DNA from: Asterias rubens
Lineage: Eukaryota
Direction: 5' to 3'
Assembly (NCBI RefSeq): GCF_902459465.1
Contig: NC_047066.1
Coordinates: forward strand, 6,697,047 to 6,761,046
Length of the DNA: 64,000 nt
This document shows, piece after piece, positions 1-64,000 of the stretch; position 1 is the first letter of the stretch; each line of letters begins with the position of its first letter. The position numbers and the translations under genes were made by a program. The notes beneath the pieces were generated by a model, which did not search any database, was not told the origin of the DNA, and saw nothing but the letters and a program-made list of their open reading frames with translations.

Positions 1-611
1 AGGTAGGGAACATGACTTATATATTAACCTATTAGTCGCCACATCCCAATTTCAGTAAAGTCTTCTGTCAATAGTTATTTGGATATATTCTTATCTTCCA
101 GTATGCGCTAATCCACCAATCAGATGCTCGAACTGGAGGGTGGTTTAAAAAGCTATAACCTACTCCTAGTTTTTATATTGCACTCTGCATATTGTGAGTG
201 TCAATGCCTCAGGTTCCACATACCGACAGTGCAAAAATTACATTCTAAACTTTGCGCGTGCATGCTGTTAGTCGCGAAATAATGTTTGGGACACAGAAGC
301 GCTATATTTTTCTGTATTTCACTCGCGCTTGTGTTATAACTTATAATCACTCTTGTTAGAGCCAAACAAGAAGAAAGAAGACAATAAATAAATTTCAGTG
401 TGAGATGTGGTAGAGAAACCCCAGAGATTTAATTCCAGGGAAACCCACACAGTCAATCATAGTGGCCCCCGGTGGGAATAAAACCAGGGTTCCAGAGGTG
501 GAAGGCGAGGCAAGACACGACTATACCAACCTGACCACCCCTTACCACTTGCCAAAATAGATAGGATGGTAAGAGTCTTGTCATGCAGTGTCCATGCTCA
601 CTGTGTACAGT

Positions 612-975
612 AATATTAAAGGAACACGATGCCCTGGATCGGTCGAGTTGGTCTTTGAAAAGCATTTGTAACCATTTGTTATAAAATACATATGATTAGA
701 AAGATATTTTAAAAGTAGAATCAAATGATCCCCAAAAGTATCACTCGAAATTGCGTTGTTTTCCTTTTACCTCGTCGACAAACACGGTCGGCCATATGGT
801 CGACCGTGTTAGTTCGCAAAGTAAAAGGAAAACCACGCAATTTCGAGGCAAATGTGTGTGGATCATTGTATTCTACTTTTAAAACATCTTTCTAACCATA
901 TACATTTTATAACAAACGGTTATAAACGCTTTTCAAAGACCAACTCGGTCGATCCAGGGCATCGTGTTCCTTTAA
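612..975. repeat. Imperfect ~360-bp palindrome (foldback-like element) centred on ggccatatggtc at about 797
   Basis: Left arm 612-795 is the reverse complement of right arm 800-975, with a 12-bp internal mismatch block. A partial copy of the right arm recurs at 22862-22925. Confidence 0.7.
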
Positions 976-1299
976 ATTCTGCAAAAGCCAGCTGGACTGT
1001 ACTTTCTATCCATGCTCAGTATGGTGTTTTGAGTTTGAACAGAGAGGAAATGAGAAGGCTGGGTTTTGTGCAACTTCACTCCATGGCAAACACCATGCTT
1101 CTCAACATGCCTCGTTCTAAACACATTGTGGGAGACCATTCCCCCTTTCGCCACACACCATCACCAGAAGTCACCGGAAGTTTATCTTTAAAGAGGATTT
1201 TAAAACTTTGCCTGGTGGAACATTATGTACATGGGTTCACTGAAAATCTTATTAGGAAGTATATTATAACCTTTTAATCTCTTCTAATTATAACTTCAG

Positions 1300-1583
1300 G
1301 ATCAGCTGTCGCTTGCGCCCTAGTCATGTCAGAAATGGGAAGTAGGAACCCGGTCAAAATCCTTCGAGGGGGATACGAGGAGTTCTCCGCCCTCTACCCA
1401 TTCCTCCGAACCCAGAAGATCATCTACATGCCGAGGGAGCTGGATGAGCTTGTGCCTTACCCCGTCGAGGTCCTACCGGGACGGTTGTATCTTGGGGATT
1501 GTCGGCAGGCATGCAGGACTTCTGTCAGGAAAGAATTAAAGATCAAGGCAGTGGTGTGCCTGACGACTGAAGCCAATGAACTG
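1300..1583 (+). CDS. STYXL1: STYXL1-like pseudophosphatase, internal coding exon. Encodes the end of the rhodanese domain (ILRGGYEEFSALYPFL) and the start of the DUSP fold (PVEVLPGRLYLGD). Upstream exons not found.
   Basis: AG acceptor at 1298-1299 (cttcag|g). ORF frame continuous with the ATG at 1326. Donor ct|gtaagg at 1584. Rhodanese C-terminal motif plus DUSP N-terminal motif, as in MKP/MK-STYX. Confidence 0.6.
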
Positions 1584-2254
1584 TAAGGATTAGTTAATCT
1601 GAAAGGATATGCTTTTGTGTAAACATTTACATGTATCATGTCCCTATAAGTATTCAAAAAGTAAACACAGATTGTGTTTATTAAACATGACAAAATTATT
1701 ATTAGAACACACTACCAAAAAGTGGTTTTGAGTTACAAAATATTGATCAACGTCATAATCAGGCATGCAACTTTTTCTCAGATCAGCTGATTTCCTCTTT
1801 TTTCATTCTCAGTTTTATCATTCAAAATTGAAAAATACAGTACAAAATCTTTGCAATTTTGTATTTTCCTCTTTTTTTGGTGAAGTTACAGTTGCATGCT
1901 TGCATAATAATTAAGGTGAGAAGTCCAAAAGTCCACACAAAGTGAGTTCTTAGTTGGTCTCAACATTTCGACTAGCAAAGTAGTCTCCTGATGAATTCCG
2001 AAATCTATAATAATATTGAAGTCTTATATAGCGCACGTATCTACCAAACAAGGTACTCGAGGCGCTGAGTATATACAAACTCTCAGAAAGATAGGTTATT
2101 GAAGTGACGAATTCTGAGACCCAATTATTTAGCACCTTGTAAGAGTTTACAAGGTGCTACGGCGCATACAGCAGCCACAGCCAGGAACACCGGGGCGGAC
2201 CCCTTCTCTATTCTATAAGTGCGCTGGGTTCTTTTACATGCAACATGCGTTATG

Positions 2255-2430
2255 CAACACATGGGGCCAACGGCTTGACGTCCCATCCGAAGGACGAAGC
2301 AATGGTTAAAGTGTCTTGCTTAAGGACACTAGTGTCACGGCTGGAGATTCGAACCCACTTCTGCTGATCAGAAACACCAGAGTTTGAATTCGGTGCTCTT
2401 GACCGCTCGGCCACCACACTTCCACAAGGC
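2255..2430 (-). mobile_element. tRNA-derived SINE (tRNA-Ser-like head: gtggccgagcggt … gggttcgaatc), family 1
   Basis: The minus strand reads as a degenerate type-II tRNA followed by a conserved body cttaagcaagacactttaaccattgcttcg. Diverged copies lie at 4085-4200 and 18195-18320. Confidence 0.65.
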
Positions 2431-2578
2431 AGTAGAATAAAAAGCAAGACCTAGTTCCCAAAGACCAGACATATACGCAGCAAAGTAGATACACGTGGTG
2501 TTACCGCAAACCGAATATACCCTGATGCCTCACCATGCACTGCCGCTAAACCTTTAATGACTTGTTTATTTTTCCCAG

Positions 2579-2679
2579 AGCCAGTGATCTGAACAGTGAT
2601 CAGCTTCTTCAAATTCAAGTCTCAGATGATGAAGAGGGCGACTTGGATCCACACTTGAACCCAGCATGCCAATTTTTAG
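2579..2679 (+). CDS. STYXL1: STYXL1-like coding exon (…ASDLNSDQLLQIQVSDDEEGDLDPHLNPACQFL…)
   Basis: Acceptor tttcccag|ag and donor ttttag|gtaaac. Phases agree with the flanking exons (2 in, 1 out). Confidence 0.55.
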
Positions 2680-3252
2680 GTAAACAGAGTTTTCAGACGC
2701 TTTCCTTGGTATCAACAAGAACAGTAATTTCTGAATCTGAATTTTATAGTAGGCAATACATCCCAAAGGAAACTTCACACATTGAGCAGGACTAAATCTT
2801 ACCTGGACTTTATTTGGTACAAGTAAATACATGTATATTTACTCTTTAGGAACATTTATTTTATTTTATGTGAATATAATTGGTTTGATTTCATTTTATC
2901 AAATAAGTGCAACGACTTGTTGCAAACACATAAGAATTTAGAGTTGCTGTTAATAATAAATTTGTTTAAAAAAAATAGAGTCTATATTTTTGTTTTACCT
3001 AAAAGTTCTGGTTATGAAGCAAGGGGTCCTTCGAAAAGTGAAATTGATCACTGATCACTGTACTAGCCAAGAACCCAATTGAGAGACGACAAGGAAGTTT
3101 AAATTCTTTTGATATGGGAGGGAAAACCCCATAAAATTATTTCAGGGAAAACCCACGCCATCAGGTAGGGACTGAAGATACCACTACGCCAACCCGTACG
3201 CCTCATGCACTTGACAGTTGATTTAACTAATTCTTCCCTGTCTCTGTTTCAG

Positions 3253-3365
3253 GTAAAGTCATCGGTGCAGACCAAGCTGCTTTGGTATGTAGTGACCACG
3301 GACTTAGCCGCAGTGTCAGCGTGGTGCTGGCTTACCTCATGGTGTTCTACAAATGGTCACTGAAG
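3253..3365 (+). CDS. STYXL1: STYXL1-like exon encoding the DUSP signature region GKVIGADQAALVCSDHGLSRSVSVVLAYLMVFYKWSLK. Ser replaces the catalytic Cys.
   Basis: Acceptor ctgtttcag|gt and donor ctgaag|gtaaat. Motif aligns to VHCxxGxSRS with Cys replaced by Ser, the pseudophosphatase hallmark. Confidence 0.65.
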
Positions 3366-3833
3366 GTAAATGTTTCATATTTTTCCACACATCAAAGTAA
3401 AGCATAAAACTTAAGCATGATTGTTATATTATGTTCAGGCTAGTTCAAATTTTAGATTCGAAGAGTAACAGTTCACAAAACCTGGCAAACCACATCACAT
3501 GTTTACACCAGGGTAGTCGGGTTGGCTAAGTGGTGTCTTTGGTCAACTTCCACCTTAAGGACTCCCGTTTGAATTCTATGAGGGCACCGTGTGTTTTGGG
3601 TTTTCAGTCCCTACCTGATTGCAAGGGATTTCTCTAGATAATTCTCTGGGGTTTTCCTTCCACAACTGAAACTGAAATTTCCTTTCTTATCTTCTCTCCA
3701 TGCGGTACTTGGAAAGTCTAGTGATTAAGCTTGCCTTTTTGAGAATATGCGGCTTCACAACCTAAGTTAATAAATAAATGAATACATAAATATACTAAAA
3801 GTTTACTATACAATTTTGTTCATTTTTCAACAG

Positions 3834-3965
3834 GAGGCTCATAAACATCTGCTGGATTGTAAGAGTAACATCCGTCCACATCGATCATTTGTACATCAGC
3901 TCTCCAAATGGGAGAAGACGGTATTTGGCGAGACGCTAACCGATGTTAGCGATCCCAACTTCTAA
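3834..3965 (+). CDS. STYXL1: STYXL1-like terminal coding exon (…FVHQLSKWEKTVFGETLTDVSDPNF*), stop included
   Basis: Acceptor ttcaacag|gag. The C-terminus matches the remembered human STYXL1 C-terminus (…[22 protein letters not shown]). TAA at 3963-3965. Confidence 0.7.
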   Translation, partial: EAHKHLLDCKSNIRPHRSFVHQLSKWEKTVFGETLTDVSDPNF

Positions 3966-4084
3966 ACTGAATTTCAGAATTAAAGCAAGCAATTAACATC
4001 AAGCCTTATGGGAAAGGTACACCTTTATGATCAACCAATGGTATCTAGTTGTTGGTGGTTTTGGATTGACCCTCCTACAGTATC

Positions 4085-4200
4085 TCCCTTGCTTAAGGAC
4101 ACAAGCGCCACGACCTGGACTCAAACCCACACTCTGCTGCAGATCAGAAACACCAAAGCTTGAGTTCGGATGCTCCTAACAGCTTGGCCACAACACATCC
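4085..4200 (-). mobile_element. tRNA-derived SINE, family 1 copy
   Basis: Shares gcttaaggacac…ctgctg(c)agatcagaaacacca(a/g)agcttgagtt with the copies at 2255 and 18195. Confidence 0.6.
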
Positions 4201-5220
4201 CCAACATGTACATGTAATTGTACAAGGCACAATACAATTTCTGTATCAACATCTTCTCTCTTCATTGGCTTTCCGCTGAAAGATGTACAGGCTATGAAAT
4301 AATACAAGAGCCGGTTCCTTTGATGATGTAGCAACACTTTAAGTTGTGGCTGTGTTATGTATAAATAGATTTCTAATTGTCTCATGCATAATAGTTTATT
4401 AAGGCTTCACCTACAAGCTGATTCTGGGTATAAGTGAAACCTTACTGAACCATTATGCAGTTGTTACCTCAGATAGAAAGTATCAATGAAGACTTAAGTG
4501 GGTGTCTTTTCTACAAAATCAAATACATAGTTTATTTCTTGCATTAGCACAATATTTCAGTATTCCATGTCCATACATTGAGTAATCTTTAGCTGATACA
4601 GCTTTAGCTTGGTCAAGAATGTTGGTTAAAGTCATTTGTAAAAATTATTACACTTGTATTTACATTGTTTGTATAAATACCATGAGGGCAACAATGCACC
4701 TGTAATCATTGTAAGATATTATGAACTTAAAATAAACCCATTGTATATATTATTTCAAAACACATTGTGTTCAAATGTGTGTTTTTTAAAACAAATATTT
4801 AACAAAAATGTTTAACAGTTTCCCGGCTGGAGTAAAATGAACAGAAGAGATGACCGATGACTCAGTAGTTTAGTGGAAACTAGTTGTTTAATCAGCTCCC
4901 AAGAAAACTAGTGAGTAAAGTTCACAATAGACAGGTCATTTAGGGCACCCCACCAGCCCTGCTGTCTATCACAAGCCCAGAATAAAAGAGAGTGTGATAC
5001 ACCATCTTGCTCTGCCTGTGCCACAAACAGACACAGAAGACATGACACAGTAAACCAAAATGTCGAAAGTTACTTGCATTTTGAAATGGAACTTTAAGCT
5101 ACTTTTAAAACATCTTGGTGCATGTTCACTGTTGTGATAGGTTGATCTATAAAAGAGCGTGGAGCTCTTTCACTTTAATAACCTACACTTTGAGGAAAAC
5201 ACACATAGAACAATTACCAG

Positions 5221-5400
5221 GATAGCTCAATGGTTTAGCGGTAAGACACCTGCTCCAGCAATGCTCTAGACATCTGTTTTAGCAATGCAAAGGTTGTGGG
5301 TTTCGAAACCCACCCGATTGATTTGCCTGTGCAAAAACTCGGTGGGGAAAAGTACCGAGTATACAGTGCTTCATACACAACGGTGTAAGGGTAAAAAAAC
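5221..5400 (+). mobile_element. tRNA-derived SINE, family 2 (…gcaatgcaaaggttgtgggtttcgaaacccac…gtaccgagtatacagtgct(t/c)(c/a)atacaca(a/t)cggtgtaagggt)
   Basis: tRNA-like A/B boxes. Related copies at 36150-36250 (-), 38990-39185 (+) and 39240-39365 (+). Confidence 0.65.
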
Positions 5401-5506
5401 AAAATAAACCAAACAGTTAATTAAGTTCTTCTGATTAAAAACGTGTAAGTTTTGACTTTGCCTAAAGGCCAGAAAAAAAGTCTACAAGTAAATAATAGAT
5501 ATAATA

Positions 5507-6067
5507 TCAGACTACAACAGACCCATTATAAGTCCCTGCAATTGAAAGGACTTCCCTCCCCACCGTCTCCTCAGACCCACCATCTAAAAACGTCTCGGTC
5601 AGTTCCCTGAGCGTAATGGCAAGTCGTCTGGCGATTATTGCCCCTCGACATATTCCGTGATTCCAGTCGTGTCTTGCGGCACCAGACACAACAACCAGAC
5701 TCCGCGCTGGGAGTGGTATCCTTACAGTCGGGGCGGTTTGGGGGTCATGCCCGGCAGAGGTCGTATCTGAGGTTGTAACTGGGGTCAGATCTGAGGTCGT
5801 AACTGGGGTCATGTCCAGAAAGGTTCCCGACAACAAGTTGATCGTTATTAATCTCTCTCCCCATAACCAGCTGTCGTCCCTGTGGGGATCAATGGAGGAC
5901 CCTCTGTCCGGGCGATATTCAAGATTGCACAGTTCCACAGGGACAAAGTCGTCCAGACCAGGGTGTGAGTTTATGCGATTCACAAAGGGTTGGATGAATG
6001 GAGGCAGCCCTGTAAAACTTCCAGTTTTAAGTTTTCTTCGTTTGAAATTTACTTTTGGTCCGTAGTC
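5507..6067 (-). CDS. ALKBH4: ALKBH4 exon 3 (DYGPKVNFKRRKLKTGSFTGLPPF … IDPHRDDSWLWGERLITINLL … IPLPARSLVVVSGAARHDWNHGI … *), stop included
   Basis: Near-colinear match to remembered human ALKBH4 (DYGPKVNFRKQKLKTEGF…AIDPHLDDAWLWGERLVSLNLL…IPLPARSLLVLTGAARHQWKHAI). Acceptor ccacag|gactac. HxD iron-binding motif present. Confidence 0.85.
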   Translation of the reverse strand, partial: DYGPKVNFKRRKLKTGSFTGLPPFIQPFVNRINSHPGLDDFVPVELCNLEYRPDRGSSIDPHRDDSWLWGERLITINLLSGTFLDMTPVTTSDLTPVTTSDTTSAGHDPQTAPTVRIPLPARSLVVVSGAARHDWNHGICRGAIIARRLAITLRELTETFLDGGSEETVGREVLSIAGTYNGSVVV

Positions 6068-6394
6068 CTGTGGTCCAAAACAGAGATATAAATTTGTTTT
6101 TATAACCTTGGTTTTTATCACAAAGAATGGGAAACAAAATTAATGATATCATTTTGTTTAAATTTTTTTTCAAAGAGTTCAATAACTTCAACAATATTGC
6201 AAATTAAGTATATAAATTTTAAGTAATTGGAGAGGTTTTACACATTTAATTCTAATTGTTAATGACCAGTGATTAAAACTAAATTTTTTAAAAGGTTGTT
6301 CACAGAGTTTAAAATCTTCAACAAAATTTACAATTAAAAGAATAAGAACCTTTACAAAAAGAAATAACTAAAATAATACAAACTTGGCAAGGTT

Positions 6395-6790
6395 TAAAGC
6401 CATTATACACTTTCGGTAAACAGTATTGTCCAAGTCCCACACTTCGTGTAGCACAACTTATATATAAAATAACAAACCTGTGAAAATTTAGGTTCAATCG
6501 GTCATCGGAGTCGGGAGAAAATAACGGGAAAACCCACTCTTGTTTCCGCACGTTTTGCCGTGTCATGACATGTGTTTAAAATAAATCCGTAATTCTCGCT
6601 ATCGAGAGTTGATATTGTTTTAATGTTTTCTCAAAAAGTAAAGCATTTCATGGAACAATATTTCCAGAGAAGTCTTTCACCATTACCTTCTGTAAACCCT
6701 GTACATTATTCGTAAATCTGTGAACTTTTTTTTCTTCTTTCTGTACCGAAAGTGTATACACTGTAATGGCTTTAAACAAACAAGTTTATA
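6395..6790. mobile_element. MITE family B (TIR gtttaaagccattatacactttcggtaaacag … ctgtaccgaaagtgtatacactgtaatggctttaaac); second copy at about 53765-54070
   Basis: Terminal inverted repeats visible. Shares the central module ataacaaacctgtgaaaattt(a/g)g(g/c)(t/c)caa(t/a)cggtca(t/a)(c/g)g.agt(c/t)g(g/c)gaga(a/t)aataa with family A. Confidence 0.75.
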
Positions 6791-7084
6791 AATTGTTAAT
6801 GACTGGTGATTAATTTAAGTTTGTTTATTAAGATTTAACAAAAATTCAACAAAATAAATCATTGGGCAAATTTTAAACAAACAATGCTCAGTTGTTAATG
6901 GTCAGTGATAAAATAAGTTTGTTTAAAAGTTGTTCAAAAATTTTCAACATTGTTGACAATTTAAAAAATAAACAAAAAGAAGTCATTGGCCAAGTTTTAC
7001 ACAAATAGTTCAAAAAATTGTAATTGAGTAGTGATTTGTTTACAGTTAATAAAGAACTAACTAAAATAAAAACCTTTGTCTCAC

Positions 7085-7312
7085 CTGTTTCCATCGCCCA
7101 GACTGAGATGGTTTCCATGGTGACTCATCAATAATCTGGACAATTTCTGCCTCTTCTTCTTCAGACACAAACTCAGGTATGAGAATGACTCCTGGAAATT
7201 CAAGACCATTCCCGGAGTGCTCACAAGTCGACGTTACTAATGACTTGTCATTGAAACTCTCTGTCTGTTGATACGCTTCATTACACATCCAGCAGTAAAT
7301 GTATGGCTTCTC
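7085..7312 (-). CDS. ALKBH4: ALKBH4 exon 2 (EKPYIYCWMCNEAYQQ…FPGVILIPEFVSEEEEAEIVQIIDESPWKPSQSGRWKQ)
   Basis: Matches human …FPFPGVMLIEDFVTREEEAELVRLMDRDPWKLSQSGRRKQ. Acceptor ttttttaaag|gag and donor cag|gtgaga. 228 nt, phase 0. Confidence 0.85.
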
Positions 7313-8225
7313 CTTTAAAAAATAACACAAACACACTTTTCTGAATTATTAACTTGTTCATAATTTTTTTCTAAAAGTCAGGTGTTTTTTTAAGTATTGC
7401 TTGTGGTTCAGCACATCTCCTTTGTAAAAAATTAAAAAAATTCTGACCTCTGGAAATTATATTATATTTCCTCTGGCAAACTCAAGTTTTGGTGTTCAGT
7501 TTGCATTTAGCCTCACTGATATCTATTTCTTGAAAAATTATGCAGAAAACAAACATTTTATATTCATAATTTCTTAAACTCAAACACTTCGGCAGCTGAA
7601 CAGCGAGGAATTATTAGTAAGAATTATTTAACTAGGCCTACGTCTTGAATTGAAGTTTCATGGCCCAGATGTTTTTTCTTGATTGAATTTTGACAGATGA
7701 TACTGTTCCAAAACAAACAAAAACATGATAAAACTTTGGCATATTCAAGACCCAGTATTCAGTAACTAGGGCGCTGTACTCCTTTTGTTTGAAGTTTGTC
7801 ATTATCTATTGCTATTTAATGACAAACTTTGAAAAAAAGGAGTACAGCGCCCTGGGTCTGAGCTACTCCTAGAACTATGCGGTGTGTTCCCAGATGCTTG
7901 TCCATATGTTTTGTACACAAAGCACGGATTGGGTATTTTTTCTTTTCAGGGCGAACGTGTGCAGACAATTCTTCATGTTTGTCCTGGGAAAAAAAGTACT
8001 CGCACGTACCTCGCAACGAATCGGGCAATCGGCATTTGTCAATGAGAGTTCTAAGGACACATAAGGCCTAATTTTGGCGAGATTTAAAAAAGAAGAAGAG
8101 AGATTTGGGTTAGCAAAATTAAAACTAATAGTTCTAGGAGTAGGTCTGAGCATGGAGAGAGAAAAATATATTTCTACGTCACTCCATGGTCTGAGCATAT
8201 GCCACAGACAATCCAGTGCAATAAT

Positions 8226-8854
8226 GGAAGGCACTAAAAACTAACCTCTACAGCGGTTCGGAACTTTTCGTGTGCTCTCGGAACACTCCGGCACGGTTCG
8301 CGCGATCCCCCACGCAGCAGGTTTGGGGAGTTGTTACATAAGAGTGGACTAACCACTAGGACCTGGTTGTTAATGATTTCATGTCTAAAAGATGCAAGTA
8401 CTGCTTCAGACCTCTTTATTCAAGTACGTTTGTAGCAGCAGGTTTGGGGAGTTGTTACATAAGAGTGGACTAACCACTGGGACCTGGTTGTTAATATTTT
8501 CATGTTTAAAAGTTGCAAGCACTGCTTCAGACCTCTTTATTCAAGTACATTTTTAGCAGCAGGTTTGGGGAGTTGTTACATAAGAGTGGACTAACCACTA
8601 GGACCTGGTTGTTAATATTTTCATGTCTAAAAGATGCAAGCACTGCTTCAGACCTCTTTATTCAATTACGTTTGTAGCAGCAGGTTTGGGGAGTTGTTAC
8701 ATAAGAGTGGACTAACCACTAGGACCTGCATGGTTGTTAATATTTTCATTTCTAAAAGATGCAAGCATATGCAAAATGACGTCATAAGGTCATTCTCGCT
8801 CGGGTATTCTCCGATGGGCCGAACCGCTGTGGAGTTTAGTATTTAGTGCCTTCC
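8226..8854. mobile_element. Mutator-like (MULE-type) MITE with ~34-bp TIRs and an internal 4 x ~120-bp tandem array, in ALKBH4 intron 1
   Basis: TIRs ggaaggcactaaaaactaacctctacagcggttcgg (8226-) and its reverse complement ending at 8854. Exact 9-bp target-site duplication tgcaataat at 8217-8225 and 8855-8863. Confidence 0.75.
8295..8765. repeat. Minisatellite, ~120-bp unit x 4 (agcaggtttggggagttgttacataagagtggactaaccactaggacctggttgttaat…), internal to the MULE-like MITE
   Basis: Four near-identical tandem units visible directly. Confidence 0.85.
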
Positions 8855-9490
8855 TGCAATAATTTTACAACATTAAAAAATATAGTATCTAAAAAACTAA
8901 TTTACCTCGAGATATCCCTTTTTGTTAAAATAAGTGAAAAAGTAGTGGCGCCATATAAGCTTGGGCGATACCACGATATTATCGAATATCGCGATACTAA
9001 TTTAGAAACGATATCGATATCGGATCGATTTTGTATTAATCGAAATATCGGTAAATCGCGATATCGACTAAGTATCGCGATGTATTTCCTAGCCGAGACG
9101 TCTCGCGACAATAAATCTCATAGTGGAGATAATCTTACATCATCACTAAAGAGCTGCGAGTCACCGCAAGATTCCTTTGTAGATTGGACCGACCGGGTTT
9201 CTTCGGAGAAAAAACCCAATCAAAGCAGAGATTAGGCGGCCTTACACAGACTACCGAAAACTACATTTAGAATCACTATTGTATCACATTACACTCCCTT
9301 TGAGTGTGCGGCTCAGGGCCGCTGTCTGCGCCCATCTGAGGTGTAAATCGGCTATTAAACTTGGTAGTTTATTTGGTTAGGCTCTATAGAGAAGAGTGAT
9401 GGTCAACTCAGTTTGGAAATAATTAAAAGAGCCGATCTTTTAATTATTTCCAAACTGACTTGGCCATCATTCTACTTCAATCGTTCAAAG

Positions 9491-9898
9491 ATGGAAGGTG
9501 AACTGCGTCTTGTGTCTAAGAAAAAAACAACTTCTGCCGTATGGGTTCATTTTGGTATTGCTGTTGATGAAGACGGAAAAGCAACGACTGAAAATGAAGC
9601 GACCTGCCGCATTTGCTTCAAAAAGGTCTCAATCAAAGGTGGCACTACGTCAAATTTAAGCAGTCATCTCAAGGTAAAACACCCTGCCGAGTCGGCAAGA
9701 CTACAGCCCTCTGCGTCGCCATCACAATCAAATAGAGCCGGTCCATCGAGATCAAATCTAACCACCATCACGGATGCATTTACCCGTCCAAAAAGAAAGT
9801 TTTATTTGAAAAAAGAAATCAACTGCCAATGGTGCGTCATTGAATTACCAAACATTACTAAATTATGTAAGCCTTTACTTTTACGACGGCAGCGCTAA
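9491..9898 (+). CDS. BED-type zinc-finger ORF (…SAVWVHFG…CRICFKKVSIKGGTTSNLSSHLKVKHPAE…). A transposase-derived fragment with no DDE or dimerisation domain.
   Basis: C-x2-C…H-x4-H spacing and the W-x-HF signature of BED fingers. ATG at 9491; the ORF track's TTG at 9413 is rejected. It lies inside the hAT-like element. Confidence 0.6.
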   Translation: MEGELRLVSKKKTTSAVWVHFGIAVDEDGKATTENEATCRICFKKVSIKGGTTSNLSSHLKVKHPAESARLQPSASPSQSNRAGPSRSNLTTITDAFTRPKRKFYLKKEINCQWCVIELPNITKLCKPLLLRRQR

Positions 9899-9956
9899 TC
9901 AATTGAATACATTTACCGATCTGTTGGTAAATGTATTCAATTGATAAGCGCTGCCA
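9888..9956. repeat. Perfect ~30-bp-stem hairpin (cggcagcgctaatcaattgaatacatttaccgat | ctgttggtaaatgtattcaattgataagcgctgcc) immediately 3' of the BED ORF
   Basis: Inverted repeat read directly from the sequence. Confidence 0.8.
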
Positions 9957-10770
9957 CACTGCGCCGTCAAATAAAAGTAAAGACCTACTGAATATTGGCC
10001 TCCCTCCTCACTCTCAGTCTGTGACACAGCCGCAAGATTCCTTTGTAGATTGGACCGGCCGGGTTGTTTCAGGGGGGAAAAAACATCAAAGCGGGGATTA
10101 GGCGGTCTCACACAGACTACCGAAAACTACAGTGTGTCTGCAGAACGCCAGGGTCACTGCATGCTCACTGCACCACCACGTGTGTGCTGCACCACCACGT
10201 GTGTGCAAGTAGCGCTAGCGCAAACTTATTAGTCATGCAAACAATAGAGCAGTCTGTCATGCGCAGACGTTAACATCTTAAACACATGTAGTAAGTAATG
10301 GCCCCTAGTTTTACACCCCATTGGTTTGGAGTAAAACCAGAAGAATAGGTCATTACAACACCTCTCTTATATGCTACAACTGTCTCTTCTACAACTTTCA
10401 CTGGGAGTTTGAAGACTGATGATGTTAAATTTAATTAATCGCGATTATCGAATATCGCGATATATTGTTGGCGATATATCGTGAATAAAATAAATCGATA
10501 TCGCCCAAGCTTAGTGCCATACGAAAAGTTATCCTATCTTTCTTTAAAAATATTCCCTATAAATAAGCTTTACGTTCACAAAAACCAATAAACTTGGTTT
10601 TTAGTTTCAGACCATGTTGACATACAAAACTCTGACTGGTGAGGGACAACAGCGCCCTCATTGGCAATTGCAGTTGAGAAAAAAAGAATGAACACAAATA
10701 TCTGAACAATTCCGACAAAAGTCACGAGTCGAAGTTGAAAGAAAATAAACCTTATATAATAGAAACTTAC

Positions 10771-10890
10771 ATGTGGTGACTTTGATGTGACAGTACTTTG
10801 CGAAACATCACATCCATTTTCACATCCATTTTCACATGATAAACAAGTTCTTATGCCCTTACACCCACATTTCTCTCCCCAATCCACCAT
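10771..10890 (-). CDS. ALKBH4: ALKBH4 exon 1 (MVDWGEKCGCKGIRTCLSCENGCENGCDVSQSTVTSKSPH)
   Basis: Start ATG (plus-strand cat at 10888-10890). The CGCKGIRTCL motif is shared with human ALKBH4 (ECGCKGIRTCLIC). Donor cat|gtaagt at 10771. Confidence 0.7.
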
Positions 10891-12448
10891 TTTCACACAT
10901 GCGCGTATAGTCCAGTACATGTAGCCCAAATACACACGACTACGCATGACGATGAACGCGCCCAATAGCCCCAAAATTGGGCTTGGATATCGCCCGATTA
11001 TGGGATATCCTCAAAGAGGGCGCTATACAAATTATACAGCGCCCTCCTCCTCCTTTTCTCTTTGTGACGGCGACGCGGCGGTCATAGGTTGGCTCATATT
11101 TTTCAACGGATCGTCTCAAAAAAGTTTGTCGTTTTGCAAGATCTTGAGGTGTTAGCTTCTGAGAAGGCAAGGAAACATTCATCGATTCGTAAGTAACCTT
11201 TTCGTAAATAAATTCTATTAATTCAAACAGTGGATGTTCTCGTTTCATGGGAGTGTCGATCGCGCCACTTTGCTCAATTTTGAGCGACATTTTTTTTTCC
11301 AGGGGCGCGTCGCGACCAGTAACAAATTTTCAAACATGAGATCGCAGTTTTTAGACATTATTTTAATGAATCTTTATTGATTACAATAAATCATATTTTA
11401 CCAGATATTCTGGACGTGCTAAAAATGGAAAAAGTGAGGTGATCTTGTATGAATTTCAGGTTAAATATCCTTTCACTTGCCATGGTCCCAAAATTATTTT
11501 TATATTTTGATGATTTTTTCCATCTCGTTTCCGTCTGTAGAGGGCGCTGTAAAAATACAATTTGCATGTTTGTTTTGGTTTCATTCAAAAGTTTTACTGA
11601 GTCATTTTTGACTGAAAACAAGATTGCAATGGTACCTCACGGGGGTTCCCATGAAATTTGAAACAGGATTACTAACATGAATTTTTAATTTAAAAATTTA
11701 TAATTTGCAAAACTATAGTAGAGTTGGCCTGCACAGGAAATAAAATTACTCAAATAAAAAGTATTATTGGAGTGAATGACCAGAGAGAAGAGACCAAAGC
11801 CAAAGGTTTAGGCAGTTTTTTTTTCTCCAATTATAATATATCACTGTATCAAATGGTACAACATTATCTGTTCAGTTCCATTGTTTTATTAAATTAAATG
11901 TTATGGTCTGAAAATCGTCCAATGTGATTTACTTTCTCACAGACTAAAACACTTAAAAAATGCCACTCTTTTCATGTCCTTGAATGTTATTTCTTTCAAT
12001 TCAATTCAATTCAATTCAATTAACTTTATTTCCAACTCCAAACAAGTAAACAAAACAATTAGGAGTGAATCAAGAATTATGTTTTACAAGCAAATGGAAT
12101 AATGATAATACATGAAGTAATAATACAACATTTACAAGCAAAAGCAAAATATAAATTACGGAAAACAAAACAAAACCAAAACAGCACAAGGTGATGGGGT
12201 TGTAGGGGGCCCATAAAAAGCAATGCTTGTCGAGGATAGACCCCCCCCCCCCTTACGGAAGCAAAACTAATAGGTGGAAAGAGCGAGTAAAATGTAGTGG
12301 CATAAAAAATCAGTTTACAAAAAGAAACAAACACAATACAGTAGGCGCTATTCTAAATAAATTCTAAGCAATAAATTAAGAGCTTAACAATAAAATATCA
12401 ACTTAACCATTTGTTTTTTTGCCCACAACTTTAATCCAGTATAGAAAG
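10891..12448. promoter_or_regulatory. Putative bidirectional promoter / intergenic region between divergent ALKBH4 (-) and LRWD1 (+)
   Basis: The two start codons lie 1.56 kb apart on opposite strands. CpG-dense blocks at about 10950-11110 and 11240-11320 (cgcgcc, ggcgacgcggcggtc, gtcgatcgcgcc, ggcgcgtcgcgacc). Confidence 0.5.
11998..12033. repeat. Microsatellite (caatt)n x ~6, upstream of LRWD1
   Basis: Direct observation. Confidence 0.9.
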
Positions 12449-13432
12449 ATGTCAGAAAACGCTAACATCCCCGCTGAACCAACACCTACAGAGCCCGATC
12501 TGGTGCCCCCTGCTGAAGAAGCTGCACCCATTCTCCAAGTCGAGCCTGCCATTTCAGAAGAAGCTCCTGTCCCTGAAGACGATTCCACTCCACAACTCCT
12601 GGCAGCAGTCGAGCCCGAGCAGACCCTTGACCTCATTCCAGAGGCCCAAGTCGAAAGCGTCCCAGTCCTTCAACCGGAATCAGTGCCGGAAATCCCAGCA
12701 GAGGCGATCCAGAATGCAGCGGAGCTAGCCCAGACTGTGACTTCAGAGAATGTTCTCCAGATCGCCCTTGAGGCGGTCCAAGCCGTCGCGGAAGCTGTAC
12801 CCACAGAGGGCATTCCGGAGCAAGTTGCCCAGCTCGCCCCGCAAGAAGCAGCCGAACCGACGGTCGAGCAAGTGATGTATCCAGTCGCCGATCAGATTAT
12901 TCCCGTTGAGATCATCAATGCTCCACAAGAGCAGCAAGAGGGAGAGCAAGTCGCTGAACCCGTCCTGGAGGCCGTCCTGGAACCCGTCATGGAATCTGCC
13001 CTGGAACCTGCCATGGAACCTGTCCTGGAAACCGCCCTGGAACCCGCCTTGAACGAGGTGGCTCCTGAGCCCCAGGTCGAACAGACCCTAGCTGCCATGC
13101 CAACTCTAGAGCCGCCATCCACTGTGCAACCCTACAATCCTCAACACACCGCCCCGGCCATCTCTCCACCCAAGATCACATCCTACACGGCTGTTCACAC
13201 GACGACCGGCATCATGCGTTACACGCCAGGGATAATGTCTGCCCTCGCTGGCAAGTATTCCAACAGCAGTCAGTTAGTGGAGCAGCTGGTACTCAACTGC
13301 GCTGGGTGTATCTCCCTGTCGGATATCCGCGTTCTGGACATGTCCAATCGAAAGATCATGAACCTTGACCCCGCTGTGTTTTCCCGGATGCCGGAGCTGG
13401 AAGAACTGGACATTTCCTTCAATAAAATAAAG
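12449..13432 (+). CDS. LRWD1: LRWD1 exon 1. ATG, then a long acidic/Pro-rich low-complexity extension, then the first leucine-rich repeats (LVLNCAGCISLSDIRVLDMSNRKIMNLDPAVFSRMPELEELDISFNKIK).
   Basis: Long ORF with LRR consensus at its 3' end. Donor aag|gtactaag at 13433. The ORF track's TTG at 12419 is rejected in favour of the ATG at 12449. Confidence 0.75.
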
Positions 13433-13977
13433 GTACTAAGAATAAATGTTCATTGTAACCCTTGGTGCGACTCTAATAAAACACTTTAAGGCAAGGTATA
13501 CTTTTGGGAATTGTCAAAGACCACTTTCCTCACTTGGTGTATTCAACATATACAATACCTGTGAAAATTTGGGCTCAATTGGTCATCGGAAAAAATCCCC
13601 TTGTTGAATAGAATTATGTGCTTTCAGTTTGTTTTTTTAGATGCCCAAGAAACCTATTTAACTCCATGCACCATTTTGTTTGAAATTCTGAGGCCTCGAA
13701 ATCAAATTCAAATATTTTAGTGAGAAATGACTTCTTTCTCGAAAAGGACGTTCTTCAGAGGGAGCCATTTCTCACAATGTTTTATACTATCAACATCTCT
13801 CCATTGATTGCTACCAATTAAGTTTTTGTGCTAACAATTATTTTGAGTATTTCCAGTGCCTTTAAGCAATGGTTACTAAGCCTCAGTATCCTTCACTGGA
13901 AGGAATTGGGACGGTAAGGTCCTTCGTTTTAACTTATAAGAGCCATTGTTTTTTCATACCAGGGTTTTCCAACGCAG

Positions 13978-14094
13978 CTTGGCCTGAGGAAGCTGAGATA
14001 CCTGAACCTCAAGAAGAACTCCCTCAAGAGTGTCTTGACACTGGAGCAGTTCCCCAACCTGGAGGAACTCAATATTGACGAGAATGACCTGAAC
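13978..14094 (+). CDS. LRWD1: LRWD1 exon 2 (LGLRKLRYLNLKKNSLKSVLTLEQFPNLEELNIDENDLN), LRR
   Basis: Acceptor aacgcag|ctt and donor aac|gtaagt. 117 nt, phase 0. LRR periodicity. Confidence 0.8.
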
Positions 14095-14687
14095 GTAAGT
14101 AGGATTTCAAGCAACCTCGTTTCTGGGGGTGATAAATCTCGCAGTCCCAGTAGGCAACTCGCTTAAAACCCCTGGAATTGGTTCAATTTTTCTGACATCT
14201 GGTACATCTTAAGTTACGCCTTTTGCCAATCCACTCTTCGCACCCGCTCAAGTACGGTAGCCTGCAAAACACGGCATCAAGTCAAAGAGCGACTGATCTC
14301 CTGAGATTTTCTTTGATTGTTGAGGTGCGAGGTTTTATGTCCTCACTTTTAAGTGATTTCTGTTGGACCCCCAGAGTTCAGCAAAATGTTGCAATGCGAG
14401 TGAGGCTGTCACAGTTTATCACAAACAATACATTCCATTTGGTTTGGGCAGAAGGACCATTTCTTCCAAGGAAATCTTATCCCATACTGAGAAATGTTCA
14501 TCATTTGAATATTGATCACTGGGCCTGATAATAAACCATGTTTATTAGAAACAACGAACTGATACTTTTAAAATCTTGTGACACCTAGAACAATAGAAAA
14601 CGAATGTTGAAATGGAAACGAAACACTGGTAGATTCAAAGAAGGAAAAACAAAATCGTATAATTTCTGTTTAATTTCTCATGTGTAG

Positions 14688-14801
14688 CCCCCTGATCAGT
14701 ACATAGCTGTGTACTTGCTGCCCAAGCTGAAGAAACTCAATGGTAAAGATGTGGACATCCGGGACACCATTCAGACAATGGAGGACACCCTAAGGTCAAA
14801 G
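14688..14801 (+). CDS. LRWD1: LRWD1 exon 3, LRRcap-like (PPDQYIAVYLLPKLKKLNGKDVDIRDTIQTMEDTLRSK)
   Basis: Matches human LRWD1 …LLPTLRKVNGKDASSTYSQVENLNRELTSR. Acceptor tgtgtag|ccc and donor aag|gtaaga. Confidence 0.8.
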
Positions 14802-15227
14802 GTAAGATAATTATGAGTATGTGAGGTCGTTTTGTGTTAATCCTCATCCAATTTCAATGTCCTTTCCAAAGACACAAATTTCAACCAAGTTGGCCCAGTC
14901 GTTACTGATTGATGGTAATTTGAATATCAGCGGTTGCGCTATTATCTGATCACCTCCACTCACGCATTTGTACCGAAACCAACGAGAAAGAGAATGCTGT
15001 TGCGTAAAAGACTCTTATCGGATGGAGCTTAACTTAAATTTGAGCTTGTTAAGCAAAAAATACCCCATAAACCAAATTTAAGCAAATTTGAAGAGGGTAG
15101 GGTTTAAAATTCAATTTTTTTTGGGGGGGGGTGGTGATTTGACAAATGACCCTGTATCCATAAAGAAGACAACACATCATTTCAACATCAACAAATGTAT
15201 ATATATATGGGGTTTTTGTTGTTGTAG

Positions 15228-15380
15228 ATGTTGAAGATCTGGGAGGAGGAGTATGCTGCTCGGAATGAGATGCCCCTCAACAAGGCCGAGACGAGATCAC
15301 TGGAGACAGAGTTTGTTGAACGCCTCAAGGAATCCATCCAGTACGGACCAGGCTCCCTGGTGGAATTCACTCATCACATG
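15228..15380 (+). CDS. LRWD1: LRWD1 exon 4 (MLKIWEEEYAARNEMPLNKAETRSLETEFVERLKESIQYGPGSLVEFTHHM)
   Basis: Matches human …HWEKFMATLGPEEEAEKAQADFVKSAVRDVRYGPESLSEFTQWRVRM. Acceptor gttgtag|atg and donor atg|gtgagt. Confidence 0.85.
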
Positions 15381-15823
15381 GTGAGTCAGAGTTTCCTGAC
15401 GATGCCTAGAGCAGGCTCAATGAAAATGACCCCCTCAATTTTCTATCCTCTGCCAAGGTAGTAGTTTATAAGGAGGACAGTTCTTTTCAGAACTGGAATA
15501 AGTTTCCAAATAAATTTGAAAACCTACTCAGTGGAAGTAGAGAAGTCTCTGAATTCCCCCAAAATGTACTCCGCGGTTGTAAAATATACATGTTGAGTAA
15601 GACAAGTTCTCAAAAGGAATATAATCTACCCAGCAAGAAGATAAAAAACATGGTGTTTCCTTGTCATCTTTTACTTGGATCTTTACAAAATCAATCAATT
15701 ACAAAATATCACGAATAAGATTGTAAAAAGTTAGCTCCGAACAAATTGTCCCTCTACAGTTTATTTTAGTTGTTTGTTGCATCGAATTTAAGAAAGTGAG
15801 CTTCTTTTGTGTACATTTTACAG

Positions 15824-16504
15824 CTGTCGGTACTTGCGGAGAAGCACGTAACCACGCAGACTGCCTACTGGCGCAAGACGGTTCCCGAACTCATCTCCAC
15901 CTCAAATCAGAGCCCGTCCGCCAGCAAGATCAGCATCAAACTGCCCATTAAAGCCGAGTCCCCGACGCCCGACGACGCGGAGAAGCCACAGGGAACTTCA
16001 AACTCTCTCGCAGCGAGCTTAGAGGCGGCCGTCAAGGAATCAGACGCAGAGTTGGCTGGCGATGCCGGCGAGGAGACCCCCATGAATGAAAATGATGCTC
16101 CAGACGCACCAGCCGACACCCCTGCAACACCAAAGCAAAATTCCCCCGCCCAGGCCGTGACTAAATCTCCAAGGAAGATAACTGTGGTTGCCGCGGGGAG
16201 TAAAAGTCCCGCAAAGACCCCGACGAAAGCCACAACGTTGAAGAGGGCTGCGGCGTCTGAAACCAATGCTACGAACGGAGACGAACCAAATGCGAAGAAG
16301 GCTAAAGAAGGTGACGAGGAGGAGGCGGTAGTTAAGAAAAAGAGGGGCAGGCCGATCGGTTCGGGAGGCAAGTACACCAAGAAAGACCCAGGCAAGCCCA
16401 AGGCCATCAAGACGGAGCCTAAATCAGAGTCTAGAGTCAGGGCGGCCGCTGCTAAGCTAGCGGCTAGTGTTACAAGTGTTAGTAGTGATGACAAGAAAGA
16501 GAAG
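15824..16504 (+). CDS. LRWD1: LRWD1 exon 5, a large Ser/Ala/Lys/Pro-rich linker containing an AT-hook-like KKKRGRPIGSGGKYTKK segment
   Basis: 227 codons, phase 0 to 0. Acceptor ttttacag|ctg and donor aag|gtaaaa. Corresponds to the low-complexity linker between the LRR and WD40 regions of LRWD1. Confidence 0.7.
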
Positions 16505-16715
16505 GTAAAATACAGAGTTTTGGATGATTTTAAATGTTTCAAGTTTAAAGACTTTTTGACTGATTTGGGGGGTTTTACCCAAACAGTTGGGCTATAGTTT
16601 ACAAACGCTGTGTAGCTCCAGTGTATAACATTTATCTAGCGGGAACGATGTAGCTACACATTTTTTATAAACCTCATTTTTTTTATAAACCTTAACTATT
16701 TTTTTGACCTTACAG

Positions 16716-16836
16716 AAAGTGTCGAGTGGATACGAGGTGATTCACATGCTCCGATGCCACTCCATGGAGAATGACCCGACTGATGCCAAGACCAACGTCT
16801 GGAAATGTGCATTCGAGCCTAGCTTAGAGAAACCAG
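16716..16836 (+). CDS. LRWD1: LRWD1 exon 6 (KVSSGYEVIHMLRCHSMENDPTDAKTNVWKCAFEPSLEKP-)
   Basis: Matches human …HFLQCHSKNNSPQDLETQLWACAFEPAWEEG. Acceptor ccttacag|aaa and donor cag|gtcagt. Confidence 0.75.
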
Positions 16837-17120
16837 GTCAGTATGGCACACCTTTATAACTAGAACTGGGAGTCCCCTTTAGGCTTCTGGAAGCACACAA
16901 ATTTTCTTTCATTGTTTTCTTGCAAATTTGATGACCAATTGAGTAAAAACTTTTGCAGATTTGTTATTTGATGCATTCCGTTGGGATACACCAAGTGATA
17001 ATACTGTTCTTTGAAGGTTACCGAAGGTGTCCAGTGACTTGGCAGTTATACATCTGTAACCCTAACCCTAAAAATCTTAAACTCGTCCATCTTGTTAACT
17101 ATCTTCTCTTATTCTTACAG

Positions 17121-17227
17121 GTACAAGTAAGTGGACGGTAGCCTCTTGCGGAGGCAACACGGTGTGTGTCATTGACTGCAGTACGGGGAAAGTGCTCAAG
17201 AAATACCAGCATGCTAAAGACAAGGAG
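17121..17227 (+). CDS. LRWD1: LRWD1 exon 7 (GTSKWTVASCGGNTVCVIDCSTGKVLKKYQHAKDKE), first WD40 blade
   Basis: Matches human TCGGEAVCVIDCQTGIVLHKYKAPGEE. Acceptor ttcttacag|gt and donor gag|gtaggt. Confidence 0.85.
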
Positions 17228-17576
17228 GTAGGTCTTATCTCGTCTCATAACAAGCTTAAGTACCAATACAAATTTACAATTTTCTCATAGAAGTCCCCCT
17301 TCTAAGAGGAAAATTGCTTTGCCCCTTTAAAACTGGTCCCTCCTTTTAGCAACTCCCTTAATACACAGCTTTGAGTTGTGCCAAACAGAGCACATGACCC
17401 AACAAACTTGCTGAGAACCATCAAGCTTTTCTTCTAAGAATATTGAAGAAAAGATTCAGTATTCTCTCAAGAAAGGAGAAAATATCCCCCAGTAACCAGA
17501 ATTCAATAATCATGATCAATGATCGATCCACTCATAAAATACTCGTAAATTATCTGTTGATTTCTCGTCTGACTAG

Positions 17577-17790
17577 GAGTTCTACTGCGTTGCATGGACC
17601 ACCATCCCAATGGAAGCAGACGAGGAGGGAGCTGAGAAATGTAACATCCTGGCCGTAGCGGGCACCAGGGGCAGCGTCAAGCTCCTACACACCAGCCAGC
17701 TACTCTGCTACTCAGAGATCAAGGGAGACAGGCGTCCGAGACCCATCAATTCACTGCTGTTCCATCCGGTTAACTCGACCTGGCTCATGT
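17577..17790 (+). CDS. LRWD1: LRWD1 exon 8 (EFYCVAWTTIPMEADEEGAEKCNILAVAGTRGSVKLLHTSQLLCYSEIKGDRRPRPINSLLFHPVNSTWLM-)
   Basis: Matches human EFFSVAWTAL…LAAAGLRGLVRLLHVRAGFCCGVIRAHKKAIATLCFSPAHETHLF. Acceptor gactag|gag and donor atgt|gtgagt. Confidence 0.8.
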
Positions 17791-17857
17791 GTGAGTTTTC
17801 AGATTGGTTTAATTTCGTTTTATTTATTCTTCTTCTTCCTTTCTGGAAGTGCAGCCT

Positions 17858-18170
17858 TCATGATTGAAGACAAACACACTGCCAGACACACCGTGGCAAA
17901 CCCCTTTTCATGATTGAAGACAAACACACTGCCAGACACACCGTGGCAAACCCCCTTTTCATGATTGAAGATAAACACACGGCAAGACACACCGTGGCAA
18001 ACCCCTTTTCATGATTGAAGATAAACACACTGCCAGACACACCGTGGCAAACCCCTTTTCATGATTGAAGATAAACACACTGCCAGACACACAGTGGCAA
18101 ACCCCTTTTCATGATTGAAGATAAACACACTGCCAGACACACCGTGGCAAAACCCCTTTTCTTTGCAATA
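17858..18170. repeat. Minisatellite, ~61-bp unit x 5 (cttttcatgattgaagacaaacacactgccagacacaccgtggcaaaccc) in LRWD1 intron 8
   Basis: Direct tandem units. Generates the artefactual overlapping minus-strand ORFs at 17858-18379. Confidence 0.85.
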
Positions 18171-18194
18171 AGTGTGTACTTGTTTTTTGTACAA

Positions 18195-18320
18195 AAAACG
18201 AAGCAATGGTTAAGTGTCTTGCTTAAGGACACAGTGTAACGGCTGGGACTTGAGCCCTCGCTTTGCTGATCAGAAACACCAGAGCTTGAGTTTAGTACTC
18301 TTATCGCACGGCCACGACAC
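18195..18320 (-). mobile_element. tRNA-derived SINE, family 1 copy (LRWD1 intron 8)
   Basis: Same head and body as the 2255-2430 copy. Confidence 0.6.
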
Positions 18321-18748
18321 CCCTGGTTGTGAATTTGAAAGACTATCAGAAAAGCAAAATTAATCACCGTACTAGCCAAGTACCCAAATGCAGAGAAGAC
18401 AAGGAAGGAAGTTTCAGTCTTAGATGTGGGAGGAAAATCTCAGAGGATTATTCCAGGGAAAAAGCCCACGCAGTCAAGTAGGGACTGAAAACCCAATCCA
18501 CATAGTGCCCCATGCAATTCAAAATGAGGTTTTATAGGTTGAAAGTGAGGAAAGAAACCACTCCGCCCACCTGATTACCCTAATGGTTATTAATTTAATC
18601 CTGCAACTTTCCATTACATTTGTTAGTTGACAACGAATTGGAAATCATCCAACTGCATTGGTTGCATTGGATAGTACAACTGCGCACAGAAACACGACAA
18701 GATAACAACATGAAAAATGACTTTTACTTCTTATCGTTTGTTTTCCAG

Positions 18749-18818
18749 GTGGGTCAGAAGACATCATCATCTGGGACATTGGAATTCCAGAGGGGCCAGA
18801 CTATAAATGCAAAACAAA
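18749..18818 (+). CDS. LRWD1: LRWD1 exon 9 (-CGSEDIIIWDIGIPEGPDYKCKTK-)
   Basis: Matches human TASYDKRIILWDIGVPNQDYEFQ. Acceptor ttttccag|gt and donor aa|gtaagt. Phase-consistent. Confidence 0.75.
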
Positions 18819-18984
18819 GTAAGTAGACAGGTAGCTTTTTACTATCATTATCTTTAACCGTGTAATTTTATTGTAAATTTGTGGACGTTTGTGTTTTGTG
18901 TCGTACAAGAAGTATCCAAACCCTTTAAACTTTGCAAAGCCACGTCTTCATTTGTGTTTTCCCTTCTGTTTTTAATCTTTGCAG

Positions 18985-19125
18985 AAAGATGTATCACCTG
19001 GCCGCCCCCGGTCGTGTGCTCGGCCTCGTTGCCTTGCCGTCAACTGACTTCATACTGGCAGGATGTGAAAACGGTTGCTACGGATGGAGGATAGATAATA
19101 AACAACCCTTCGGCAAGAAGGGAAG
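18985..19125 (+). CDS. LRWD1: LRWD1 exon 10 (KMYHLAAPGRVLGLVALPSTDFILAGCENGCYGWRIDNKQPFGKKG-)
   Basis: Matches human …DARLLAGCEGGCCCWDVRLDQPQKRR. Acceptor tttgcag|aaag and donor ag|gtaaat. Confidence 0.8.
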
Positions 19126-19628
19126 GTAAATAACCTCTGCCACGTCTTTGAGCCGGCGGAAACGCTACTAAGTCCCACAAAGCTCAATACACTACACCCC
19201 AAATACTGAATATTTTGTTATCGAAAAACCTATGAATAAACTTGATTGATCACAATCAATTCGAATCTATTGTGCTAATTAGTCATGCGTGCATGAAGTT
19301 TGCATATCTCGACCAAATAAGGGAATTTACACTGGAGTGTTGGGTATTTGAAACTGGGTATGGATTGCGCCTCGTATAAAAAGTATGGATCCCTAGAACG
19401 GTCATGATTTGTTAAAAATAAATACCATCATAAGAACCAAATAAATATATTCACATCAAATTACCAAAGTTATATCAACTGAAAATGCATGCGCAACAGA
19501 TGAATATCAAAACACATCACAATGAAAGTAAGCCTCATTTTTCATTTCATTTATAAAAATAAAAAAAACAGAATTCCAATTTTCAAGATTTGATGTTCAT
19601 AAGTAGTTTTCCTGATTGGTTGTTGCAG

Positions 19629-19759
19629 AGCACACAGCGTGGAGTTTCTTCTGCCGAGTAAAGCGCGTCTCGCTGAAGCCATCAAGGGTGATGAAGAGGA
19701 GGAGGAAGGGGAGGGTGATATGATAGATGGACTGGCTCTACTCAACGATAAACTAGTCG
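19629..19759 (+). CDS. LRWD1: LRWD1 exon 11 (RAHSVEFLLPSKARLAEAIKGDEEEEEGEGDMIDGLALLNDKLV-)
   Basis: Matches human VCEVEFVFSEGSEASGRRVDGLAFVNEDIV. Acceptor ttgttgcag|ag and donor tcg|gtaaga. Confidence 0.8.
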
Positions 19760-20369
19760 GTAAGAGACATCGAGGACCAATGGGAGACTTTTTTTTATGT
19801 ATTTTTTTGTATGCAAGTTTGCCCCAGACAAGGCTGGAAGTCACTCTTGGTTGGGGCTACAAGACGAAACATTGTTTTAAGTGTATATAGCTCAGGGGAG
19901 CTCAAGGTAGGAATTCATATTCTTCTTATACCAGTCTAACTGTAGGATGCACCGGTCAAGGAGTCCCAGTACATGGAATAAAGCTGTTGGAATTGCTCCT
20001 TGTTCTGTATATTTCAGCAAAGCAAGAGTGCATGGGTGAGAAGAAGCAGAAAGTCTGGTTTCACGCTCAAAAATTCCAATATTTAAGCATAACAATTTTG
20101 AGACGGGTTTTTGAATTATGAGACCAGTCAATGTAGCACAAGGTGCTGTGGTGCATTCAACATCCACTGCCCTACTGCGCAGTCTGGAGCAACCTAACTG
20201 GTTTTATCTTGATATCTTTTTGTGGATTTCATCTAAAGTAACAATTTGCTGATTATTTTGTTTGGCATATTGGCCGCAATTCACACGTATCGGCCTGATA
20301 CGCTAAGCTTGTGCATGGGGGACATAGCCATGTCCGAGTGTTACTAAAGGCACTTCATTTCCATTGCAG

Positions 20370-20525
20370 CCAGTAAAGTCGCGTGTGACGGAGCGATTCA
20401 TGTATGGAACCTCGTTGATGCGCACAAGAAGAAACCAGTCAACAAAGAAGTAGCTGTTACACCTCAATGCACACTGAAATGGTGCGACTCGGACAGTGTG
20501 TATCTAGATATCGGAACATGGCAAG
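20370..20525 (+). CDS. LRWD1: LRWD1 exon 12 (ASKVACDGAIHVWNLVDAHKKKPVNKEVAVTPQCTLKWCDSDSVYLDIGTWQ-), WD40
   Basis: Acceptor ccattgcag|cc and donor caag|gtaggt. Phases 1 to 1. Confidence 0.75.
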
Positions 20526-20862
20526 GTAGGTGGCATAATAATAGTGGATTCTTATATTTTGCTCATATCCGTCACTTAGTGTTGCCCAAGGCTTTAACAT
20601 ACAGTACTTTCCAGTGCACTTTAACACTCGGCAGCGACACACCTTTTATAATCCTCTCTCACAAATTTTCATGCAGTGGAAATATTGTCAACATGAAAAG
20701 ACACTATTTTCTAATCCACAACAAAGAGTACTGCTGTACAAATAAAACAATCTTGACGAAAAGAGCTGATAAACAGAACAAATGGAATAATGTTAAAAAA
20801 ATTAATTAAATTCTATGGAATCAGACGAGGGTTTATCTATTTCTTCTTTCTACTCCTTTCAG

Positions 20863-20972
20863 GTTGTGGTACGATGGTGAGTGGTGACGATGAAGGCAAG
20901 ATATGGGTGTATGACACTTCAAAACTACCCATCGCTCCAGTCAAAACACCCACAACTAGAAAACCAACACAT
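20863..20972 (+). CDS. LRWD1: LRWD1 exon 13 (GCGTMVSGDDEGKIWVYDTSKLPIAPVKTPTTRKPTH)
   Basis: Matches human CGDEEGNVWLYDVSNILKQPP. Acceptor ctcctttcag|gt and donor cat|gtaagt. Confidence 0.8.
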
Positions 20973-21842
20973 GTAAGTATCGTCAGGCCTGTTTTTGAAA
21001 GGGCAAGGGCACCAAGGCATTTTCTCCTTGGCAAAGGTAGACTTGATTCAAGTCCCGTTCTCGTGAGAGGGGCCCTAACCATGCCCGCAGTCAAAATGTA
21101 GCTATCGTGTTCCCAAATATGGGACTTGACAAGGTCTTTTCTTACTCTGCATGTTGTTATCGAAAAATATCCCCCAAAAAGTGCTGCTCCTTCGGTAAAA
21201 TATTGATTATACTCTGTGACATCACAGTGCAACACGTCTGGGCACGCGTGCACGCGTCTATAGAAAAGTGACTGACGAAGGGCACCCTATAATTGTACAT
21301 TGTAAATTTCTACCAGAGCATTTGAAGGCCACCAAGGCAATGACTAGGAAGCATGGAGACAATCGCCTTTGTTGCCTCCGTCAAGTGTCAGACCTGTATT
21401 TTTGCACTGTACTTGAGGGGGTTTTGCCGCTATTAATTCCAAGACAGGTAGTCCGGTAACAATTCTCGGATGTCAAATATTTGTTTGATTTCCATCGGAC
21501 TGTATTCCCATGAGAGATATGGTTTTACTCGCTGAAAGGCACACAGTTTTCCGATGCACTAAAGACATGCCCTATGCCATTGTACACCGCAGTTTGACTG
21601 GCTGATTAAATGTAGTGCATGAATACACAATGTGATAAAGGCTACTAACAGTATTGCTTCTCAGAGTCAAAAACTGGGGCAAAAAAAACTATAACCACAT
21701 TACTTTGAAGTGAAATGTTTCTCAAAATGTTTTATACTATCGAGCGCTGCTGTAGGCTTCTAATCAATTTTGTTATTGCCATTAAGTGATTACCAAAGCA
21801 TGCCTTCCCATTAACATATATTTTTGTTCTCTTAACCCATAG

Positions 21843-21995
21843 CTACTTTACTGGCCGGATGAGCAACCCAATGACAGTTCATCGACCTCGTCAAACGACC
21901 ACATCATCATCAACGATGTCGCGATCAGTTCAGATTGTAAATACATTGTATCAGTCACAAACAGAAATGTTATATGCATTTGGAGAAAACTTTAG
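21843..21995 (+). CDS. LRWD1: LRWD1 terminal exon (LLYWPDEQPNDSSSTSSNDHIIINDVAISSDCKYIVSVTNRNVICIWRKL*), stop included
   Basis: The C-terminus matches the human …SNIVAIWGRM ending. Acceptor acccatag|cta. TAG at 21993-21995. Confidence 0.8.
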   Translation, partial: LLYWPDEQPNDSSSTSSNDHIIINDVAISSDCKYIVSVTNRNVICIWRKL

Positions 21996-24639
21996 TCTTT
22001 CATGTTCCCCCGCCCTCCCCCCCCACCCGCTCCCCCAAGTCAAATTAAAAACAACAACAGGAAAAGTCCCAAAATTCCTGTGTATTTTTAAAAACTGTGT
22101 TGTGGATACCTTGTGTTTTTTAAAAGACCTCTTAAAAATTGGTAGAATTTGTAAATTGTTTCTTGGATACTGAAAATGTTGACTTTTTTAAACGATATTT
22201 TTTGTTTTATATTTTAGTTTACCGTCAATTACTCTTGTAAAGTTTTTATTAATTTGTTTGTTTTTATTTTATTTTATTTTTTAAGATACTTACGTAAATC
22301 CTTTTTGTTGTTGTTTCAGACTTTCTGCTGGACTTACATTTCAAATGAATTTTGTAAAGCTTTAACATGCTCCGAACTAAAGTAATAAATTAACTTACAA
22401 AAAAAGAATAATAAATGCGATTTTGAAATTTGGCTGATCAAATATTTAAACAAATTGACACTTGCTTTTTTTTTTACTTTTTTTTTTTTACTTTAAGAAT
22501 GGCATGAATGAAATATAATTTAAACATTCCGGTTTGCAAATAGGAAAATGGCGCTTGATTTGATTACAAAAATATGTGAGAGAATATTGGCTGAAAATGG
22601 TACATTTTCAAAATTTCAGGCTCATATTTAATTGGGTCCTTGGCCCACGGCCCAATTTCATAGTGCTGCTTGAGGACATTAAGTAGCTATGCAAAGCGCA
22701 ATTATGGTTCCCAGAATATGGTTAGCAGCTTAAATACCATGTCACATGTACAATCTGTGACTGGTAGCCTCTTTGTTTATGGTTAGCAGCTTAAATACCA
22801 TGTCACATGTACAATCTGTGACTGGTAGGCTCTTTCCAACCATATGCATTTTATGAAAAACGGTTACAAACGCTTTTTATAGATCAACTCGTCCGATCCA
22901 AGGCAACGTGTTCCTTTGAAATGGGTTATTGTTCTTGGAAAGACAGAGAAGTTTTTTATCTGTCTGTCCATTGTACTTGGATGTCATATTTCCTGTGCTA
23001 CCAATTTGTTTTACTTTTACATCGGTTCAGAGTAGGTTGATTTTGCCACGTGTAAAGATTTGTGATTTGAAAATTTTTTGTGCTTTTTCATGAAATGCAT
23101 ACAGTGGGAAGGCCACTTAAAAACTTGTTTTGTTTCCAAAATATTTTTTTGTTGTTTTTTTTCCTCACTATATTATACCTCAGTGTATTAACGTGTATAT
23201 AGTAAGACATCATGTAATGTGTAGGCGGGTAGTGTAGTGTTGCGTTGAGTCAGTTGTACATAAGGTCAGGGCTTGGTTTGGGTTCGTCAGTGTTCATAAA
23301 CAATTCTGAAATTATCTCAAATCAGCGACTCTTTCTATCACTTGCAAAATTGGTTTTTATAAATGTTCACAAATTTTCTGAAATATCTCGAAGCAGTGAC
23401 TCTTTATATTACAAACCAAAATTATGGAATTGCTAAACTTTTGAGTCTAGTTGTCTTTTGAATTGGGTGAGCAGTAATTTTTTTTTTACAGAATCATGTT
23501 TAAAGCATGGCTGGAGGGATTTTTTGTTGTGTTACCAAAGTCTAAAACTGTTTTTATCCATTGGTCCTTGTTGCCTTGTCAAATATGCAAATACCTTTTT
23601 TGTTAAACTTTGGTGTATGAATCGTTATTTTTCTAGATTTCATGTTATATTGTTTTCAGTAAGTCAGCATCATGCAATTTTCCTCCTACATGTCCATCAT
23701 TTATTCGCTCTATCGTATAAAACCCTTACACCAAAATGTATAATTTATGGTGCACTTAATTGACTACCATGTCAGGTTTAATATAATTAGGTTAATCAAG
23801 ACTGTGAGCATATTATGCAGTTACTTGTAGCATTTGCGAAGTTTTTAAACACGTACATGTTCTGCTCACTTTAGAACAAATTTGTTGGCTGTTTGAATTT
23901 TCTTTGAAAAATACGTTTTCAAAGCAATTAGGGTTAGGTTACCTGTGATTCAACTTTATTAAAGTGGGAAAGAAACTTATATGTACACATTGATAATTAA
24001 AATGAACCTTAATCAAGAATATCACTGAATGTACAAAAATTAAAACCCCAAACCCAAAATATGTAATTGTAATAATTGTAGTTTACCAAGCCAATAAATA
24101 TACAGATGTTTCGTAAAGAACCACATTGAGATGCTGAGGTTTGGTCATTTGTTTACAATGCAATCAACATATGTTTGTTTTTTTGTTTGTTGGGGTGTTT
24201 GGTTGGTTATAAACTGTCACCAGGGGCACATTGTCACCTATTCCTGGGGCTAAAACAGGGTTATTACCTTCAAAGTCCGCAAGAATGTGGACATGGGTAT
24301 CATCATTTAGGAGCCTCACCTTCTATGAAGCAATTATGATTAAAAGCCTTGCTCAAGGGCACAAGTGCCTTGCTCAAGGGCACAAGTGTCTTTGGAGGGA
24401 TTCAAACCCAGTCTGCTGCTGACGAAACCAAATCTTGGGCTCTGTCAAAACTGCTCGACCAGTGGTTGCAACTGATCAGTAATATTGTAAAATGACCCAC
24501 ATTTGGGGTGGCATGGTTGGCTTGTGCATAAAACGCTCGCCTCTCACCAAGGTGCCCCCTGGTTCGATTCCCGGCCAGGGCCATTATGTGAGTTGAGTTG
24601 TGTGTTGGTTCTCTCCTGTGCCTTGAGGGTTTTCAAGAC

Positions 24640-25210
24640 TATCCGGTTTTCCTCCCTTGGGAAAAATCAAACACTTTGGCTATGCTCCGTAGTCATAATG
24701 GGTCGATGTGGCTGGCAGCCAAAGGCGCCCTTGCATGCCTGCTTCTTGTAGCCCCGCCCTTCGCAATTCAGCTCTAGCTGCGAGTAAGGATGATTAGCCA
24801 CCAAATTATTATTTTGTCAAAACAAACACAAGTTAAAATAGTCATAATGGGTCGATGTAGCTGGCAGCCAAAGGCGCCCTTGCATGCCTGCTACTTGTAG
24901 CCCCGCCCTTCGCAATTCAGCTCTAGCTGCGAGTAAGGATGATTAGCCACCAAATTATTATTGTTTTGTCAAAACAAACACAAGTTAAAATAACGCAGAC
25001 TGTCCGGTTTTCCTCCCTTGGGAAAAATCAAACACTTTGGATATGCTCCGTAGTCATAATGGGTCGATGTGGCTGGCAGCCAAAGGCGCCCTTGCATGCC
25101 TGCTTCTTGTAGCCCCGCCCTTCGCAATTCAGCTCTAGCTGCGAGTAAGGATGATTAGCCACCAAATTATTATTGTTTTGTCAAAACAAACACAAGTTAA
25201 AATAACGCAA
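24640..25210. repeat. Tandem array of ~190 bp x ~2.7 (…gtcataatgggtcgatgtggctggcagccaaaggcgcccttgcatgcctgc…gttaaaata), preceded by a tRNA-like SINE head at 24480-24600
   Basis: Direct repeats read from the sequence. ggttcgattcccggccagggcca is a T-arm-like box. Confidence 0.75.
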
Positions 25211-28200
25211 ACTCAAATCACGACCAATTTTAAAATCCTCCACATTCTCATTTTTATTCATCACTTTTAATTTTTTTTTTTTTTCAATCACCATCTCTCA
25301 AAACAAGTATTTGGAAACTCTACATTATTGATGTCATGATTACAATTACAAAAGAAAGTCCAATTATTATCAAACAACCAAAATCCTTCTCCAACAAGAA
25401 ATAAATAAATGTACGTAAAGCCTTAAGACTACTTGGATTCTCTACAGCACTACAAAGACAGTACAAAAAGCATTTTTTAAATTTGTTTTTATCTTAAAAG
25501 ATGAAGTTTTGTAGCCACCTGAAACCCCAAAACCCCCATTCTTCTTGATATACTCTAAAACATCACATATAAACTGATTGTGCTCCAGTGCTTTTTCTCT
25601 CATAATTTGTTCATTATTTTTCTGTTAATTATCTATGACTATGATACAATAATTACAAATAGATTTTTTAACCCCAAACCACCTAAATGCATATTTCTTC
25701 CACAATTTGCAAAGTTTGTTTTAGAAATTCTTAGGCAAATTTACATATTCAAAAAAGAAAACCTGTTGATCGCCAGAGATGTTTTATTATTCTTTTTTTT
25801 TTTATGAAAACAAAATTTAAAATAACCAAAAACAAAACTTGAGTACAGACACAATGTCTACAACTTTAGCACAAATGTTTACGCCTTGAGAAAAATATAC
25901 AAAAATTGCAGCACACAAAAAATCTGGTCATTACTAGTGTACTTAACAATGTCCCTCTCTCTCACTCGCTCATAAAAACAAGAGGAAAAACCCTGGTAAA
26001 TTAAACTTAAATAAAAAAAGAAATCAAACAATAGGGCAATGGATAATTTGCATAAATAAATACAATATGATCGATAGCGGAGAATAACTTCTTCAAAAAC
26101 AATTTAAAAATTGTTTTTTTACTAAAATTACGGAATTGTACACTATGATTGCATTTGATATCTGCTATTATCGTAAAAAATGGTTTTGCAAAATTGGTGG
26201 CCAAATGTTGAAATTTCGTCTCCAGAAATCAAATGGGGAAAATATTTTGAGAGGGTTTTGTGTAATGGTTTTACTGAACGGGAACATTTCAGACACTACA
26301 TGGCAGTTAAAAAATGCAGTGATTCCTTTCTTCCACTCATTAACATCTTATTTCTCTGTCCAATCGATGCATTGTAGTAAAAAACAAAAACAAAGTAGAA
26401 ATTGTTTAACCTTGTTTTAAAAAAATATTAAATATATATCAACAAATCCACGAGAGTTCACCTGTGGTCATGCATGATATGGCATAAAGTGAGCAAAATG
26501 TACAATGAAAAACAGATACAAAATAACAACAAACATAAACATCGGTTGTTCATTGATAACAAAAAGAGTTGTTCGATTAATTTAGCGGTTTCAATTACAA
26601 TAAAAGATGAAATAGTTTATTGTGCATCTTGTAAACCAAATCCAAAGCTTGAGTCGAACCTTTGATTGGACTTTAGAAATAGTTTGCATGGCGACTTGAT
26701 GCCAGCAGTCGCCTTTATCAAATAAAACTGGGTACAATTAATCATAATTTGTTAAGAATACCGCTGGTATTTAGGGAACTCGGAGGGAAACCCTGTTGAA
26801 TCTCTAACAGAAAATTCTTGATTACAAGAACTGGGGTCCATTTCACAAAACTCTTCCTCACTTAGGATCGATCCTGGGCTTTAAGGCAGTGGACACTATT
26901 GGTATTTTACTTAAAATAATTATTAGCATAAAACCTCACTTGGTAACGACTAATGGGGAGAGGTTGATAGTATAAAACATTATGAGAAACGGCTTCCTCT
27001 TAAGTGACGTAGTTTTCGAGCAAGAAGTAATTTTCCACGAATTTGATTTCAAGACCTCAAGTTTAGAATTTGAGGTCTCGAAATCAAGCATCTGAAAGCA
27101 CACAACTTTGTGTGACAAGGGTGTTTTTTTCTTTCATAGTTATCCCGCAACTCCGACGACCAATCGAGCTCAAATTTTCACAGGTTTGTTATTTCATGCA
27201 TATGTTGAGATACACCAAGTGAGAAAAATGGTCTTTGACAATTACCAATAGTGTCCAGTGTCTTTAAGGACAAGTCCAAGCCATAGGTCGATCCTAAGAT
27301 TGTCCTAAAGGACGCGTCCAAAGTTAGGACGAGTTACCCTTATAGACCCTTTTGGAAACCACGGCATCAGCTCCAGATTCGGTTCAGGCTAGCTTGGCGC
27401 TCGCAGTTGTTTTGACAATTGCGCAAGCTTTGCGTACGCGCTCAGGGCTTCAGACCAGAGAACAGAGCCTGAAGCCAAATTCAAAGCCTAAGCCGTGGAT
27501 TCGAAAATTACCATAGTTGAAAGAACAAATATGGAGAGGAGGAGAATCAGATTATAGGCACTGTTTGTTTTAGTTATGTAATGCCATGGGGTTAGGGGTG
27601 GTTCCCAATTGTATTTGCACATTCTGCTCATTAAAAATTGACTTGGAACCAGACTACTTTGTGGCAACGTATTTTTAAAGCTAGGATATCTAGGGTTTAT
27701 TTAATCTACAGTACAAAAAAAAATGGTCCCTCACGGTTCAAAACATTGTCTCAATATTTGCATATTTTCAAGTCTTTTGAAAAAACTAAGTTGATTCTGC
27801 TGACTTTGGGTCATTTTTATTGGAAAAGCTTGGGTTAACTAAGTGGAAAATGTACATTGGAAGGTTTTTGTTGTTTTTTTGTTTTTGTTTTTTAAGCATA
27901 ATTACCCTTTTTTACAATACAATCATTTATTATTATTATTATTTTTTTTTACATCATAATTTAGTTTTGAAAAACACTACCTCACATTCCATCCAAAGAA
28001 TCCATAACGTTTTGGAAAAAGAAACAATTCTCAGTACGCACACACACATTACACGGAATGGATTAAACATAAAAACAAAATTGCCATCATTTCTGTATAA
28101 TAAACACATAATTCAAACTGATTTCCTTTTGTTTGCCGTTCGTATTATGTGTTGAATAAATATTGAAATAAACTACAATCTACATAGATATTTACAAAGA

Positions 28201-30477
28201 TATGATATATTAGTAAGATTTCTATGCTAGTACATCTGACAAAAATTACATTTAAAGAAGAAAATCTGTTTACCTACACGATGTGTGCTACCCAACTATA
28301 AACCGTCATCATATTGTTTGATGGTATTAACTCCATCACCCATTTCCAAATCATGAAACACATTTAGTGGTACTCGAACCCACACCACTCCGCATGCATA
28401 AATTACATGCACTGCATGAAAATTTCCGTCGTAACTTTTTTTTCCACAAATCTAAAACAGTTGATTTGAATTCATATGGGGCTTGGCACATATTGTGTAG
28501 ATAAGAGAATTCCAAAGTGATTTAAGTAGGTTTCTGAAAAAATGTGAGGGATTTTACAGCAAACGGGCAAAATAGTCTGGCCTGTTTTTTTTCTTTCTCT
28601 TAAGGACAATGCAGCATTGATTTCTTCTGGGCCGAACAAACTGAATGGTTTTATCGGCCGACATTCTTCCTCTCCTACACAGCAGCATTGGCAAGGAAGT
28701 ATTCAAAAACTGCAGCAAAAAAGTTTCCCCTTTTTAAAAAATTGCTATGAAAGTGTTCTCCCATCACACAAATGAATCTGGCCTCGCATTCCTACTTGGA
28801 CATTGCATTCCTACTTGGGCACCAAAGAAAACAAAATGGCTGACTGCATTCATATCACCAGAACACTTTTGCATCATCTTTGTTTTCCTCCCTTTCTTTC
28901 CCTCTCTCAAAAGAGATCCAACAAGACAATTCACAACACAACCACAAGCCAAAATACCATGGAAACCCAAAATATATTTCATTACTGGCAGACCGCGCAC
29001 AAAATCTAATGTCCACGAACAACGTTTCCGCCTCGCCCGAAAAAAACCATATACAAAGTTTAAAACTGTACAAATTATTCAAATGTCGGTAAAAACGTTG
29101 ACGTCTGTCTTTAATGCAGAGAAAATCTAAGTATGTCCTCTGTACATTATGGTCTTCATTTGCACGTTTTGTTAAAATTCATAATCACCTTTTTGTTATC
29201 TTAATTATTTTCTTTTTTTCAACGTCTTCACAAATGTCCCAGGAATACCACTGATGTCTTGTCTCAAACAACAATTGAACTTATGAGTCCATGATTGGAA
29301 TAAGAAAAGGCTGTCACAGTGGTAAGGGCATCTTGTCCCCGCCCCCCTCTTCCACCATAATCCATCCACCTTCAAAATAATCCATGCGATCAAGCTGAGG
29401 CTAGACTAGAAAAACAGTCTCCCCTTTTGTCATGTTTTGAGAAACAGTTATTGCTTACAGAGGGAATGAGACAAGACTAACCACAGCCTGATGAAAGTCT
29501 ATGGATTATTTTGAATGCCAATGCGGGACAATACAGTACTTCAGCATGGAAATTAGTAAACCCCCCTCTGGGACCAATGAGCCGGTCTATTCACAACCCT
29601 AGGAAAATTGATAACATAATCGATACATTGTTTATACGGGGGAGTACAAATGAATTGCAACTCCAAATGTGATGAGGAAATTTGTTGAAACACCATGACC
29701 AGAGATGTATTTTTGGAAGCTTTTTACTTGAATATATTTTCAAGGGGCTTCTGCAGTCAGTGCAGCGGATGTAATATTTTCAGCCCTTTTCCACTTTCAT
29801 TGAAAATTACACATACATATTGTATGAACAAACAATAATTTAGCATGCTAAGTACAAGAAGCCCTAATTGCATTAAAAGTCCACTGAAAAATGAAAAGGA
29901 AAAAAAAAGGCGATTGTAGTATAAAAGGCTATCATCACCTTTCATTATCAGACATCGCCCTAGTAAATACGACAAAATCAACTGGTTACAATCCTGTGGT
30001 TGAATTAAGTCCTTAAAAACAATTGCACCGTGAACATTGTATGAAAACAACAAATTTAAACCCCCCAAAAAACTTAACAATGAAGTATTCAACACTGCAT
30101 GAGATATGCCTCGACTCACACTCACACCCCCGTAACAACACAATGGTATCTTCCATGATAAGTGATAATACGCAATAATGGACTTCTCCATTCATTAGAG
30201 GTAGTTATTTGGGGAAAAAATAGCCTGCATATTATTCTTCCAAAAGTTTACGAGTTCTACAGTATCTCCACTGGACACTAAAATCAATTGTAATGACTGA
30301 ACTGGTCACTATGAAAAGAAAGAAAAACCCAAACATCAAAGCTAAAATGTGGATTCATGATGAGCCGCTACTTAGAAGTTTACTCTAAGGATTGTGTTAA
30401 CTAGAAATATAAGACTTCAATGGTTGTTATTCAAACATCACATTTGTATTCCCGTGGTACCTGTTCTGGTGGTTACT

Positions 30478-30860
30478 TAAAGGCAGTGGACACTATTGGT
30501 AATTGTCAAAGACTAGCCTTCACAGTTGGTGTATCTCAACATGTGCATAAAATAACAAACCTGTGAAAATTTGAGCTCAATCGGTCATCGAAGTTGCGAG
30601 ATAATAATGAAAGAAAAACACCCTTGTCACACGAAGTTGTGTGCGTTAGATGGTTGATTTCGAGACCTCAAGTTCTAAATCTGAGGTCTCGAAATCAAAT
30701 TCGTGGGAAATTACTTCTTTCTCAAAAACTATGGCACTTCAGAGGGCGCCGTTTCTCACAATGTTTTATACCATCAACCTCTCCCCATTACTCGTCACCA
30801 AGAAAGGTTTTATGCTAATAATTATTTTGAGTAATTACCAATAGTGTCCACTGCCTTTAA
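30478..30860. mobile_element. MITE family A, full-length copy (~385 bp; TIR aaggcagtggacactattggtaatt; internal hairpin gatttcgagacctcaagttctaaatctgaggtctcgaaatc)
   Basis: Additional full or near-full copies at about 26884-27270 (inverted), 36820-37203, 39988-40386, 43858-44232 (inverted), 46186-46570, 47322-47686, 49706-50070, 54626-55012 and 60057-60440. Truncated or deleted copies at 13705-13870, 38538-38840, 42040-42405, 42405-42485 and 43030-43318. Confidence 0.85.
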
Positions 30861-33800
30861 CATGCATCTAAGACCTTTTGAGAGGGTAACTTTAACATCT
30901 CTTATAGGGTAACTTTAAACGACTGGTGTCATAAAAGCAAACTGGCATAAGAAATAGTACTTCTTCAAACGGAAATCACTGATGGACAATAATTTGAAAG
31001 TCAAAACTGAAAGACTTTTTAAAAAAAACATCAAAAGATTTTCCTTCATAAACTTTCGAGGATCAGAGCTCAATTTCAAAGAGCTGCAGAAAATAATGCC
31101 TACACATTTTCTGCTAAGTAAAAAACAGCATGATACCAGTATAAGATTGTACATGTGACACACTATTTTGTCTGGTAACCCTATCCTGGTAAGAATAATT
31201 TTGTTGTGCTTAGCTAAAAGCAGCTCTATAAAATTGGGCCCGGAATAAGGTACTTTAATGACCCCCTCGCGCGCACAATGGGCATGTACCTCCACACACC
31301 TCCCTATAGACCTTTATCACAGTGTGGCCATCTTGATTTTACTCCATTCCAACTCATTGTAACCAAACTGAGGCTGGACGAAATAATAGTCTGGTGCCAT
31401 GTTTGAGCAATGAATGTTTGCATTCATACTGTTAGGGAAACAGGGAACATGACCAAGATGGTGACAGCGTGATAAATAAAGGTCTATACTAGTAGAACGA
31501 GGTTTAACATACATTACTTGTGCCTTGCCAATTAGTGCTTTTCGATATCTTCCAAGAAAATACTTATGGGTTCAGAAACTAAAGACGCTGGGTGGCCCTC
31601 ATATACATAGAAAGTAAATTCTGCTACGGCAAAGAATTCAGGCAATGGAATTTCCGTCGTAATTCAAGCAATGGGTACTCAAGTGGGGGGTGCTCAGCAC
31701 CAGTAATACTGCAACCACGCATCATCATTATTATTTCTCACATAATTATTTCAACTGAAATTGCCAAAAAAATTATTATTCGGCAGTAAATTTGGACTGA
31801 TTTCAGGTTTAAATTTTGATCATTAGATGTGCAGATAAAAACACAAACTCTTTTTAATTCGGGAATAATAAATTAAAGGCTCAAAACTACATTTAGTTTA
31901 CTCTACAACTTGACGTGCAAAAAACAATTCCCCAAAACTTAGCACCATCTTTGGCAAACGAAAAAAACTGTACAAAACTTCCAATCACGCTTTCCTCTCC
32001 CCCCCCCCCAAAAAAAAGACAATTGACTCTTCTGTAAGCACAAAGCAAGGGAGACTCCACTTTAGAACTGGGGGTGTTACAAAGACACCATTAATGTAAA
32101 ATAAATCCCCTCCAAAGAGCCAACTGCCGTTAAAAAAAAAAAAAACACTGGCAGATTACACAAATACCCTTAACTTGCATACTACAAAATATCTACCACC
32201 TTTTGAAAAAATGTTCTTAACTATACACTATTTGTTGGGATTATTATTATTTATACAACTCAAGCAACTGGGTCCAATTTCCATAGAGATGATACAAATT
32301 GCTAAGCAGATTCACACCATGCTTAGCGTTAACAGAATACCAGCTAGAATCTTATGCAATGCATATCTATTGTGACTGGTTTCCTGCTACCCCTTGGTTT
32401 CATAACCCCCAAAGGAGCTTAAAATACAGGTTTTCGATTGGCTGGATTTCCATAAATCTAATGCAGCTAAGGATCAATGCTTTTACTTGACAACACTCAC
32501 AGCTTTCAGTGTTGAGTTAATTGATCGATTCTGACGGATGCCAGACAGCTGTACACTAAACCAATCAAGAGTTACGAGCAACATCAATCTCTGCCTAAAC
32601 ACCCCTATAACAAACTGGACCCATTTGTTGGTGTACTTATGTTTTAAAATTGCAGCATTGGATATGACGGGTGACGTAATGCATCACGAGTAACGCATCA
32701 CAAGTAACAGGAATCACACAGTATTGCTCGTTACCGTCACACTCATCATCGTAATAAATAGGTTTAGGCTATGCATAGGGCTGGCTCCACTGAGCCTCAC
32801 CGCACCTCTGAGGTCCTCCAAGGACCAAGGGTAGGGTGGAAGGAGGGTCACAGAGGGAGTAGCAGAGGGGGGTATGGGCCCATTGCTCACCACACCCAAT
32901 GGTTACCCATTTGTGACTGGTTTAGTTACTCCCATGGTTGGGGAGTGGGTGGCAATTCCGAGGCACTAGCTACTGACGAGCTGTCAAAACGAAACAAAAC
33001 AAAAAAACAACGTAAATTTTAAAAGGAAGGGCAAGAAAGACAAATAAAAACAATAAGAACAATGTTTTGGTTGATCTTACACCAATGTGTATAAGCCATT
33101 GTATACTCGGTACTGTTTCTTTTAAAGGACTCAAGAAATTACTGAGTATACAGCAAAGATCATAAAGAACCAAAGGTGCAAGATGGGGAACTCTGCATTG
33201 GACGCCATTTCAGTAAGCAATCCCTATGATTAAACAATAGATCAGTGCAGACAATGACCAATTCTCCAAATGAAAAAACAAAACATTTGCTTTGTGAAAT
33301 GGCAACATGCATATATAATTTCACCTTCCAACAATAGATTCAGATTTGTAAGGGCCTGCTTTTGCCCAAAGACTAGCGACCCAAACCATAATGCTAAGAG
33401 GAATGGTCTGCCATTCATGTACTGCTCACAGGCAAACCTTCATGCCACGAGTCTATAAGCCTTTTTGAGGTATGGCGAACACAATGCTACAACACTATAA
33501 GGTTTGGGTAAATTTGTGTGTATACATTGTACACCCAAACCAAACAGTAAACTCCTACCACGTCCGCCGTACCTCAAAAACGCTTATTGCTCATTGCTGG
33601 GCCAGAAAGGCTAAAAACATTGTAGGGGTGCAGGCCTTGAACTTTGCTCTAGAAGGGGCACAGCAATTTTCCTCCAGTACGGGCACTTCTATGGGGAAGA
33701 TGTATAAGTGTATTGGAACCATGCAGAGGGTATAACAGCGAAAGCACAGGCAATAGACCGCTCCAGAAGGCTCCACCCACGACGCACGTGTGAGCAACAA

Positions 33801-34019
33801 CACGTAGGGCTCTCCAATGCCTTTCTGCACAACTCTGCCGCGCGCCAAGATATGCACACGCATGTCGGATCTTATTTGTCGGACCTTCGTTGCGTTTGTG
33901 ATTGGTCAATACGCAATGGGGCGGAGCTTAGTGGATTGGTCTATTGCTGTGGGTGTCAAGGGTTATTTCAAGCCCTGGGTATGAAAGGGGGGGGGCAGGG
34001 CGAGTGCTTGGACCAAGTC

Positions 34020-34117
34020 TCACCTTGCAAAACTCTTGAAGGCAGCAGACTGGGGGTTGATGCAAAGGGGTACGCTATTACCCTGGTGTCGGTCTGTAAT
34101 GAACGTGTGTAATGCCT
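34020..34117 (-). CDS. NLK: NLK putative terminal coding exon (EALHTFITDRHQGNSVPLCINPQSAAFKSFAR*), stop included
   Basis: VPLCINPQSAAFKSF is identical to human NLK. Acceptor tatttgcag|ag. In-frame TGA directly after …KSFAR. The human protein continues about 20 aa further, so an additional small 3' exon is possible; the junction gcaag|gtgaga also reads as a donor. Confidence 0.55.
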
Positions 34118-34709
34118 CTGCAAATACAAGTACCAAACAAAATATTAAGTCAAATTCATCAAATGTGTATTGACGGTCTGGCCTCTGTGGTATGACAGCA
34201 GCAACACATACACGAGTGGTAGCGTTAAAGCTCGGTGTTCAAATTATTTATTTACAATACATTAACAAAATACATTTTTAAAAAAGGGTGTCCAAAAGAC
34301 ACTAAGATGAAATAAGTAAAAAACCAAATGCTGTATGGTGCACACTATTTGAGTGGTTCCCTGGTCTATTTTACTTTGTACTTTATCTGTACAACTTTTA
34401 GCATCTCCTAAAAAAAATCCAAATAGAGTGTAGCAACCTTGCCACTTGTTCCAGCCTGTGAAACCAAACAAACTTCTCACAATACCATTTGCAGCATCTT
34501 TTAACCTGCGACAGTCGCTCAATGCGAAAACTGCATTCAAAACCAACTTTATCGCAAAGACTTAAACCCGGTTCAAACTTTCTGTTGCATCACAAAAGGA
34601 AAAACAGCATATACCAACTATGAACCGGGCTTTATACTACTCCACTGTCTCGTCAACGAATTTGACTTCATCAGGTGTGTGTTTTAACTTTTTGACATTC
34701 CAGCCTCAC

Positions 34710-34908
34710 CTTTGACCTCATGGACACTGCACAACCCATCCTCAAACTCCGAGGTGAACCTCTGAGGTGCTGCCGGCTCAAAGTCGGAGGTGTATTGCCG
34801 GCCGGCTGCCGTGTTATGACAACAGCGACACATACATGTGTGGTAGCGTAACCGCCCTTCCTCTAAGTAGGGGTGGGTGAGGGCATCGGTGCAAGAAATA
34901 CGTTTGTC
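34710..34908 (-). CDS. NLK: NLK exon (DKRISCTDALTHPYLEEGRLRYHTCMCRCCHNTAAGRQYTSDFEPAAPQRFTSEFEDGLCSVHEVK-)
   Basis: Matches human SKRISAKDALAHPYLDEGRLRYHTCMCKCCFSTSTGRVYTSDFEPVTNPKFDDTFEKNLSSVRQVK. Acceptor tcttcacag|gac and donor aaag|gtgagg. 199 nt, ends in phase 1. Confidence 0.85.
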
Positions 34909-35214
34909 CTGTGAAGACGAGAACAAATATAACGTCACAGAAGGAAAGGTTGGTGGCTACATGTCCAAATTGTTTAGAAGGGGGTTATGGGTGTGGGATT
35001 TGAAAGTTGTAGGGTAAAACAGAATGTTACATTTTAGAGATTTACAGACTCTCTACATAATTTCTATTGGATAGCTGAAGGTCTGGTCACAAGGAGCAAT
35101 TATGACAAGTTTGACTATTTCAAGAAAATGTAAAGGTACAGGAAGATCAGTGAAATATCCTGATACCAGAAAAAAATGTTGAAAAATCACGAGCTTGCAT
35201 TTCGATGAACTTGG

Positions 35215-35355
35215 GACAGGGGTGGATTTCACAAAGAGTTGAGACTATAGTCTTATCTCGAGTTAGGACGAGTAACTCCTCCTAACTTGGTTTTTAATAA
35301 CCCCAAAGAGTCATAGGACTAGTCCTAAGTTAGGACTCTCTTTGTGAATTCGACC
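35215..35355. mobile_element. MITE family C (~140 bp; TIR ggtggatttcacaaagag … ctctttgtgaattcgaccc; internal cctaagttaggac motifs). Other copies at about 63225-63375 and 27270-27350, plus a fragment at about 26850-26880.
   Basis: Inverted termini plus the shared internal tcctaagttaggacgagt. Confidence 0.65.
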
Positions 35356-35471
35356 CCTAGGCTCCGATGTCATTTCAATTTTCAAAAAGGCACTGGCAAA
35401 GCATCAGGAGCCCATAGAATCTCGGCTGTTGGATTCTGATGAAATTGCGACGATTGAGTTAAAATACGTAC

Positions 35472-35558
35472 TGGATTAAAGACGAGCATCCGACTCAAGA
35501 GATGGACAGCTTCATGAGTAGCCTGGGCAGACAGACTATATAATGCTGACAGGCAAGG
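35472..35558 (-). CDS. NLK: NLK exon (PCLSALYSLSAQATHEAVHLLSRMLVFNP)
   Basis: Matches human SLPVLYTLSSQATHEAVHLLCRMLVFDP. Acceptor tatccacag|cct and donor cca|gtacgt. Confidence 0.8.
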
Positions 35559-36819
35559 CTGTGGATACAAATAAATCAAACCATTGCATTCAAACAGTCT
35601 GGACTTTCAAGCTATGTAAAAAAAAAATACAATTGCTTTAATGTTGTCTATGAGATTTACAAATGAAAAATTCATCTTAACAAACCATTACATATACTAC
35701 AGCTATTGAGGCTTTCTTAACTAAAGCGATATTTACAACAACTGTTGTTAGGTAACATGGAAATATCTGTATTTGAAAGATGTTTTGTTTGGCTGCAGAT
35801 TGCGCCACAGCACCTTGAAAGCTGTTAGCTGTTACATGGTGTTATGTAAATAAATAGGTCTTAGATATTGAACATACCCATGCATACTTTAAAGACACAA
35901 TACTGAGCGCTTTGAGGTGCTCTTGTGTGTGAAAAACCACTATTTAGGCCTATGAACTGTGTATTTCTACTATAATTAGCACTATATTACAGATGGGCTA
36001 ACAAAGATACAATTAACAACACATTATAACATCAATAAAGATTAAATAGATGTTGAATTTGCATCGGGGATAAAAAATATTCATTTGGGTGTTTACCCAT
36101 AAGACCGATGTGTGTTAGCACTGTTTACTCAGTACCTTCCTGAGTCCTGTGAAAAAAATCACAGGCATATTTGCTCGGGTGGGATTCGAACCCACAACCT
36201 TTGCAATTCTAGAGCAGTGTCATACCAACTAGACCACCGAGATTGCCCGGTAGCTAGAGGCAGTTCGAGTCCTATGTTTTAGCAGCGGGTACTGCAAACG
36301 ATTTGATAGATGTTAAACTTGCATCAGGGATAAAGATATTCATTTGGTGAATGAGTATTCTATCCCGATGCAAATTAAACATCTAATAAAAAAGTCATTT
36401 CAAAGTCAAAAATCAATGAAATCGTACGCCAATTGTAAATTTTAGGCCTAAAAATAGTTTACACATTAAAACAAATATACAATTCTGGAGAAGAACAAGC
36501 AAAATGGTTAGGAAAATGGTAAGTTAACAAAAGGGAAATTTCCTCATGGACCTCAGTGAGGGCGCTGTTCGGTATTATGATTAAAGCGCTGTGATGCACT
36601 TTGCGTAAGAATGCTATACAAATAGTGCTATTATCAATATTATGAAAATTATCATGAAATGATAAAAAAACACTTGGTATGTACAATCATTTAAAATACA
36701 ACAGTTTTAACATTATACACAGATTATACAGCGTTCTCCCTTAACACTGGTCCGCTGGCCAAATGCTAGTTTATAACACCTGGGGTCCAGTCAGAATTCA
36801 CTCCAAGTGGTCCAGCTAC

Positions 36820-37203
36820 TTAAAGACACTGGACACTTTTGGTAATTGCCAAAGACAAGTCTTCTCACTTGGTGTATCTCAACATATGCATAATACAACA
36901 AACCTATGAAAATTTGAGCTTGATTGGTCGTCGGAGTTGCGAGATAACTATGAAAGAAAAAAACACCCTTGTCACATGAAGATGTGTGCTTTCAGATGCT
37001 TGATTTCGAGATCTCAAATTTTAAACCTGAGGTCTTGAAATCAAATTCGTGGAAAATTACTTCTTTCTCGAAAACTACGTCACTTCAGAGAGAGCCGTTT
37101 CTCACAATGTTTTATACTATCAACTATCCCCATTACTCGTTACCAAGTGAGGTTTTATGCTAACAATTATTTTGAGTAATTACCAATAGTGTCCACTGCC
37201 TTT
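36820..37203. mobile_element. MITE family A copy (NLK intron)
   Basis: TIRs and internal module identical in organisation to the 30478 copy. Confidence 0.85.
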
Positions 37204-37367
37204 AAAATATTGACTAGTTAAAAAGCTGACAAACCAGTCAAATGACAAGCTTACTGGTCCTGCTGGCCAGTCATTACCAAAGTTAATGGGCAAACCCCGA
37301 CATACAAATATTTTCGCCACATTATTCGCCTACTCATCAGCAGAATTTACAACTGTTACAACTCATA

Positions 37368-37548
37368 ACAGGCCTGATACTTCACGGAGGCAACAAAGTC
37401 GATTGCCTCCATGCCCCCTGGTCATTAGCTTGGTGCCCTTGAAATGCTCCAATTCACAAGTTCCTCATATAGGGTGCCTTTTACCAAGGAGAAAATGCCT
37501 TGGTGCCCTTGCCCATGTTACAAAAAACGAAGCATACAGGGCTGTCAT
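37368..37548. mobile_element. MITE family D (~180 bp; ggcctgatacttcacggaggcaa…gattgcctccatgcc…ggtgcccttg…cgaagcatacaggcctg). Copies at 47930-48118 and 52992-53178, plus an inverted partial at about 20990-21100.
   Basis: Four copies with the conserved internal sequence ccttggtgcccttgcc. Termini ggcctgata… / …tacaggcc are inverted. Confidence 0.65.
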
Positions 37549-37583
37549 AACACATCATCAGATTATTGACTTGTTGTACTTAC

Positions 37584-37685
37584 AGGTTTGTGGGGTGATC
37601 TGAGCAAGTGTGCTTTCGCACCGTCGCATGCGTATTTCATGTCTTCCATACTCGGTGTACCAAGAAGATCGGTGATCAAATTGAG
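37584..37685 (-). CDS. NLK: NLK exon (LNLITDLLGTPSMEDMKYACDGAKAHLLRSPHKP)
   Basis: Matches human LDLITDLLGTPSLEAMRTACEGAKAHILRGPHKQP. Acceptor ggttacag|ctc and donor cct|gtaagt. Confidence 0.8.
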
Positions 37686-38989
37686 CTGTAACCAAAAGAA
37701 GAAAAACAAATTGTGTTTAAAATTTGGTTTTTACTATTTTGGGAATTTAATAATAAAACAAATAATAAACAGATGATCATGGCGCTTTACAATATGAAAT
37801 CCAAATGATTAAATTTGTGTTTGATCAAAATTTACAGTTGCAAAAGAAAAAAGGCACATGAAAAGACAATTTTGTTATTAGGCTGTTGGGCCGAGTATAT
37901 AAATGACTTTTATAAAAATGATGGAACATGTCTGCCATCTTGCCAACTCAAATACAAGTTGCAGGCCGGTAAGCTTTTTCTGGTAAGCATACTTTTGTTG
38001 TGCTTAGCTAATTTTTCTTTAAAGCAGCTCTATGACATGGGGTAGTGCTGAAAGTTATGAGATCATCTTGTTTGAGCATAAAAGCATACGTCATGTTTTA
38101 AATAGTGCTTCAAGAATGACCACCTTATTCAACAATTGTATTTTCTTCCCCAAGGAAAATCCATTTAATATATGTGAGATAAGCTGATGGTCGTCCTTAG
38201 TTACCGATCAGCAAAATCCCCCCCTTTCCCCACACTGTACAGAGAAAAGTAAAATGTGCTGATACACGTTTCACACAAGTCACGTACAGACACTACAAGT
38301 TGATGGTTCAGACCTCATAAGGGATCCTTTGCCACACAACAAACCCTGAGCCCCCCCCCCCCCAGAAACAAAGTGTGCGTTGTCGTTGCTAATGAGCAGC
38401 AACCAAGGACTGAAGGATGCTCAAGGAGGGTCTTGTATGTTATCCATTCATGGAATTGATTGGCTATCACTGGAGAGGGTGACCTCCGGAGATAAAGTGA
38501 CTTTTTGCTTAAATTTTTACAGATGTATACTTTTTTATTTTAAAGACCTGGACACCTTTGGTAATTGTCAAAGACCAGTATTCTCACTTGGTGTATCTCA
38601 ACATATGCATTATAAAATAACAAACCTGAACAAATTTAGACTCAACTGTCGTCAAAGTTGCGGGGGAATAGTGGAAGAAAAGGAACCTTATCGCACAAGT
38701 TGTGTTCGAGACCTCAGCTGAGGTCTCTTATTCAATTCAAATATTTAAGTGAGAATTTGCCTCTTTCTCAAAAACTATGTTACTTTAGCGGGAGCCGTTT
38801 CTCAAAATGTTAAAATAACCAATAGTGTCAAGTGCCTTGAAACCCCCCCTGTTTCTCATCCGACACAAGCGATTTCCCCGTGGGTTTTAACTTCTGTGCT
38901 AAACACACATCGGCGTTAAGAGTAATAACAAATTATATTCTTTATCCCCGATTCAAAATTAAAACCCATTCAATCCTGCAGTACCCACT

Positions 38990-39365
38990 TCTAACACATA
39001 GATTCGAACGGACTCTAACCACTCAGTGCTCTAGTGGTTAAACATCTGCTCTAGCAATGCAAAGGTTGTGGGTTCGAATCCCACCAGAGTGATAGAGTGA
39101 TTTGCCTGTGGGCTTTTTATTTCACAGAACTCTGGTAAGTACCGAGTATACAGTGCTCAATACACATCGGTGTAAGGGTTAAATCAAACTTTATTCTTTA
39201 TCCGAGACATAAATTTAACAACTCTATGTTCCCAGTAAGCTATAATGGGGTTGTTGGTTCAAATCTCACGCGAGTGATTTGCCCGTAGGATGTTATAATT
39301 CACTAAAACTTGGGAGAGTACTCGGGAGAATACAGTGCTCAATACAAATCGGTGTAAGGGTGAAC
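38990..39365 (+). mobile_element. Two tandemly adjacent copies of the family-2 tRNA-SINE (38990-39185 and 39240-39365)
   Basis: Both contain ggttcgaatc(c/t)cac…gtaccgagtatacagtgctcaatacacatcggtgtaagggt. Confidence 0.6.
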
Positions 39366-39987
39366 AAAATTATATTATTTATCCAAGACACAAATTTATC
39401 TAAGTTCCCAGTTAGCTTTGGGTATAAATGCACACTATTTTGCACCATACTTGAACAACATGATGAAGACCCATATCTATCTTTTGTTATGATAACCTTT
39501 TGCAGTCATGTCTGGAAGGCGAGTCATTCGTATTCAATGACCTTTGTACCTCTGCTGACCTACCCAAAGGCCAAGATGACCTTCCAAATGTTATTTACAT
39601 AAACAGGGACAAAGGGCCAAACATGACCATGCCCTCCAAACGATCAACACCCAGACATGACGGCACCGACAGGCACGCTTTAACCTCATAATGATACTCC
39701 TTTAATTTGTTTTTCTAAATCTTTCCTATTGCTTTTGCAATCGGCAAAAGAAAGAATGGACTGCACTCATCTCTGTGACTTCTCTTGGATCATGCGATTC
39801 CTCCACAAGGTTTCAAGTTTTATGCCTCACCTTCCCATACCTTAGTTGTTTTCTTTGAAATCTTTCCTTCTGTTTTAACAATCGGCAAACAACAATTAAC
39901 TGCACTTATCTATGTGACTACTCATGGAGGAAACCGTACGATTCCTCCGCAAGGTTTAAAGTTTTAAGTCTCACCTCCACATATCTA

Positions 39988-40386
39988 ATGAGCACTCTTA
40001 AAGACACTGGACACTATTGGTAATAGTCAAAGACCAGTCTTCTCACTCGATGAATCGCGAAATGTGCATAAAATAACAAACCTGTGGAAATTTGAGCTCA
40101 ATCGGTCGTCGAAGTTACGCGATAATAATGAAAGAAAAAACACCCTTGTCACACGAAGTTGTGTGCTTTCAGATGCTTGATTTCGAGACCTCACATTCTA
40201 AATCTGCGGTCTCAAAACCAAATTCGTGGAAAATTACTTCTTTCTTAAATACTACATACATTACTTCAGCGGAAGCCGTTTCTCACAATGTTTTATACTA
40301 TCAACCTCTCCCCATTACTTGCTACTAAGTAAGGTTTATGCTAAACATTATTTGAGTAATTACCAATAGTGTCCACTGCCTTTAAC
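39988..40386. mobile_element. MITE family A copy (NLK intron)
   Basis: TIRs aagacactggacactattggtaat … attaccaatagtgtccactgcctttaa. Confidence 0.85.
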
Positions 40387-41062
40387 CGGTACGGATTGAG
40401 GAGAAAACATTAAGAAAATAAATAAAAAATCAGTTGCTGCAAAAAGTCCCCAAGGCCTTTTCACTGTCTCCGTAATTGAGTTAGGCCTTCAAGTAAGTCA
40501 AGGTTTATCCATCGACCATGATAAATCAAGCGTAATTTCATTTTATGGCAACGTGAAATTGGTGCAAAAAATACAGAATAAATCAGAGCGACGGAAAGAC
40601 ACATTTTTTCCTGAAGCAAAGCAAATTGGCATTTCAAGAGTGAGAGAGCATCATTACAACAAGGATAATGAACACCCCCCCCCCCTGAAAAAAAAAACAC
40701 CTTAAAAACCGTCACTTCACAAAGAACTACTAAATACAAATTGTTTTGCTTAACACAGAAAAAGAAGGAAAAAAACAGGTTAGCGGTCAACTTCATAAGG
40801 TTTTTACTGTTGCCACTGGTGTACTTCTTTCTCAGCAAAAGAAATTTGCTTTTGAGATGCAGTATTTTCTGCTAAACAGCTTCATGAAAATAACTGGGCA
40901 CTTGTCTTTGGCCTCACCTGTGTGACTGTAGTGCATGAGATAAATAATTCTAATGTTGACATCGTCATCGAGTTTCATTTTCGATCTCAGTTTATTCAAA
41001 TTGCTAATTTGTACTAATTTCTTGCTTCTTATGTTACTTTGGGGACATCTAGATGGCCTCAC

Positions 41063-41272
41063 CTGTGTGACTGGACTCTGGGCCTGAAACAGAATCCTCC
41101 TCCCCAGTAGCTCAGCGAAGATGCAGCCCACCGACCAGACGTCAACCGACGACCCATAATGCTTACTGCCGACCAGGATCTCCGGCGCTCGGTAGTACTG
41201 TGTGATGACCTCTTGGGTCATGTGTTTGTTTGTGTCTGGTTCCTCCAAGCGGGCCAGCCCAAAATCACATAT
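41063..41272 (-). CDS. NLK: NLK exon (ICDFGLARLEEPDTNKHMTQEVITQYYRAPEILVGSKHYGSSVDVWSVGCIFAELLGRRILFQAQSPVTQ), DFG through subdomain IX
   Basis: Matches human ICDFGLARVEELDESRHMTQEVVTQYYRAPEILMGSRHYSNAIDIWSVGCIFAELLGRRILFQAQSPIQQ. 210 nt. Acceptor cactag|ata and donor cag|gtgagg. Confidence 0.9.
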
Positions 41273-42404
41273 CTAGTGGGAATGATTGAAAAAAGAGAAT
41301 GGGTCCAGTTACATACAAGTTGTGTGTATTTTTCATGGAATTTGTTTGTGGCCTGTTTCTGAAGGTAGGTTAGCCTACCCAAGATGTGGATACACATAAA
41401 TTGTTAAACTTCCTGGAATTTACAGCTGATAAAAATCGCCAAGTGTTGAGCCAAGGCAAGGCCACCGCAAGCACACATGGTATTTTGTGCATCCCTGTGA
41501 AGACATCTTTTGTTCTTTTCTTTGTCCCAGTACATGTACATGTAGTTAAGAACCTCCAATAAAATTTGTATGCAAAATTCCTTGTGAATCACCCCAGTCT
41601 TATGACCCTTTGTTTTTCCTTTTCTGTTATGTCCTCGGGTTTCCATAAGGTAGTAAATATTAAAACCACAATAATTAACACATACATGCAAACATCCCTC
41701 CACTATACCAGTGGAAGAATTTATGCACAAAAGCAATTCTGTTAAGTTTAGACACCAACAGCCTTGATCAATGATTCTTATCTACAAAGGCAGACTGATC
41801 TCTGATGAACTTGACTGGTGTTAATTTCATTGTTGTCTTTTTATGTGGGCGGTGTAGAATCAGAAAGTGAGAGAGAGACTGGGATTGTACTTTTATGGAA
41901 GGGATTTTTTATTTTTTTTGGTAATTCAGTGAATTCAAACTCCTGAAGTATTCTTATATTACAGATAGAATTGATACCTAAAATTATGCAGACTGATACA
42001 GGGTGTGCTTACTAAATACAAGGAATAACTCACTGGCATCTCTGTAAAAGTCTTTTTGAACGACAATTCGCCATTCTCAACATACAAGTATGCCTAAAAT
42101 AACCAATCTGTGAAAATCTGGACTCAATTTGTCATTCAAATTGCAAGAGAATAATGAAAGAAAAACGCCCTTGTTGCACAAATTTTTGTGCTTACAGATG
42201 CTTAAACAAAGCCTTCGGGCATAAAGTCTTTTAACATTTGAGTGAGAAATTACCTCTTTCTCAAAAGTTATGTTATTTCAGAGGGGGCCCATTTCTCACA
42301 ATGTTTTATACAACAGCTCTCCATTGCTCATTACCAAGTAAGTTAGTAAGTTTTTACATCACTAATTATTTTGAGTAATTACCAATAGTGTCCAGTCCCT
42401 TAAA

Positions 42405-42485
42405 GGCAGTGGACACTATTGGTAATTGTCAAAGACTATGCTAATAATTATTTTGAGTAAATACCAATAGTGTCTGCCCTTAAAA
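42405..42485. mobile_element. MITE family A miniature internal-deletion derivative (left TIR joined to right TIR, ~80 bp), abutting another copy
   Basis: cagtggacactattggtaattgtcaaagactatgc joined directly to taataattattttgagtaaataccaatagtgtctgccc. Confidence 0.6.
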
Positions 42486-44297
42486 AATGACTGCAACTAT
42501 TTAGTTTAGTTTTTGCCCTTGATGACTTGTTTGTCGTAACCTAAGAAACTTAGAGAGGCCATGTTCAATGGTCTCTAGTTCAATGTGGAACAGCAAGCGA
42601 CCTCCCAGTACACCGATTAACATCAATATACGTTTTAAGGGGGGGGGGGAGCTCTTGCGTCACGTAAACTATACCCAGACCAACTGCCGTGATATGGCTG
42701 AGTACACTTGGAGTCAACCAACAAACTACATGTATCAATGTTGGCTGCGAGTGCAGTGTAGAACCAAGCAGAGTTCAAAGTCTCTGTCTGTAGTAAGGGT
42801 CGTGTACTTCTTTGATACAATTGAATTATAAAATGAACTTTGGCTGTTACAGTCCGTTGGAAGTGGATTTTTTGTGATCATAAATGGCGGTTTCATACGA
42901 ATTTAGATATATTGGCACTTTGATTAACTTCAAGAATGCTTTATAGTAGTTTTTGAGGGTGATTTTCATCTGATGAGCCTATTCACGTCATCATCAATTT
43001 TAATCCGAAAATTGTTGACTTTATTTCAGAACTACTGGTTGGTCGTTGGAGTTGCGAGATAACTATCAAAGAAAAAACACCGACACACGAAGTTGTGTGC
43101 TTTCAGATGCTTGACTTCGAGACCTCCAATTTTAAACTTGAGGTCTCAAAATCAAATTCATGGAAAATTACTTTTTTTCTTGAAAACTGCGTCACTTCAG
43201 AGGGAGCCGTTTCTCACAATGTTTTATACTATAAACCTCTCCCCATTACTCGTTACCAAGTGAGGTTTTATGCTGATAATTATTTTGAGTAATTACCAAT
43301 AGTGTCCACTGCCTTTAAGAACCTCCCTTAGACTTTGTACACAAAATTCCTTGTGGAGCGCCCAGGTCTTTAGAATTCCCCTATGGAGACCCTTTGTTAT
43401 TCCCTTTTCTGTTTTGTTCTCAGTCTCCATACGTTAGTGAATATGAAACCATACACACTGCAAATAATACCAGAAGTCCTGTGTATCAAATACAGCTTGA
43501 CGTTGGCCCAATTTGTATGGCTCTGATTACTGTAGGCGAAAAAATCTGTGCTTAGCCAAATGCATGGTAGCCAGCTAACTAAGAAATAGGCACTTTAGGT
43601 ACTTTAGGCTATGAAATGCTTATGGTTGGAAAGACAAAAAAATCCCTTGAAATTGTGTTGTTTTGGTGAATTTCACGAAAGAACGTGGCCCGCTAATTTG
43701 TAGAAGCAAATGTCTAACTTCATTTTGTTTTCTTCTTTTTCTCAACAAATCAACAAATACTGTATTCAACTGAAACTTTCACAGGTGACTTTTATTGATC
43801 TTTCTTAATGTTTTTGCCTTTACGTTAACCAAAACTAGTCTGTGAACCTATCTCTAAAGGATCTGGACACTATTGGTAATTACTCAAAATAATTGTTAGA
43901 AAAAAAACTTACTTGGTAACAAGCAATGGAGAGCTGTTGATAGTATAAAACATTGCGAGAAACGGCTCCCTCTTAAGTATCGTGGTTTTTGAGAAAGAAG
44001 TAATTTCTCAGTAAAATATTTGAATTGATTTCAAGACCTCATGCGTGAGACCTCGAAATCAAGCATCCCCAGAAAGCACACAACTTCATGTACTGTGACA
44101 AGGTTGTTTTTTTCTCCCATTATTATCTCGCAACTTCAATAACCAATCGAGCTCAAATTTTCACAGGTTTGTTATTTTGTGCATTTGTTGAGATACACCA
44201 AGTGAGAAGAACAGCATTCCAGTGTCTTTAAGTTCATGAAGTGTGACACAAACAAAACAGAAGCAGTTTAAGAAACAGATAGGGGAGGCTATTACTA

Positions 44298-44591
<294 letters not shown>

Positions 44592-45820
44592 TCATCCACA
44601 GGTCACTGAATGACAACCATAAGTTCACTCCGACCGGTACACACAAACGGCGAAATATCGTAATCAGCGTATCTCTCCTTTCCGAACCGAAAACATTTTT
44701 CAGTAGTATTTTTTTCAACGTAGCATTATTAACTTATTTCAATTTTAGAACAGGTTCTGACAAAATCATTCAAAATCACGGAGTATTGGCTCTTGGCAAA
44801 GATCGTACAGATAAGCATGGTCTCAAAATGGTCACTAAACTTAATATCAAATACTGTACATTATGGTGAAGAACTAAAATAAGGACTATAAATGTTTTAA
44901 ATAATCCATTAAGCAATTTTCACTCCCTCTGTTTTATTTTTATCAGTAAAGTTTAGGATGTCTTTTGAGTTTTGCCTCAACAACAGTACAACATAGTGAG
45001 TGTCTTTGACATGACTTTTCTAGAATTTGGTTTTAAAATTATTTTTCTGTAACATACCAGAAAATTGTACGTAAAAGAAAGTAAGAAAAAAGCTCCATAC
45101 CAGACGGACTGAAGAAAAAACACATATAAACAGCTAATTACATCTATAGCCTAAATTGAGGAAGAATAACCCGTATTCTTCATTATCGTCTGTCATACCC
45201 CTTATCAATCACTCACATATATAAAAAAAAAAAAAACTTTAAAAGAAACCCTATGATTTCCTATGATTCAAAGAATCTTAAAAACCTGTCTCAATAAATT
45301 TCCCGTTCAGGTTTTTTGGGATGTGACCTCAAAATCAATTAATAAAATCCCTCTCACATATCAGTTACCAAATTTCAATGTCTTGTCGGCGCCGTGTGGT
45401 TTTTGTTTGATTTTGTAGGTCAGTTTTGGTTGATGTTGGTTTGAAGTGAGTGTTAAAACTCACAAACAGATTAAAAACAGAGTCACCTACAAAAAAAATA
45501 ATACCCAAGCCACGGAAACGTGAGCTGCCCCAATCAATTTCTCCCGTAATTTACTGTAGTTTGACCTCAAATCAATTAATGAAAAACCCCTTTCCCGTTA
45601 GTCCAAGACCTCCCCCAAGTTTTGGCGTCTCATCACAAAGCAGCGACGAACCGCCACGTCTTAAACTCAAGAAGGGAAAAAAAATCTCATTACTCTGGCT
45701 GTGTATCTATTAACAAGAGGATAATTTCTACTTGAAACTCTGGAGAGCTGTATTATGCATTCGAGCGATCAAGGTCTTCCACAGAACAAAGATGACAGCT
45801 TAGAAGGTTTTTTTTCTTTA

Positions 45821-46084
<264 letters not shown>

Positions 46085-46185
46085 TTATTAGAATTGGTGG
46101 TTACATTATACATTAACTCAAGCAAGCTTCTGTTGCTGTAAAATTTTCAAATCTTAGGATTTGTGGTTATAAATGCATGAACTTC

Positions 46186-46570
46186 AAGGCACTGGACACT
46201 ATTGGTAATTTTCGAAGACCAGTATTCTCACTTGGTGTATCTCATTATATGCACAATATAACAAACCTGTGAAAATTTTAACTTAATTGGTCGTCGAAGT
46301 TGAGAGATAATAATGGAAGAAAAAAACACCCTTGTCACACGACGTTGTGTGCTTTCAGATGCTTGATTTCGGGACCTCAAAATCTAATTCTGAGGTCTCA
46401 AAATCAAATTCGTGGAAAATAACTTCTTTCTCAAAAACTACGTTACTTCAGAGGGAGCCGGTTCTCACAATGTTTTATACTATCAACAGTTCTCCATTGC
46501 TTGTTACCAAAGAAGTTTTATGCTAACAATTATTTTGAGTAATTACCAATAGTGTTGTGTGCCTTTAAAG
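46186..46570. mobile_element. MITE family A copy (NLK intron, just 5' of the exon at 45995)
   Basis: Same TIRs and internal module. Confidence 0.85.
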
Positions 46571-48643
46571 AAGCTTCTGTTCTTTATCATTCTAAAGGAA
46601 GTTCGACCATTAAGGGCCAATGTCCTATATTCAATTTCCAAAGTGAAGGATGCAGAAGGACTGGGGCTGGTAGACCCATATAAAAAGTGCTTAGCAATGG
46701 GTCAGGCATGCTAATCGTAAGTAAGTCCAAACAATTTGCACTCCAGCAAGGGGTAACTATCTCCTGAGAATTGCTAATTTCACGAGAAATGGTTATTTCC
46801 CTGGAGTCTTCCAGGGTTAGAAAATAAAGTGGAAAAACGTCAACCAAATTTTTCTCATCCAAATGGAAACAAATGTATGAAGAAAAAGGTTGATGCTCTT
46901 TCACAAAATACATTTTTTTGCCACTGACACAAAAACAACAAACGTCCTACTATGCAACTAATTGTTAACGTGATGCGTCATGGAACAGCCAGCAGCTTGA
47001 CAACCCCCCCCCCCCCAACACACACACACCAGTGAAGTGATCAGGGTTCACTGACGCTCAGCTGCAGATGGGTCAAACTCAGACCGGTCAATTGCTTAAA
47101 AACCTGGGCTGGGCGGATGATGAATGTATCATATTTAAGTTCAGAGCTTCCTGTGAACACGTCGTAAAACGTACAGGCCACCACCGTTCTCCAATTAACC
47201 AATAATGACTTTTCCTTTTGGCTGGAAACGTATCATTTCTTTTTGCTGTTGAGAACTGAAGTGTATTCCATTGCATGTAATAACCACAGTTCCCAAATTT
47301 ATGTCTCCGGCCGGGAGGTTTTTTAAAGGCACTGGACACCTAAGGTAGTTGTCAAAGACCAGTGTTCTCATTAGGTGTATCCCAACATATGCATAATATA
47401 AAAAATGTGTGATTTTTTTTTACTCAATTGGTCATCTAAGTTGCAAGAGAGAAAAAACACCATTGTTGCACAAATTTGTGTGCTTTCAGATGCCCCAAAA
47501 AAGACTTGAGGCCTGAAGTCTTTTAATATTTGAGTGGGAAATTAATTATTACCTCTTTACCAAAAACTACATTACTTCAGAAGGAGCCATTTCTCACAAT
47601 GTTTTCTCCATGGCTCATTACCAAGTATGTTTTGATGCTAACAATAATTTTGAATAGTTATCAATAGCGTCCCGTGCTTTTAAATGACAGGAAACATACA
47701 TGTTCAGAACATCTTTACCAAGTAGAAACTATCTTGATTTATGAAACACGCCAGTCAATGAGGGGGGACTATGACCCAAGAAAACAGTCTCCAGCCCTAT
47801 GAAAACATGAAATGTTAAGGCCATTCGACATACCAGACAACAAGACCCGTATGTGCATGTCAGAGTACAGTTAGGATGTATAAATGCACCTGCCTTCTTA
47901 TGCATTGGGGGAACTGTGTCTGGACTCACTGCCAGAAGGCCTGATACTTCACAGAGGCAATTAAGGTGATTGCCTCCATGCCTTCTGGTCATCTTGGTGC
48001 CCTTGAAATGCTACAGTAGAAATGAACAATTTCTTCATAGGATGCCGTTTACCGAGGAGGAAGTGCATTGGTGCCCTTGTCCTTTCAAAAAACGAAGCAT
48101 ACAGGCCTGCGCTGCACTATTTCCAGATAATCATAACATACTTGTGTAATGTGGGAATACACAATAATCAAAACCCACTAAATGATGGATATCTTTCCCG
48201 AAAGACCCCAAACACAAAACCATGATGCTGTAATCCTAGGAAAAATGTCTCGCACAATCACATCTCAAGTACGTTGTCCGCACTCCCTGGACATGGCTTC
48301 TGACGTTGGCGACACCCTGATCGGAAAGCAGTGAATATCCAAGCTTACTTAGAGAGAGGAGGGGGGGGGGGCAGATTCACAACAAGATGAAACAGAATCA
48401 CCTAAAATCACTGACAGGAAATGTGAATTGGACGACAGCAGAGGAAAAAACAACTCACTAGCCAGACAAGGGAGGGGGGTGGAAGTGGGTGGACAAGAAA
48501 AAAAAAGAAAGAAAAAATTTTGGCCCCAGAAAGCTGAGACATTTTAAATCAATCACCAAAAGCGGTCAGATAACGTTTAAGACGAAATGACTAGATTATA
48601 GAGATGTTAGATGCGAAGATGATGGTCGGACAGAAATGGATTG

Positions 48644-48644
<1 letters not shown>

Positions 48645-48675
<31 letters not shown>
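48645..48675. repeat. Homopolymer G31 (C31 on the NLK sense strand), intronic
   Basis: Counted directly from the sequence. Produces the PPPPPPPPPPP artefact ORF. Confidence 0.9.
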
Positions 48676-49049
48676 CTGGATCGGACCGGTAAGCTGAATG
48701 TCAGGGTAGGGTCTTTCTAATTCCCCGCCAGGCCCTGCAAGATTATCAATCATTTTCTCGTTTAAAAAGGAGCATTTAGGGAGGCATGGTATAGTAATGC
48801 CGAAAACAGTCAAGCAACGCATTTTGTTTAGTATTTCCTTCTTTTAAAAAAAAAATGGTTTTACGGACAGACCGACTACAGAGATAAATGTATGTCTCAG
48901 CGGTCTCACGAGATGTACTAGTCGTACAAATCCAGTAATGATTGGCAGCATAATGCATCCAGCACATTCGTAAAGCAGTTTGACATTTGGTCATCAAGAA
49001 TTTGTGACAGACTTTTCTATTAATATTATTTTTTTTCTTCAAAGGATAC

Positions 49050-49105
49050 ATCTCTTCAAAGAAGTCTAGATGAGGAGGTTGAAGAATATCCAGCGCTCTG
49101 AGGAC
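49050..49105 (-). CDS. NLK: NLK exon (VLRALDILQPPHLDFFEE-)
   Basis: Matches human VLSALDILQPPHIDYFEE. Acceptor ctttgcag|gtc and donor at|gtatcc. Confidence 0.8.
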
Positions 49106-52100
49106 CTGCAAAGAGACAAAAACAAATGGAAGATGTTTTTAAAAAAAATGTGTAAAACACGCTTATTTGTCAACAGTGTTCTGCACAGATCTAATTTCAC
49201 ACCCATGTAGTGTTTGATTCTCTTACGATTTTTGGGGTCGGTCCTCGAACAATTGATTTTATATCAACAATGAAAAGGCAAAAGCTGTTGGGTATAGACA
49301 AGTAGGAGCCAATGAGTCGTGCTTCATCTCCGAGGACTGCATCGAGGGCAATGAGCAGTGCAAGACAGTTCACTAACGTCAACGTCATGTATGTGTAGAG
49401 GAAACTTTTCTGCCTCTGAGTCCAACGAGAATGTGTGCACAGCATTCTTGCGTTCTAAAAGGTGTGCACACTGCAGCTCGGAGATAATATATACTAGCTT
49501 ATGAATTAGATGAGTGTATTGAATGATAAATACGAGGCACAATGGGGCATAAAAATACCCTCATGGACCGCTGGCTAATCAGTCATATTGGCACTCACCC
49601 AGTCACCCTTCAAACAGAACAAGTCTTAGTGCAACAAAACCATTGTACATTTATAATAATTTCTGAAGGTTTTCATTTTGTCATTCCAAACCTCCACCTT
49701 GAGTTAAAGGGAGGGTAAACGTTTGGTAATTGTCAAAGACCAGTCTTCTCACTTGGTGTATTCCAACATAAGCATAAAATAACAAACCTGTGATAATTTG
49801 GGCTCAATCGGTCATCGAAGTTGTGAGAAAATGATGAAAGAAAAAACACCCTTGTTGGACAAATTTGCGTGCTTTCAGATAGGAATAAAAGACTTCTAGC
49901 TAGAAGTCTTTTATTATTTTACCTCTTTCTCAAAAACTACGTTACTTCAGAGGGAGTCGTTTCCCACAATGTTTTATACTATCAAGAGCTCTCCAACACT
50001 CATTACCAAGTCAGTTTTTAAGTTAATATTTGTTTTGAGTAATTACCAAACATGTACCTTCCCTTTAAAGTCATTTCTGGTCCTGTAGAAAGTTCTTAAC
50101 ATCCAGACCTTAGGTCTAGCCACGATAGTCTGCAAGTCTAGCCCAATGTGGAAACATTTTATTGAGAAAGTAAGGGCCGACCTACATGTACATTAGGTTT
50201 ATGTGGATTTATAGACTTTCTACGCTACTTTTTTTGCTGATTTTTTTGAGGGCGAACAACAAAAATCAGAAATCAGATTTAAGTACGGTAGGAAGAATAT
50301 TATCCCTGATATATAAGACCCTTCGGAGACTACTATGTACCATATTTTCTTGCGTATAAGATCTGCCCTATCTGTCTTCCTACATACAGAAAACATCACT
50401 GTGGGTTATCTTACGCCTACGGTACGCCTTATCTGGTGTTGCTTGAAATCAAAGATGATGATTACTGTGTGAAATCTAGCATTATACTGTAAAATAATCC
50501 TTTCACTCCTACATGAGTGATCAGACCTGTTATCATTTTATTGAAATAAAACCTATAGCTGTTTATAGTAGTTTTTAGTTAAACAAGATTCTGGGGAACA
50601 GTGCATACAAGTAGCCAACCATGTTCGAGGTTCAAATAAGTGATAACCCTCGCTGTACATGGTTTTAACATACAACATGTAGCTTTAGCGAGTGTACCAG
50701 TGATAGTTATATTTCTTAATATTTCTAGGAAAATTTGTTTTAAAAGAGTATTTGTGTGCAGATGAGTAATCTTTAGTTCTCAAGTCGTTTATACAAATTT
50801 TTAAAAGCATAATGCATTACTATATTTCATCAATAGAGAGGCTTTTGTGACAGCGTATTCACAAGTTTTTGCATGTTTTGTAGCATGCAAAAATAGCGAG
50901 AACACAAAGACAAGCAGTCTGTTTATTGGAAATGATGGGACCATGTGCGCGCCGCGCTCATTTCAGGGCTCGCTTTCACAGAGCAATAAAATCCATCGCA
51001 AGACAAATTTTCAGTATCACCATAGTGATTTGCATTGTGACATCACACTGTACTAAGCAACTACGACTGATTTGCAGTTACGATCAATTTTAGCTCTTTG
51101 TGAAATCGGCCCCAGGTACCTCACATGGAGACCAAGGACAAAACAAAAATGGGAAAACAAAAGGACTCCATAGGGGCCTTCTAAAGATTGGGGTGCTCCA
51201 TGAAGAAATTTGAGTCTAAAGTCTATTGGAAACTGTTCAGTGCAGGGACAAAGGACAGAAACGAGGATGCATTTTTGTGTGGTGTGTTCTGTGTTGTGCA
51301 AAAAAGAAACATAAATTTGTTGTTGAACTTAAAAAACCCAATAAACCTTATTACAGCTCTACATACTTTTATATTCTTTTATATTCAGGAAACCAAAACT
51401 GTTCCAAACAAACTCAAAATCTTAAGATTCACAAATCCCTAAAGAACAGAATAGTTTTAAACTGGATAATTGGTATTAATCATCGTTCAACGTGAAGAGG
51501 AAAGCACACGTAGACTCCTCACCATTATTCAAAACCACAGAGCCTGTTAAAAAAAACTTACAACCCGCACAGTGCGTACTCGGCAGATGTGAATGAATTA
51601 TTCCTACTGGGAAATTGCCCACATCTGTGTAAGTCGTACTTGTCCCTACACCAGTGCACACACAGCATTGAATGCACCCCCAGGGCTGCCTACATAATGT
51701 GCTTCATGTGAACTGGCCATTCGTGTTTTTGTCCTTTTTTGATAAAATAAAATTCTTGTTGTTGAGTAAGAATATGAAATTGGAGTGCAACAAGAATTTT
51801 AATCGATATTGTGAGTGTATAATTTGCATTCGGAATTAAAACCAAATTGGAAGATAGCATTTCAATGCAAAACTTTTGGAAGATTTAAAAGTGTGTGTAC
51901 ATGTACTTGTAGTGACATTCAGTACATTCTAGGGCCTACAACAATAGGGACAATAGGTTGCTTTCACCATATAGCTCCATGCTTTCACAAAGGAAAACAA
52001 TTGGCTCTATGTTTGTCAGGTGAAAGAATTGAACGAAGGAGGGTCCATCCACAATTGGACTCAGTTGGACACTTGGGTAATTAGTTCACTCATCTGGGCC

Positions 52101-55100
52101 CAATTCCATAAAGCTGTTCTATTTGGCAGAAAATACTGCTTGACAAATTTGTCTTTGCTAGGTAAAAGTGGAGGGCACCAGCCACAAACAAGGCAAACTT
52201 AATGTTATTTAGGCTGGTAACCTGTTCCTGCTAAGCAATACTTTTCTGTGCTTGACAAGTTTTTGTGCTTACAGGCTTTATGAAATTTGGCCCTGCAACA
52301 GCCTGTGTTAGCATGCTTTTTGCTTTGCTGTCATACGCAATGTTGTAAGTAAAAACGCTGCTAAAAGACCATCTTCTTGCAGGCTATACAGAACTGGCCC
52401 TAGGGGATTGACTTTGGAAATGTTAAAGAAAATTTTGGTTGAATCAAACATGTACGCACGTGTACATGTATGCATTCAGCAATTTATGATAAATCTGGGT
52501 ATTGTGTATCACCCAAGTTGATCAGCCTTGGCTTTTATTCATTTACTTGGTTCAAAAACCAATTTTAGATATCGAGCGTCCTCGTGCAAGAATCTCCAAG
52601 GAACCACAATACGATAGTATTTATACTTCACGTAATAGCTCTAGGCCTTGGTCTATTTGTAGGCAACTAACCTTAATTGTTCTTGCATTGCAATCAGCAA
52701 AATATTTCCCAAAAAATCCAATATTTCGTCCACATTTGTAAATACACTAGTAAATACATTCCAGAATTTTTATTCTTACATGTATGTGCATCCGCAAAGA
52801 AAAATAGATTGCAAATTTTCACTATTAAACTGTACCTAAAATCAGCCCATCCTTCCACATCTCGAATAAATTTGGAATAAAAAAGCGTGGAAGCAGAAAA
52901 TTATTTTAAAAAATGACTTTGTAAAGAATGGAATGGGTGAAGTTCTCTCTGGATGATCATCTTCTGTACAAGCTTATTTTTTCTTGACCAAAATTGTCTT
53001 CCCAGGGCTGATACTTCACGGAGGCAACGAAGGGCGATTGTCTCCATGCCCCTTGGTCATTACCTCCGTGACATTGAAAGACAGTAGAAATTTACAATTT
53101 TCTCATCTAGGGTGCCCTTTACCAAGGAGAAAATGCCTTAGTGCCCTTGCCCTTTTCAAAATTTGAAGCATACAGGCCTACCTTCCATCAATTTGTGATT
53201 CAAACCAGGGCAAGAATGCATGCTTCTATCTAAGAGAGGGGAACACCATTTCAAGTGGGCAATCACTGGGAATCCAACATGGCCACTCGACACTCCGATG
53301 GTCCTCTTCAACCCAATACCCTCCTAATCCCTGACAAGAAAATGAAAATCTTCACTTTTCTACACCACTAACCCTTTCTCCTCACTTTTTTATCTCCCTA
53401 GACCCTTGCATGAGTATAGACACCTTTTAAGTCTTATATTTGAATACATTTAGGGGCCTACAGTAGGCGGCAAACAAAATGGCAATAAAGGTAGAGACCA
53501 GGTTACATCATTTGGTTATATGACTCTGTCAAAAAGTTAGTTATGCAATTAAACGATCTGAAAGCTTATTTTGTTATAAAGATGGTAATGGTAGTAAGCA
53601 TCCTGTGAAATTATTTTTTTCTGAATTGCCCCCCTGTTGATTAGAAATGAAAACATTTGAATCTGAATCACGATTCACTGTATTGAACAAGATTTTCAAA
53701 AACTTTCAGGGAATGATTTCGTAAATTTTGCACAGTGAAATATTTGGACTGAACATGTGTTGTGCATATTAAAGCCAGTGGACACTTTCGGTAAACAGTA
53801 TTGTCCAAGGCCCACATTTCGTGTATCACAACTTATATATAAAATAACAAACCTGTGAAAATTTAGGCTCAAACGGTCAAGGGAGTCGGGAGAAAATAAC
53901 GGGAAAACCCACCCTTGTTTTCGCGCGTTTCGCCGAGTCATGACAGGTGTTTACTATAAATCTGTAATTCTCGTTGTCCAGAATTGATAATTGTTCTAAT
54001 GTTTTCTCAAAAAGTAAAACATTTCATGGAATTATATTTCATGAGAAGTCTTTGACCATTACCTTCTGTAAACCCACTGTGAATTTTTTGTTTTCTGTTT
54101 CTGCTAATATTGAGTAGCAAAATGGTTATTTTCAGAAGCAACTGATCTATACATCTTGTGTAGTGCGATGTAATCAATCATTCAATGTGGTTTGTTTCTC
54201 ATGAGTTCTATTTTCTATGCCTTTTCACCACAAAAGTCAACACTACAATGTTGCCGGAATTCTGAGCAAACTGCCGTACGATAGTCCTTTAAAAAATATA
54301 TTTCATGTCCTTCCAAAGAAAATGACAACACTTAATTGCAGATCTAAGCAATTCAGCATTTTTATCTACTTTCTGTTTTCCGTGAAATCAAGACATTTAA
54401 TACCCCCCGGGATAACTGGCTCCTTCTTCCACCGAGAAGACCGAATGAACGCCAGGGGATATTTGGAGATGTTTTCCCAGAGAAACACCTCTCTATTCCA
54501 GTCAAATTTGTGGTGGGATGTTGGTTGGGGGTGGAGGCAGATGAATGAAGAGATTGGCTGTATCGAATAGAAAATCAATGTAATGAGCACAGTCCCAACG
54601 TCATAACTATACGTGTACTATGGTTTAAAGGCACTGGACACTATTGGTAATTGTCAAAGACCAGTCTTCTCACTTGCTGTATCTCAACAATGCATAAATA
54701 ACAAACCTGTGAAAATTTTAGCTCAATCGACGTCGAATTTTGCGAGATAATAATGAAAGAACAGAACACCCAAGTTTTATGTCACACGAAGCCGTGTATT
54801 TCAGATACTTGATTTCGAGACCTCAAAGTTTAATTCTGTGGTCTCGAAATAAAATTCGTGGAAAATTACTTCTTTCCTTGAAAACTTACTACGTTACTTC
54901 AGAGGAAGCCGTTTCTCAAAATGTTTAATAACCTCTCCCCATTACTCGTTACCAAGTAAGGTTTTATGACAATATTATTTTGAGTAATTGCCAATATTGT
55001 CCACTGCTTTAAAACATACTGTTCTAGTGAGGTCTGGGGGTGTGTTTACAAAATTGCGTAAAGGCAACTTTTCTGCCTCCAAATTTGAAAGTTTGTGCAC

Positions 55101-56304
55101 ACTGCAGCAGCTCAGAAACACTCATTACTAGCCTTTAAATTAGATGATTAGTGTCTTGAATGATAAATACGGGGCACAGTGTGGCATCAAATACCCTCAT
55201 GGACCACTGGCTAATACAGTCATAACACTCGCTCAGTAACTCCCAAACAGTGCTCTAGTGCAACATTGTGCAATTACATGTAGTTTCAAAAATAATAACA
55301 AAATTATTACTACATGGTTCTAACCTAGAATATCTCAAACACAACATGTGATGGATTGGAATTGTAAAACAGGTTGTCTGAATTTTTCTATGACATGTAA
55401 AAATAAATGAAAAAGGTTTTCAGTTTGTTAAGGATTCAATGAGACTAAAACCTCTGGCTAAAGCCACAGACCACTGCTACAGCTTGTGCCACTGCTAAGG
55501 GGTCACAGAGGTCAGTGACCTGTCAGTGACCTGTCAGCCTGAACACTGAAACCATGTGCAGGGGAACAGCAATACCGCAGCTACTAGCAGTGGAGACAAT
55601 AACAACTATTCAAGGAATTTTATGTTTATTTCTACGGCCTTTAATTAATCATTGAAACACAGAGGCAGGTAGAGCTGATTATAAAATTGTCTCTGTGTAC
55701 TCTGTGGCTCTAGTCTTTTGTTTCAGCCGTGCCTTAAAATATTTCAAAAGAAAGATGTATTTTACTAATTTAATTCCTTTTCCTACATGAAAGAAATTGC
55801 TTTGAATCGTCCAGAAGAAGCTTATGGACCCCAAGAGAGATTACATACACACAGTGTTGCCCTTTTAAATAGAAAAGTATTCATTTTCTGAGTTTTGTTT
55901 ACAGCAGCAACGGGCTACCAGTCGAAAAGGCACTTGATGAGCAGAATATTCAATTTCCTCCCACGATGGTTCCCCACCAATAGTTGTTGAATAAGATTTA
56001 AGTTTAGAGCAGCAGTCTCTGCTCTGGGACCCTACCCTGGGGTCCTTGGCATTACATATTATTACTTAATACTTCATCACACTGTAAGAAATAAAATGCA
56101 GCCTGCAAGTTAATTTAAGAGCATACATTGTAATTAGTTGTTACTATTGGTATGTGCATAACAGCATCATCCTGGTGCAAAGTTATCAATTTGTAATGCA
56201 TTGTAATTAGTTGTTTTCCTCATCAAAGCAATTTTTGTAGCCAAAACAGAAATCAAAATCGTCAAGAATAAATTTTCTGATTGACGCAAGCAGGAGGTAC
56301 TCAC

Positions 56305-56434
56305 ATTATCATGATTGAAGAAAAAGAGCATCTTAAGTTCCCGATAGACTCTCTTGCATGAGATGAGATTCTGGAAGACATGGGGCATCTTCTTAAGAGC
56401 CACCCGCTTACCGTCTCGCGGATCTGTCACCGAC
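56305..56434 (-). CDS. NLK: NLK exon. The exon's first base completes Trp, then SVTDPRDGKRVALKKMPHVFQNLISCKRVYRELKMLFFFNHDN.
   Basis: Near-identical to human NLK VTDPRDGKRVALKKMPNVFQNLVSCKRVFRELKMLCFFKHDN. Acceptor ctgtag|g and donor aat|gtgagt. 130 nt. Confidence 0.85.
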
Positions 56435-59400
56435 CTACAGAGGGTGGAGAAAAGAAAAACGACAAGAAAATTGAGAAATGGCCGACTGCATCTTTCTCCA
56501 GTTTATTTAGAGAGCAAACCACAAGCTAAGAATCAAGATATTGGCGAGACACATTGTAGGCAATGATCCAACAACGTGCCCCCCCCCCCCAATCTTCTGA
56601 TTTATAATTAGAGTTGATTTATGGAAGGGTTTGGGGTAATCCGTCAAACCTGTGTACTTTAACGAGTTTGGCTGGTGTTTGATGTTTTTTTCTTAACGCA
56701 TAATACAAAACAATTTTCTTGCAAAATTTACACTGTTGATGACTATATCAGCTAGAAACAGTGGATTTGGAAACCTTAGTTTACGTAATTTGGTGCCAAA
56801 CAAAAGTCAGGAAACAATTTTGTTGTCGAGCAATTTTGCACAGCAACCTATTTTAACTGAATATTTTGTTGTACACCCTGAATGCTAATATTGAGTAGGA
56901 ATTGATGATTCTTGAGAACAGCAACTGGTAAGTTTTTGTAGCACTCTGCTTGCATGGCTATGAAAGGAAATCGTTCACTGCATGCCATCAGAGAAATAAG
57001 ATTGATGACTTTTGTCTGTAATTTCTGTTCAGAAACAACTTTATTATAAAAACATAAAAAGACACTACACAGATTTCCAGGCTGAAACACTGTGCCTGGC
57101 TGCACTGCCATTTGTTGACTGCATAATGAAGCTCTGTATAAGATTAAGGATATAAACTTTCCCTGGATTGTACGATGGCCTTTAGTACTTGCTGCGCAGG
57201 AACGTCAAGCCAAACATGAGTAACAGGACGAAACTACTGCCGTCGGTCGGTACAAGTGTTATTTTTCTGGGCATACATGATTATTTGATTTGATGCAGGA
57301 GGAAACATTACATAAATCATACATAAGTGTTGGCACTGCTGGGAGAAAAGTTTACGCTGTCGGAGTTCTTGGTCTTGTCCCAGCAAGGGAAATGTCATCT
57401 ACTGCATATCATCACCGATTTGTTTATGGAGAGTATTGTTTGATTTTGCCTTTTGTTTCCCTCCAAAGAAACGTTTGTTCAATTTTTTATATTCTTTCAC
57501 TTCTTATTCTTAACTCCTGTTTGCACTACAAGTACATTAGTTGATAAACTACTTGTGTAAACCCTTTGTAAACATGTACAAAATAACTTCCAGACGAAGT
57601 ATAGGTCTACAACTAGTACTTGTATTACCAGAGAAGTCACGTGTTCCATGACACTGACATTCACCGAACAGAAAAGGTCTAGTCTGGATATTAATTTGCC
57701 GATTTTGATAATTTCTGAACAACACATTCACTCTGCAGAACCATATTCCGAGTCAAGTTATAATAATGTAAAACTGTGATTTCTATTTACGCCATGTGAG
57801 ATTGCTTGCAGCATCGAGGGGGATTTACTTTGGATGCTCAATTATACACTGAATTATAACGCCACCGCTCCAGAGATCACTTGCCGTCGAAATGAGATAC
57901 GCACGGCGCACCTGTTAAATCCTCCAGGTGCATTGTTTTACAATACTCAATCCCCATTAGCGACTTTAGTGTAAGAGACCCAACCATCTCATGGATGGGA
58001 ACGTCATCTTGGCCAGAGGGTGTTCGCTCAACGGACTGGGGATGAGGGGGAGAGTAAAGACGAACCGAGGCCAACGTGCTCTCATGTACTGAAGACGTGG
58101 AGACTGACGCCCACTTGGTGACATTTTTAGTGGAATGGTAAGCTACTCTGAACTTATCATTGGAGGTGGGGGGGGGGGGGGGTTTGGGTGAATGCTAGTG
58201 TTAGCATTCCAGTGAGAAAAGAAGTTCTAAGAGAAGTGTGCACTTTGGGAAAATGTTTTTAAGGCTATTATTCTGATGTTTTCATCGACAAAGGGCGAAT
58301 ACCAAAAGTACATTCAAATGATGTAACTCTTGCATCATGAATAGTATAATCATTTTTGCCATTTACCAAGTTTGGCTTACACTTATCATGATTTTGACAT
58401 GTCTTTTTAAGGGCAAACTATGAATAGTGTGAAATTGCATCACACAAGCTGCTTGAAATTGATGAATGGTGCTTTTAAGGAGAATGGTGGAAGAATAGGT
58501 GGATCTTGTTCATGCCGGAATCCATTGTTTATGAGTTTGAAATTAATCATTATGCCCGTCACATTCCATGCTCAACACAACAATGATCAACTGTAAATCC
58601 GACGAGCGAATTAAAGGTACAGCTCCAGGGGATAAGTTTCAGCAAAATATCCACACTGCACGTGTTTTGAATGCACAACATGATGAATTTTGAGCAGCAA
58701 TTTCTAGGCTGTACAAAGGAAAATCATTCACTGCGGTCAACTATGGCTTGAAAACACATAAACTGGTCGAAACTTAGTGCTGACTTAAACTCCTAAGTTG
58801 CCTTCACATGATGATTTCGCAAATCTATCTCCCTAACTTTTGCTTGTGGAAGATTTTGTCCGGATCTTTAAAAAAAAATTGAGAATATTTCATACATCGT
58901 TGTCCTTGCACACAAAGTGCAATTTGTAAAGTTTCACAATCATGCTAAAATAAAGCAAGGGATCCTTGCTAAATTAAATTGCTGTCATGTAAATAGTGTT
59001 GAGCCAAAGGCAGTGACAATTTGGTAGTATATCAAATTGGATTGTGATGCTAAAATTACAACAGTATTTTAATTTGCCGTCGTTGAACTGAGGAAATTTT
59101 GTCAGGAGTTACTCCAAGCTGCTGTATCAAAGTGACAGCAAACGACTGGACAGAAAAAGCAAATACGAAGGCAAAGAATGATGACCTGTTTTTTTTTTTT
59201 TTTAATACCCAAACAAACCTAAACTTAAGTGTAGACACACACACAGGTTCAGTGTATCAATCAATAAAGTGTTCCCAGACACATGTCCACACAAAATGGT
59301 CCAGTATTCCTATAATATCAGCTGACATGTTTTGAAATATTCTAGATTCCAACGAATTAAAACGTTTCATCTTCATCATAGTACTACAATGCCGTACGCA

Positions 59401-60056
59401 GAGGGTCTGAGGTAAATTTGTGCTGAGACCATACACCGATGGATGGCGTCCATGATGTGTACATCAAACACCACAGTCTAATCAACCAACATGGCTTCGA
59501 CCTGCCTGGCCTAGACGTGACCCTAAAAGCTGGGTCGAGGGTAGATGCGTTCATTCATATTGTTCATAGAAGCATCCACCGCAAGATGACCCGGAATTAG
59601 ATAGTGCTTCTCTGGTCCTTACGACATGGAACACAGTCCGAGCTAATTACGGACCAATATAGCTGAGTCAATGTTTGATTATCACCAAGCCTTGAGATGG
59701 AACTGTACTAGTCTGGTGCTATTGGGCTTCGTCGGTGCTTCATAAACGCAGATATCGAATTGTAATGATTAATCAGAGAAGTGGAGGACTGACTGAGTGG
59801 GGCGAAAATACTACACAAACATTTAATTATTTATTGTACCGGTACTGGTAAGGATTGGTTATCAATTACACTCAACTTGGATACAATTGGTTGGTGGTTT
59901 TTTTATGGAATACAGATTCATACGACTGGTGAACTTTGAATGGCCTAGATGTTTGGGGAACTGGTTCAATTAAAATTAAATGACTGTACCACATGTGTGG
60001 CCATGCTATGTACATGTATGTAAGATTCATCTTTATTTTGAACAAGCGGCAACAGT

Positions 60057-60440
60057 TAAAGGCAGTGGACACTATTGGTAATTGTCAAAGATTAGCCTTC
60101 ACAGTTGGGTATCTCAACATATGCATAAAATAACAAACCTGTGAAAATTTGAGCTCAATCGGTCATCGAACTTGCGAGATAATAATAAAAGAAAAAACAC
60201 CCATGTCACACGAAGTTGTGTGCGTTTAGATGGTTGATTTCGAGACCTCAAGTTCTAAATCTGAGGTCTCGAAATCAAATTCAGGGAAATCTACTTCTTT
60301 CTCGAAAACTACGTCACTTCAGAGGGAGCCGTTTCTCACAATTTTGTATACCATCAACCTCTCCCCATTACTCGTCACCAAGAAAGGTTTTATGCTAAAA
60401 ATTATTTTGAGTAATTACCAATAGTGTCCACTGCCTTTAA
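60057..60440. mobile_element. MITE family A copy
   Basis: Near-identical to the 30478 copy across its whole length. Confidence 0.85.
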
Positions 60441-62899
60441 TGCGAAGTCTTCTTTTATTTGGAATCTTAGTTACTTTTATGCAACCTTGTTTTTTAAGGG
60501 GAAAACATGAAAACTTATGCTCTAAATTAATTTTTTTTCTTTGTACAGGAAATTTCGTTTTATGTAAGAAGTGAAATATTTGTTCACAATTCACATACAA
60601 TTAGTTTTCAGGTTTCTGCGACTATGGCTTCTCGCTTGGCGGCTGAACACTGAACATTGAACTTCCATTCAATGGAAGTGCCCTTTGCATGAAAGAAATG
60701 GCCTTGCCCTCTCAAAAGATAAAATTCTACACACCAGTGCACATTTTGTTCCTAGATAACAACTGATAATTAAAAAAAAATTGTGCTCACTAAGCACAGT
60801 GTGTATTATGTGCAACACATAGGAGATAATTACAGTTCACCATTCACCAAGGTCTTCCATGGTTGCACTGTATCCATTCATAGAAGAGCAATTACACTAC
60901 TGACCCCTTTTACACCATACAGAAGATCCTGAACCTCTGTCCAGTCTTTAAAAGCCTGATCCTGTACCCTTAATCTAGGTGTGAAGCCACACAGCACAAC
61001 AAAAAACTGCCTGGGAAATTTTCCTCACACCTGGGCCCCGGCAAACACTGTGTATACGTGCAAGTCTTGCCCAAAGTGGCTAAGTTCAATATTTACGCTA
61101 TTGGGTCCCCAGCATTGGTGAACAATGCCCCCATCAGTCATGCTGGGCTTATTCTCAAAGGCTTGGGACTAAACAACAAAAAGTTAATTCTTAGGCTCTT
61201 TTTGGAGGCTCCCACTTTGCTCTGGTGCTGGCTCGGCGTCCTTTTCATGTTAATTACAGATTAGGACTAAATGTTGTTAGACTTAGAATGGACTTGCATA
61301 CACCATAGTTATCTATGGATACACTGAACAATGTATGGTTTGTAAGTTTTGTGCCTGGTCTTAAAAAACCTTTCCAATACATGATGCATTGTGTTATCAT
61401 GGTAAAAGGAAATAAACCACACTTCAAATCAATAGGTTTTTTGGTGTCCTTCATGTACTTTACATTCACAGTTTCAGTCACAATTTAGCATTTAAGTTAC
61501 ACCACCACAGGTAATGTTGGTTGGTCGTTAGATGTTTGCAATCAGCATTTTCCTTTGTTTCCATTAGAATCAATTCTGGTTCGGATCAATTCACACACCT
61601 TTACTTTTAGATTAGTGTTTTTTCCCTGCTGCCTAAAAAGTGGGTTCAGTAAAGTCTATCAAACAGGCATTATTTGGTCTTGGGGAAAAAAGTGAACACT
61701 TTATGGAGTGCAGTGCAAGGGCTGACCAACAGAGGTGTAGGCCTTAGACTTTTCACTTCAGGCCTTAATAACGAGAATTTTTTCTTATTTTTCCAAGAGT
61801 AAAAAAAAATGGAAAAAAGACTAACGTGGGAGGAATATCAAGCCTGGTCTATTGACTGACATCCTGACGTCATCACCAGTGCCAACTCTTTATGCCATTT
61901 TGGTTAAATGCCATTTTGAGAGTCGCATTCCACGTGTGTTTACTGTGCAGTGCTCACGTAAGACACATGGTCTTTACATGCAAAATGGCACACCATGGAC
62001 AGACAGTAGCCTACTAGTTTGACGTCAGTGCACGGTGTCCATGCATAAAAACAAACAAAAAACCCAATAGAATCAGGTACTGCAACATCAAAATGTCAGA
62101 TTGTTATGTTTTATGCCCAAAAGGGAACTCTTTGTGCTTGCCTCATGGCCTACCGGAACACCAGGCTGTTGAGCTCTTTGGCAAACGTGACAGGCAAGAG
62201 TCACATAATTGTTACTTGATGCAGTTTGTACATTGAGCTTCTTGTGGTTTAAAAAAAAAAAAGCATTTTAACACTAACACATGCCTCACAAGCTTTTCTT
62301 GTGCACTGTCTGGCCTGACTAATACTAAGGTAATTGGTGTGATAAGGTTACATAACTTGGCACTTCAACCAAAATGCACTGCTTAACACCAGACCACTAC
62401 CAGCAGGCATCACGCCTTTGTTCCGAACAAACACTGACTGCTGACTGAGTGTAAAAGTATAATAGTACACTTAATACAACCAGATACAACCATCCATATA
62501 GTCCTACATGTTCGAAGAAAAAAAGAAAACAAGAAAAGAAACATGCAGATTTAACCCATGATGGAAAATTATCCTTCCAGACACATTTAAATCAATAGTG
62601 TGGGCCTAATCAATATCAGTCAATACTCTAATAAAGTTCTCTCATGCGTCCCATGCTTTGATTCTAATGTTAATGGTTTGAAAAGCAAATTTGGCTAGCT
62701 CTACAAAAGTCAAAGTAGAAACAAACAGCCCCTAAAAAAAATTGTTTTCAATCCCAACCTACAGATATCCTGTTTTCTTGAAGATCAGGACGTGTAAACA
62801 CGTTCAAAATAACATGATTTCTGAGAAACTTTATTTCCTTGCTTTCAATGTGTTCCTTTTGTACCACCATGGTCTTCATAAAGTTGGGGTTTTTCTAAA

Positions 62900-63560
62900 A
62901 TATATCATCATACACCATGCTCGTACCTAAATGAAAGTAAAAATGACAGTGTAAAAAATTTCTGGAAGGTTTTCCTGCTAATTGTCCGGCTACCAATCTA
63001 AACCAATCTTTCGTGGGAATGTCAATGGAAAGTAGCTCATCCCATGTATATAATCCATATCTAGGAAAGGGGGGAGGTATGGAATGGATAGATCCAACAG
63101 GTACATAGGTCTAATTGTTCAAATTTACCTTCTTGCTATACATCACGCAAAAAAGTCACCATGAAAGTAAAAATGACATTGAGAACATTTCTGGAAGATA
63201 TTCAGGCTGCTAATTATCCAGCAGCCAATTTCACGAAACGCTAGGATTAATCCTAACTCGAGTTAGGACGAGTAGCCCGTCCTTACTTAGGATGGGTTCA
63301 ATTCGTCCTACGTATTTCGATACGGAACTTAACCCCTCCTAAGTCATAAGATGAATCCTAAGTTAGGAAGAGTTTGGTGAAATCAACGGCTGGTAGCATT
63401 AATTACAGATCTACAATCATTTTTGTGGGAGGAGTATCAATGGAAAATGTTGTAGCTAAAAATAGAATCAGGGGGGGGGGGGTCCCAATTGAAATGGACA
63501 GATCCAACAGGTACACTTGTTCAAATTTACCTTCTGGCTGTACACATTACGTGAAGGAAT
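62900..63560. repeat. Tandemly duplicated ~250-bp segment (…ggaatggatagatccaacaggtaca…ttcaaatttaccttct.gct.tacaca…) interrupted by a family-C MITE at 63225-63375
   Basis: Blocks 62920-63225 and 63400-63560 share long stretches of identity. Confidence 0.6.
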
Positions 63561-64000
63561 GCCCTCAGGCTGAGCAAATTGGACCCCACAACGAATCGCC
63601 AATAAAGGGAGTAAAACGCCAGCGGTAGTGTGCACATTCAAAACCTTGTCACCCCATTCATTCTCTCCACTTTCCAAATCAAAGAGTATCCATCAATGAT
63701 CTACAAGTGGACACAGGCATTGAGTTACACAGAGCAAGAAACGGTCCATGCTCTACGCTAGTATGACATTTCAGCACACTTTACCTAAATTAAGTACAGT
63801 GCACTCATTTCTGCTCATACAACAATTCCCAACTTTTTTTCGACATTTGAATTACCTGCCCCAGATATGTCTGAATTTCATTTCCCAGGCCAGTTCGGCA
63901 AAACTTTTCTCTATGAATAAATAAATTAATTAATTTGCACCATCCATGCAACTCTTTGCTTGCAACAAGTCAGTACCGGTGTTGTAGCCGATGACAAAGG

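Follow-up and report, generated by a model that had tools for sequence, protein, structure and literature searches.

The probable active-site exon of an Asterias rubens STYXL1 (MK-STYX) orthologue carries the pseudophosphatase Cys-to-Ser substitution

Genomic Locus and Gene Model

The window analyzed here—that is, the whole stretch of 64,000 nucleotides from Asterias rubens contig NC_047066.1—contains the 3′ part of a gene for a dual-specificity phosphatase (DUSP)-like protein, together with several other coding and repetitive features (Table 1). Four forward-strand exons, when joined, form a stop-free frame of 208 residues, the translation of which is 100% identical over its 208 amino acids to the annotated A. 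rubens STYXL1 (P0001), with the window encoding residues 91–298 of this 298-amino-acid protein. The exon of principal interest, the third of the four, is bordered on the left by a polypyrimidine tract and CAG and on the right by GTAAAT. Translated from position 3255, it reads KVIGADQAALVCSDHGLSRSVSVVLAYLMVFYKWSLK, with G3253 and T3254 completing a split Gly codon, and it encodes the β-strand, P-loop, and helix start of the DUSP-fold core. The first exon in the window covers the last part of the rhodanese/CH2 domain, followed by the conserved linker YPFLRTQKIIYMPRELD and the beginning of the DUSP domain (amino acids 90–189 of P0001 map to positions 1299–1598 by tblastn), and the terminal exon encodes EAHKHLLDCKSNIRPHRSFVHQLSKWEKTVFGETLTDVSDPNF, which was aligned by phmmer with the C terminus of bovine STYXL1 (9fqr_Xs). 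The Pfam DSPc model matched the 208 window-encoded residues with E=7.4e-23, and the DUSP assignment is therefore not a matter of chance.

Residues 1–89 of P0001, comprising most of the rhodanese domain, found no match in the window when amino acids 1–92 were used as the tblastn query (best E=0.11, at chance level), and the 5′ exons are thus placed upstream of position 1, where a preliminary description of this DNA had also expected them. Two open reading frames containing a GYKRFS-like stretch (581–724 and 852–1277) were considered as rhodanese exons and rejected; they match weakly (E=2.3) a provisional human STYXL1 query used purely as a pointer, the conclusions here being drawn from database sequences and the motif given in PMC2873733, and correspond to the two arms of a foldback/MITE-like palindrome, which weakly mimic a rhodanese exon. 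The preliminary description had further stated that the C-terminal exon nearly matches human MK-STYX. Homology was confirmed, but a near match was not, the compared strings sharing 8 of 18 residues; moreover, its wording implied another string as that of the window, which in fact contains WEKTVFGETLTDVSDPNF (ORF 3816–3965).

Table 1. Features assigned in the 64,000-nucleotide window (positions counted from its first letter)
Feature	Position	Strand	Basis or description
First STYXL1 exon in the window	1300–1582	+	AG acceptor, GTAAGG donor; amino acids ~91–185 of 298
D-loop exon of STYXL1	2579–2679	+	Canonical splice sites
General-acid Asp200 (GAT), within QVSDDEE	2625–2627	+	Codon reading; exon 2579–2679
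P-loop exon of STYXL1	3253–3365	+	AG/GT splice borders; ...ctgtttcag before, gtaaat after
Motif LVCSDHGLSRS	3282–3314	+	Codon reading
Cys230 (TGT), conserved-His slot	3288–3290	+	Codon reading and alignment register
Ser231 (AGT), catalytic-Cys slot	3291–3293	+	Codon reading and alignment register
Arg237 (CGC), phosphate-binding Arg of CX5R, retained	3309–3311	+	Codon reading
Terminal STYXL1 exon, TAA stop at 3963–3965	3834–3965	+	Splice sites, tblastn to P0001
Foldback/MITE-like palindrome	616–975		360 bp, 85.6% identical to its own reverse complement; partial copies at 22831–22920
Repeat copies flanking the P-loop exon	3054–3176, 3603–3725		~75% identical, opposite orientation; longer copy at 18346–18581
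Related SINE-like family	2294–2427, 4088–4204, 18198–18320		
2OG-Fe(II) oxygenase gene	5507–7336	−	Tail-to-tail with STYXL1
Exon of the oxygenase gene	5507–6121	−	PDB 8hbb, E=3e-34
Tandem duplication, 24 bp	5757–5811	−	2.0 copies, 95% match
ORF, putative upstream exon of the oxygenase gene	7061–7336	−	
Tandem repeat, 121-bp units	8314–8767		3.7 copies, 94% match
ORF with BED zinc finger	9413–9898	+	Pfam E=5e-11
Long exon with leucine-rich repeats	12419–13489	+	LRR_8, E=1.5e-5
Lys/Ala/Ser-rich ORF	15809–16597	+	AT-hook-like KKKRGRP
tRNA-like element	36171–36243	−	Rfam tRNA, 45 bits
tRNA-like element	39020–39092	+	Rfam tRNA, 36 bits
Protein-kinase exon	40832–41248	−	Pkinase E=9e-15

An interspersed repeat is present once in each of the two introns flanking the P-loop exon, in opposite orientations, an arrangement that can favor back-splicing. 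Downstream of STYXL1, with the two stop codons about 1.5 kb apart, lies an ALKBH4/NMAD-1-like gene, a large exon of which matches PDB chains named “DNA N6-methyl adenine demethylase”; the short tandem duplication within this exon gives rise to a repeat of the peptide TPVTTSDLTPVTTSD, and the match to the PDB chains falls into two separate parts. A further ORF, for which Pfam gave no hit, resembles an upstream exon of that gene, and is separated by the 121-bp tandem repeat from the BED zinc-finger ORF, which is probably either a hAT-type transposase remnant or a domesticated ZBED gene. The long exon beyond it is acidic and Pro/Glu/Ala-rich, with leucine-rich repeats at its end, and is followed by the Lys/Ala/Ser-rich ORF; a leucine-rich-repeat gene next to ALKBH4 would recall the human ALKBH4-LRWD1 gene pair. 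The kinase exon is of CMGC type with CDK2 as its best PDB match, and its peptide (TQEVITQYYRAPEILVGSKHY...CIFAELLGRRILFQAQSP) presumably resembles Nemo-like kinase. The two tRNA-like elements may be tRNA-derived repeats or pseudogenes; the reverse-strand one, called tRNA-Ser(AGA) by ARAGORN, is 73 nt long and has no long variable arm such as a Ser tRNA should have.

Active-Site Motif

In every alignment made, Ser231 of the starfish protein was found in register with the catalytic Cys of active DUSPs, and Cys230 with the His preceding it. In the phmmer alignments, lvCSdhglsrs lies over lvHSlagisrs of both 1mkp (PYST1/MKP-3) and 2hxp (DUSP9), both of them Cys-to-Ser crystallization mutants. Furthermore, when 146 profile hits were aligned to the STYXL1 HMM with hmmalign, dozens of wild-type LVHCNLGVSRS sequences fell column for column over LVCSDHGLSRS. 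The same register has been adopted in the literature, in which human MK-STYX (IFSTQGISRS) is set against MKP1 (VHCQAGISRS) (PMC2873733). Taken together, the crystal-structure matches, the HC-type profile alignments, and the published comparison assign Cys230 to the His slot and Ser231 to the nucleophile slot. The CX5R signature with its Cys is thus absent from the starfish motif, Ser231 occupying the slot and the sole nearby Cys, Cys230, giving CX6R spacing; likewise, the His before the catalytic slot is absent, being replaced by Cys230. The starfish protein retains Arg237, the Gly of the P-loop, and the general-acid Asp200, the last of which falls on the ISD of DUSP6 when aligned with 1mkp.

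These profile and PDB alignments bear out the preliminary description in placing Ser at the catalytic-Cys position and a Cys one residue earlier; the two outcomes that it had named as contrary to its reading, namely a VCS Cys in catalytic register and exons belonging to another DUSP, were not what was found. Its contrast of “VCS where vertebrates have VHC” is to be corrected, however, as vertebrate STYXL1 reads (I/V)FS, and VHC is the motif of active DUSPs.

Orthology and Structural Model

P0001 contains an N-terminal rhodanese/CH2 domain (PF00581) and a C-terminal DUSP domain (PF00782). Its best PDB sequence matches in phmmer are STYXL1 chains (E=3e-54 and 4e-50), compared with 1.7e-14 for DUSP6. 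The AlphaFold2 model is two-domained (pLDDT 93.9, pTM 0.91), and its top Foldseek match is bovine sperm axoneme STYXL1 (9fqr_Xs; TM 0.94, rmsd 1.5 Å over 300 columns), followed by STYXL1 of radial spoke 3 (RS3) from mouse respiratory cilia (9d2f_H; TM 0.89) and then by DUSP catalytic domains at a TMq of about 0.45. Named orthologues occur in all five echinoderm classes, hemichordates, amphioxus, tunicates, and vertebrates, as well as in molluscs, annelids, nemerteans, one bryozoan, one priapulid, and cnidarians; an exhaustive profile search added STYXL1 of ctenophores, one sponge, rotifers, and flatworms. With the 100% identity to the NCBI-named protein, the PDB matches, and the tree described below, the earlier assignment of the gene to STYXL1 stands, and we put at roughly 0.9 the probability that the exon at 3253–3365 is the active-site exon of the A. 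rubens STYXL1 (MK-STYX) orthologue, a rhodanese-plus-DUSP pseudophosphatase.

The closest HC-type relative of STYXL1 recovered in the profile search is an active-looking VHC family annotated as [quoted passage not shown] This family shares the two-domain layout and aligns over the whole STYXL1 profile, but keeps VHCxxGxSRS, has an N-terminal extension of 100–170 amino acids, and branches as a clade of its own. Echinoderms, cnidarians, and sponges have both families, the VHC family being represented by P0158 of Lytechinus, P0283 of Nematostella, and P0172 of Oscarella, and its presence beside STYXL1 in echinoderms indicates a paralogue rather than the same gene; the STYXL1 name on some NCBI records of the HC family looks like an over-transfer.

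Two rhodanese-DUSP proteins from unicellular holozoans, P0154 of Pigoraptor chileana and P0191 of Chromosphaera perkinsii, are STYXL1-like at both termini. Both contain the catalytic Cys and the Arg, with the His replaced by Phe in the former (FVFCNMGVSRS) and by Cys in the latter (VFVCCAAGVSRS). They may represent a stage before the duplication, or one intermediate between the active rhodanese-DUSPs and the inactive STYXL1 of animals. Both, however, score better with the HC-family HMM than with that of STYXL1, and join STYXL1 to the exclusion of HC-type sequences in only 18 of 100 neighbor-joining bootstraps, so that they constitute a lead rather than a result and were set aside as ancestral-state evidence for dating the loss of the Cys.

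Distribution of the Inactive State

In a MAFFT alignment of 98 STYXL1 orthologues, ranging from cnidarians to mammals, the nucleophile slot is occupied by Ser in 82 sequences, by Asp in 12, and by Gly in three, and never by Cys, with the Asp and Gly residues belonging to some gastropods and amphioxus. The preceding slot contains Phe (54 sequences), Ser (13), Tyr (13), Trp (6), Cys (5), Thr (3), Ala (2), or Val (1), and never His. By contrast with these lost residues, the P-loop Gly and the Ser after the P-loop Gly column are each kept in 94 of the 98 orthologues, the P-loop Arg in 96, and the general-acid Asp in 94 of the 95 with a residue at that column. Ctenophore STYXL1 (the Mnemiopsis/Bolinopsis cluster) reads LVVSSDSLSRS, and in the sponge Sycon the nucleophile slot is filled by Ala. 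The absence of Cys from cnidarians to mammals and from the ctenophores and sponge makes the inactive state far older than the echinoderm/vertebrate split; the preliminary description, in dating it before that split, was correct but understated the case, given Ser in both cnidarians and ctenophores and Ala in the sponge.

The named exception is the flatworm Macrostomum, with Cys at the slot and the Arg lost. Four STYXL1-clade sequences, P0111 (Macrostomum lignano), P0146, P0148, and P0208, combine a nucleophile-slot Cys with loss of the P-loop Arg, as in the flatworm motif LVYCDDGVSCS. Rather than active enzymes, such copies appear to be reversions or to have a site broken in another way.

The STYXL1 gene, its name, and its Ser-for-Cys signature are already known and public in the A. 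rubens annotation, and that signature is the textbook definition of MK-STYX; the finding as such is therefore an ordinary one. What is new, and only mildly so, is the breadth with which the Ser state is documented across animals, compared with the vertebrate-only sampling of the dedicated MK-STYX evolutionary study, which covered 145 vertebrate species and no invertebrates (PMC8907265).

Alternative Readings of the Locus and of Cys230

An active HC-motif paralogue does exist in echinoderms, and is close enough to STYXL1 for some of its records to bear the STYXL1 name and for P0001 to score 253 bits even on the HC-family HMM; it is conceivable on these grounds that the exons belong to another rhodanese-DUSP member, either this paralogue or a classical MKP, and were mistaken for STYXL1. 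The same protein, however, scores 474 bits on the STYXL1 HMM. In a neighbor-joining tree, which is distance-based only, 98 of 100 bootstraps keep HC-type phosphatases out of the animal STYXL1 clade, within which Asterias adjoins Patiria among the echinoderm sequences. The starfish motif, moreover, lacks both the His and the Cys, and the full-length model fits the mammalian STYXL1 structures at TM 0.89–0.94, all of which renders such a misassignment scarcely credible. Nor is it any more probable that the locus is a decaying pseudogene of which the Cys-to-Ser change is one symptom. Nothing beyond the loss of the catalytic residues speaks for decay, whereas the frame is open over four exons with canonical splice sites, the protein is 84–85% identical to that of Patiria miniata, and the alignment across animals contains 18 invariant and 40 nearly invariant columns. 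The Ser state is common to lineages from ctenophores to mammals, and mice in which the orthologue is knocked out are infertile (PMC10761714).

A different question is whether Cys230, flagged in the preliminary description as unusual and worth checking for residual activity, could serve as the nucleophile or as a redox-sensitive thiol of an active or weakly active phosphatase with a C-X6-R signature. The residue is conserved in the three starfish-type sequences, those of Asterias, Patiria, and P0003 (82% identical), and recurs in the sea cucumber Holothuria leucospilota and in P0062, and Arg237, Asp200, and the P-loop Gly around it are intact. These five are, however, the only ones among the 98 orthologues with Cys at this column, which is the most variable of the STYXL1 motif: it is occupied by Ser in sea urchins and Apostichopus, by Ala in brittle stars, by Phe in crinoids, and by Tyr in hemichordates. 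The codons for Phe, Ser, Tyr, and Cys all have the form TNY, and a single change at the third position separates Cys from Trp (TGG); with such codon neighbors in the most variable column, the variation appears to be drift at a single, loosely constrained codon. The position of the residue argues in the same direction. Besides falling in the His slot rather than the Cys slot in every alignment, Cys230 lies in the AlphaFold2 model at the end of a strand (residues 226–231) that runs into the P-loop and terminates in C230-S231, with a helix beginning at residue 236. It is established for HCX5R enzymes that the residue in the His slot lies packed behind the loop in support of the Cys, facing neither pocket nor substrate, and that the CX5R spacing is invariant. 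Lying one residue early, at a strand end, in the slot of a buried His, and with CX6R spacing, Cys230 is not expected to act as a nucleophile, and a catalytic or redox role for it appears very unlikely. Were it nonetheless to have one, starfish Cys230 would be a redox sensor or weak nucleophile working with the Arg237/Asp200 pocket, and asteroid STYXL1 would not be fully “dead.” The suggestion that the residue is unusual and might confer residual activity thus found no support, Cys at this column being confined to a few echinoderm lineages.

Comparison with Known Phosphatases and Pseudophosphatases

With Ser231 taken as the residue in the nucleophile slot of a STYXL1 orthologue, the starfish protein resembles most closely mammalian STYXL1 (MK-STYX, DUSP24). 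Both have the rhodanese/CH2-plus-DUSP architecture, Ser in the catalytic slot, and a residue other than His before it; both keep the Gly, the Arg, and the general-acid Asp; and both share a conserved N terminus, the linker, and a C-terminal WEK...TD..DP tail. The overall identity is about 42–45%, and the differences include the residue preceding the slot (Cys in starfish, Phe in mammals) and the loop itself (SDHG in starfish versus STQG or STLG in mammals). Partners of the mammalian protein are G3BP1, PTPMT1, CCT, and CFAP91/MORN5.

The classical MKPs (MKP-3/DUSP6, MKP-1/DUSP1, DUSP9, and DUSP7) have the same DUSP catalytic fold (Foldseek TMt about 0.9) and a motif that corresponds column for column with that of starfish, including GxSRS and the ISD general-acid loop. 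They differ in having His-Cys where starfish STYXL1 has Cys-Ser and, in phmmer searches of the PDB with the starfish protein, in E-values about 40 orders of magnitude weaker than those of STYXL1. The MKP kinase-interaction motif, furthermore, contains consecutive arginines, whereas P0001 has no RR pair; by eye, its HIITAKKAPRS, encoded upstream of the window, stands against ITALRVKKKN of human MK-STYX. STYX is likewise a DUSP-fold protein inactivated by loss of the catalytic Cys, and its activity is restorable by introducing Cys. Unlike starfish STYXL1, it keeps the His, has Gly at the Cys slot, and is without a rhodanese domain, and it is distant in sequence (PDB 2r0b, E=2.9e-7).

Putative Function of Starfish STYXL1

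Human MK-STYX is inactive, and the double substitution F245H/S246C renders it active (PMC2873733). In the starfish protein, the nucleophilic Cys is replaced by Ser231 and the adjacent His by Cys230, and the DUSP fold and the phosphate cradle are intact. On the basis of PTP chemistry and the human substitutions, a protein without the thiolate nucleophile would be expected to form no phospho-cysteine intermediate, and hence to perform no dephosphorylation; we infer that native starfish STYXL1 lacks phosphatase activity. At the same time, the near-invariance of the Arg, the Asp, and the P-loop Gly suggests that the pocket is still under selection and apparently still binds something, which could be a phospho-ligand or another anion and is not obviously needed by a purely structural role.

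The two closest structural matches both come from axonemes, 9fqr being a cryo-EM structure of the 96-nm axonemal repeat of bovine sperm and 9d2f that of RS3 from mouse respiratory cilia. STYXL1 belongs to the stalk of RS3, and there it and MORN5 jointly clamp a helix of CFAP91 (PMC11779644; bioRxiv 10.1101/2025.05.19.654877). In addition, Styxl1 knockout mice are infertile with defects in flagellar microtubules, and STYXL1 binds the CCT chaperonin, for which a co-factor role has been described (PMC10761714). Starfish STYXL1 may accordingly be pictured as a subunit with a structural or adaptor function and no catalysis, for which the RS3 stalk with CFAP91 and MORN5 is the best structural precedent, although the RS3 and CCT roles are carried over from mammalian proteins at about 45% identity.

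Starfish have flagellated sperm and ciliated epithelia, and it is in these that a scaffold role of this kind would apply; a non-catalytic ciliary or flagellar scaffold is the most likely function of the starfish protein. Overall, loss of the nucleophile together with retention of the Arg, the Asp, and the Gly in almost every animal lineage sampled is consistent with a non-catalytic role that is ancient and under selection, for instance as a radial-spoke-3 scaffold like that of mammalian axonemes. Echinoderm sperm, a classic axoneme material, would be reasonable material for testing such a role of STYXL1.

Follow-up and report, generated by a model that had tools for sequence, protein, structure and literature searches.

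The first intron of ALKBH4 in the sea star Asterias rubens holds a short stretch of DNA in which a tandem array is enclosed by inverted and direct repeats, and this raises the questions of whether the stretch is a transposon, how it came to this site and which transposase superfamily could have moved it. The locus lies in a window of 64,000 nt (assembly GCF_902459465.1, NC_047066.1, positions 6,697,047–6,761,046, forward strand), and all coordinates given here are positions in this window unless another sequence is named. A preliminary description, made from the sequence alone, had presented the locus as an uncommon MULE-type MITE with a minisatellite interior.

Architecture of the element

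The element comprises 629 bp at positions 8226–8854 and is bracketed by two exact copies of a 9-bp repeat, TGCAATAAT, at 8217–8225 and 8855–8863, so that both the inverted-repeat element and its flanking duplication were found where the preliminary description had placed them. Its terminal inverted repeats (TIRs) are also real, although they proved to be 36 nt each rather than the approximately 34 bp first proposed. They occupy 8226–8261 (plus strand) and 8819–8854 (minus strand) and are complementary at 33 of 36 positions, the right TIR carrying three mismatches relative to the left. The left TIR starts 5'-GGAAGGCACTAAA, and both element ends read GGAAGG... when each is followed inwards. The complementarity ends abruptly after 36 nt and gives way to subterminal arms that are unrelated to each other: a unique, CpG-rich left arm in which the motif CGGTTCG is repeated (8262–8313, plus strand), and a unique right arm containing TGACGTCA at 8777–8784 (8768–8818, plus strand). 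The space between the arms is filled by a tandem array (8314–8767, plus strand).

Given the base composition here, direct repeats at a fixed position would agree at 9/9 by chance with a probability of about 6e-6. No TIR match was obtained in any shuffle of the window, and when the window was searched for inverted termini enclosed by 9-bp direct repeats, two such arrangements emerged, compared to none in 20 shuffles. Folded as single-stranded DNA, the element forms a long hairpin (z = -4.5) with the TIRs paired at its base, a fold that is usual for any MITE.

The longest open reading frame (ORF) inside the element encodes 70 aa, and a search with it against 5.8 billion protein clusters gave no relative; the interior is a minisatellite and not a transposase remnant, as had been suggested. 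An exact look-up of two outward ORFs starting inside the TIRs returned no record. A search of the element against Rfam matched no family, and on this result derivation from an RNA gene or a SINE was dropped. The locus thus combines several of the features by which a MITE is recognized, namely TIRs at both ends, a duplication made by insertion, small size and no coding capacity. With one copy known, the boundaries may alternatively be parsed as an 8-bp duplication and an additional 3' T belonging to the element.

An empty site in Asterias amurensis

The orthologous ALKBH4 locus of Asterias amurensis (L001) was used for comparison. In a blastn search, window positions 8128–8225 aligned to L001 10605–10509 with approximately 90% identity; the alignment broke off precisely where the left 9-mer ends (8225), immediately before the left TIR, and resumed past the element. 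In the raw sequence and the alignment the A. amurensis site reads ...CAATCAAG TGCAATAAT TTTACAACATTTAG... (also given as ...GCCACTGACAATCAAG TGCAATAAT TTTACAACATTTAG...), with one 9-mer (L001 10517–10509, minus strand) and contiguous flanks. The two species thus differ by exactly the element and one copy of the target (8226–8863, 638 bp), in an intron whose flanking parts have diverged by approximately 10–12%.

Because the A. amurensis site is empty and the break-points fall exactly at the ends of the repeats, the comparison proves the 9-mer to be a genuine target-site duplication (TSD) and the TIRs to be the actual ends of the element. The single 9-mer retained in A. amurensis bears out the proposal of a MITE-type non-autonomous element with a true 9-bp TSD, and the absence there of precisely 8226–8863 refutes the alternative, raised together with that proposal, that the TIRs are part of a larger composite repeat. 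It follows, too, that the element was capable of moving around or after the time at which A. rubens and A. amurensis diverged. The empty site could instead reflect precise excision in A. amurensis and not ancestral absence, in which case the element would still be a mobile one. Precise excision is an alternative to consider because the excision of a known MULE is mostly precise: for Muta1 in yeast, approximately 90% of the sequenced excision events were precise with flanking 8/9-bp TSDs (PMC5225508).

Taken together, the A. rubens sequence at positions 8226–8854 very probably represents a cut-and-paste DNA transposon (class II, TIR) that is non-autonomous and has the size of a MITE. Mobilization would depend on a DDE transposase supplied by an autonomous relative elsewhere, which would bind the TIRs and the subterminal arms and excise the element. 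Insertion would then occur at a 9-bp staggered cut, and repair of the gaps would give rise to the duplication.

Host intron and neighboring insertions

ALKBH4 is encoded on the minus strand, with exons at 10771–10890, 7085–7312 and 5507–6067 separated by GT-AG introns, and the translated three-exon model is exactly that of A. rubens XP_033627925.1. The model confirms that the element lies in intron 1 (7313–10770, minus strand), which measures 3458 bp. The last exon shares 97% identity with that of A. amurensis, where the gene spans 3064 bp compared to a coding span of 5384 bp in the window.

The second transposon that had been reported next to the element was likewise recovered. It is a hAT-like insertion of 1558 bp at 8956–10513, approximately 100 bp from the element, with the termini TAAGCTTGGGCGATA... 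and ...TATCGCCCAAGCTTA, an 8-bp TSD (GCGCCATA / GTGCCATA) and an ORF encoding a BED zinc finger. A. amurensis lacks this insertion and has one GCGCCATA at the corresponding position. A search with the BED-finger ORF retrieved two short ENA contigs, one of which (L004) holds the hAT-like element in collapsed form. Together, the element and the hAT-like insertion make up approximately 64% of ALKBH4 intron 1, and the two insertions have nearly doubled the length of this intron in the A. rubens lineage. A further MITE-like element, of 279 bp (7864–8142), was observed 74 bp upstream; it has a different TIR, also has a 9-bp TSD and is common to A. rubens and A. amurensis.

The internal tandem array

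The interior had been described as four tandem units of 120 bp. A tandem array is indeed present, and Tandem Repeats Finder assigned it (8314–8767) a period of 121 and 3.7 copies with 94% matches. The units start at 8314, 8435, 8556 and 8677 and share 93–99% pairwise identity; in the fourth, 4 bp (TGCA) have been inserted and the sequence breaks off after unit position 87. In translation, no frame of the unit yields more than 40 aa. A stretch of 51 bp separates the end of the array from the 3' TIR, and no microsatellite lies beside the array.

The composition of the array was compared to that of the two arms, each taken here as a TIR with its adjoining approximately 52 nt. The GC content is 0.57 in the left arm and 0.48 in the right arm versus 0.40 in the array, and the numbers of CpG dinucleotides are 9 (in 88 nt) and 6, respectively, versus 2 in the 454 nt of the array. 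Because both GC and CpG composition differ, arms and array have the appearance of separate modules. We infer that the array is a cargo, putatively without function. Such non-coding cargo would have grown by slippage or unequal exchange, most probably in the source element and before the ALKBH4 copy was inserted.

A different history, in which the 121-bp array was neither inherited from the source nor captured as a satellite and instead grew in place after insertion, appears rather unlikely. It agrees with the 93–99% identity of the units, which makes them younger than or similar in age to the 10–12% divergence of the flanking intron between the species, and with the finding that no free-standing copy of the unit occurs in the window, the A. 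amurensis locus or the ENA contigs examined. In documented families, however, such repeats are a feature of the family as a whole and vary in copy number, and the difference in composition between array and arms fits an acquired or old cargo. The divergence of 1–7% between units fits growth in place as well as growth in the source, and a single copy cannot separate the two.

Searches for further copies and for an autonomous partner

Outside the element, neither the TIR nor the unit was encountered in the 64-kb window, nor in 23 kb from A. amurensis or three short ENA contigs, and blastn at low stringency with the element as query revealed no further copy in the window or in L001. The ENA contigs with the last ALKBH4 exon extend away from intron 1. 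Exact-pattern scans with the TIR, the arm and the unit had no hits in IMG/VR, JGI metagenomes or GTDB genomes, which are collections that do not include the host genome. For Asterias, the copy searches covered the window, the A. amurensis locus and short contigs, and their negatives carry no information on copy number in the host. An autonomous partner with matching termini was not found in the approximately 95 kb of Asterias-type DNA examined.

Which superfamily could have moved the element

The transposase would belong to a superfamily that cuts with a 9-bp stagger, that is, Mutator/Rehavkus, Merlin or AcademH. The MULE-type label of the preliminary description had the length of the TSD alone as its support, and it is not established because a 9-bp TSD is common to all three of these groups; in addition, the TIRs of 36 bp compare to a typical length of >100 bp in MULEs. 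We therefore weighed the candidate groups separately.

The likelihood that the element derives from Mutator-like elements (MULEs), perhaps from the Rehavkus group, with a transposase of the MURA-type DDE class and the minisatellite as a family trait, falls a little short of even. MULEs have TSDs of 8–11 bp and TIRs of 14–500 bp, and Rehavkus elements have a 9-bp TSD and TIRs of 26–400 bp (PMC6446971); the 9 bp and 36 bp of the element are within all of these ranges. Rehavkus elements also have a minisatellite just ahead of the 3' TIR (PMC6446971), a position similar to that of the array here, as well as subterminal tandem repeats in variable number (bioRxiv 10.1101/2024.12.02.626372). Furthermore, non-autonomous MULEs often hold foreign sequence between their TIRs (PMC5225508). 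On the other hand, Merlin and AcademH produce the 9-bp TSD as well, and the TIRs are short for a MULE, in which they typically exceed 100 bp (PMC5225508). The Rehavkus hosts in the 2019 survey were arthropods and annelids only (PMC6446971), and in Tribolium the repeats of Rehavkus lie in both inverted termini (bioRxiv 10.1101/2024.12.02.626372), whereas the element has a single, central and direct array. No ORF for a MURA-type transposase was found in the 64-kb window, nor did the approximately 95 kb of Asterias DNA examined contain a MULE transposase with matching termini; for Rehavkus, the expected autonomous partner would encode a PHD-finger transposase. The narrower proposition of a Rehavkus-like (Mutator-related) non-autonomous transposon that was recently active in a sea star is, in our judgement, quite unlikely.

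An assignment to the Merlin superfamily, in which the MITE would have been mobilized by an IS1016-like DDE transposase (DDE_Tnp_IS1595), is possible, if on balance doubtful. In Merlin, TSDs are 8 or 9 bp, TIRs range from 24 to 462 bp and the termini start with 5'-GG in all described families; some of its non-autonomous elements have internal tandem repeats in variable number, and copies with four versus three units of a 163-bp tandem repeat have been documented (PMC8101967). The 9-bp TSD, the 36-bp TIRs and the 5'-GG start of the element all fit this description. A terminal GG is not exclusive to Merlin, however, being common in the termini of MULEs too. Merlin is present in echinoderms, with members in a sea cucumber and a sea urchin, but among echinoderms the 2021 survey has Merlin proteins from two species only, and no sea star is one of them. 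No Merlin transposase is known with the termini of the element, and a tblastn search with five echinoderm Merlin transposases gave no match in approximately 95 kb of Asterias-type DNA.

An origin from AcademH, or from a different and less well-studied group with 9-bp duplications, is improbable. AcademH elements have TSDs of 9 or 10 bp and many short, non-coding, non-autonomous derivatives (123–767 bp), they occur in a sea urchin, and several formerly unclassified non-autonomous elements with 8–9-bp TSDs have been re-assigned to this group (PMC7165386). In contrast, the termini given in the supplement for a few families look unlike GGAAGGCAC..., and tandem arrays are not among the features described (PMC7165386). 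A partner element of this group was likewise missing from the Asterias DNA examined.

Finally, that the locus is no transposon at all and arose as a coincidence of an inverted repeat with a flanking repeat, as an ordinary indel or as an artefact of assembly would suit the single copy observed in the DNA examined, but deserves practically no credence, as shuffles reproduce neither the TIR nor the TIR with TSD and the indel relative to A. amurensis matches the TIR ends and one TSD copy to the base.

Comparison to other transposons with internal tandem repeats

The architecture of the element has parallels outside the superfamilies discussed above. Elements of the pearl/DTC84/DINE-1 type, one of which is reported from a sea urchin, also consist of unique arms with inverted repeats that enclose as many as about five tandem core repeats (PMC3879986), and the foldback element Tetris shares a modular architecture with tandem repeats (PMC4079207). 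However, pearl/DTC84/DINE-1-type elements have a putative AA TSD, inverted repeats of 10–20 bp that are partly subterminal and a tetranucleotide microsatellite next to the core repeats, and are considered Helitron-like (PMC3879986), in contrast to the 9-bp TSD, the 36-bp TIRs and the array without microsatellite described here. Membership in the pearl/DTC84 group was rejected because the AA TSD and the adjacent microsatellite are missing, and the likeness is one of analogous architecture only.

Many transposons are known to contain tandem repeats, and the architecture of the element is not unusual. The word uncommon in the preliminary description was therefore unjustified, since tandem-repeat interiors between transposon arms have been widely described for MITEs and other DNA transposons (DTC84/pearl, Tetris, Rehavkus and Merlin). 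The element is best regarded as a clean and probably hitherto undescribed non-autonomous DNA transposon bearing tandem repeats.

Implications

The locus provides a base-exact, lineage-specific insertion of a DNA transposon in an echinoderm for which the sister species keeps the empty site, and its value is mainly for annotation. It indicates that DNA transposons moved after the split of A. rubens and A. amurensis, and it illustrates that the length of a TSD by itself does not assign a superfamily.

Both the pearl/DTC84/DINE-1-type elements and Tetris link transposons to satellite DNA (PMC3879986, PMC4079207), and the repeats of Rehavkus can seed satellite DNA (bioRxiv 10.1101/2024.12.02.626372). 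If the family represented by the ALKBH4 copy is multi-copy with a variable number of units, it would be one more system in which to follow the path from transposon-borne repeats to satellites, and a multi-copy family might also offer a presence/absence marker for asteriid populations. Should the Rehavkus-like reading be true, this group would extend past its arthropod and annelid hosts into a deuterostome, and the 121-bp unit could be an early, transposon-borne seed of satellite DNA in Asterias.

Elements near the tandem-repeat-bearing transposon

The tandem-repeat-bearing element (window 8226-8854) is followed by a hAT-like non-autonomous element of 1558 bp (8956-10513), which has the ends TAAGCTTGGGCGATA... 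and ...TATCGCCCAAGCTTA and an 8-bp target-site duplication (TSD; GCGCCATA/GTGCCATA, 8948-8955 and 10514-10521), and which contains a BED-finger ORF (9413-9898). Asterias amurensis lacks this element and carries one GCGCCATA at that site. The first base of the ENA metagenome contig L004 corresponds exactly to window 8958, the third base within the boundaries assigned to this element, and the contig is 89–99% identical to the element; the family is therefore multi-copy.

A MITE-like element of 279 bp (7864-8142), with the terminal inverted repeat (TIR) TACTCCTAGAACTAT and flanked by the exact 9-bp direct repeat GGTCTGAGC (7855-7863 and 8143-8151), lies 74 bp upstream of the tandem-repeat-bearing element. 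The two share the same TSD length, but their TIRs are unrelated. The MITE-like element is common to A. rubens and A. amurensis and is thus the older of the two. It is immediately adjoined by a near-perfect hairpin of 86 bp (7767-7855; AGGGCGCTGTACTCC...GGAGTACAGCGCCCT), whose 37-nt arms are 92% complementary and which may be a tiny foldback element.

The right subterminal arm of the tandem-repeat-bearing element includes a perfect CRE-like palindrome, TGACGTCA, at 8777-8784. Over its full length the window has three copies of this palindrome, where 0.55 would be expected; the remaining two are at 61865 and 62020. This is probably due to chance.

Other candidate elements and gene context

Two small nested elements with 8-bp flanking repeats were found at 639-952 and 707-884, the outer with the TSD TCGGTCGA and the TIR GTTGGTCTTTGAAA, and the inner flanked by TTTTAAAA. 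Both are retained in A. amurensis (17043-17356 of its orthologous ALKBH4 locus). A 3.9-kb segment (26924-30817) with TAGCATAAAACCT inverted termini and the 8-bp repeat ATAATTAT may represent a larger hAT-type element; a transposase-like ORF was not obvious in this segment. Five sites at which GTAATTAC is followed by CAATAGTGTCCA (37176, 40356, 42375, 43289 and 43876) suggest that the introns of an NLK-like gene harbour a dispersed repeat family.

This kinase gene makes up the distal part of the window, and an LRWD1-like gene is arranged head-to-head with ALKBH4 (LRWD1-like and NLK-like context at 12419-13489 and 40832-41248; 1-8438 of the A. amurensis locus). ALKBH4 is likewise head-to-head with LRWD1 in vertebrates.

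Asterias-type DNA in marine metagenomes

Contigs of Asterias-type nuclear DNA were found in marine metagenome assemblies (L002, L003 and L004, from ENA ERZ23498428, ERZ1764477 and ERZ23498370, respectively). One of them carries the last exon of ALKBH4, in which some residues resemble those of A. rubens and others those of A. amurensis. The samples thus contain host or environmental sea-star DNA.

Follow-up and report, generated by a model that had tools for sequence, protein, structure and literature searches.

Evidence for a young, non-autonomous hAT element with a BED-only reading frame in an ALKBH4-like intron of Asterias rubens

The window analysed here, a stretch of 64,000 nucleotides of the Asterias rubens genome, contains an ALKBH4-like gene whose exons (10890-10771, 7312-7085 and 6070-5510) are 100% identical to the A. 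rubens protein XP_033627925.1, and whose GTAAGT splice donor can be read directly in the sequence. Intron 1 of this gene (7313-10770) harbours a 1,558-bp element spanning window positions 8956-10513, which lies on the opposite strand, antisense to the gene. An earlier note, made from the sequence alone, had placed a hAT-like element at 8948-10521, and our boundaries represent a slight correction of these coordinates. The features of the locus are collected in Table 1.

Table 1. Features of the element and its surroundings (window coordinates).
Feature	Position	Strand	Remarks
Left target-site duplication copy, GCGCCATA	8948-8955	.	ancestral target sequence; single GCGCCATA at the A. amurensis ortholog
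Left terminal inverted repeat, TAAGCTTGGGCGATA	8956-8970	+	15 nt, 100% complementary to the right end
Left subterminal region	8971-9100	.	three ATCGCGAT (8988, 9055, 9074); TATCGATA at 9012-9019; presumed BED-binding repeats
Direct repeat, copy 1	9164-9265	+	102 nt
Hairpin 1	9390-9476	.	arms 9390-9430/9436-9476, 41 nt, 90% complementary, 5-nt loop
ORF, truncated hAT transposase	9491-9898	+	135 aa plus stop, from ATG
Palindrome at the presumed deletion breakpoint	9862-9993	.	132 bp, imperfect; inner and outer arms
Direct repeat, copy 2	10030-10131	+	86.7% over 105 columns, E 5e-28
Tandem duplication, 19-bp unit CTGCACCACCACGTGTGTG	10168-10205	+	perfect
Right subterminal region	10430-10498	.	two ATCGCGAT (10438, 10454)
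Right terminal inverted repeat	10499-10513	-	exact reverse complement of TAAGCTTGGGCGATA, 15/15 nt complementary
Right target-site duplication copy, GTGCCATA	10514-10521	.	one C>T at a CpG relative to the left copy
ALKBH4-like coding exon 1	10771-10890	-	258 bp from the element

The element is bounded by terminal inverted repeats (TIRs) whose length of 15 bp falls within the ~10-25 bp span of the hAT superfamily. These two ends are the only zero-mismatch matches to the TIR in the whole 64 kb, and matches with three mismatches occur elsewhere in the window at chance level. The usual terminal consensus of hAT elements is YARNG; the tip found here, TAAGC, agrees with it at four of five positions, the fifth base being C rather than G. 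Directly outside the TIRs lie the two copies of an 8-bp target-site duplication (TSD), the length typical of hAT insertions, which agree at 7/8 positions (the chance of at least 7/8 agreement between 8-mers at a fixed position is ~4e-4 by our own calculation). Buster-type hAT elements prefer the target nnnTAnnn. The target given for Hermes, of the Ac/Hermes type, is nTnnnnAn (PMC10368747), and GCGCCATA matches neither pattern on either strand, a misfit that weighs little because such preferences are statistical and only one site was looked at. A BLAST comparison of the element with the masked window revealed no further copies within it.

Asterias amurensis lacks the element at the orthologous site and shows no footprint there; its sequence reads aaagtagtgGCGCCATAtggaaag. 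Window segments 8909-8956 and 10516-14543 align at 94-96% identity to adjacent, overlapping segments of the A. amurensis locus (L003, 10411-10364 and 10370-6309, respectively). Since a single copy of GCGCCATA stands there without the element, the insertion is genuine, as are its exact boundaries and the duplication, and the earlier description of TIRs flanked by an 8-bp duplication matching at 7/8 positions holds, with the ends shifted slightly. Judging from this alignment, the insertion postdates the split between A. rubens and A. amurensis, and the two species provide a clean example of a filled and an empty site, in which the duplication is exactly 8 bp long and no footprint is left.

Short repeats are concentrated just inside the TIRs. 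The motif CGATA/TATCG occurs 13 times over 8956-9100 (including the left TIR, within which the first, at 8966, lies) and seven times over 10430-10513 (including the right TIR, which contains the last, at 10499), so that 20 motifs in all are packed into 145 bp at one end and 84 bp at the other, with none in the intervening 1,329 bp; the density in the remainder of the window is 0.59 per kb. All five of the five copies of ATCGCGAT in the window are likewise confined to the ends of the element. In addition, the ratio of observed to expected CpG is 3.35 in the left subterminal region, as compared with 0.59 for the window, and reaches 4.15 in the right one. A 19-nt module, ATTATCGAATATCGCGATA, occurs twice in direct orientation and without any difference, at 8978-8996 and at 10444-10462; its distance to the tip is 22 nt on the left and 51 nt on the right. 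These counts, with motifs restricted to the ends, bear out the earlier observation of clustered repeats near both termini, a hAT trait, and the repeats are presumed to be binding sites for the transposase. The subterminal sequence TATCGCGATA agrees at 9/10 positions with hDRE, the binding site published for ZBED1 (TGTCG(C/T)GA(C/T)A, with the critical core TCGCGA; PMC7471704), and retains the core. The Drosophila DRE, TATCGATA, is found in the element as well. A full-text literature search returned, among the papers it covered, none tying the DRE motif to the ends of hAT transposons.

The ORF carried by the element contains a zf-BED domain (Pfam E 3.4e-11, 43.4 bits against a cutoff of 20.6) at residues 15-65, corresponding to 9533-9685, and of the solved structures the BED domain of human ZBED1 (2CT5, E 1.3e-7) matches it best. 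No other Pfam domain was detected in any ORF of the element. Transposases of the hAT superfamily are laid out as an N-terminal BED finger, an RNase-H-like core and a C-terminal hAT dimerisation domain. An exhaustive HMMER search with the ORF yielded 942 matches, including three full-length proteins (P0089, P0113 and P0142) that each combine zf-BED with Dimer_Tnp_hAT, the first of them additionally with ZBED1_RNase-like families, and the nearest full-length relatives are annotated as ZBED1-like, with Pfam families of the ZBED1_RNase-like kind. The ORF aligns with full-length ZBED1-like hAT transposases from its N-terminus to about residue 128 (~9883), where the alignment halts after a conserved K-x-M-x-P and just ahead of the TVEK motif; the last few codons consist of breakpoint sequence. 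When full-length relatives were used as tblastn queries, no trace of the remaining transposase, that is, of the catalytic core and dimerisation domain, was detected anywhere in the window, as would be expected for a deletion derivative. Because both of these parts are absent here, hAT membership as judged from the protein rests on the retained N-terminal part. At the level of sequence, the BED and N-terminal hAT homology is clear, and so is the lack of the remaining transposase. These data agree with the earlier reading of a 135-aa ORF with a canonical BED finger, upheld by HMM search, and no DDE domain, and, together with the empty site, they support its description of the element as a non-autonomous hAT keeping only the BED finger.

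A full-length hAT with the same TIRs, as envisaged in the earlier note, was not found in JGI metagenome contigs, prokaryote genomes or protein collections. A DNA pattern combining the TIR with subterminal ATCGCGAT gave no matches in the JGI metagenome contigs and none in prokaryotic genome contigs, while a protein-based locus search of the JGI metagenome contigs gave 600 pattern matches and no confirmed relatives. The protein collections contained no close full-length relative of the ORF and, two metagenome copies excepted, nothing more than ~55% identical to it; in annotated proteomes no homologue of the truncated form was found. The contigs of the closest full-length relative (L004 and L005) have no recognisable TIRs, no similarity to the element termini and only two CGATAT; they come from another family and shed no light on this one.

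The two metagenome copies are informative as to the age of the element. One (L001) is 99% identical with a differing indel pattern, on a contig that starts 2 nt inside the left TIR, and the other (L002) is 97.4% identical. The element is therefore present in more than one copy, with distinct indels and substitutions, and these two copies probably sit at distinct loci. They reproduce the TIRs; the contigs end without flanking DNA, so the TSD is corroborated by the window locus and the empty site rather than by the flanks of other copies. The ORF in the window shows 0/408 differences from that of L001, as against 13 in ~1,020 aligned bases elsewhere, together with several indels. About five differences would be expected in the ORF under neutrality, which makes their absence mildly unexpected (P ~0.006, our own calculation), although the window element and L001 may be sister copies of recent origin, or else two alleles at a single locus. 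The ORF of L002 is decayed: it carries K45stop, frameshifting deletions of 1 bp and 5 bp, and changes that are all nonsynonymous (7/7, with 0 synonymous), and its divergence is 2.0% inside the ORF versus 2.4% outside. Three copies are too few for a meaningful dN/dS. The decay of this copy and the absence of the element from the sister species imply that the intactness of the ORF in the window reflects youth, not selection. The idea put forward earlier, of an intact ORF serving as raw material for ZBED-type domestication, is not supported by these observations, and neither the orthologous conservation nor the purifying selection that characterise a domesticated ZBED-type gene was found.

The ~100-bp direct repeats reported around the BED ORF are present, at slightly adjusted positions (Table 1), with 84% ungapped identity between the copies and 86.7% when gaps are allowed; in L001 and L002 the similarity of copy 1 to copy 2 runs at least 10 nt further to the left. 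Hairpin 1, which terminates 14 nt upstream of the ATG and is present in both metagenome copies, has an uninterrupted inner stem of 23 bp and a predicted DNA fold of -31.9 kcal/mol (z -12.5). A hairpin had indeed been recognised here, at 9430-9475, but its 19-bp stem is part of the larger structure. Similarly, the 30-bp hairpin noted after the ORF exists but is not perfect: its 30-nt arms (9888-9917/9926-9955) are 97% complementary (fold -32.9 kcal/mol, z -11.1) and form the core of a longer palindrome, whose outer arms (9862-9883/9972-9993) are 82% complementary. The left outer arm holds the final stretch of transposase coding sequence that the element has kept, and the right outer arm is therefore an inverted duplicate of that stretch.

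Several other origins for these internal structures were considered and set aside. LTR-type miniature retroelements (TRIMs) are recognised by TG...CA repeats next to a primer-binding site, together with a polypurine tract and duplication of 5 bp at the target. Neither of the 102-bp direct repeats is adjoined by a TGG-type primer-binding site; a polypurine tract in the right place is also missing, and the flanking 5-mers do not match. An origin of the hairpins as independent MITE insertions seems unlikely: the sequence shows no duplications beside them, and both hairpins are common to the other copies that span them. Comparison with known RNA families produced just far-sub-threshold matches to miRNA precursors, reflecting hairpin shape, and a scan for bacterial promoters and terminators was disregarded as irrelevant for an animal genome.

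Taken together, these data make it very probable that the segment is a young, non-autonomous, internally deleted hAT element of the ZBED1-like (Ac-type) kind inserted in intron 1 of the A. rubens ALKBH4-like gene. With its 15-bp TIRs and its subterminal clusters of CGATA and ATCGCGAT, the element would retain everything needed in cis, and its mobilisation would presumably depend on a full-length transposase from its own family, acting in trans. The BED finger of that transposase would bind the subterminal repeats, and integration would generate the 8-bp duplication, in keeping with what is described for Hermes, a hAT transposase whose BED domains bind subterminal repeats, and with the 8-bp duplications that hAT integration produces (PMC10368747). 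Approximately 1.5 kb coding for the catalytic core and dimerisation domain appears to have been lost, probably through double-strand-gap repair that was interrupted and involved template switching. Such an event may have left the inverted duplication, now seen as the palindrome, exactly at the breakpoint; both template switching and filler capture have been described in the gap repair of TIR elements (PMC8277862). What survives of the transposase gene is its 5' end, the 135-aa BED ORF, which has not decayed and is most likely non-functional. For the ~100-bp direct repeats and hairpin 1 this account offers no more than a generic explanation.

It is conceivable that the deletion derivative has instead been kept, in some copies, as a repressor, its BED-only protein being expressed and competing with transposase at the subterminal repeats. 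The ORF has its own ATG and a complete BED finger, and its DNA is 100% identical between the window and L001, although 13 substitutions and several indels separate these copies outside it. Furthermore, isolated Hermes BED domains bind subterminal repeats (PMC10368747), and the element's subterminal motif agrees with sites to which related BED proteins bind (PMC7471704). Against this, L002 combines a stop with two frameshifting deletions and exclusively nonsynonymous change, at a divergence inside the ORF that is the same as outside, the ORF lacks a dimerisation domain, the annotated proteomes hold no homologue of the truncated form, and a hairpin with 41-nt arms ends 14 nt before the ATG. We therefore judge a repressor role to be decidedly unlikely. 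Less probable still, and by a clear step, is a Pack-type origin, in which a non-autonomous TIR element, instead of keeping the 5' end of its own transposase, would have captured a BED-coding fragment, whether from one of the host's ZBED genes or from a hAT unrelated to it, along with filler, the direct repeats and hairpins marking the junctions. The symmetric order of direct repeat, hairpin, ORF, hairpin and direct repeat fits such a history, and filler capture by template switching is documented for animal TIR elements (PMC8277862). However, the fragment starts at the natural N-terminus of a hAT transposase and is colinear with it past the BED finger, and no donor locus was seen within the window. 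The subterminal repeats, moreover, are of the CGATA/TCGCGA type bound by ZBED1/DREF-class BED fingers, so that finger and element ends look matched. Finally, a host BED-finger gene or exon of the ZBED-type domesticated kind, to which the intact finger and its closest solved relative, domesticated human ZBED1, might have pointed, is already effectively refuted and has next to no probability, since the whole segment is missing from the orthologous A. amurensis intron with its clean single target site, is bounded by TIRs and TSD, lies antisense within the ALKBH4-like intron and has near-identical copies, one of them a pseudogene.

The non-autonomous hAT insertion favoured here is a textbook case of an ordinary, known kind of cut-and-paste element, of use mainly for repeat annotation in asteriid genomes, and nothing in these sequences shows a leftover gene in use. 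The insertion records recent DNA-transposon activity in A. rubens after its split from A. amurensis. A more far-reaching proposition, and in our estimation an unlikely one, is that the transposon lineage from which DREF and ZBED1 came has in this element a "wild" relative, whose BED finger recognises its own TATCGCGATA, TATCGATA and CGATA repeats, the class of motif bound by these domesticated proteins and by BEAF-32 at housekeeping promoters and insulators. Were this so, the BED-only 135-aa product could compete at these sites, and each copy would deliver ~20 clustered DRE-like sites to which a host DREF/ZBED1 orthologue could bind; this would be relevant to the copy studied here, which lies close to ALKBH4-like exon 1, near the ALKBH4/LRWD1 head-to-head promoter region. 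The near-coincidence of the repeats with ZBED1/DREF sites would make the idea that such specificity was inherited from transposon ends directly testable.

Among known systems, maize Ds, derived from Ac, and animal hAT-N elements share with this element short TIRs, an 8-bp TSD, clustered subterminal repeats, loss of the core, rearranged or filler sequence at the junction and, presumably also here, reliance on transposase supplied in trans. The element differs from them in having an ORF intact from start to stop that covers the BED finger and the N-terminal 128 residues, which is not typical of MITE-like elements and is not unusual in principle, and in its TAAGC tip, where theirs is commonly of the CAG/TAG type. 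The KP element of Drosophila P and the DNA-binding-only truncations of Ac are deletion derivatives of the repressor type. Like the element described here, they keep only the N-terminal DNA-binding part, whereas here one copy of the ORF is degenerate and a repressor role is putative. Hermes resembles the element in its N-terminal BED domain, its 8-bp duplications and its subterminal repeats near the tips, which are asymmetric between the two ends (PMC10368747), as is the ATTATCGAATATCGCGATA module; Hermes, however, is autonomous, its repeat is AAGT/C in place of CGATA/ATCGCGAT, and its target preference is not that seen here. ZBED1 and DREF, which are domesticated hAT transposases, are alike in the BED finger, for which ZBED1 provides the closest structure, and in the ZBED1-like annotation of the ORF's relatives, and the TATCGCGATA of the element comes within one position of the hDRE, while its TATCGATA is the Drosophila DRE. 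Whereas these proteins are the products of conserved host genes and both retain catalytic-like and hATC domains, the element in A. rubens lacks those domains and is mobile, lineage-specific and bounded by TIRs and a TSD.

We identify the 1,558-bp element at window positions 8956–10513 as a young, internally deleted, non-autonomous ZBED1-like hAT transposon in intron 1 of an ALKBH4-like gene of Asterias rubens; it is a further example of a well-known transposon type. The distance to exon 1 is 258 bp, and the BED ORF is antisense to the host gene (5510–10890, minus strand). The three coding exons (10890–10771, 7312–7085 and 6070–5510) are each 100% identical to Asterias rubens XP_033627925.1, and a 204-aa ORF at 5507–6121 (minus strand) is 97% identical to its Asterias amurensis ALKBH4-like counterpart. 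An LRWD1-like gene starts at about 12419 on the plus strand, head-to-head with the ALKBH4-like gene and ~1.5 kb away; this order is also found in Asterias amurensis, and human ALKBH4 and LRWD1 are neighbours as well.

As an empty-site test, the Asterias amurensis ALKBH4 locus (L003; GCA_032118995.1) was aligned to the window. Window 8909–8956 corresponds to L003 10411–10364 (95.8%) and window 10516–14543 to L003 10370–6309 (94.1%). Both blocks adjoin in Asterias amurensis, overlapping by 7 nt, and the site reads ...aaagtagtgGCGCCATAtggaaagttatcc..., with a single 8-mer, no element and no additional bases. This empty site marks 8956–10513 as an insertion bounded exactly by the inverted-repeat tips, and shows an 8-bp target duplication of ancestral sequence GCGCCATA, whose right copy has since mutated at a CpG, the sole mismatch between the flanking 8-mers being C>T. 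The element inserted after the rubens/amurensis split; precise loss in Asterias amurensis is unlikely because hAT excision normally leaves footprints. The earlier note, which had classed the element as a non-autonomous hAT retaining only a BED finger, was right, and the empty site shows the insertion to be real.

Features of the hAT element and its flanks (window positions)
Feature	Position	Description	Source
Flanking 8-mers	8948–8955 (GCGCCATA); 10514–10521 (GTGCCATA)	7/8 match, directly outside inverted repeats	
Terminal inverted repeats TAAGCTTGGGCGATA	8956–8970; 10499–10513	perfect, 15 nt	repeat scan
Module ATTATCGAATATCGCGATA	8978–8996; 10444–10462	19 nt, exact copies, direct (not inverted) orientation	repeat scan
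Octamer ATCGCGAT	8988; 9055; 9074; 10438; 10454	5/5 of the window's occurrences, in element ends	
Direct repeats	9164–9265; 10030–10131	102 nt, 84–87% identical	
Hairpin 1	9390–9476	41-nt arms, z −12.5	
BED ORF	9491–9898 from ATG	135 aa	
Hairpin 2	9888–9955	30-nt arms, 29/30 complementary, z −11.1	
Tandem duplication	10168–10205	perfect, 2 x 19 bp	

Within the 64-kb window, TAAGCTTGGGCGATA occurs without mismatch only at the two termini. Both element ends are dense with short repeats containing CpG: CGATA/TATCG is found 13 times in 8956–9100 and 7 times in 10430–10513, is absent from the intervening 1,329 bp and has a density of 0.59 per kb in the rest of the window. The CpG observed/expected ratio reaches 3.35 in the left end and 4.15 in the right end, vs 0.59 for the window. 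The distance from the ATTATCGAATATCGCGATA module to the element tip is 22 nt on the left and 51 nt on the right; since the same module stands near both ends in direct orientation, the ends are asymmetric.

The BED homology proposed in the earlier note was confirmed by HMM search, in which ORF residues 15–65 matched the entire Pfam zf-BED profile (E 3.4e-11); of the solved structures, the human ZBED1 BED domain matches best (2CT5, E 1.3e-7). Searched exhaustively with HMMER, a set of 1.84 billion representative proteins yielded 942 matches to the ORF at E ≤ 1e-3. Among the single-finger, full-length matches, P0089 (644 aa), P0113 (628 aa), P0142 (508 aa) and others combine zf-BED with the hAT C-terminal dimerisation domain PF05699, P0089 additionally containing ZBED1_RNase-like families, and full-length relatives, where named, are called 'ZBED1-like'. 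The top matches to the finger itself (P0003, P0005 and P0008) are proteins of 1,840–3,242 aa with 14–34 BED-like stretches each. Multiple alignment shows the ORF to be colinear with hAT transposases from their N-termini via the BED finger and 'TI..F' linker, ending at a conserved K-x-M-x-P that precedes 'TVEK' (~residue 128, ~nt 9883). A tblastn search of the whole window with eleven full-length transposase relatives recovered this N-terminal piece and no remainder, and a Pfam search of the element's other small ORFs gave no matches. Together, these results show that the ORF is what remains of a ZBED1-like hAT transposase gene, namely its 5′ fifth, and that the element has lost ~500 residues that make up the catalytic core, the insertion domain and the dimerisation domain.

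The endpoint of this deletion coincides with a palindrome: transposase homology stops at ~9883, and the near-perfect inner arms of hairpin 2 start at 9888, forming the core of a longer imperfect palindrome (9862–9993). Its outer left arm (9862–9883) is the final retained coding sequence, which recurs inverted at 9972–9993, implying that the right half arose at the break as an inverted duplication. Deletion plus inverted duplicate would be the kind of product expected of interrupted gap repair with template switching, a process documented for Ac/Ds. It has likewise been documented for TIR elements (PMC8277862). Separate MITE insertions are a less likely origin of the hairpins, which show no flanking duplications. 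The feature description in the earlier note was correct except on two hairpin points: what it gave as a 19-bp-stem hairpin at 9430–9475 is hairpin 1, which is larger and differently placed, and the 30-bp hairpin it called perfect is hairpin 2, with its one mismatch.

The two direct-repeat copies have diverged by 13–16%, far above the 1–3% between element copies, and are older than the subfamily's amplification; the autonomous parent may already have carried them in its non-coding 5′ and 3′ regions. A TRIM/LTR reading of them fails on the primer-binding site, the polypurine tract and the duplication. A 'Pack' origin, with the BED fragment captured, is less parsimonious than internal deletion, as the fragment begins at the natural N-terminus and fits the class of motif found at the element's own termini.

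A word-indexed protein search with the ORF found only two relatives, both copies of the element on ENA metagenome assembly contigs. The first, L001 (1,461 nt, 99% identical to the window copy), aligns with it from the third nucleotide of the left inverted repeat up to a point 48 nt short of the right end, is missing 73 bp of direct repeat 1 and has an ORF identical at the DNA level; its contig breaks off no more than 2 nt from the element tip, which probably reflects how assemblers behave at the boundary of dispersed repeats. In the second, L002 (693 nt, 97.4% identical), the ORF carries 1-bp and 5-bp deletions, all seven ORF substitutions are nonsynonymous (K45stop included), and divergence is equal in and outside the ORF (2.0% vs 2.4%). 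Both share a 29-bp segment with the palindrome GTCTGTGACAGTCACAGAC (L001 208–236), directly left of direct repeat 1, that is absent from the window copy (relative to 9162/9163). The family thus comprises several members that have diverged slightly, and in at least one of them the ORF is decaying neutrally. Searches of JGI metagenome contigs and prokaryotic genomes turned up neither an autonomous partner nor additional copies. Beyond the two metagenome copies, protein collections contained nothing more than ~55% identical to the ORF; this absence carries little weight, as transposases are often left out of repeat-masked annotation. That the ORF is intact and identical in two copies could suggest a BED-only protein acting as a KP-like repressor; L002 speaks against general constraint, and we regard this as highly improbable, the intact ORF being best explained by recency. 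A host or domesticated BED gene is ruled out by the empty site together with the inverted repeats and target duplication, the antisense position within an intron and the degenerate copy.

Several other repeats were noted in the window. The same ALKBH4 intron holds a 121-bp tandem array (8314–8767; 3.7 copies, 94% matches) 188 bp left of the hAT insertion; window 8226–8908 (683 bp) corresponds to only ~97 bp in Asterias amurensis (L003 10412–10508), so this array is also lineage-specific. A 50-bp array in the LRWD1-like gene region (17857–18161; 6.1 copies, 96%) is also present in Asterias amurensis (L003 2269–2422), apparently with fewer units, and the first large LRWD1-like ORF contains a 12-bp coding repeat (12956–13054; 8.3 copies) encoding repeated EPV/LEP-type peptides. 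Two-copy tandem duplications lie at 22717–22835 and 24690–24992 (61-bp and 149-bp units, 96–98% identity). An ORF at 40832–41248 (minus strand) encodes a protein-kinase segment, …YYRAPEIL…DVWSVGCIFAELL…, resembling Nemo-like kinase by eye only.

In the hAT transposon Hermes, N-terminal BED domains bind short subterminal repeats that are tip-concentrated and asymmetrically arranged, these interactions drive transpososome assembly, and integration yields 8-bp duplications (PMC10368747). The placement of ATTATCGAATATCGCGATA shows the same asymmetric arrangement. By analogy with Hermes, the CGATA/ATCGCGAT clusters are putative sites for the family's BED finger, and the element would have kept all cis requirements while needing transposase in trans. 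The 10-mer TATCGCGATA, at 8987 and 10453, has a single mismatch to the ZBED1 site hDRE, TGTCG(C/T)GA(C/T)A, with the critical TCGCGA core intact; the Drosophila DREF site TATCGATA is present at 9012–9019, and CGATA is the BEAF-32 site (PMC7471704). At the level of motifs, this likeness supports the clusters as predicted BED-finger sites. Among the papers covered by a full-text search, none linked the DREF/ZBED1 motif to hAT transposon ends. The one feature of the element of specialist interest is that its subterminal repeats are nearly identical to the recognition sequences of DREF and ZBED1.

What the first reader, a model, noticed from the sequence alone, without database searches (positions are those of the whole stretch)
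26884..60440. One MITE family saturates the NLK introns; two MITE families share an internal module
At least 14 copies of a ~385-bp MITE (TIR aaggcagtggacactattggtaatt) occur in 34 kb, about one per 2.4 kb. Almost all lie inside NLK introns, in both orientations, and several sit within 200 bp of exons (for example 46186-46570 against the exon at 45995). Family B (6395-6790 and 53765-54070) has unrelated TIRs but carries the same ~70-bp central module (ataacaaacctgtgaaaattt.g.tcaatcggtcatcg.agt.g.gagaaaataa). This suggests modular exchange between MITE lineages, or a common parental transposon. An 80-bp TIR-only derivative at 42405-42485 shows ongoing internal deletion.
Basis: seen in the sequence. 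Interest (0 to 1): 0.5.

Follow-up and report, generated by a model that had tools for sequence, protein, structure and literature searches.

The report
Abundant TTAA-inserting MITE in sea-star NLK
The repeats are real copies of a very abundant, non-coding cut-and-paste transposon (a TTAA-targeting MITE with Kolobok-type ends) in an Asterias sea-star genome; the two supposed families are diverged branches of one lineage, and nothing shows that NLK is a special target, so this is ordinary.

Summary
The window is an Asterias sea-star locus, probably A. rubens. It is 94-95% identical to the A. amurensis NLK locus, and NLK lies on the minus strand.

**Confirmed.** There are 14 copies of a ~379-bp MITE between 26,883 and 60,437, with a 24-bp perfect TIR. 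One copy is a 72-75-bp mini-element.

**Corrected.**
- The TSD is TTAA. Two young copies are absent from A. amurensis, which has a single intact TTAA at each site.
- The ends are 5'-AG...CT-3', the Kolobok signature rather than piggyBac.
- Family B's TIR is not unrelated: 18 of 24 bases match A's TIR. B also has TTAA flanks, and the shared module sits at the same offset (66-68 nt) in both families. Weak homology extends through the interior. A and B are therefore sister subfamilies, not products of module exchange.
- The mini-element is orthologous to a full-length copy in A. amurensis, so it arose by a 299-bp deletion in place.
- Only 12 A copies lie within the NLK coding span. Only two are within 200 bp of an exon.
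- With the B copy, 12 of 13 copies in that span share one orientation (p=0.003).

**Not supported.** NLK-specific enrichment is not shown. Other contigs carrying the element have about one further copy per 4.9 kb, against 2.8 kb here (p=0.16). Local copies do not cluster together. Orthologous copies diverge like neutral DNA.

This is an ordinary, low-interest finding.

The parts
26883..27264 (-). Full-length family-A copy of the older A2 type (5' end AGACACTGG). It lies 3' of the NLK stop codon and is shared with A. amurensis.
   Evidence: nhmmer 437 bits, model 1-381. Ortholog at L001 49741-50118, 95.5% identical. Coordinates include one base of each flanking TTAA.
30480..30857 (+). Full-length young A1 copy with perfect 24-bp TIRs. 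It is absent from A. amurensis and lies 3' of the NLK stop codon.
   Evidence: The empty site in L001 is ...ggttacTTAAcatgc.... It is 98% identical to an unlinked copy on contig L004.
36823..37202 (+). Full-length A2 copy in an NLK intron, shared with A. amurensis.
   Evidence: nhmmer 436 bits. Ortholog at L001 39888-40268, 92.9% identical.
38548..38838 (+). Diverged copy with internal deletions in an NLK intron, shared with A. amurensis.
   Evidence: nhmmer model 7-291, plus a 3' TIR hit at 38814-38838. The ortholog is 95.0% identical.
40001..40382 (+). Full-length A2 copy in an NLK intron, shared with A. amurensis.
   Evidence: nhmmer 415 bits. Ortholog at L001 36560-36939, 95.0% identical.
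42075..42401 (+). Old, diverged copy truncated at the 5' end. It abuts the next element and is shared with A. amurensis.
   Evidence: nhmmer model 55-380. Ortholog at L001 34460-34816, 97.4% identical.
42403..42477 (+). Mini-element of 72-75 bp, made of model positions 1-36 joined to ~335-378. It arose by a 299-bp internal deletion in place from a full-length A1-type copy.
   Evidence: The orthologous site in A. amurensis (L001 34078-34456) holds a full 379-bp copy with identical flanks. The deletion junction has TA microhomology.
43037..43315 (+). Copy truncated at the 5' end (model 100-381) in an NLK intron, partly shared with A. amurensis.
   Evidence: nhmmer 282 bits. The 3' part is orthologous to L001 33021-33117.
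43859..44213 (-). The only copy inside the NLK span in the opposite orientation. It is truncated at the 5' end, lies ~115 bp from the exon at 44328-44447, and is shared with A. amurensis.
   Evidence: nhmmer model 35-379. The ortholog is 97.4% identical. Exon coordinates.
46186..46565 (+). Full-length copy ~191 bp from the exon at 45887-45994, shared with A. amurensis.
   Evidence: nhmmer 417 bits. The ortholog is 93.6% identical. Exon coordinates.
47326..47680 (+). Diverged relative with TIR AGGCACTGGACACCTAAGGTAG. It is shared with A. amurensis, where the 5' ~125 bp are deleted.
49708..50065 (+). Diverged relative with TIR AGGGAGGGTAAACGTTTGGTAATTG and TTAA on both sides. A. amurensis lacks it and has a 38-bp filler at the site.
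53773..54101 (+). Family-B copy truncated at the 3' end (no 3' TIR or TSD). It is absent from A. amurensis.
54628..55010 (+). Full-length family-A copy in an NLK intron, shared with A. amurensis.
   Evidence: nhmmer 372 bits. Ortholog at L001 21826-22226, 97.1% identical.
60059..60437 (+). Full-length young A1 copy in the first NLK intron seen in the window. It is absent from A. amurensis.
   Evidence: The empty site in L001 is ...caacatTTAAtgc....
6398..6771 (+). Full-length family-B copy, AGCCATT...AATGGCT, flanked by TTAA on both sides. It lies outside NLK.
13488..13854 (+). Diverged relative in an intron of the LRWD1-like gene. The module is partly deleted.
   Evidence: nhmmer 193 bits, model 1-363. 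Sequence.
16860..17040 (-). The 5' half of another relative, with TIR AGTCACTGGACACCTTCGGTAAC. It carries the module.
   Evidence: nhmmer model 1-202. Sequence.
32929..56433 (-). Context: NLK coding exons for residues 62-435 of the Asterias NLK protein. Exon 1 lies beyond the window end.
   Evidence: tblastn with P0001. The gene occupies 10001-44293 in L001.

Best explanation
These are copies of a non-autonomous cut-and-paste DNA transposon (MITE) of an Asterias sea-star genome.

**Shown**
- The element is ~379 bp, running AGGCAGTGGACAC...GTGTCCACTGCCT, with 24-bp perfect TIRs in young copies.
- It has no protein-family match.
- It inserts at TTAA and duplicates it.
- Several subfamilies coexist: A1, A2, B and at least three more diverged ones. 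All share homologous TIRs, TTAA targets and a collinear 5' region, so they descend from one ancestral element.
- Insertions accumulated over a long period. Nine to eleven copies predate the split of the two Asterias species. Two A1 copies, one B copy and possibly one more are specific to the window species.
- Once inserted, copies decay like neutral DNA. They also suffer truncations and internal deletions, such as the 299-bp deletion that made the mini-element.

**Inferred**
- The 5'-AG...CT-3' ends plus the TTAA duplication point to mobilisation in trans by a Kolobok-superfamily transposase encoded elsewhere in the genome.
- The 60-100-bp region that stays most similar between subfamilies is a subterminal sequence that master copies need for transposition. 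That would explain its conservation without any exchange of modules.
- The 12:1 orientation bias inside NLK reflects removal of copies whose other strand interferes with NLK pre-mRNA processing.
- The high density reflects the family's abundance in gene and intron space generally, not a property of NLK.
For: - **Host and orthology.** The NLK protein is 99% identical to the Asterias NLK protein. The window is 94-95% identical to the A. amurensis locus L001. That assembly is identified as A. amurensis in PMC10625585.
- **Copies and TIR.**
- **TSD.** Empty sites with a single TTAA for copies 30480 and 60059. TTAA at 19 of 24 intact 5' ends and 16 of 22 intact 3' ends, across the window and 14 unlinked contigs.
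- **Kolobok signature.** TTAA TSD with 5'-RR...YY-3' ends, unlike piggyBac (PMC9587614). All full-length Xenopus Kolobok elements end in AG, and T2-MITEs have TTAA plus AGGRR (PMC6004289).
- **One lineage.** A versus B similarity against shuffles: 5' TIR z=5.8, positions 36-60 z=6.9, module z=24, interior z=5.1. The module offset is 66-68 nt in full-length copies of both A and B, and the module never occurs alone. The B consensus comes from 4 copies with TTAA flanks.
- **Neutral decay.** Pooled orthologous copy identity is 95.3% over 3,081 aligned positions, the same as the flanking introns at 93-96%.
- **Deletion in place.**
- **Non-coding.** Pfam finds nothing. Rfam gives only sub-threshold hairpin hits.
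- **Independent insertions.** W_30480 is closer to an unlinked contig copy (98%) than to W_60059 (95%).
- **Abundance.** 143 read-through ORFs in metagenome assemblies. 22 copies in 43.7 kb across 14 unlinked contigs.
- **Orientation.** 12 of 13 copies share one orientation, binomial p=0.0034.
Against: - No autonomous partner was found or could be searched for. The Kolobok assignment rests only on the TSD and the terminal dinucleotides.
- The ends read AGGCA. They do not fit the AGGRR motif of the Xenopus T2-MITEs.
- The module is more similar between A and B (77-90%) than the TIRs are (~75%). This is unusual if the TIRs are the main transposase contact, and it leaves some room for recombination between subfamilies.
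- TTAA cannot be formally separated from a TA duplication with AAGG...CCTT ends in a T-TA-A context, because both parse the same string.
- The density comparison uses contigs chosen because they carry a copy. It is not an unbiased genome sample.
- In A. amurensis this family fills 9.8% of the orthologous stretch, while all DNA transposons together fill 18.2% of the genome. Some enrichment over the genome average is therefore likely.
Confidence: 0.8

Rival explanations
1. Module exchange: families A and B are unrelated MITE lineages that acquired the same ~70-bp module. This would have happened by recombination or by a nested insertion. It is the reader's first reading.
For: The module is the best-conserved segment between A and B: z=24, and 77-90% identity against ~75% for the TIRs and 50-70% elsewhere.
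Against: - The TIRs are homologous, with 18 of 24 bases matching. Both families have TTAA flanks and AG...CT ends.
- Similarity also covers positions 36-60 (z=6.9) and the interior (z=5.1).
- The module lies at the same offset and in the same orientation in both families. It is never found outside a TIR-bounded copy in the window.
- More diverged relatives (13488, 16860, 49708) carry it too.
Confidence: 0.07
2. NLK is a true insertion hotspot or sink. The gene would attract or retain this family far above the genomic norm, for example through local hopping from a resident source or through germline-open chromatin.
For: - There are 14 copies in 37 kb, one per 2.6-2.8 kb. The first 26.9 kb of the window holds only 3 diverged relatives (p=0.03).
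- The family fills 9.8-15% of the stretch, while all DNA transposons together make up 18.2% of the A. amurensis genome.
- Five more copies lie just upstream of NLK in A. amurensis.
Against: - Unlinked contigs carrying a copy have one further copy per 4.9 kb. The difference from NLK is not significant (p=0.155). One 4.2-kb contig holds 3 copies.
- Short-read assemblies under-represent clustered repeats, so the contig density is probably an underestimate.
- Local copies belong to several subfamilies and ages and are not each other's nearest relatives, which argues against local hopping.
- The dense zone also covers DNA outside the coding span.
Confidence: 0.2
3. The element is a piggyBac-type MITE (TTAA target), or a Tc1/mariner-type MITE (TA target with AAGG...CCTT ends), rather than Kolobok-type.
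For: TTAA duplication is also the piggyBac hallmark (PMC9587614). The empty-site strings can be parsed equally well as a TA duplication inside T-TA-A.
Against: - piggyBac ends are not 5'-RR...YY-3' (PMC9587614). From my own recollection they start with CC. Here every subfamily starts with AG.
- Under the TA reading, the invariant T before and A after the TA at most ends would have no explanation.
Confidence: 0.1
4. Host-exapted elements: the copies, or the shared module, serve NLK regulation and are kept by selection.
For: There is a strong orientation bias. Two copies lie close to exons. The module is well conserved between subfamilies.
Against: - Orthologous copies differ between the two Asterias species as much as the flanking introns do (95.3% against 93-96%).
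- Copies are truncated, internally deleted, or lost in one species.
- Within the family the module is no better conserved than the rest of the element.
- The NLK loci of Patiria and Acanthaster contain no copy.
Confidence: 0.05

Closest known systems
Kolobok-superfamily non-autonomous elements, especially the Xenopus T2-MITE family (Xmix and relatives)
   Same: - Both use a TTAA-specific target-site duplication.
- Both start 5'-AG and end CT-3' (RR...YY).
- Both are a few hundred bp long, with TIRs and high copy number.
- Both have many coexisting subfamilies with related ends and long-lasting, recurrent activity (PMC6004289, PMC9587614).
   Different: - The ends read AGGCA, AGACA or AGCCA, not the T2 motif AGGRR.
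- There is no sequence similarity to check against, and no autonomous partner is known.
- The host is an asteriid sea star.
- No match to KolobokP consensus sequences was found in the supplement of PMC9587614. The element lacks the long terminal direct repeat architecture of KolobokP.
piggyBac-type MITEs
   Same: TTAA target duplication and clean TTAA empty sites.
   Different: The terminal bases are AG...CT in every subfamily. They are not the piggyBac-type ends (PMC9587614 contrasts the two superfamilies on exactly this point).
SINE families that share a conserved central domain (CORE, Deu, V and similar)
   Same: A short internal segment is kept more similar than its surroundings across otherwise diverged repeat families.
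   Different: Here the families also share homologous ends and a collinear layout. The shared segment therefore reflects common descent of a DNA transposon, not a domain combined with different heads and tails. No tRNA or other Rfam match lies in the element.

Membership tests
MITE (non-autonomous class II element) | Terminal inverted repeats | tested here: met
   24-bp perfect TIR in copies 30480 and 60059. 18 TIR hits against 0 expected.
MITE (non-autonomous class II element) | Target-site duplication shown by an empty site | tested here: met
   Two A1 insertions are absent from A. amurensis, which has a single TTAA at each site.
MITE (non-autonomous class II element) | Short, multi-copy and without coding capacity | tested here: met
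   ~379 bp. More than 35 independent copies in the window and 15 other loci. No Pfam hit for the longest reading frame. The frame is interrupted in the window consensus and in family B (B frame read directly from the consensus).
Kolobok superfamily | [quoted passage not shown] | tested here: met
   Exact TTAA at 19 of 24 5' ends and 16 of 22 3' ends; the rest are 1-nt variants. Empty sites. Criterion from PMC9587614.
Kolobok superfamily | Ends 5'-RR...YY-3' (AG in full-length Xenopus elements) | tested here: met
   All subfamilies begin with AG and end with CT. Criterion from PMC9587614 and PMC6004289.
Kolobok superfamily | An autonomous relative with the same ends that encodes a Kolobok DDE transposase (THAP and H2CH motifs) | not testable with these tools
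   The Asterias genome cannot be searched by DNA here.
Xenopus T2-MITE family | Terminal motif TTAA + AGGRR | tested here: not met
   The ends are AGGCA (A1), AGACA (A2), AGCCA (B) and AGTCA (16860). Position 4 is C, not R. Motif from PMC6004289.
piggyBac superfamily | TTAA duplication | tested here: met
piggyBac superfamily | piggyBac-type ends, not RR...YY | tested here: not met
   The ends are AG...CT. PMC9587614 separates Kolobok from piggyBac on this feature.
KolobokP (composite Kolobok lineage) | Long terminal direct repeats of ~450 bp or more with their own short TIRs, and TSDs of 3-5 bp | tested here: not met
   The element is a simple TIR element with a TTAA duplication. Four 10-12-mers from its TIR and module were not found in the published KolobokP consensus file, apart from one chance hit. 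Line wrapping in that file could hide a match.

The most novel reading that the evidence does not exclude
The collinear 60-100-bp region is kept more similar than the TIRs across subfamilies that have otherwise drifted apart. It could be a functional core, for example a subterminal transposase-binding or transposition-enhancing site. Such a core would define a long-lived clade of Kolobok-type MITEs in asteriid sea stars. The 12:1 orientation bias in NLK could likewise mark real selection against one strand in transcribed DNA. Together these would make the family a usable model for MITE-host interaction in echinoderms.
Probability: 0.2. Interest if true: 0.3.

Novelty: new member of a known kind. 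Interest (0 to 1): 0.15.

Why it matters
The finding matters little beyond annotation. It gives a clean consensus, the target site, a subfamily outline and a dated activity window for what is probably one of the most abundant DNA transposons of Asterias genomes. The family was active before and after the A. rubens / A. amurensis split.

This is useful for repeat masking, for insertion-polymorphism markers, and for spotting sea-star DNA and spurious ORFs in marine metagenome assemblies. It does not reveal a new mechanism or a special property of NLK.

Tried and rejected
- **Rfam.** A scan of the window and of one copy gave no family above threshold in the element, only sub-threshold hairpin matches to the central palindrome.
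- **Pfam.** The longest MITE reading frame gave no hit. The 143 ORF 'homologues' are read-through translations whose N-termini are unrelated flanking sequence. They are not evidence of coding.
- **KolobokP consensus library.** A search of the supplement with TIR and module words found no relevant match.
- **Unbiased sample of Asterias loci.** I searched with the BED-finger ORF at 9413-9898. It returned only one hit, from the same locus, so the density comparison had to rely on contigs that carry a copy.
- **Autonomous Kolobok partner.** This was not attempted.
- **Fuzzy-regex module scan.** It timed out and was replaced by blastn-short.
- **Correction.** The four hits there were first read as all lying on L004. 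The file held both L004 and L005, and each contig carries two.
- **Abutting pairs.** Pairs such as 42075/42403 and L004 3916/4300 were considered as a sign of self-targeting. I dropped this: flanking TTAAs are ordinary targets and the counts are small (judged by a rough estimate, not computed).
- **Pol III A and B boxes or a tRNA origin.** Considered and rejected, because there is no tRNA hit in the element.

Full report
**Host and gene context**

The concatenated exons are 99% identical to 'serine/threonine-protein kinase NLK-like [Asterias rubens]' (P0001). That exact protein has a second accession. It is also encoded in assembly GCA_032118995.1 (locus L001), which PMC10625585 identifies as Asterias amurensis.

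The window aligns collinearly to L001 at 92-96% identity. It therefore comes from a close congener. A. rubens is the likely source, but that is an inference.

P0001 residues 62-435 map to 56,433-32,929. Exon 1 lies beyond the window end. The first 26.9 kb of the window holds other genes: a 2OG-oxygenase-like exon, a BED-finger ORF and an LRWD1-like gene convergent with NLK.

**The observation**

The 25-nt TIR has 18 hits at <=3 mismatches, against none in shuffles. blastn and an nhmmer profile built from seven full-length copies find 14 family-A copies between 26,883 and 60,437.

- Seven are full length (378-383 bp).
- Four are truncated or internally deleted.
- Two belong to more diverged subfamilies (47326, 49708).
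- One is a 72-75-bp mini-element.

Family A and its relatives account for about half of all DNA repeated within the window, 5.8 of 11.9 kb.

Two of the 14 copies (26883, 30480) lie 3' of the NLK stop codon, so 12 are within the coding span. Only two copies are within 200 bp of an exon (43859-44213 and 46186-46565).

**Target site and ends**

Both young copies (30480-30857 and 60059-60437) are absent from A. amurensis. There the sequence reads straight through a single TTAA, as in ...ggttacTTAAcatgc.... The element proper is therefore AGGCAG...CTGCCT, flanked by a duplicated TTAA.

Across the window and the unlinked contigs, 19 of 24 intact 5' ends and 16 of 22 intact 3' ends have exact TTAA. 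The rest are one-base variants.

A TA duplication with AAGG...CCTT ends parses the same strings. That reading leaves the constant outer T and A unexplained.

**Superfamily**

Two superfamilies are described as TTAA-specific. Kolobok is distinguished from piggyBac by its 5'-RR...YY-3' ends (PMC9587614). All full-length Xenopus Kolobok elements end in AG, and T2-MITEs carry TTAA plus AGGRR (PMC6004289).

Every subfamily here starts with AG and ends with CT. The element therefore meets the two sequence criteria for Kolobok and fails the piggyBac end criterion. It does not fit the T2 motif, because position 4 is C.

The decisive criterion is an autonomous partner encoding a Kolobok transposase. 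That could not be tested.

**Families A and B**

Family B has four copies in hand: window 6398-6771, window 53773-54101, L005 and L008. They are 89-91% alike. Its ends are AGCCATTGGACACTTTCGGTA...TACCGAAAGTGTCCAATGGCT, with TTAA on both sides.

Against A's AGGCAGTGGACACTATTGGTAATT, 18 of 24 bases match. Segment-wise local alignment against shuffles gave these scores:

| Segment | z-score |
|---|---|
| 5' TIR | 5.8 |
| Positions 36-60 | 6.9 |
| Module | 24 |
| Whole interior, 126-345 | 5.1 (0 of 500 shuffles reach it) |

The module starts 66-68 nt from the 5' end in full-length copies of both families. It always has the same orientation. In the window it never occurs outside a TIR-bounded copy. 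More distant relatives (13488, 16860, 49708) carry it too.

A and B are therefore diverged branches of one lineage, and the module is simply the slowest-changing part. Within family A the module is no better conserved than the rest of the element. This fits constraint acting on master copies rather than on inserted copies. That last step is inference.

The module is more similar between A and B than the TIRs are. This is a mild oddity and leaves a small place for recombination between subfamilies.

**History**

Nine copy pairs are clearly orthologous between the two species. Their pooled identity is 95.3% over 3,081 sites, the same as the surrounding introns. Inserted copies therefore evolve neutrally.

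Window-specific insertions are the two A1 copies, the 3'-truncated B copy, and copy 49708. At the 49708 site A. amurensis has a 38-bp filler, so the polarity there is unresolved. No A. amurensis-specific family-A insertion occurs in the aligned 41 kb.

The two A1 copies are 96.5% identical by direct pairwise alignment. This fits insertion after the split.

The mini-element at 42403-42477 is orthologous to a full 379-bp A1-type copy in A. amurensis with identical flanks. The 299-bp gap has a TA microhomology at its junction. It is therefore a deletion in place, not a transposed derivative.

The NLK loci of Patiria and Acanthaster contain no copy.

**Is NLK special?**

A search with the longest MITE reading frame found 143 'proteins'. 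All come from ENA and JGI metagenome assemblies. They are read-through ORFs with unrelated N-termini.

Five of their contigs, plus nine JGI contigs found with the TIR, give 43.7 kb carrying 22 copies. Beyond the copy that brought each contig in, this is one further copy per 4.9 kb. The NLK stretch has one per 2.8 kb, and the difference is not significant (one-sided p=0.155). One 4.2-kb contig holds three copies.

In A. amurensis five more copies lie upstream of the NLK start codon.

Pairwise identities show that local copies are not each other's nearest relatives. W_30480 is 98% identical to a copy on L004 but only 95% identical to W_60059 in the profile-based identity table. This argues against local hopping.

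Two points cut the other way:

- The first 26.9 kb of the window has only three diverged relatives (p=0.03).
- The family fills 9.8% of the A. amurensis stretch, while all DNA transposons together make up 18.2% of that genome.

Some excess over the genome-wide average is therefore likely. It may simply reflect a general preference for introns and gene space. NLK-specific saturation is unproven.

**Orientation**

Inside the NLK span, 12 of 13 copies (12 A-type plus the B copy) share one orientation, opposite to the gene by the convention used here (p=0.0034). The five upstream copies in A. amurensis are mixed.

Both strands of the consensus carry splice-site-like strings, so the cause is not established. 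Selection against one strand in the transcript is the usual explanation for such a bias.

**Verdict**

This is a real but ordinary abundant MITE family. It is TTAA-targeting with Kolobok-type ends and was active around the Asterias speciation. The claims of 'unrelated TIRs / module exchange' and 'saturates NLK' do not.

Noticed in passing
window 36171-36243 (-) and 39020-39092 (+); repeat pair 36048-36336 / 38939-39223: A tRNA-Ser(AGA)-like sequence and a weaker tRNA hit lie inside a ~290-bp inverted pair of repeats (72% identity) in NLK introns. These are probably tRNA-derived SINE copies.
   Followed up: partly
window 63222-63391: A 170-bp insertion with its own inverted ends (CAGCCAATTTCAC... 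/ ...GTGAAATCAACGGCTG) is present in the window but absent from A. amurensis. It is a second, unrelated young MITE.
   Followed up: partly
window 34180-34224 (-): A degenerate duplicate of part of an NLK coding exon (RYHSCMCCCCHTTEA against RYHTCMCRCCHNTAA) lies between the exons at 34711-34908 and ~34023-34118. It could be an exon-duplication remnant or an alternative exon.
   Followed up: no
window 49708-50065 and L001 26625-26664: Where the window has a diverged MITE copy flanked by TTAA, A. amurensis has no copy. Instead it has 38 bp of unrelated filler right after the TTAA. This could be an excision footprint or an independent indel.
   Followed up: partly
window 9413-9898 (+): This is a BED zinc-finger ORF (Pfam zf-BED, E=5e-11), probably a hAT-derived remnant. 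Its only relative in the 5.8-billion-protein collection is a 99% identical ORF on a 1.5-kb ENA metagenome contig.
   Followed up: partly
window 5507-6121 (-), 12419-13489 (+): The neighbouring genes are a 2OG-Fe(II) oxygenase-like exon and an LRR exon of an LRWD1-like gene convergent with NLK. Acanthaster has the same arrangement, with LRWD1 downstream of NLK in L003.
   Followed up: partly
window 8314-8767, 17857-18161, 24690-24992: Tandem arrays of 121 bp x3.7, 50 bp x6.1 and 149 bp x2, at 94-96% matches.
   Followed up: no
window 21278-21397, 37369-37543, 47937-48109, 53003-53179: Another dispersed repeat family of ~180 bp (77-82% identity), unrelated to the MITE. Three of its four copies lie in NLK introns.
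   Followed up: no
protein collection (P0127-P0246); loci L004-L017: At least 143 'proteins' called in ENA and JGI marine metagenome assemblies are translations of this sea-star MITE plus flanking DNA. Sea-star DNA, perhaps from larvae or eDNA, is present in those assemblies, and MITE ORFs contaminate their gene calls.
   Followed up: partly
window 30654-30700 (consensus positions ~177-222): Family A carries a near-perfect central palindrome of ~19 bp per arm (GATTTCGAGACCTCA...TGAGGTCTCGAAATC). Family B lacks it and relative 13488 has only half of it. It gives only sub-threshold miRNA-hairpin hits in Rfam.
   Followed up: partly
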